Shown: piece after piece, positions 1 through 20,000 of the stretch
How positions within the stretch are numbered: position 1 is the first letter of the stretch
Layout: each line of letters begins with the position of its first letter
Assembly (NCBI GenBank): GCA_048213135.1
Contig: PS015059.1
Coordinates: 394,618 to 414,617, forward strand
DNA from: Reclinomonas americana ATCC 50394
Taxonomy: Eukaryota
Direction: 5' to 3'
DNA length: 20,000 nucleotides
Program-made: the position numbers and the translations under genes
Notes under the pieces: model-generated
The model's database searches: none
Seen by the model: the letters and a program-made list of their open reading frames with translations, nothing else
Told to the model about the DNA's origin: nothing

Positions 1-49
1 ATAATGAGAATGGGGGAGAGAGGGCGCATTCTCTTCACAGCTGCCACAC

Positions 50-1799
50 CTCGGGCGATGGATCTTTCAACTTGCGGAGAAGTGTGCGAATTGCGCGCAC
101 TTTGGTCATGGAGATGGCGTCGACATGCAGATCCTCGATAGCATGCCGGAAAGCTGCAGCGTGTTTCGTGGTTAGCGAAACACAAGGACTCTGTCCACAT
201 CAGCAAAAACGCACCAGCTGCGTCCGCCAGCTCCACTCGCACACTGCGCATGCTTTGATCACGATCCAACAGTACCATGATGGCCGCCATGACGGCGGTG
301 CACTGCATGTGCGAGAGAACTTCAGAAGCGGCAGCGGAAATAAACAAAAGATGTATGCAGTTCGGTACCTCCACTGGCGGCGCTGGCATCAACCGAATCT
401 CCTTCAAGTCGGCATCGCGCACATCGCGCAGTCCACGCATCCGCAGCAAGTCGATTTCCGCCTGCAGCGTCGCGCGTTGTGACTCGAATTGCGAGTACAA
501 GCTCACCACCTCCTCCAACTCGGCTTCGAGGTCAGCCGTGGTGGGAGGCGGTGGTTGCGTGCCGTGATCGGTGCTGGCAGGTGGTGCTGCTGCTGCTGCG
601 ACTGCTGCTGCTGCTGTGGCCTCCTGCCCGACTTGATCGCTTCCGCGGTGTCGACGAGGCCGCCACGTGCGGCGACCGGCTGCACCCACCGTGCGCAACT
701 GCAGTTGCACCTCGTGCAAGTCGCGCTCCCGTCGCTCCGCCTCGATTTCCTTTTCCACCACCGAGTCCAGCAGCGCCACTTTTTGAACGACGGCTCGGAT
801 CCACTTGCACATTTCCGCTGCCGCCATGGAGGAGCGACATACGGCCTGTGGGGAAGAGGCGAGAAGGAGTTGAGCGCAGGTAGGGGGCGGGATGGGGAAA
901 GGGTGCGTACCTCAGGCTCAAAATCTGGGTGATCGAGAAACATTTGCATGCGCTGCGGGAGGTCGCGGGGTAACCTGTCCAGCTGCATGTATCGCAGTTC
1001 CTCAAAGAGTTCCGCTGTGTGTGTGGGAGGGGGAAGGATAATGAGGAAAAAGGATTAAGGAGAGTCTTTGTAACAGCAATATTTTCCAGCACTTCTTCGC
1101 AAGTGATTCTAACTCTCCTGCGAACTCGTGAATGCATTCTTCCGTACCATAGTTGCCGTTCGATGTCTTCTCTGTGAATCACATGCTATGCACACTTGAC
1201 AGCCCCTGTTTGCTCCTCTGATGTATGAGGTTCTGTGCGTTCTGATGCAGCTTTCTCTCACTGTCGCAAGTTGCATGCGGCCTTCTGCTGTGGCGAAACA
1301 GTTGCCTTCTCTCCCTCTCTCTACTTGCTCTCTTACAAAGGCATTTCGCGCTTTGTGACTGTGCACTCGTTGCTTTCTGGCGCTGTTCCCTCACTGGAGG
1401 CTTCTGCGTGGATGTCTCTCGTGTCGCTGTTCTGCTGCCTCACGTCGCTCTCTCCTCTTCTGAATGCAGTCGTGTCTCCATTAACTCGCGGCGCAGACCA
1501 GCCTGTTCTGACGCGTTCTCCCTCACGTGACGACCCACCTGCAGAGTTCTCCAACATTGCCGGCTGTTTGTGCCCAAGCAGCACGGCCAGTGCATCAAGA
1601 ACAAGCTTAACCTGCTCCAACGTCGTCAGGGACGACAGAGAAGTTACAGAGGAACGACTGCGGACGAAACCTTGGTGGGCGGCTTGCGCATGGCACGCAG
1701 CTCGTTGACCGTGGCCAGCGAGAGTCCATTCAGCGTGTCGCTCAGCGCGTGCAAGGGCGCCTCGATGGCGCGGCGAGCAGAGCGCGCAGCGAGAAGGGC
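50..1799 (-). CDS. Partial multi-exon gene: coiled-coil protein with two tandem dynein heavy-chain stalk/microtubule-binding-domain (MTBD)-like modules; 5' end unresolved, 3' end runs off the window
   Basis: Phase-consistent GT-AG exons 1671-1799, 1539-1611, (possible 24-nt exon 1148-1171), 911-1014, 369-845, 215-302, 50-153. Module 1: LSLATVNELRAMRKPPTKVKLVLDALAVLLG...LFEELRYMQLDRLPRDLPQRMQMFLDHPDFEPEAVCRSSMAAAEMCKWIRAVVQKVALL. Module 2: VRDADLKEIRLMPAPPVECTAVMAAIMVLLD...FRHAIEDLHVDAISMTKVRAIRTLL. Both resemble the dynein stalk-head pattern E[LI][RK]S...PP..V..V..A...LL ... F.PE.V...S.AA..LCKW.RA (recognised by eye). Confidence 0.75.
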
Positions 1800-1968
1800 C
1801 TGATAGAGAGATAGGGAGGAGGGAGAAGGGCAAGGGATGAGAAGCGGAGAAGGTGAGAAAGGGAGACAAGAGCTGCATCCGTATATCATCACAAGACAAG
1901 GTTACTCTCTGCAGTGCACACACGCCTTGTCCTGCTTCTCTCTGTGTGCATGTGAAGAAGAACGAAGA

Positions 1969-2460
1969 GATGCGAGGCATGCAGACGTATCTCACGACAC
2001 AAGACAAAGCTTCTCTCTGCAAACGAGTGTGCATGCACATGCAGAGCCTTTTGCCCTTCGATTCTCTCTCTCTCTCAGAGTAAGATGATGCGAGGCATGC
2101 ATCCATCTCGCTGCAACACAAGGCTTCTCTCTGTGAATGAGTGTGCATGCACATGCAGAGCCTTTTGCTCTTCGTCTCTCTCTCAGAGTAAGATAATGCG
2201 AGGCACGCATCCATCTCGGCAACACAAGGCTTCTCGCCGCGAATGAGTGTGAATGCACATGCAGAGCCTCTGCCCTTCGTCTCTCTCTCTCTCTCGCTCT
2301 GGTTGCAACACAAGGCTGCTCGCTGCAAATGAGTGGGTGCATGTACATGCAGTGCCCTATGCTCTTCATCTCTTTCTCTCTCTCTCTCTCTCAGAGGAAG
2401 ATGATGCGAGACATGCATCCATCTCGTTGCAACACAAGGCTTCTCTCTGCGAACGACGCA
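1969..2460. repeat. Degenerate ~110-bp minisatellite, about 4-5 copies
   Basis: Recurring unit gatgcgaggcatgcatccatctcg..gcaacacaaggcttctctctg.gaatgagtgtgcatgcacatgcagagccttttgc..ttcg(tc)n-cagagtaagat, starting near 1969, 2087, 2196, ~2300 (partial) and 2403. Confidence 0.85.
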
Positions 2461-2641
2461 TGCGACTTGCTTCTCTCTTTCAAGAGCAAAGAGGAATGCA
2501 CGAAGACAAAAATCACGAAAAGACGATGCCTGTGCCATGTGTGTAAGCATGCTTGTGTGTGTGTGTGTGAGAGAGAGAGAAAAAGACAAGGTGATTGCAT
2601 GCAGAGGATTGATATCTCCTGGGTTTGCATGTCATGTGCCC

Positions 2642-2680
<39 letters not shown>

Positions 2681-2700
2681 NNNNNNNNNNNNNNNNNNNN
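2681..2700. other. Assembly gap (20 N) flanked by (CT)n and low-quality gtag/tacg sequence
   Basis: Run of N. Confidence 0.99.
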
Positions 2701-2791
2701 GTAGTAGTAGTAGTAGTAGTACGTACGTAACGTACGTACGTAGTACGTACGTACGTCGTCTCGTCCTCTACTACTACTCGTCTCTCGTCTC

Positions 2792-2839
<48 letters not shown>

Positions 2840-3094
2840 CGCGCATATGTGTGACAGCGTGTGCATGCGCGTGCATCAAGACAACTACGATTTCAAAACC
2901 CACACGCATCTCTCTCTCTCACACACTCACTCACTCTCTCACACACACCTTCATATAAGCAGCCTCATAGGCCACCAGTCGACTCTGCAACTCTGCCTCA
3001 CTCATTACGAAAAAAAAAACGACTGCTCATTTTCGCTCGAAAATCTCACTCACTCACACAACTTCTCACTCTCAGAGAGAGAGAGAGAGAGAGA

Positions 3095-3208
3095 ATGAGG
3101 GCGGCGAGTGGCTCCTCTGGTGCTAGTGGAAGCGCCTCTGCTCCTCCAGACCCGTTCTTGGTCGATTCCTCAATGTCGTACTCGGTGAGTGAGTGAGAGA
3201 GAGAGAGA

Positions 3209-3239
<31 letters not shown>

Positions 3240-4946
3240 TGTGAGAGAGAGAGAGGGAAAGAGCGAGAGTGAGAGAGAGTGTGAGAGAGTGAGAGGGAGA
3301 TTAGGCGAGGATAGTCGTCGCCTTACACACTTAATCTCTCGCCTTATCCTTGCCTTCCTCACTCTTTCTCTCTCTCTCACTCTCTCTCTCTCTCTCACTC
3401 ACTCTCACTCTCTCTCTCTCTCTCTCACTCCAGTTCCTTCCTGTGTCACTTCCTGCTTTCCTCTGATGCCTCTCTCCTTCTCACTTCCTTCCTCTCTTGC
3501 CTCACCTTGTGCCTTCCAGTCTTTCCTCTCCCTTCCTCCTCTTCCTCGTCTGCTCTCACTTCTTCTCAAGGTCACTCAGTCGCTCAGTTGCTGCCTCGCC
3601 CGTTCTCCCGTGCTTTCCTCTCATGCCTCTCTCCTCTTTCCTCACTGGCCATTCCTTATTCACTCCCTCACTTCTTCAGTCTCTCTTCTCTCGTTGCCTC
3701 TCCTTGTGCCTTCCAGTCTTTCCTCGCCTCTTCTTCCCAGCTTCCTCACTGTTCCTTTTTCACTTCCTCATTCACTGCACCTCACTTTCTCTTCTTCCTG
3801 CCCTGACTTCCTCTCTTGCCTCTCCTTGCGCCTTCCAGCCTTTCCTCGCCTTCTCTCTCTTCTTCTCAACTTGCACACTGTTCTCTTCTCACTCCTCAGT
3901 CACTCAGTTCCTTCCTCGCTTGTCGTCCCCTGCTTTCCTCTCATGTCTTCTGTCCCGCCTCCACTTCTTCAGTCTCTTTCTGTTTCCTCTCCTCGTGCCT
4001 TCCTGTCTTTCCTCACCCTTCCTTCCCCGTCCCCTTCCTTTCCGTCCTCATCTCTGTCCCCTCTGCTCCCTTCCTCACTCATCCTCCCAGGTCTTCATCA
4101 CTGCTTCACTGCCCTCAATCCCTTCTCTCAACCTCGCTCCTTCCCTTTCCTCTCTCACCCTTTCCTCCCTTTCCCCCCTTTAGGCCCAGGTCAAGGTCGT
4201 CGACCCTCGCTCATGGATGCGCACCCTCGAACGCGCCCGGGAACTGTGCGACGCCCTCAACGTGGCTGTCTCGCAAAAGACCACTCTGCGCGCAGAAGGG
4301 TGCGCGCGCGCGCTCTCTCTCTTTCTTCCCGCAGTGCTCACTCGTTTCCCCGCGTGTCACAGAAAGGACGACAGTCGCCTGAGCACTGAGATCCGCTCAC
4401 GAGAGCACTTTTTGCTGCGACAACTCGACCTTTTGCAGGCACAGCTGGCGGAGATGGCGCGCGATATGAACAAGTACAAGATGTTGCGTCGTCGTCGGTC
4501 GTCGGTGGATAATCTGCCGCAGTGCTCACGTTCTGCTGTGCACGTGCGAATGTGCAGCACGCAAGCGGAGGTGAGCAGGAGGAAGGGGCTGTTGCAGGAG
4601 CTGGTGGCGGATACGAAGCGCGTTCGCGATCGAATCTCGAGCACGCCGTCGGCGGCCAGGTGAGTGCGCCCTTTGCTCTGTGTCTTTTTCTTCCTCCTTC
4701 TCTCTTTCTTGCTGTCTCCATGTATGTCCGTTCTCCTTCACTGTCTTCTTCTTGTTCTCTCTCTGTCAGGAAGTGTGTGCGTTCTCGTTCCGACTCTCTC
4801 TGTGTGTGTGCGTTCTGCCTCGCTCCCTCTTTCCTTTTCTCCCTCTCTCCGAAGCATGCTCTCTCCCTCCCCCTCCCTCCCTCTATCTCTTTGTCCGCTC
4901 TCCCTCGCTGTCTTTTCTCTGTGTGAGAGATTGTTTGTCTCTTCCC

Positions 4947-4993
<47 letters not shown>

Positions 4994-6987
4994 CTCCCTC
5001 TCCCCTCACTCCCTCTCTCATTTCTCTCTCCCACTTTCCTCTTTCAGAGCACGTCTGGGCATCGGCAACAAGGCTCCCGCGTCGCCGTCCAACCCCGACC
5101 TGTCTGCCGACGACAGCGACAGCAACCCGCTGATGTCAGCGCAGGAGATCCGTCACGACACGGAGGCGCAAATGCGGAGTTTTGTCTTCGTGCTGTTGCA
5201 GTTGCTGCTGCTGCGCATGCCACTCACTCTGTCACACAGAACAAGACGAAGTGCTCGACCAGCTCAGCAAGTCATTTCGCACCTCCAAGGACATTGCGGT
5301 GGCGATTGGCACGGAGGTCGGTTGCCTTTTCATATCTGATTGTGCATCGTTGGGCTCACTCTGCGTTCCTGCAGCTCGACGGCCACAACCAGATGCTCGA
5401 CGATCTCGATCATGATGTGGAGGCCACCAACGCACGCATGGTCCGCGTGGTCAGCAAGACCAGTTGCGTGATGCATGACGCGTTTCCGTATCAACACTTT
5501 TATCCCCAATCTTGCTGCTGGTCTTGCCTTGCATTCTCGTATCCGGCCTCTCGCTCTCTCTCACACACACACGCACACGCACACAACACAATCTGCATAC
5601 GCACTCGCACGCACGCTGCGCAGCCTCTTTGTTCATGTTCCACGACTTAAATCTCCTTAACTAGCAGTCTTGTTGGCTCGCTGTCACTAATCTTTTTGTG
5701 TGCCTTTGTTGCCGCACTGTTGTCGTGCTGTCCTCTCTCTCTCTCTCNNNNNNNNNNNNNNNNNNNNNNNNNNNNNNNNNNNNNNNNNNNNNNNNNNNNN
5801 NNNNNNNNNNNNNNNNNNNNNNNNNNNNNNNNNNNNNNNNNNNNNNNNNNNNNNNNNNNNNNNNNNNNNNNNNNNNNNNNNNNNNNNNNNNNNNNNNNNN
5901 NNNNNNNNNNNNNNNNNNNNNNNNNNNNNNNNNNNNNNNNNNNNNNNNNNNNNNNNNNNNNNNNNNNNNNNNNNNNNNNNNNNNNNNNNNNNNNNNNNNN
6001 NNNNNNNNNNNNNNNNNNNNNNNNNNNNNNNNNNNNNNNNNNNNNNNNNNNNNNNNNNNNNNNNNNNNNNNNNNNNNNNNNNNNNNNNNNNNNNNNNNNN
6101 NNNNNNNNNNNNNNNNNNNNNNNNNNNNNNNNNNNNNNNNNNNNNNNNNNNNNNNNNNNNNNNNNNNNNNNNNNNNNNNNNNNNNNNNNNNNNNNNNNNN
6201 NNNNNNNNNNNNNNNNNNNNNNNNNNNNNNNNNNNNNNNNNNNNNNNNNNNNNNNNNNNNNNNNNNNNNNNNNNNNNNNNNNNNNNNNNNNNNNNNNNNN
6301 NNNNNNNNNNNNNNNNNNNNNNNNNNNNNNNNNNNNNNNNNNNNNNNNNNNNNNNNNNNNNNNNNNNNNNNNNNNNNNNNNNNNNNNNNNNNNNNNNNNN
6401 NNNNNNNNNNNNNNNNNNNNNNNNNNNNNNNNNNNNNNNNNNNNNNNNNNNNNNNNNNNNNNNNNNNNNNNNNNNNNNNNNNNNNNNNNNNNNNNNNNNN
6501 NNNNNNNNNNNNNNNNNNNNNNNNNNNNNNNNNNNNNNNNNNNNNNNNNNNNNNNNNNNNNNNNNNNNNNNNNNNNNNNNNNNNNNNNNNNNNNNNNNNN
6601 NNNNNNNNNNNNNNNNNNNNNNNNNNNNNNNNNNNNNNNNNNNNNNNNNNNNNNNNNNNNNNNNNNNNNNNNNCTCTTTCTCTTACCTAATCTCTTCGCC
6701 GTTTTGTCATTCCCACCGACGCCGCTGGACTTCGTTTCTGATGTTCTGTCCCTGTCGCACTCGATGCTGCAGAAAGCTCCCAGTCTACTGTTCTCGCTGT
6801 GATCTTTGTTGATGCACCCATTTCGCGTATCGTCGTCTCCTTCTCTCCCCCTTCCCCTCACCCATCCCTTCCCCTCTTTGCAGGCTGGGTCCTCGAGCAA
6901 GCCAAGAGCTCCATCGGCATCGTCACCATCACCCTCCTCCTGGTGCTGCTGGTGATTGTGTTCCTGCTCGTTTTCAAGGTCATTTGA
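3095..6987 (+). CDS. STX8: Syntaxin-8/Syn8-like Qc-SNARE (~275 aa, 8 exons, C-terminal TM anchor)
   Basis: Exons 3095-3184, 4184-4299, 4363-4482, 4558-4659, 5048-5178, 5240-5316, 5375-5462, 6884-6987 join in frame. N-terminal helical region includes ITQAEVSRRKGLLQEL (syntaxin-8-like). SNARE motif QDEVLDQLSKSFRTSKDIAVAIGTELDGHNQMLDDLDHDVEATNARM is followed by the TM tail IGIVTITLLLVLLVIVFLLVFKVI*. Syntaxin-8 versus syntaxin-6 assignment is by eye. Confidence 0.85.
3430..4180. repeat. Pyrimidine-rich degenerate repeats in syntaxin intron 1
   Basis: Motif cttgtgccttccagtctttcctc recurs near 3507, 3704 and 3825 within a CT-rich tract. Confidence 0.6.
5748..6673. other. Assembly gap (926 N) inside the last syntaxin intron
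   Basis: Run of N; exon phases on both sides (ACC A|GC TGG) are compatible without an additional exon. Confidence 0.99.
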
Positions 6988-7125
6988 AGTGGTTTTTTGT
7001 GTGTATTGTGACGGAAATTGTATGTCATTGCTTTTTGTTTACCTCACCCTCGCACCACGTGGCCTGCGCACGCACACTCACGGGTTTTTAAAAGAAAAAT
7101 GCCCACCCTTTCGCCCTTTCTGCGA

Positions 7126-9253
7126 TTACGGCTCGGGGGCGCGCACGTTACGCGGTGGCACACGACCATCGGAGGGATCATTGCGCTGCCACATCGGCGC
7201 CTTGGAGTACTGGTGCATGCGGTCGGAGAGACACGGGCAGAACAGGAATATGCACAGCGACATGCTAAAGCCGCACGACGGCCAGCAGAGGTAGCCGCAG
7301 CGCAGACGCCCGGCGAAGGCCACGCAAATCCAACAGGTGTTGTACAGCGCCACCTGCGTACGCGGGATCAGTCACCACGGTGAGAAGAGACAGAGAAGAC
7401 GGAGTGCAAGGCGACGAATGACGATGAAGAAAGAGAGTCAGAGAGACAGAGAATGACCTCCGCACACACAAAACTACATGCCGAGTACAACGACCAAGCA
7501 CAGCACATCACTTCACAGCCATTGCTCCTTCACCCTCTTTGAGCCGCACGCTCTCTCTCTCCCTCCGCTCTCTTGCAGTCGCTCTCTCACTCTCTCTCGC
7601 CGTTACACTCTCTCGCCGTCGCACTCTCTCTCTCACACTCTTCTCTCTCTCACTCACACTGCCACTCTTTCTCGCTCTCCTGCTCCCTCATTCTCTCAGA
7701 AGAACAAGCTTTTCTCCCCCACTCTCTCTCTTTCTCTCGCTCTCTTTCTCTCTTGCCCTCGCTGTCGCTGTCTCTTACACACTCTTGCTCTCTCTCGCTC
7801 TCTTGCTCTCTCTCGCTCTCTTGCTCTCTCTCGCTCTCTTGCCCATTCTCGCCTTCTTTCTCTCTCTCTCTCTCTCTTTCGTTCTTTCATTCTATTTCTC
7901 TCTCTCTCTTTCTCGCTTGCTCTCGCTCATTCTCGCTCTCTGTCATCTGTTGCTCACTACCTCTCACTGTCTCTCTTTCTCTCGCTGTCGCTCCCTCTCT
8001 CTCCCCCTCTCCCTCTCTCCCGCTCTCTCTCTCTCTCTCTCTCCGTCTCTCCGGGACGCAACGAAAAACGCTGGGGCCAGCAACAGTGGGGCCAACAGAA
8101 TCATGATAAACCACCACGACGTGCAGCACAGCAGGCTCATGCAGCAGCCGCGATGCGATCCCGGCAGCGTGTCGCTCTTTTGCAGTTCCGGATCCTCCGG
8201 ATCGCGGTTCTCCGTGGGTCGGTACCTGTGTGCCGCCGAGTGTGAGCGACCACACACCATTCGTGTGTCGCACAGCGAGAGAAACGACGCTCACCGAATG
8301 CAGTGCAGCCACGTGCCGAGAATGCCAAATGCATTCAGCAGCAACGGGAACGGGAACAGGCACAGGTACGTGCAACACAGCGCCCAGCACACAGCCGAGG
8401 GCGCCGCGTATCGCGTATTGGCTGCGACATCAACTCGTCAGCGCCGCTCTCCCTTCTCACTCTCCTGTAAAACTCAAAGAGAAAAAGACGCAACGCCGGC
8501 CTGGCTCATGCGTGCCCACCAGCGCCCTCGTGTCACGCGCCAAGAATGGCCATCGCCGCACTCCATCGTAATACACATCCTCCCACTCTCGAGTCGGCTT
8601 CCAATCCTGCGCTGCCTCCTTATCTATCCCCTCCCGGTCGCTCACAGGCTTGCTGGCATCTGCAGGTCGACTCAAGCCCATGCGCACACTGACATGCGCC
8701 GGTCCAATGACACCTCCTGGAGGCGAGATACCACCTCCATCATCGTCCTCAAAGGCCAGTGCGCGCTGCACAGAAGGTGAGAGACTCTGTGGCACACTCA
8801 CAGGCAACAGAGGAGACGCACAGCAGTGGGGACTTCATTGAACCGCGCTCCAGGGCGATGCGGAGTGCGCAGTGCCGAGTTGGGCATGCCTAATGATGGT
8901 TCCTGTGTGATACCGATGAGAGAGTGAGTGACATACACGGGGAGACATGCTGCGAGTGCGCGCAACTCGCTGCGCCTTGGAGTACGACTGCAGAATGAGT
9001 CGCGTTCCAGGCGAAGGATCATTGCTGCCTCCCTCCGCCTACAATCATATCAGTGAGCAGTGAGACATGATTGAACTGCATGTGTGTGTGCTCTTACCGA
9101 GGCTGATAGCAGCGCGCGTGCAGCTGAGGAGGAGCGCTCAGGCGAGGCATTGTCGAGGGCGGCGGAGGAGGAGGCCAGAGGCTCAGTGGAGTCGACACTG
9201 GTGTCGAGGGCGCCGGAGCGGCGGATGATGGGAGAGGCGTTTGACTCGCTCAT
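7126..9253 (-). CDS. Hypothetical Cys-rich multi-pass membrane protein (~350-365 aa) with a disordered Ser/Pro-rich N-terminus
   Basis: Phase-consistent exons 9098-9253, 8967-9038, 8822-8902, 8495-8765 (may contain a further in-frame 54-nt intron), 8295-8421, 8063-8225, 7126-7353. Hydrophobic Cys-rich segments: AVCWALCCTYLCLFPFPLLLNAFGILGTWLHCI, GCCMSLLCCTSWWFIMILLAPLLLAPAFFVALYNTCWICVAF, YLCWPSCGFSMSLCIFLFCPCL. No family recognised. Confidence 0.65.
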
Positions 9254-9789
9254 GTGGAGTCGCTCTTTCTTGCTTTACTGTCACTGAGTGTCGGCGTGTG
9301 AGAGTGTGTGTGTGAGGAGCGGAGTGATCAAGTCCGATATTTAACGGCTAGTTTTCTGGCTGAGAAGTTTATGTGACATCCTCGACCTCAGAGGTGTCGT
9401 CAAGAGTCAAAGGGGTACAGATGCAATGACATTGGGGCAAGGAGAGGGTTGTAGTCGACAAGATCAAGTTTTCGGGAATGCATTTGGCGGACTTGCAAGT
9501 TGTTTGTTTGTTGAAAGGGATCAAGCGAAGGCATCGAGTCCACTGGGCAAGCTGCTGGACGCCATGATGCCAATGGAGGCAGCGCGCATGTGGCGATAGA
9601 GGAGGAAGCGAATAACACCGAAAGCAGAAGAGCACGAGTCCAGAATGCCTCAGACCGAGCGACAACGCAGCGAGTGACAGGAGGTCAATCTCTGCACAAA
9701 GCATCTTCTCTTTCCTTTCACCCCCTTCCCTTCTCCAACTCCCTTCCCTGCTCTCCTTGCTTTATTATAGGGTACATCGAGCGAGAGGC

Positions 9790-11167
9790 TCACCATTCAC
9801 TTGCGGCTTGCAGGCGGATCTTCATTTCGGTGCCTTCGCGCGCCGCCTCCTTGAAGCGCTCCGAGTTGCGGAACCTGGAGAGGGGGGTGTCAGAAGAAGT
9901 GAGACTCACAGTGAGACAGTTGAGGCGGCGTACCTTGGCCAGCAATCCATTCGCAGCGTCCGCAGCACGCTCTTTAGTGCCGGGCCGAATGTGCCGTCGC
10001 CGGTGGGCGGCGGTCTGCGGATGCGAGGACGGATGAGCATGCAGGCGCAGCATGCAAAGAAAGGAGTGATTGTGAGACAACGCAACGGCTGCGACCCAAG
10101 CAGATCAAAATCCACAGGCTCCTCGGCACACACGGCTTGTGCGCGCTGCCAGAAAGTCAAGTTCGGTGGCTCCTCGAAGTGCTTGCGCACTCGGTTCATG
10201 GCCGACGCAGGCTGCGGAGCGCGTGAGGAGACAGGCGCAATGTGAAGACGACTATGGACGATCTTACCAGATTGAGCTCATTCACGGCGTTGTCGGCGAA
10301 GAACTCTGCGGGTAGGTGTGGTGGTGAGATGATGCACGGGAGGGAGAAGAGCGACGGAAAGGTCACGCGTGACGGAAAGGGCAACCTGCAACCGATCCGC
10401 ACTGCCTCCTCGCTACGGAAAGGCCTTCACCCCCTTCCCTCCCCCGCCCCCCCCTCTGCCCTTCCCCTCATTCACCTCTATACATCTCCTCCGCCAACTG
10501 CTCCGATCGATTGCGCTGCGAGGCGGAGCCCGACGACGTGTTACTGATTTGACTGCCGGTTCGCTGCAGCGACGACGCCGACGACATGGATTCGTGCCCC
10601 TCACTGCGCACTCCCTTGTTCTCGCGCAGCAGCGCTGCACGCCACTCCTGGTGTCTCTCGAAGAACAGCAACTGCGGCACAGTGTCAGCGACCACTCACA
10701 TGCTCACATGCATCGATATCGGTTGGACTCACGTTCTCCACGCTCAGTTGTTCCTGCGCAACACAGCAAAACGGCACACGTGAGACGTCGAGGGAGAAGA
10801 GGCGAGACGCATTGATGTTAGACAGGAAAAGACCTTGCGAGAGACTTGGTGTGGCAATGAGAGAGATGATCAACAGAAAGAGAGAGAGGAAAATAGATGG
10901 CGAACGACGAAGCAGGGCTTCCTCATTCATTCTCACTTTCCTTCTGATTTTGTCCCTCCTCCCAACTCAGTGTCTCACAAACGCCCTCTTGCTTTGTTTG
11001 TCACCTAAATTCTTCTTCTTCTTCTTCTTCTTCTCTCTCTTTGTCACATCCTATCAGATCTGCCACAGCAAGTCTATTACACGATCTCTCCCGCATTCTC
11101 GACAATTCAGACAAAGTTGCCTTACTGCCGCCAAGTCTCATGCAATCTCTCCCTTTCTCCCAACCAC

Positions 11168-11201
<34 letters not shown>

Positions 11202-13265
11202 CTCTCTCTCTCTCTCCCCAGATCTGCCGCAACAAGTCTACCACATGGTCGCTCTCTCGCATTCTCGACAATTCAGACAAACTTGCCTTACTGCCACCAA
11301 GTCTCTCACGCAGTCTCCCTCGCGCTCCCCGTCACTCATCTCTCACTTTCTCCTTCTCTCACGAACAAGCACGCGCGGCATCAGTCTGCATCGCGATGGT
11401 AAGTACGATCTGGCGATTGAGAATTATACGGCGGCGATTCAGAGGGAGCCGAGGAATCCAGTTGCGCGATAGGGGAGAAGAAAGGAGGGAAGGTGGAAGG
11501 GAGAGGGAGAGACTGGAAACGCAAATGTGCTGGAAGTGGGAGTCGAAGCGCCCCTTCCTGAACCAGTTGTCACCACCTCCCAGTTGTCACCACCTCCCCC
11601 TTCCTTCGTCTCACCTCTCTTCTTCTCCCCTCTCCTTCTCTCCTCCCATCTTTCCCCTTTTCTCCATTCTCCTTACCTCTCCCTCTTCTTTTCCCCTTTC
11701 CTTCCCTCTTCCCCCTTTCCCTCTCCTTCTCCCTCCCTCACCCCATTCCGCTCACCACCAAATGCTCGCGAAAAGCACCACGCAAATTGCTGTCGGTCAT
11801 CACATCGACAAATCCCACATCGCCCGACAGCAGCTTGGCCGCCAAATCACCAATATCACGGCCCGACGACGACAAGCTGGCGTGCTCCCGCATGATGCGC
11901 CACTCGCCGTAGACTGCCATCCACATCCACACTTGCAGTCCAAGATAGACGACAAAGACGACCGCGCAAGAGCCGACAATGATGAACGGCGAGGCAGCGC
12001 TTTGGTCAATTAGCCAGGCCAGCAGAAGGACTGCACATACACGGTTGAGCGGGTCCACGTGAACAACTGCAACACACACGCACGCGAGACGCAACAGCCA
12101 GTGGAGAAAAAATGAGTCAGTGCCACGACGGTGATCTCTTTCCGCATGCCGAGCGCGTCCCGAACATGCCGCACTGTCCAGGCCTTCCACAACATGGCGA
12201 TGCTGAGGATGAAACTCGTCCCGTTGCCGGTGATGGACACAAACCAGGCGAACCTACATCCTCTGCGGGTGATGACAATGTACACCAACAACAAGCACAA
12301 GCCCGAACATGCAAATCGCTCACTTGGCACATGCGCAGATGTTTTCCACTGAGCCCGAATTGAAGCGGCCTGTGAAGAGCTCAGGAGCGAGGATGGCCGG
12401 AATTCCGGCCGACAGGGCCAGCACCGAAAAGTTGACAATTAGCCAAATGGTAACAAGCCGCTTCTCGCTCACTTTCCTCTCGGCCTTGCGCACCGCCTCC
12501 GGATTCTTCGGCATGTACATGGGCATCGGTGTCGCCGTCTGTCGATCGCTCCTCTCCGGGGTCAGTCCTTCCGACGGTCTCGACGAGAAGGGCACAGAGT
12601 GCGGCAGCAATCCAGAGGAAGCTTCGCGTCGCTTGGCCTCCAGAAGGAGACGCGCACGATTGCCCGTGTATAACACCGCCAATCGATCGGCACGAAGCGA
12701 CTGCCACACGAGTTGAGCAGCAGAGGCAAGGGAATAGAGTGCGTATGGGAGTACGTAACATGAGCTCTCATGTACGACACAAAGCCCCACACTGTAAAGA
12801 TCGGAAACGCGCATAATCTGCAGGGAGAGGTGAGAGGGATGTGACAACAGCAGCTTGGGCGAGGGGCGGACCTGTAGAACTCTCCAAAGAGCAGAAACCA
12901 CAGACAGAAGGTGACAGTGCAGTTGCCGAGAATGATAAGCCAAGGGCCGCGTGGGCGCACAACAGGTGTGTTGCGGAACCAAATCCACATCTGCAATGAA
13001 TCACCAATGTCAATCTCTCTCAGTCATTGACTGAGTGCAGTCAATCAATGTTCGTATGTGTGAGTGTGAGTGAGACACAACGATGGTTGACACTGTCATG
13101 AAGAAGCCTCCGACGCCAAAGAAAGCTGTGCTCACTTCGAATGACCTGTGTGACGCGAGTGAGACAGAGGCAGACTGTGCGAATGAGTACTGACTCGACT
13201 GACCAGTCTTTGAAGTTGGTCTCGACTGAGATCAGCCATGCCTCGCAGCTGCCCAGCACACTCAT
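9790..13265 (-). CDS. 7TM-RGS protein, paralogue A (~552 aa, 13 exons): seven TM helices fused to a C-terminal RGS domain
   Basis: Exons 13204-13265, 13082-13145, 12872-12990, 12760-12817, 12324-12700, 12096-12253, 11756-12030, 10733-10753, 10476-10671, 10268-10305, 10087-10211, 9934-10014, 9790-9874. Seven hydrophobic segments with RNTPVVRPRGPWL, LRADRL and VRDALGMRKEI. RGS motifs AFREHLVEQLSVENLLFF, LAEEMYREFF...NELNL and LRMDCWPRFRNS. Exon phases, and most exon sizes, match paralogues B and C. Confidence 0.9.
11057..11320. repeat. Two-copy direct repeat (~95-bp core, ~165-bp period) inside intron 7 of 7TM-RGS A
   Basis: gatctgcc.ca.caagtcta...cgcattctcgacaattcagacaaa.ttgccttactgcc.ccaagtctc at 11057 and 11221, separated by a (CT)n tract. 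Confidence 0.85.
11370..11460 (+). other. Isolated TPR-encoding exon-like segment, antisense within intron 7 of 7TM-RGS A
   Basis: Pyrimidine tract plus aag acceptor, then TRGISLHRDGKYDLAIENYTAAIQREPRNP (TPR pattern G......G.Y..A...Y..AI...P), then a gttgcgc donor. No other exons of this gene were identified. Confidence 0.6.
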
Positions 13266-13667
13266 CTTTGGCAGAAGAGCAGGTGCGGGGAGACAATGTG
13301 CTCTCACACGGCCTTCTGTGTGGTGATTGGTCCTGCTGCTCACGGGACGACCCCTGCGCGAAGTCCCTTGCTTCTCTTGTCTGGCGAGGTGCATGGCAAA
13401 TGACAACAATCTCATTCACCAAAAAAAAAAACAAGCAACAGCTGTCTTGATGACCAAGTCCAACAATATCCATACGTCAACACGAACTTGAGGCAGCAGC
13501 AGGTCTTGACCTCCGATTTCCTGGCATAATTCTCCCTGCAACAACCCAAATGGCGCTGTGCCTCCTGGTGCCCTTTTTAACCTTGCATCCACGACCCACA
13601 TCGACGTCCGTCTCTGCCTCCGTCGCTGCCTTCCGATTGATTGCTGATTATTATATATTAGTTGATT

Positions 13668-15785
13668 CTACCACATGCTGGCTGCTTGCACTCGGATTTT
13701 CAGTTCGGTTCCCTCGCGGGCTACTTCCTTGAAGCGCTCCGAAGTGCGGAATCTGTGCGACGTGCAGAGGTGAGCAGGTGTGTGTATCGATATGGGAAAC
13801 GTTGATGCAATCGTGGAAACCTTGGCCAGCAGTCCATGCGTAGTGTCCGCAGCACGCTCTTCAATGCCGGTCCAAACACGCTGTCTCCAGAAGGCGGCGG
13901 TCTGCGGAGAGGTGGCGAGATGAGAAGAGAATGGGACAAGGAGAGAAGGCAGAGAAAAGGCAAGGATAGAGCTTGGCGACAAGGACAGAATGTGTGCATA
14001 GAGATGCAGGGAGCAGGTATCAGAATGATGAAGCAGAGAACGAGACGAAAGAAGAAGAGGAAGGATCAAACACTTAACTCTCTAACTCCCAGATTCCGTT
14101 TTTCCTGTCCTGCTTCATTCCCATCCCCTGCTCTCCTTTCTTCTTCCCCTCGTTCACTGTCTATCCACTTCTCATTTCCCCATTCATCATTCGCACCCCC
14201 TATCTCCCTCTCCGTTTTTCTTGCGCCCATTGTTCCATACCCACTTTCTTCATTTCGCTTGTTCCCCCCTTTCTCCATGTTCTCTCTGTGTGCACCTCTA
14301 AGAGTTCACTACTCTCCCTCTCTTCGTCGATCTCACTGTATCGTGCGGTCCTCGCCTCTTCTCTATCTTCTCCTCTCTTCATTCTCTTTAGTATCGGGTT
14401 CTCCTTCATCTTTCCCTCGTTCACTCTCTTTAATCCTTCTCTGCCCTTTCCCTTCTCCTCCCCTTCGACCCCCCCTTCCCTCCTCATGCACGCAACGGAT
14501 GAGATCCCAGCGGATCAAAATCCACTGGCTCCTCCGCACACACGGCCTGAGCGCGCTCCCAGAAAGACATGGTCGCCGGCTGCTCGAACTTGTTGCGTAC
14601 TCGGTTAATGGCCGACGCCGGCTATGCGGGCAGACAAGAGTCAGGCGCGAATGTGCTTCAATCCCGTCCTGCAAGCACCCTCTCTCTCGCTCTCACCAAG
14701 TTCAATTCGTTGACAGCGTCGTCAAGGAAGAAATCTGCGGCGGTGCAAGTGGGTGAGCAATCTCACGTTGGGAGACGTCCGTCTCCCACACCAACCTCTG
14801 TACATCTCCTCGGCCAGCTGCTCCGATGCATTACCCGGCACCGACTCCACTGCACCGCTGCTACTGCCGATGCTGGCCGGTGCCGTCCTCCTCCCCTTGC
14901 CCTCCCTCACGAGCGCCGCTCGCCACTCTTGGTATCGCTCAAAGAACAGCAACTGCGTTGCGATAGGATGAGAAGCCTGTACCATGCACAACACGCATAT
15001 CTCCCACTCACACACTCACATTCTCCACGCTGAATTGTTCCTGCATAACAGAATGAGACGTAAGCGAAAGTCTAGTCGTCGTCGATGCCTTCATCACGCA
15101 CAAACTCACCACCAGGTGCTCACGGAATGCACCGCGCAGCTCACCGTCGGTCATCACATCGTGGAAGCCGACCTCACCCGACAGCAACTTCTCCGCCAGA
15201 TCGTCACCAGCAGCACCCGCCAGCTGCGCACTTGCCGCTGCCTGCCGCATTATCCTCCACTCCTTGTAGATGACAGTCCATGTCCACGACTGGATGGCCA
15301 CCTGCGCCAGGAAAATCACGGCTGCCGACCCCGTGGTCACAAAGGGTGAGGCCACGGTCGTGTCGGCCGACCACGAAATCAACAAATCTGCCATAGGCGC
15401 AGCGTGGGCAATCCCGGCGTAGCGACCGCCATGCACAATCTGCAACGCAACATGTCGTGCTGACAAAGTTCACCACGGCAATGGCGGTGATCTCCTTGCG
15501 CATACCGAGTGCGTCCTTGACGTGGCGCACCGACCACGATTTCCACATCATGATGAGGCTCAAGAATACGTTGGCGGCGTTGGCCGCGATCGATACGTAC
15601 CAAGCGAACCTGGGAAGGGGGAAGAGTGGGGAAGGGGGAAGGGAGAAGGGAGAAGGGGGAAGGGGGAAGGGGAAGGGAAGGGAAAGGGGGAAGGCAAAGG
15701 GGGAAGGGGGAAGGGGGAAGAGGGAAGGGGGAAGGGGGAAGGTCAGAGAGCGAGAGGAAAGGAAACATGCATTCAACAAAGGGAG

Positions 15786-15818
<33 letters not shown>

Positions 15819-17955
15819 TAAGGAAGGCACGAGAGGGAGAGAGGAAGAGAGAGAAAGAATAAGTGAGAAGGAGAAGAGAAAGAGAGAGCGCAACAGGCAA
15901 GCAAACTGAGAGAGAGAGAGAAATGCCAGAGATAAAGAGGCAGAGAGAGAAAGAGAGAGACAGAAAAGAAAGACAGCAAAGACTACGAGATGGAGAAACC
16001 AAGGAGGACAGAGATCAGCTTTGACCACTACGCGCATACACACACGAGTTGAGAAAGAGAGAATGTGTGCGCGTGAGAAAGAGAGATGAAAGAGATAGAG
16101 ATACTGGAAGCGAGGCACAGAGTGTGAGACTCAGAAATCATGGAGGAGAGATTGCGAAGCAGAGAGGGAGGCAAGCAAAGTGACGAACAGAGAGAGAAGA
16201 GGCAGAACAAAAAATGGAGAGGAGAGCAGAGGAATCAAAGAAACAGACGGAGTGCACAGACGCAAACACACATACAGAGAGAGAAAGCACTGAGTTGCTC
16301 GTGGACTCTGATCCTCAGAAAATTCAAGCACTCTCCTCATCGCTTCTTTCGTCTGCTCTCTCCCTCTCTCTCTTCGCCTCCCTCTCTCCCTTTCTCCTTT
16401 TCCTTTCCCACAAACCTGGCACACGCACACAACTCGTTGTAATCCATCGCCGTATAGCTGTTGGTGAACATGGCCGGGTCCGCCGCCGCCGGGATGATCG
16501 CCGAAATGGCCAACACAATCGACGTGTAGATGGCCCAGGAGATTAGCAACCGTCGCTCGCTGACCTTTTTCATCGCATTCTGCATCGCCTGGTTATTCAA
16601 CGGCACATACTTGGGCGGCGGCTGCGGCACATCGCCATGCCGATTCGGCAGCAGCCCATCCGATGGTCTCGCCGAGTACGGCACCGAGTGCGGCAACTGC
16701 AAACTCGACGCCTCTCGTCGCTTCGCCTCCAACAGCAATCGTGCTTGATTGTTCGAATACAGCACCTTGATGCGATCCGCACGCAGCGACTGCGAAGCAG
16801 CTCAATTCAGCGATCGGAGAAGCAAGTGACGACGAAGCGGAGAAGAAGAGGCGCAACATGAGCTCGCATGCTGGCCGTGAAGCCCCACAGTGTAAACACA
16901 GGAAATACGCATAGTCTGCCACGCCACGTCAGTTCACCAGACAATATCACGCGACCACACAGTGTAGTGGTACGCACTGTCGTTGTGTGCCTATCAGCAG
17001 AAACCACATGCACAGCGAGGTGGAGGCATTGGCGAATATGACCAGCCACGGGCATCGTGGTCGCAGGATCGGTGAGTTGCGCATGACGAGCCACAGCTGC
17101 AATAGAGGGGGTAATGGAGAGGGTGTCAGAGGGGGTAATGGGGAAAGGAGGGAGTATGGAAGGGAGAGAGAGGAAGAGGAGGAGAAGAAGAAGAAGAGGA
17201 AGAAGAAGGCGAAGAAGAAGAAGAAGAGGGAGGAGGAGGAGGAGGAGGAGGAGGAGGAGGAGGAGGAGGAGGAGGAGGAGGAGGAAGAGAGAAGAAGAAG
17301 ACNNNNNNNNNNNNNNNNNNNNGAGGAGGAGGAGGAGGAGAAGAAGGGGAGAATGAGATGGAGGAGAAGACGAAGAAGACGAGGAAGAAGAAGAAGGACA
17401 AGGAGAAGGAGAGGAAGAATAAGAAGAAGAAGAAGAGAAGAAGTAGAAGTGGAAGAAGATGAAGGGAAAGAACTGCCCGTCTGTCATCTTCCTCTCTTTC
17501 TCTGCCGTGTCTTCTCTGTTCCTCTTTCTCTTTCACTCCCTCACTGCCTCTCTCTCTCTCGCTCTCTCTCTCCCTCTCCCTCTCACTCGTTCATTCATTC
17601 ATCCTCTCCCCCCTCCTCTCTCTCTCTCACAAGGCTCTCCCTGCCAATCGACCTCCTTTCATCCACTCATTCTCCTTGTCTGTCTTTCTCTCTCTCTTTC
17701 ATTCTCTCCCCCTCTTCTCTCTCACACACACATGTGAGAGTCATGTACGCAACAACAGCTGCAATGGAGTTCACTGCGCCAGCTGTGGCAAAGAGAATGG
17801 TGCTGACATGATACACCCTGCGTGCAGTCAACAACAACATGTCACATGTGACTGCAGTCTTTACGCGTTTCGCTGCTCATGCGCGCAAAGTACCATGGAT
17901 GATAGTTGAGGATAAGATGCGTGTACCAGCCGACACAGTCGCCCAGGGCGCTCAT
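13668..17955 (-). CDS. 7TM-RGS protein, paralogue B (~539 aa, 13 exons)
   Basis: Exons 17894-17955, 17754-17817, 16978-17096, 16858-16915, 16416-16789, 15452-15609, 15110-15387, 15020-15040, 14796-14952, 14697-14734, 14497-14621, 13821-13901, 13668-13752. Start MSALGDCVGWY aligns with MSVLGSCEAWL of A. Motifs RNSPILRPRCPWL, VKDALGMRKEI, FREHLVEQFSVEN, NELNL and DCWPRF are present. Confidence 0.9.
17303..17322. other. Assembly gap (20 N) inside an intronic (GAG/GAA)n microsatellite
   Basis: Run of N within the 17165-17460 purine triplet repeats. Confidence 0.99.
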
Positions 17956-18278
17956 GGCTCCTGCAACGCGATACGAATCTGGGAATATTTCGTTCGGTGG
18001 GACATAATTGATTGCTCTCGCAGAAACACGCGACGTTGACACGAGAAGAGACAGAGATGCATATTATTCTAAAGTGCTCTACATGGGAAGGGTTTTGACC
18101 AACCTCGATCTCCTCCACAGGCTCAAGGATTGAGAATGAAGTGTGCAGGTGTCGACGTCATAGATCGAGAAACAGGGTTTCGGCTGTATGAGGTGAAGGT
18201 TTGCGAAATGAAGAGGCAACTTGCAATCTGGTCGGCGATGGCAAACCTTGGTCGTATATCATCCGCCCAGCTGCACTC

Positions 18279-18460
18279 GTGAGCTCTCTTCTGTGAATCC
18301 ATTAACTACGATCCTCCTCCTGTCCTCGATCGTACGAACTCAGCACATCTGTGAGCTCTCTTCTACGTTTCCTTAAGCCTCGAACCTCCCGTCTCCCCCC
18401 CTCTCCATTAAGCCGTCATACTCTGCACCACTGTGAGCTCTCTTCTCCGTATCCTCCTTT
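18279..18460. repeat. Three degenerate ~75-bp repeats between 7TM-RGS C and B
   Basis: gtgagctctcttct occurs at 18279, 18351 and 18433. Confidence 0.6.
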
Positions 18461-18489
18461 CCTTTGACGCAATTATTACTAGCATTACA

Positions 18490-19927
18490 TTACCACACGC
18501 TGGCAGTGGCAGCCTGCAAGCGAATTCTCATCTCTATGCCCTCTCGTGAGGCCTCCTTGAAGAGTTCGGAGTTGCGGAATCTACCACACCACGCTGCATG
18601 TAAGCCGAAGGGTGAATCTGTCGACGCAACAACAACAACGACGACAACGCACCTCGGCCAGCAGTCCATTCGCAGCGTGCGCAACACGCTTTTCAGTGCC
18701 GGACCAAACACACCATCTCCCGACGGCGGAGCACTGCGCATTTTACCACGAATGAGCAAAACTGCGACGTCTCCTTGCACATTCACACACGCAACGGATG
18801 TGAACCAAGCGGGTCAAAGTCCACTGGCTCCTCAGCGCACACGGCTTGCACGCGCTCCGGGAACGACATGTTTGCTGGCTCCTCGAATTTCCTTCGCACG
18901 CGAGTCATGGCAGAGGCCGGCTGGTGGTACGGTGAGCATCGTTTGTGGACGGAGTCTCGCACGAACTCACTCACCACATTGAGCTCACTTGGCGCATTCA
19001 CCGCAAAGAACTCTGCGGGTGACGACTCGAATGAGTGCACTTCACGACCTTTTGCCAGGCCCCCACAACACTCACCTCTGTACATCTCCTCCGCCAGCTG
19101 CTCGGAGTGGCCGACGTGCGAGAACGGCGACGACAACACGTCACCACTCTTGAGGCTGGCCACACTGCCCAGCGACTGCGAGGACTGATCCCCGACTGGC
19201 TGTCGCAGTCCCTTGCCCTCTCGCACCAGAGCCGCACGCCATTCTTGGTGCCTCTCAAAAAACAACAGCTGAACACGCAAAGATATGAGCCAATCTGTAA
19301 CAAGTTTGCCCTTGTCCACCACCAAACGCACATTCTCCACACTGAGTTGCTCCTGTGCATCAAAAAGCGCGCGAGGGTGAGCGAGTACGCACAACAGGGT
19401 TTCTCAACCACCGAGACACGAACCACCAGGTGCTCCCGAAACGCGTCTCGCAGCGCCGAGTCGGTCATCACATCGACAAAGCCGACGTCCCCATCCAGCA
19501 GCTTCTCCGCGAGTCCATCACGATCGCCTCCACCAATCGTTGACGAAAGGCTTCTCTCCCGACGAAGCAGGCGCCACTCTCTGTAGATGACGAGCCAAGT
19601 GATCACTTGCAGGATGCAAAACGCCGAGACGATGCACGCGGCTGAGCCGACGATGATGAACGGCGAAATGGCTGTTCTGTCAATCGCCCACGACGTCACT
19701 AAATCTGCACACACAAGTATGTCAGCCGACAAACAAGAAACTGACGTGAGTCGGTCCCTTTCACGCAACAGCCGGTGCTGAAAAAGTGCACCATGGCGGC
19801 CACCGTAATCTCCTTGCGCATACCGAGTGCGTCCTTGACGTGCCGAATTCTCCACGCCTTCCACAACATGACGATGCTGAACAGGAAGCTGATGCCGTTG
19901 CCGGTAAGCGATACCGCGTAGGCGAAC
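18490..19927 (-). CDS. 7TM-RGS protein, paralogue C (3' part; exons 1-5 lie beyond the window end)
   Basis: Exons 19770-19927, 19424-19704, 19332-19352, 19076-19268, 18975-19012, 18796-18920, 18653-18733, 18490-18580 are homologous to exons 6-13 of A and B (VKDALGMRKEI, FREHLVEQLSVEN, SELNV, DCWPRFRNS). Confidence 0.88.
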
Positions 19928-20000
19928 CTGGAGCCACAGGGGAGATATGAGGTCGAAGGAGAGAGGGGGGAAGGGAAGGAGGAGGAGGAGGAGGAGGAGG

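Follow-up and report, generated by a model that had tools for sequence, protein, structure and literature searches.

A second class of 5′ splice sites with the motif GTTGCGT in a 20-kb window of the Reclinomonas americana genome

In one stretch of the Reclinomonas americana genome, many introns begin with GTT and carry the conserved G-T of the donor one base further inward than ordinary introns. Do these donors form a class of their own, and how would a spliceosome read them? The window is the whole stretch analysed, 20,000 nucleotides of contig PS015059.1, numbered from its first base. Gene models were rebuilt from coordinates alone for six genes in this single window:

paralogue A, 12 introns
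paralogue B, 12 introns
paralogue C, a partial gene, 7 introns
a SNARE-like gene, 7 introns
TM3, a membrane-protein gene, 5 introns
G1, a partial gene, 5 introns and one further donor

The models of TM3 and G1 are based solely on frame continuity and splice signals. All six modelled coding sequences have 0 internal stops. The termini GT...AG, a criterion of U2-type introns, are present in 48/48 complete introns, including all 17 that start with the displaced motif. The assembly is interrupted by N gaps, and positions 2701-2790 look like junk. An earlier note on this DNA had labelled paralogues A to C as RGS genes. The label is supported by P0002, an R. americana EST ORF according to its source, which represents the C-terminal part of paralogue B and passes the gathering score of the Pfam RGS family (PF00615, 28.1 bits, cut-off 23.9, E = 2.9e-6). 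A Pfam search with single exons gave no match.

The six models contain 49 donors, 17 of the GTT type (class 2) and 32 ordinary ones (class 1). The note had counted 50 donors in total; its 17 GTT-type donors all reappeared with the same coordinates, heptamers and strands when rechecked on the sequence. GTTGCGT accounts for 11 of the 17 and GTTGCGC for two, besides four single variants. The class-2 introns are:

1612..1670, minus strand: G1 intron 1, GTTTCGT, 59 nt, phase 0; loose member
4483..4557, plus strand: SNARE-like gene intron 3, GTTGCGT, 75 nt, phase 2, GCAG end
5179..5239, plus strand: SNARE-like gene intron 5, GTTTTGT, 61 nt, phase 1, ACAG end; loose member
5463..6883, plus strand: SNARE-like gene intron 7, GTTGCGT, 1421 nt, phase 1, GCAG end; the length spans an N gap (5748-6673) that may hide an exon
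7354..8062, minus strand: TM3 intron 5, GTTGCGT, 709 nt, phase 0, GCAG end
8422..8494, minus strand: TM3 intron 3, GTTGCGT, 73 nt, phase 1, GCAG end; CTGAC branch motif 17 nt from the 3′ end
8766..8966, minus strand: TM3 intron 2, GTTGCGC, 201 nt, phase 0, GCAG end; the least certain model, its acceptor picked by frame and signal alone
10015..10086, minus strand: paralogue A intron 11, GTTGCGT, 72 nt, phase 2
12031..12095, minus strand: paralogue A intron 6, GTTGCGT, 65 nt, phase 1
12701..12759, minus strand: paralogue A intron 4, GTTACGT, 59 nt, phase 0; a donor 3 nt downstream was ruled out by its AC start
12991..13081, minus strand: paralogue A intron 2, GTTGTGT, 91 nt, phase 0
13902..14496, minus strand: paralogue B intron 11, GTTGCGT, 595 nt, phase 2; junction in the transcript-derived protein
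15388..15451, minus strand: paralogue B intron 6, GTTGCGT, 64 nt, phase 1; junction in the transcript-derived protein
16790..16857, minus strand: paralogue B intron 4, GTTGCGC, 68 nt, phase 0
17097..17753, minus strand: paralogue B intron 2, GTTGCGT, 657 nt including a 20-N gap, phase 0
18734..18795, minus strand: paralogue C intron 11, GTTGCGT, 62 nt, phase 2
19705..19769, minus strand: paralogue C intron 6, GTTGCGT, 65 nt, phase 1

Class 2 is set apart first by the exon end. An exonic -1 G precedes 1/17 GTT-type donors versus 27/32 ordinary ones (Fisher p = 9e-8). The single exception is G1 intron 1, where the two frames join into an open CDS and a CTGAC branch motif lies 15 nt from the 3′ end. 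By independent intron position, -1 G is absent from 10 of the 11 GTT-type positions, as the note had reported.

The inward displacement of G(T) that the note described is equally clear from the counts. All 17 class-2 donors carry G at +6, and 15 of them T at +7. Within the window, GTT-starting donors have G at +6 in 17/21 cases and other sense-strand GTT sites in 44/188 (p = 3e-7); for GT at +6/+7, the figures are 15/21 and 8/188 for the background. The heptamer GTTGCGT occurs in 14 copies on both strands, where 1.94 are expected; donors account for 11 of these copies. None of 200 dinucleotide shuffles reached 14 copies, the maximum being 6. Within gene spans, sense-strand copies of GTTGCGT serve as donors in 11/12 cases, those of GTGAGT in 7/14 and those of GTGCGT in 4/11.

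The class is also kept at homologous introns of the RGS paralogues, another point raised beforehand. Donor class is concordant in 31/31 paralogue copies, comprising 10 class-2 copies at 4 positions and 21 class-1 copies at 8 positions. Among paralogue pairs, 6/8 class-2 heptamers are identical, compared with 1/18 class-1 hexamers. In the alignments the heptamer is invariant while the flanks diverge, and conservation drops at +8; at intron 11, paralogues A, B and C share the same heptamer up to this limit. A search for introner-like or transposon-derived similarity found no shared bases past +7 in the 17 contexts, and intron lengths range from 59 to 1421 nt.

The note had regarded each class-2 donor as an ordinary donor type with one extra T. 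This derivation fails at +5. Ordinary donors have A (15/32) or C (11/32) at +4, whereas the matching +5 position of GTT-type donors holds C in 15/17 cases, with A in 0/17. GTTGAGT is missing among the 17, though GTGAGT is the commonest ordinary donor. The 5′ splice sites of the window fall into two distinct kinds, class 2 making up about one third of its donors. Within the literature that could be searched, no description of such a donor class was found.

The share of one third may be a local effect. The class would then be real but rare genome-wide, its frequency here being due to a tandem paralogue triplet and a few neighbours. One window was sampled, and 10 of the 17 donors are copies at four positions of one paralogous family. 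However, outside the paralogues, class 2 provides 7/18 donors in three unrelated genes (SNARE-like gene 3/7, TM3 3/5, G1 1/6), and the share by independent position, all within this window, is 11/30, with the 11 positions spread over all four gene families as noted earlier. Local sampling is a quite improbable account.

The position of cleavage has been read from the EST-derived protein. P0002 is identical to the spliced model of paralogue B at 152/155 residues, to that of A at 117/155 and to that of C at 114/155. Its sequence agrees exactly with the modelled junctions of five paralogue B introns: 6 and 11, whose donors are GTTGCGT, and 9, 10 and 12 (...FVSTT-Y-LLISWS... across intron 6, ...GSHP-PPPS... 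across intron 11). Transcript support thus covers 2/17 class-2 junctions. At these two, the cut lies directly 5′ of the first G of GTTGCGT. Because the cut precedes this G, the extra base lies inside the intron.

Misplaced boundaries would explain the pattern differently, with exons ending in GTT and GC-AG introns starting GCGT; a homopolymer T error in GTGCGT would do the same. A 3-nt shift leaves all frames open, so gene models alone are not decisive, and the N gaps and junk-like stretch of the assembly leave room for error. Nevertheless, P0002 lacks at both junctions the residue that a GC donor placed 3 nt downstream would add, and GTTACGT, GTTTCGT and GTTTTGT would turn into introns beginning AC, TC and TT. 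GTT is a rare valine codon (9/171), yet it would close exons in all three phases. A sequencing error would have to place the same T in three independent paralogous loci, and could not follow the absence of -1 G, as the T does. Both versions are hardly credible.

Downstream of the donor, the classes are largely alike. A YTNAY branch motif lies upstream of the 3′ splice site, at a distance of 10-40 nt, in 14/17 class-2 and 28/31 class-1 introns. The motifs CTCAC, CTGAC and CTCAT are common to both at similar distances, the pyrimidine fractions of the 3′ tail are 0.63 and 0.69, and the length spectra are alike (medians 66 and 72 nt). Shared branch motifs and length spectrum point to the same 3′-end machinery for both classes. 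U12-type introns are recognized by RTATCCTT at the 5′ end and, near the 3′ end, by a branch site resembling TCCTTAAC. Judged by RTATCCTT and TCCTTAAC, class 2 is not of the U12 type: its 5′ motif is GTTGCGT, no U12-like motif was found in these introns, and the branch motifs are those of class 1. One difference remains at the acceptor. A GCAG end is present in 16/17 class-2 versus 17/31 class-1 introns (Fisher p = 0.008), and per-position fractions are 0.91 versus 0.50 (Mann-Whitney p = 0.004).

This acceptor preference speaks for an alternative in which class-2 introns are recognized with no U1 pairing, through contacts of one intron end with the other or through a protein. In the end-contact version, the five bases that close the intron (YGCAG) have their complement in +2 to +6 (UUGCG), and both sites would be selected together, either by a pairing of ends like that proposed for other Discoba and their non-conventional introns, or by 5′-3′ contacts of the second step. 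Diplonemid noncanonical introns are described as pairing their ends (PMC12621601). In class 2, +5 and -4 can pair in 17/17 introns (C:G 15, U:A 1, U.G 1), and the only intron with A at -4, intron 5 of the SNARE-like gene, is one of two with U at +5. On the other hand, -4 G is common in class 1 too, and no compensatory change is seen at +4/-3, where C still stands opposite A or U at +4. Euglenozoan-type end pairing, assessed by partition-function folding of the short introns, was not significantly above class 1 (median summed probability 0.72 versus 0.28, p = 0.20); for several class-2 introns the value is about 0. Such pairing would also take up U+2 and the AG, bases that have to be held by the catalytic centre. 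Recognition of this kind appears improbable.

Pairing to U1 was predicted by a nearest-neighbour duplex search allowing bulges and loops, using as U1 5′ end the canonical motif, which may differ from the organism's own. In any register, class 2 reaches a mean of -0.86 kcal/mol and class 1 a mean of -7.0 kcal/mol. The best single class-2 site attains -4.1 kcal/mol and most are about 0, in a calculation that leaves out pseudouridines and proteins. By this prediction, class 2 has next to none of the complementarity to the canonical U1 5′ end, in the canonical register, that characterizes U2-type introns. The two class-1 GTGCGT donors without -1 G are also weak (-2.7 and -1.1 kcal/mol). With canonical U1, a slid or bulged donor would pair best if +5 were A rather than C.

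Near-absolute C at +5 and a negligible canonical fit are what a dedicated guide predicts: a variant U1 or other U1/U11-like snRNA complementary to GUUGCGU, acting in the ordinary register beside a canonical U1, with branch site and 3′ end left to the common U2-type machinery. The heptamer behaves like a guide target, being rigid, discrete, conserved across paralogues and independent of an exon signal, and class 1 fits canonical U1 well. Against such a guide, the 20-kb window gave no Rfam match, and the catalytic step would still require U6 to tolerate an offset of one base. The 5′ end of U1 is known to show almost universal conservation. The guide is a tentative alternative, on the unlikely side. 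With the same reserve, it would imply two parallel systems of 5′ splice-site recognition in one U2-type spliceosome, a putative second guide serving a third of the introns and coupled to GCAG. This would be a third intron class beside the U2 and U12 types, in a lineage often used for inferring features of the ancestral eukaryote.

The preferred reading, with a probability of roughly 0.55, is that these are ordinary major-type introns with two classes of 5′ splice site, removed by one spliceosome that reads class 2 with an unpaired U or a slid helix. The introns would be major-type spliceosomal introns with GT...AG ends and a CTSAY branch. Class 1, (A)G/GTGAGT or GTGCGT, would depend on the exonic -1 G. 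Class 2, /GTTGCGT, would make do with no exon-end signal, relying on seven almost invariant intron bases with the conserved G-T at +6/+7 instead of +5/+6 and on a stricter YGCAG intron end. A single spliceosome probably removes both, accommodating class 2 by leaving one U (+2 or +3) unpaired or by sliding the snRNA helix one base. The altered register would be used twice, when the 5′ splice site is selected and later at the handover to U6. For exons unable to end in G, the class-2 motif may provide a signal that lies in the intron and suffices by itself. A pure U1-register model does not predict the stricter GCAG acceptor. The interpretation in the earlier note is partly supported: the donors are real and cleavage is before GTT, as read at introns 6 and 11 of paralogue B; the ordinary-plus-T origin is not supported as stated, and the variant U1 or U6 that it suggested would be a candidate explanation.

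Register flexibility of U1 has been documented for human donors (PMC4856993, citing Roca and Krainer, 2009, and Roca et al., 2012, as references 10 and 16). Table 3 of this source lists 68 predicted and 54 curated sites of the bulge +2/+3 register out of 201,541 (Tan et al., 2016). The note's comparison with human shifted or bulged registers is apt: the intron GU is kept and the remaining consensus displaced by one base. Human shifted or bulged donors and class 2 alike start with GU, carry the consensus one base inward and are cleaved at the GU. In the human donors one U at +2/+3 lies outside the helix or the helix is slid by one, as the preferred reading proposes for class 2. The human bulge is a rarity, while class 2 comprises 17/49 donors here. 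In the human cases the alternative register gives the better fit to U1, whereas GUUGCGU is predicted to fit canonical U1 poorly in all registers. Class 2 also differs in its rigid motif, the missing exonic -1 G and the stricter GCAG acceptor.

The 5′ motif of U12-type introns is long, rigid and confined to the intron; these introns have no consensus at the exon end, and their class is kept at homologous introns. Class 2 resembles them in all three respects. However, its motif is unrelated to RTATCCTT, its CTSAY branch and 3′ ends are as in class 1, and its share of about one third is far above the usual. Euglenid non-conventional introns have base-paired ends. The non-conventional introns of Euglenozoa share with class 2 the Discoba lineage and a possible complementarity of intron ends; as described in PMC12621601 they are without GT-AG, whereas here GT-AG and the branch motif are kept.

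Two main kinds of 5′ splice site have been described, AG//GU (U5-leaning, 'left-handed') and //GURAG (U6-leaning, 'right-handed') (PMC9803359, PMC11732430, PMC11842720). As portrayed in these sources, they resemble the present case in opposing exon-side to intron-side donors, -1 G see-sawing with the intron consensus. They share one register and overlap continuously, while here almost no intermediates occur, and class 2 differs from //GURAG as given there by an extra base and another sequence (GUUGCGU). Under the preferred reading, the shifted or bulged mode that is rare in humans would be a constitutive major class in R. americana.

Donors that begin with GTT and carry a G at +6 form a discrete class in this window and are not the tail of one donor distribution. 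The window is intron-rich and eukaryotic, has 55% G+C and two N gaps, and yielded no match in Rfam. Gene models were assembled by coordinates from ORF lists and a comparison of paralogues:

13265..9790, minus strand: RGS gene, paralogue A, 12 introns
17955..13668, minus strand: RGS gene, paralogue B, 12 introns
19927..18490, minus strand: RGS gene, paralogue C, 7 introns, 5' part beyond the window
3095..6987, plus strand: SNARE-like gene, 7 introns
9253..7126, minus strand: membrane-protein gene TM3, 5 introns, predicted from the window sequence only
1799..50, minus strand: partial gene G1, 5 introns and a last donor at 49, likewise predicted from the window only

The coding sequence is open in all models, and GT...AG borders all 48 complete introns (37 of 54-91 nt, 11 of 170-1421 nt). 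A CTCAC, CTGAC or CTCAT motif is located mostly 13-30 nt upstream of CAG in the modelled introns. The 50 donors counted in an earlier note on this DNA become 49 in the models, comprising 17 GTT-type donors (class 2) and 32 ordinary ones (class 1).

All 17 GTT-type sites named in that note are present. The heptamers are GTTGCGT (11), GTTGCGC (2), GTTGTGT, GTTACGT, GTTTTGT and GTTTCGT (one each), the last two fitting the class only loosely. Both strands together contain 14 copies of GTTGCGT, where dinucleotide shuffles predict 1.94 and none of 200 gave more than 6; for comparison, GTGAGT is observed 26 times against 15 expected. Within gene spans, 11 of 12 sense-strand copies of GTTGCGT are used as donors, as are 7/14 of GTGAGT and 4/11 of GTGCGT. 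The twelfth GTTGCGT is located 22 nt inside an intron of paralogue C. A G at +6 was found in 17 of 21 GTT-starting donors and in 44 of 188 other sense-strand GTT sites (p = 3e-7), so that the enrichment on which the earlier note had staked its claim exists within the window. The class-2 sample comes from one window with 30 independent intron positions, and 10 of its 17 copies are paralogous.

The three RGS paralogues (9790-20000, minus strand) are head-to-tail copies of a gene for a protein with several predicted hydrophobic stretches and, after them, an RGS domain. The copies have 12 intron positions in common, and intron lengths vary up to ten-fold among the copies (intron 11: 72, 595 and 62 nt). 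A 21-nt micro-exon encoding EQ(L/F)SVEN, with short introns on either side, is kept in all three (10733-10753, 15020-15040 and 19332-19352, minus strand); in paralogue A, the intron upstream of it measures 1002 nt. A profile from the alignment of exon 6 of the three paralogues (A4) was applied as protein search query and retrieved a single protein, P0002. The source, an EukProt record, describes it as an EST ORF of Reclinomonas americana, placed in Discoba, Jakobida. P0002 is identical to the spliced models at 152/155 residues for paralogue B, 117/155 for A and 114/155 for C. The window accordingly comes from R. americana or a strain very near to it. It contains a Pfam RGS domain above the gathering score, which supports the RGS label given to the paralogues in the earlier note. 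No proteins of near length were found with A4, and exon 7 of paralogue B had no match among longer proteins.

Cleavage in class 2 precedes the GTT, with transcript proof at two of the 17 junctions, those of introns 6 and 11 in paralogue B. Both donors are GTTGCGT, and the P0002 sequence is ...FVSTT-Y-LLISWS... at the intron 6 junction and ...GSHP-PPPS... at that of intron 11, in each case without an extra residue. The class-1 junctions 9, 10 and 12 of the same gene are confirmed by P0002 as well. A GC donor 3 nt downstream, with exons ending in GTT and introns starting GCGT, would leave every reading frame open, and the models by themselves cannot rule it out. This reading was rejected because P0002 lacks the additional residue at the two GTTGCGT junctions, and because introns with GTTACGT, GTTTCGT and GTTTTGT would then start with AC, TC and TT. 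Moreover, GTT accounts for 9 of 171 valine codons yet would end exons in all three phases. Finally, paralogue DNA alignments reveal third-position changes in the exons, an invariant GTTGCGT, and an end of similarity at +8. A homopolymer sequencing error as source of the extra T was excluded: the same T occurs in independent paralogous loci and tracks the missing exonic G at -1.

Paralogue B also has two unusual class-1 donors, GTTTCC and GTTGGT (13753-13820 and 14735-14795, minus strand); P0002 confirms that they are used, and each comes after an exonic G. In P0002, ...LLISWS of exon 7 is followed directly by G-EEMYR from the end of exon 9, and 139 modelled residues are missing. The two genomic sites, 15368 and 14811 (minus strand), have a 6-nt direct repeat GGCCGA in common, which suggests a template-switch or cloning deletion and not splicing. 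The three residues that differ from the paralogue B model are G for A at the join and, near intron 12, P to T and R to S.

The two donor classes differ on the exon side, in their conservation and in their acceptors. The last exonic base is G at 27 of 32 ordinary donors versus 1 of 17 GTT-type donors (p = 9e-8), and the latter retain no exon-side consensus. At introns 2, 4, 6 and 11 of the RGS paralogues, all 10 copies are GTT-type; at the other eight positions, all 21 copies are ordinary. Protein identity in exon 7 of the paralogues is only 57-60%. Among paralogue pairs, 6/8 GTT-type heptamers but 1/18 ordinary hexamers are identical; the GTT-type donor is therefore much more tightly constrained. 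GCAG ends 16 of 17 GTT-type and 17 of 31 ordinary introns (p = 0.008), or fractions of 0.91 and 0.50 per independent position (p = 0.004). Branch motifs, branch distance, pyrimidine content and length spectrum do not differ between the classes, and the 3' half of recognition looks common to both. An assignment of class 2 to U12-type introns was rejected on motifs, nothing U12-like being seen. An introner family was rejected after examination of GTT-type contexts and paralogue alignments, in which similarity ends at +8.

The earlier note had described about one third of the donors as ordinary donors with one extra T, read by a slid or bulged U1 helix. The geometry agrees: all 17 GTT-type donors have G at +6 and 15 of them have T at +7. 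Base content and U1 pairing do not. If each ordinary type were mirrored, +4 of the ordinary donors (A 15/32, C 11/32) should correspond to +5 of the GTT-type, where C is found in 15/17 and A in 0/17; GTTGAGT is absent among the donors, though GTGAGT is the commonest ordinary one. In a duplex search allowing bulges and internal loops, pairing to the U1 5' end averaged -0.86 kcal/mol for GTT-type and -7.0 for ordinary donors, the 5' end being a canonical motif that may differ from that of R. americana, with pseudouridines taken as U. The two ordinary GTGCGT donors without G at -1 also pair weakly (-2.7 and -1.1), and the GCG core may for this reason be favoured on grounds beyond U1 pairing.

The main rival explanation, which we consider unlikely, is a second guide RNA with complementarity to GUUGCGU; it would account both for the need for C at +5 and for the weak match to canonical U1. 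The link of GTT-type introns to GCAG prompted another proposal, a pairing of +2 to +6 (UUGCG) with the last five bases of the intron (YGCAG). Position +5 can indeed pair with -4 in 17/17 introns (C:G 15, U:A 1, U.G 1), but folding of the short introns gave no significant excess (p = 0.20), and such pairing appears still less probable than a second guide. The best reading, with a probability of about 0.55, involves one spliceosome for both classes. The extra U would be excluded from the U1 helix and later from the U6 helix, and the rigid intron-side motif would make up for the absent exon signal.

Searches of ten single exons against Pfam resulted in no match above the cut-off; the only one noted was a weak SNARE match (E = 0.039), and the SNARE label is provisional because this sole match is weak. 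G1 (50-1799, minus strand) contains one module in two tandem copies (...PP-x-x-V/C..., then ...F/S-x-PE at the exon end), whose introns occupy corresponding positions. No Pfam family was found for the module, and an initial impression of a dynein was dropped, as G1 is not recognisable as such. HMMER with its 159-aa exon against 1.84 billion representatives returned one weak match, P0001, an unnamed 162-aa ENA metagenome fragment with 33% identity. Past the shared exon, P0001 continues with V-R. These residues agree with a class-1 donor GTNCGN and carry no information on class 2. An in-frame GTTGCGC (693-699, minus strand) within the large G1 exon precedes an arginine-rich low-complexity stretch and was a candidate for an unrecognised intron. 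The in-frame acceptors downstream of it are all poor, and P0001 retains a stretch about as long; the GTTGCGC at 699(-) was treated as exonic. In front of the first visible G1 exon, a 114-nt tandem repeat rich in GCATGC/TGCATG occupies 2000-2295 (2.7 copies, 84% matching). Runs of N are located at 2681-2700, 5748-6673 and 17303-17322; the first of these, a 20-N gap, adjoins a junk-like run of GTA, then ACGT, then TC repeats (2701-2790), which looks like an assembly artefact. A metagenome scan with alignment A1 gave 48 pattern matches, none of them confirmed. The R. americana nuclear proteome is seemingly missing from the protein collections searched, EST ORFs excepted.

Knowledge of 5' splice-site choice and of U1/U6 helix slippage derives, to our knowledge, almost entirely from human and yeast, in which off-register donors are rare curiosities. 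A one-base-offset donor used constitutively in about one third of introns, rigid in sequence and badly fitting canonical U1, would if true represent a natural experiment on the register flexibility of snRNA helices, on what sets the cleavage point, and on how exon-side signals are traded off against intron-side ones. Jakobids are important in reconstructions of early eukaryote and mitochondrial history. Many of their genes will be modelled wrongly by gene finders that have learned from ordinary donors.

Literature searches for GTTGCGT, GUUGCGU, GTTGCG and GUUGCG found no splicing paper, subscription journals and supplements being outside their scope; those on Reclinomonas or jakobid introns, splicing and snRNA found no account of the nuclear splice signals of this organism. 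In its accessible part, the Andalucia godoyi genome paper reports 134 verified introns, all GT...AG, and gives no further detail on donor sequence there. The Rpl7a paper describes an R. americana intron of 877 nt. The human precedent cited in the earlier note is real and concerns a tiny share of sites, since the +2/+3-bulge register is listed for 54-68 of 201,541 (PMC4856993, Table 3). Off-register donors are rare in human and make up about a third of the donors in the R. americana window. Off-register 5' splice sites as such are already known, but not, within the literature searched, as a rigid and abundant class that is stable between paralogues and favours a particular acceptor.

Follow-up and report, generated by a model that had tools for sequence, protein, structure and literature searches.

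The dynein MTBD, the microtubule-binding head at the tip of the stalk, has been studied almost solely as part of a motor, in which an ATPase ring switches its affinity through the stalk. In the genuine heavy chain that we used as our main reference, the metagenomic sequence L001 (Pfam AAA_7, AAA_8, MT at residues 571-916, and AAA_9), AAA4 and AAA5 are separated by an MT region of ~350 residues, which includes the stalk and the one MTBD that it carries. Solved dynein stalk or MTBD examples that we met in our searches are the DNAH1 MTBD (8i3j_A), outer-arm gamma (6l4p_B), the cytoplasmic 6kjo_A, and 2rr7_A. Repeat-type structural MAPs such as tau/MAP2 instead place several weak microtubule-binding units in series and so gain avidity and microtubule spacing or bundling, which is the same working principle that we propose below, although there is no sequence or fold relationship and the tau/MAP2 repeats are short and disordered rather than folded helical domains. 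A further comparison is offered by the engineered SRS-MTBD constructs, in which an MTBD is held on a shortened coiled coil, cut from the AAA ring, and a fixed CC1/CC2 registry sets its affinity; as described in the part of PMC6629372 used here, such a ring-less unit can bind microtubules alone, but it is artificial and single-headed, with 12 stalk heptads on a foreign globular base.

Our analysis of a 20-kb stretch of DNA (hereafter the window) suggests that a related arrangement occurs in nature. In a colinear alignment with genuine dynein heavy chains, the first of two units encoded on its minus strand (unit 1) runs from the final part of CC1 through the entire MTBD into the beginning of CC2, and it shares with them the first-helix pattern E-x-R-A-M-x-x-P-P-x-x-V-K-L-V, the P-D-F motif and the last-helix pattern S-x-A-A-x-x-C-x-W, and unit 2 fits the same profile columns more weakly. 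Unlike a heavy chain, the gene would encode at least two tandem MTBDs on stalk arms of only ~30-45 residues each, with a tentative ATG directly before the first arm, no AAA module within the window, no insert of flap size and a lost CC2 proline. From these comparisons we conclude that the locus most plainly reads as a real motor-less tandem-MTBD protein, whose function we infer. The initial annotation knew of no characterised family with this architecture, and our literature search likewise brought up no paper on proteins that have the dynein MTBD without the motor or in tandem; it took in passages of PMC5100056, a source whose supplementary figures on orphan dyneins may bear on aberrant stalk architectures.

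Structure of the gene

Seven GT-AG exons between 3005 and 50 on the minus strand give an open reading of 344 residues that leaves the window at its start. The six exons at 1799-1671, 1611-1539, 1014-911, 845-369, 302-215 and 153-50 all have GT-AG borders and are in frame, and the features are as follows.

Tentative exon 1, 2949..3005, minus strand: ATG and 18 further codons (MSEAELQSRLVAYEAAYMK), with which the first stalk helix (CC1) of unit 1 begins; donor gtgtgt
Intron 1, 1800..2948, minus strand: 1149 nt as assembled, with a 114-bp tandem repeat (2000-2295), (TC)n tracts and a 20-N assembly gap (2681-2700)
Exon 2, unit 1, 1671..1799, minus strand: end of CC1 and first MTBD helix, terminating in ...NELRAMRKPPTK, PPTK; followed by a phase-0 intron of 59 nt
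Exon 3, unit 1, 1539..1611, minus strand: VKLVLDALAVLLGHKQPAMLENSA; followed by a phase-1 intron of 524 nt
Exon 4, unit 1, 911..1014, minus strand: exactly 104 nt, (A)ELFEELRYMQLDRLPRDLPQRMQMFLDHPDFEPE, terminating in ...DFEPE; followed by a phase-0 intron of 65 nt
Exon 5, 369..845, minus strand: 477 nt, end of unit 1, linker and start of unit 2, terminating in PPVE; followed by a phase-0 intron
Exon 6, unit 2, 215..302, minus strand: CTAVMAAIMVLLDRDQSMRSVRVELADAA; followed by a phase-1 intron of 61 nt
Exon 7, unit 2, 50..153, minus strand: the second exon of exactly 104 nt, (A)FRHAIEDLHVDAISMTKVRAIRTLLRKLKDPSPE, terminating in ...PSPE; GT donor at 49-48

The order of elements described by the initial annotation, two units of coiled coil and stalk-like head separated by a coiled coil and an Ala/Pro linker, is thus present in full. 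Exon 5 carries the centre of it: its unit 1 portion holds the last MTBD helix (AVCRSSMAAAEMCKWIRAV) and a short CC2, its middle a basic, Ala/Pro-rich linker between two helical segments, and its unit 2 portion CC1 and the first MTBD helix (...DLKEIRLMPAPPVE). Both units lie in one reading frame, and a single uninterrupted exon of 477 nt connects the end of unit 1 with the start of unit 2, although an extra in-frame intron of 66 nt (689-624) is possible inside the linker. At the 5' end, an in-frame stop lies 7 codons upstream of the ATG of exon 1, and in the alignment of unit 1 with dynein the exon 1/2 junction (VAYEAAYMK/ALL) falls opposite VAAEAAATAKAI of L001. The exon 1 part is not significant by itself (669/1000 shuffles score as high), and translation may alternatively start at an in-frame ATG at ~1889.

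For the intron after PPVE we placed the acceptor at 303 (cag/TGC), which gives a length of 66 nt. With this 303/302 acceptor the two units align without a gap over the junction (PPTK/VKLVLDALAVLLG against PPVE/CTAVMAAIMVLLD), and no gap occurs at this point in the profile alignment to dynein either. We discarded the nearer AG at 320 as acceptor, since its use would put the exons out of frame, and a 22-codon in-frame read-through with no intron at this point is less likely, since removal of 368-303 is what leaves the alignments to unit 1 and to dynein ungapped. Exon 3, compared with L001, has ~18 residues fewer, at the site of the flap insert that the part of PMC6629372 used here describes for some axonemal dyneins. 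The gene extends past the window start, and with it the last third of unit 2.

Relationship of the two units to the dynein stalk tip and to each other

Sequence comparison shows clear homology between unit 1 and the stalk tip and MTBD of dynein. Spliced unit 1 aligned with L001 at a Smith-Waterman score of 140, against a shuffle mean of 40.5 and maximum of 69 (0/1000 as high), in a colinear alignment that takes unit residues 11-171 to dynein residues 634-815, inside the MT region, with identity at 47 of 166 aligned positions. L001 and a second sequence, L002, had been retrieved by a motif in common with unit 1 (15 residues), which inflates this whole-unit score, but the objection is answered by the motif-free part, which is still significant: the 107 residues left after removal of the retrieval residues scored 88 against L001, ungapped to 729-815, and 101 against the MT-positive exon of L002, with none of 1000 shuffles as high in either comparison. 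Moreover, unit 1 reached 59.9 bits against a profile built from just the two dyneins, where the top shuffle reached 9.5. When the window was divided into 546 six-frame pieces, E values below 0.01 with the dynein-only profile were found only for the two MTBD exon frames, exon 5 (3.7e-4) and exon 2 (0.0064); the short exon 4 scored 45 against L001 residues 732-763, with 1/1000 shuffles as high, and its best PDB match was a 4069-residue chain at 2793-2824 (E 1.1).

Unit 2 is far more divergent. In a plain pairwise comparison with L001 it is not significant (score 38, 427/1000 shuffles as high), and against the two-dynein profile it scored 11.4 bits with 0/1000 shuffles as high, by a narrow margin over the top shuffle of 11.2. 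When unit 1 was added to the two dyneins in the profile the score rose to 21.8 bits (top shuffle 12.9), and colinearity held over profile positions 45-119. We regard the sequence evidence for homology of unit 2 to the dynein MTBD as moderate, and weaker than that for unit 1. Two prolines of the stalk base are missing, namely the conserved CC2 'V-x-P-K' proline, which L001 and L002 have and unit 1 lacks, and the CC1 proline, which is absent from unit 2, so that the stalk base may behave differently from that of dynein.

Additional support comes through the PDB. A profile search with window pieces of both units returned 11 matches at E<=10, ten of them named dynein heavy chain and the other a 4625-residue 'AAA+ ATPase domain-containing protein', and all 11 fall at the dynein MTBD, at the junction of CC1 and the first helix (best DNAH1 MTBD, 8i3j_A, E 0.04); an alpha-only profile (A4) gave the DNAH1 MTBD as its one match (E 0.91). 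Searching the PDB with whole exon 5 returned low-complexity or coiled-coil noise only, the whole-exon profile A2 found no dynein and matched BcsG alone, via the Ala-rich linker, and the last-helix piece by itself gave 0 matches. In the ESM Atlas 29 of 30 named neighbours carry PF12777, at a recognition value (1603) below the level counted strong, and the 34-residue exon had no usable match there. In the Pfam check proposed earlier, against MT (PF12777), single exons and read-through stretches (24-159 residues, set against a 344-position model) did not match it at E<=10 and yielded only sub-threshold chance matches (DUF6545, DLIC). Both units are colinear with the MTBD core of dyneins that carry PF12777, unit 2 by the narrow margin given above. 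In all, the likeness of the modules to the dynein MTBD that was first noted from the sequence is borne out, strongly for unit 1 and moderately for unit 2.

It is conceivable, if unlikely, that the modules have kept the dynein MTBD fold but lost microtubule binding, having been reused as a helical structural repeat or for protein-protein interaction. Their high divergence (47/166 identical positions for unit 1 against L001, and 17/76 for unit 2), the loss of the stalk-base prolines and the want of a Pfam match from any single exon would fit such a history. The residues that are best conserved speak for retained binding, namely the first helix with E-x-R-x-M-x-x-P-P, seen in both units and in part in the distant relative P0001 (see below), and the last helix with S-x-A-A-x-x-x-C-x-W-I-x-A. 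We take these two stretches to correspond to H1 and H6, which together with H3 are the helices required for the high-affinity microtubule-bound state according to the part of PMC6629372 used here.

That the two units arose by internal duplication, as had been proposed, is argued for mainly by their gene structure. Three equivalent intron positions share their phases (0, 1, 0), in that both units have a phase-0 intron after PPTK or PPVE, then a phase-1 intron, then a 104-nt exon that ends in PE (911-1014 and 50-153), and both units occupy shared dynein profile columns. Direct similarity contributes little to the case, with a local score of 54 (z 3.7), which lies below the best of 500 shuffles (70), and identity at 17 of 76 aligned positions.

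No motor module detected in the window, and conservation of the junction

No dynein AAA module was detected anywhere in the 20-kb window, including the 18 kb upstream of the units, in agreement with the earlier remark that no motor is visible; this search bears on draft sequence with N gaps upstream at 2681-2700 and ~5750-6650. The best match in a tblastn search of the whole window with the AAA2-AAA5 pieces of L001 had an E value of 0.13 and was not an AAA match, and Pfam found no dynein AAA family in the long upstream ORFs. A plus-strand gene starts at ~4184, which leaves ~1.2 kb upstream of the tentative ATG. AAA5/AAA6 or unrelated domains may follow beyond the window start.

A homologue of the junction between the units exists elsewhere. 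An exhaustive representative search with exon 5 returned as its sole match the metagenomic fragment P0001 (E 1.9e-4), which aligns along the whole of exon 5 at ~36-37% identity, keeps the junction of units 1 and 2 in an open frame, and conserves both ends of the exon, the conserved positions lying mostly in the domain parts rather than the linker. P0001 is a singleton cluster from one 838-bp contig, and as a junction fragment it is silent on total protein length; taken alone it did not match the dynein-only profile (60/1000 shuffles as high). Longer proteins were found neither with the 159-residue exon 5 nor with profile A1 at E<=10, and with profile A2 none of 233 pattern matches in metagenome contigs, nor of 253 in genome contigs, was confirmed as a related locus. 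The placing of both units in one predicted protein, on which the initial annotation depended, is upheld by their common frame, the single exon that joins them and the retention of this junction in P0001.

These observations make it very improbable that the exons are what decay or mis-assembly has left of an ordinary dynein heavy chain gene, whether a pseudogene or a scaffold artefact that unites two stalk tips. A draft assembly with N runs at 2681-2700 and ~5750-6650 would leave room for such artefacts, but both units fall inside a gap-free stretch of 1.75 kb, where a single exon connects them, and the six exons between 1799 and 50 are all open with canonical GT-AG sites. Moreover, a dynein has far longer stalk helices (unit 1 spans only residues 634-815 of an MT region at 571-916), no remnant of AAA3, AAA4 or AAA5 is detectable in the 20 kb, and P0001, at its level of identity, keeps the junction open with its domain parts conserved over the linker.

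A candidate passive microtubule binder

Taken together, the homology, gene structure and surroundings suggest that the gene product is a motor-less multi-head protein, and probably a static microtubule binder of an undescribed kind. We consider it rather probable that the window holds the 5' part of a gene for repeated 'mini-stalk plus head' units copied from a dynein heavy chain, which would act as a passive multivalent microtubule binder. Each unit would consist of an outgoing CC1 helix of ~35-45 residues, a flap-less MTBD of the six-helix type and a returning CC2 helix of ~30 residues, and the units would be connected by a flexible Ala/Pro-rich linker of ~50 residues with no AAA+ ring ahead of them. 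By homology each head may share the docking mode of the dynein MTBD and sit at the intradimer interface of tubulin (for MTBD, stalk registry and tubulin site see PMC6629372, in the part used here). Since no ATPase would be there to shift CC1 relative to CC2, each head would be locked in one affinity state by its short hairpin, and the protein would thus be a passive, multivalent binder. A flexible tether that carries two or more heads would gain avidity, and the heads could span adjacent tubulin dimers, protofilaments or microtubules, so that the protein might stabilise, cross-link or tether them. The tandem duplication behind the units may be old, predating the split from the organism of P0001. 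A bolder proposal, to which we give a little less than even credence, is that a dynein head freed from its motor has become a repeat module, and that the gene founds a family of microtubule cross-linkers or rulers that have several heads and work without ATP, with the registry of the mini-stalk fixing affinity, in at least two poorly sampled eukaryotes.

A different emphasis seems quite possible, if on the less likely side: the two heads could form the microtubule-targeting N-terminal part of a larger protein, with more MTBD units or an unrelated enzymatic, scaffold or membrane domain beyond the window start, whose placement on microtubules would be the main job rather than cross-linking. The frame is still open at the GT donor at 49-48 and unit 2 is incomplete, and P0001, a junction fragment of an 838-bp contig, sets no total length. 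Nothing speaks directly against a larger protein, which overlaps with the passive binder that we favour in that the heads would still bind microtubules passively, and even as an N-terminal part they would represent a new mode of targeting a protein to microtubules. Should the passive multivalent binder prove correct, the MTBD head would be a portable microtubule-binding module with its affinity state fixed by sequence alone, and the gene would show that motor parts can be recycled into structural MAPs, allow the registry model of affinity control to be tested in a natural protein, and add a new candidate component of stable microtubule arrays in protists.

A structure prediction had also been suggested, and was made with AlphaFold2 for the contiguous stretch 845-216 only. 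The model is poor overall (mean pLDDT 58.6), and its outline follows a helix at 2-60, a low-confidence linker and a second helix at 103-151.

The MTBD gene and its joining exon

The source sequence is a eukaryotic draft with a GC content of ~55%, many (CT)n microsatellites and two N runs. On its minus strand we find a gene for a dynein microtubule-binding domain (MTBD)-like protein, whose seven exons have canonical GT-AG borders and join into a single open frame of 344 codons, with frames and splice sites checked by script and with introns of, in order, 1149, 59, 524, 65, 66 and 61 nt.

Exons of the MTBD gene
3005-2949, minus strand: exon 1, tentative, begins with ATG at 3005
1799-1671, minus strand: exon 2, GT-AG, in frame
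1611-1539, minus strand: exon 3, GT-AG, in frame
1014-911, minus strand: exon 4, GT-AG, in frame
845-369, minus strand: exon 5, 477 nt, GT-AG, in frame
302-215, minus strand: exon 6, GT-AG, in frame
153-50, minus strand: exon 7, GT donor at 49-48

The donor following the last exon means that the gene extends past the window. As the initial annotation accurately described, each of the two MTBD-like modules (units 1 and 2) has a phase-0 intron two residues past Pro-Pro, then a phase-1 intron, and then a 104-nt exon ending in Pro-Glu. The AG at 320 was rejected as the end of the intron after PPVE, since the frame would break; the real end is at 303 (cag/TGC), and with it unit 1, unit 2 and dynein align gap-free over that junction. 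The introns between 1799 and 845 are validated by the unit 1-dynein alignments, which are ungapped over the exon junctions.

That both units belong to one gene is borne out by exon 845-369, which runs uninterrupted from the last helix of unit 1 through a short returning helix and a basic Ala/Pro-rich linker into the outgoing helix and first MTBD helix of unit 2, so that, barring an internal promoter, the units cannot be separate genes. The sole relative of this exon in 1.8 billion representative proteins is P0001, a 162-residue fragment from one 838-bp metagenomic contig (E 1.9e-4, 36% identity), which covers the same unit 1-unit 2 junction. Its two ends retain MC(K/R)WIRAV and IDLL..RDVR..DLK(E/D)IR.M..P.E, respectively, with a different linker between them, and this pattern speaks for selection acting on the domains. 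P0001 alone did not match a dynein-only profile (60 of 1000 shuffles equal or better). For the contiguous stretch 845-216, AlphaFold2 (mean pLDDT 58.6) modelled just long helices on either side of a linker of low confidence. Within the linker, 624-689 on the minus strand could be an additional in-frame 66-nt intron (gtgggt...gggcag), of the size class of the gene's other short introns, whose removal would drop the odd basic stretch VGAAGRRTWRPRRHRGSDQVGQ.

Relationship of the units to dynein

Searched against the PDB, a profile of window pieces from both units (A1) matched 11 chains at E<=10, ten of them named dynein heavy chain and the other a 4625-residue 'AAA+ ATPase domain-containing protein'; all 11 matches fall where the outgoing stalk helix (CC1) meets the MTBD's first helix, and the DNAH1 MTBD (8i3j_A, E 0.04) is the top one. 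Profiles drawn more narrowly or more widely than A1 performed less well: the alpha-only profile A4 gave one weaker match, again DNAH1 (E 0.91), a further profile, A2, returned linker noise only and the last-helix piece had no PDB match. The 104-nt exon of unit 1 matched residues 2793-2824 of a 4069-residue chain (E 1.1). Single exons of the gene, which are too short for Pfam, did not match PF12777 (the Pfam family 'MT') at E<=10. In the ESM Atlas, PF12777 clusters made up 29 of the 30 named matches to a contiguous 210-residue stretch (top score 0.91; features 176/256), a placement that serves as a lead only because the recognition value was low (1603).

A local comparison used two metagenomic contigs, fetched by a degenerate DNA pattern of a motif common to unit 1 and DNAH1. 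L001 (1-5727) has an open frame of 985 residues that spans AAA3 to AAA5 without interruption, with Pfam AAA_7, AAA_lid_1, AAA_8, MT (571-916) and AAA_9, and is a genuine dynein heavy chain with its modules in conventional order; L002 (1-1727) is a second, with an intron inside its MTBD at a position unlike those of the window gene. Spliced unit 1 is colinear with residues 634-815 of L001 (score 140; 47/166 aligned positions identical), a score reached by 0 of 1000 shuffles (mean 40.5, sd 6.0, maximum 69). Because L001 had been fished with the unit 1 motif, its 15 residues were removed from unit 1 for a retest, in which the 107 residues after the motif aligned ungapped to dynein 729-815 with a score of 88, and scored 101 against the MT-positive exon of L002 (0/1000 shuffles in each case); the 51 residues preceding the motif were not significant against dynein (669/1000 equal or better). 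A profile built solely from these two dyneins gave unit 1 59.9 bits, the top shuffle reaching 9.5. The proposal that unit 1 is dynein MTBD-like holds.

The companion proposals, of a second such module and of its origin by internal duplication, are less strongly supported. Unit 2, compared over its first two thirds, the part inside the window, is far more divergent than unit 1. Pairwise alignment to L001 did not recover it (score 38; 427/1000 shuffles equal or better; 17/76 positions identical), with the best local alignment sitting on the homologous first helix. By profile it was weakly recovered, with 11.4 bits from the two dyneins, narrowly above all 1000 shuffles (maximum 11.2), and 21.8 bits once unit 1 was included (shuffle maximum 12.9); the latter alignment runs colinearly through profile positions 45-119. 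Direct similarity between the units is also weak (score 54, z 3.7, 17/76 identical), below the top of 500 shuffles (70), and for this reason internal duplication is inferred mainly from three introns that correspond in position and phase between the units, from the pair of 104-nt exons and from the dynein profile that both units match.

No motor in the window, and predicted microtubule binding

The annotation had seen no motor, and in the window this was confirmed: across 546 six-frame pieces the dynein-only profile reached E <0.01 in just the two MTBD exon frames, a full-stalk profile added nothing, and tblastn with AAA2-AAA5 pieces of L001 gave a best E of 0.13. Within 18 kb upstream there is no AAA4 before CC1, save anything hidden in the two N runs. 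That the exons are left over from a dynein gene, or were brought together by faulty assembly, is unlikely given that frames and splice sites are intact, the sequence is gap-free over both units, the junction is conserved in P0001 and no AAA remnant is detectable in the window.

Among known families, the stalk and MTBD of the dynein heavy chain (PF12777) come closest, and the window protein is related to that domain. It nevertheless departs from a heavy chain in the three defining features that the window allowed us to compare, since a heavy chain has AAA4 ahead of its stalk, only one MTBD, and a stalk that is long; in unit 1, CC1 is down to ~45 residues and the returning helix CC2 to ~30, against 346 residues for the MT region of L001. 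Neither motor-less nor tandem MTBD proteins turned up in our literature search, and the accessible part of a dynein survey (PMC5100056) describes aberrant stalks and not tandem heads. Judged from its sequence, the predicted protein is a tandem, stalk-bearing, spliced form of the known dynein MTBD.

As set out in the available portion of PMC6629372, the dynein MTBD bundles six short helices on the antiparallel CC1/CC2 stalk and docks on tubulin at the intradimer interface. How tightly it binds is governed by CC1/CC2 registry, which the AAA ring shifts, and fusion constructs in which the registry is locked can bind microtubules unaided. At the site of the flap, unit 1 falls 18 residues short of L001. 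Each window unit would be a natural 'fixed-registry' head without flap, and with such heads the tandem protein would bind microtubules multivalently and independently of ATP, the flexible linker allowing both heads to occupy neighbouring sites in a possible role as stabiliser, cross-linker or tether. Unit 1 has lost the CC2 proline and unit 2 the CC1 proline, losses that may alter the stalk base. The modules may also no longer bind microtubules, or, as the 3' part of the gene lies outside the window, the heads may merely target a larger protein to them.

Surrounding sequence

Intron 1 of the MTBD gene, which is large, contains a 114-bp tandem repeat at 2000-2295 (2.7 copies, 84% matches, GCATGC-type motifs abundant). 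Microsatellites of the (TC)n and (GA)n types flank this repeat (2781-2837, 3187-3300, 3358-3430). The same intron holds an N run at 2681-2700, an assembly gap between microsatellites. The other assembly gap (~5750-6650) lies upstream of a neighbouring plus-strand gene. Head-to-head with and upstream of the MTBD gene, at 4184-5500 on the plus strand, is a gene of several exons starting at ~4184, pieces of which had no Pfam match. Its exon 5375-5470 weakly matches the syntaxin-6 SNARE motif (2nps_D, E 0.42) and the preceding exon reads EQDEVLDQLSKSFRTSKDIAVAIGTE; the gene may be SNARE-like, a reading that draws in part on general SNARE motifs. At least three paralogous genes, each with several exons, lie in tandem on the minus strand (~11700-13000, ~15000-16800 and ~19000-20000); they matched no Pfam family, and a search of the protein collection for homologues came up empty. 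These genes share blocks such as ...AEKLL(S/D)G(D/E)VGF.DVMTD..LR.AFREHLVV and ...QSLRADR..VLY..N.ARLLLEAKRREAS, and carry hydrophobic, membrane-like stretches.
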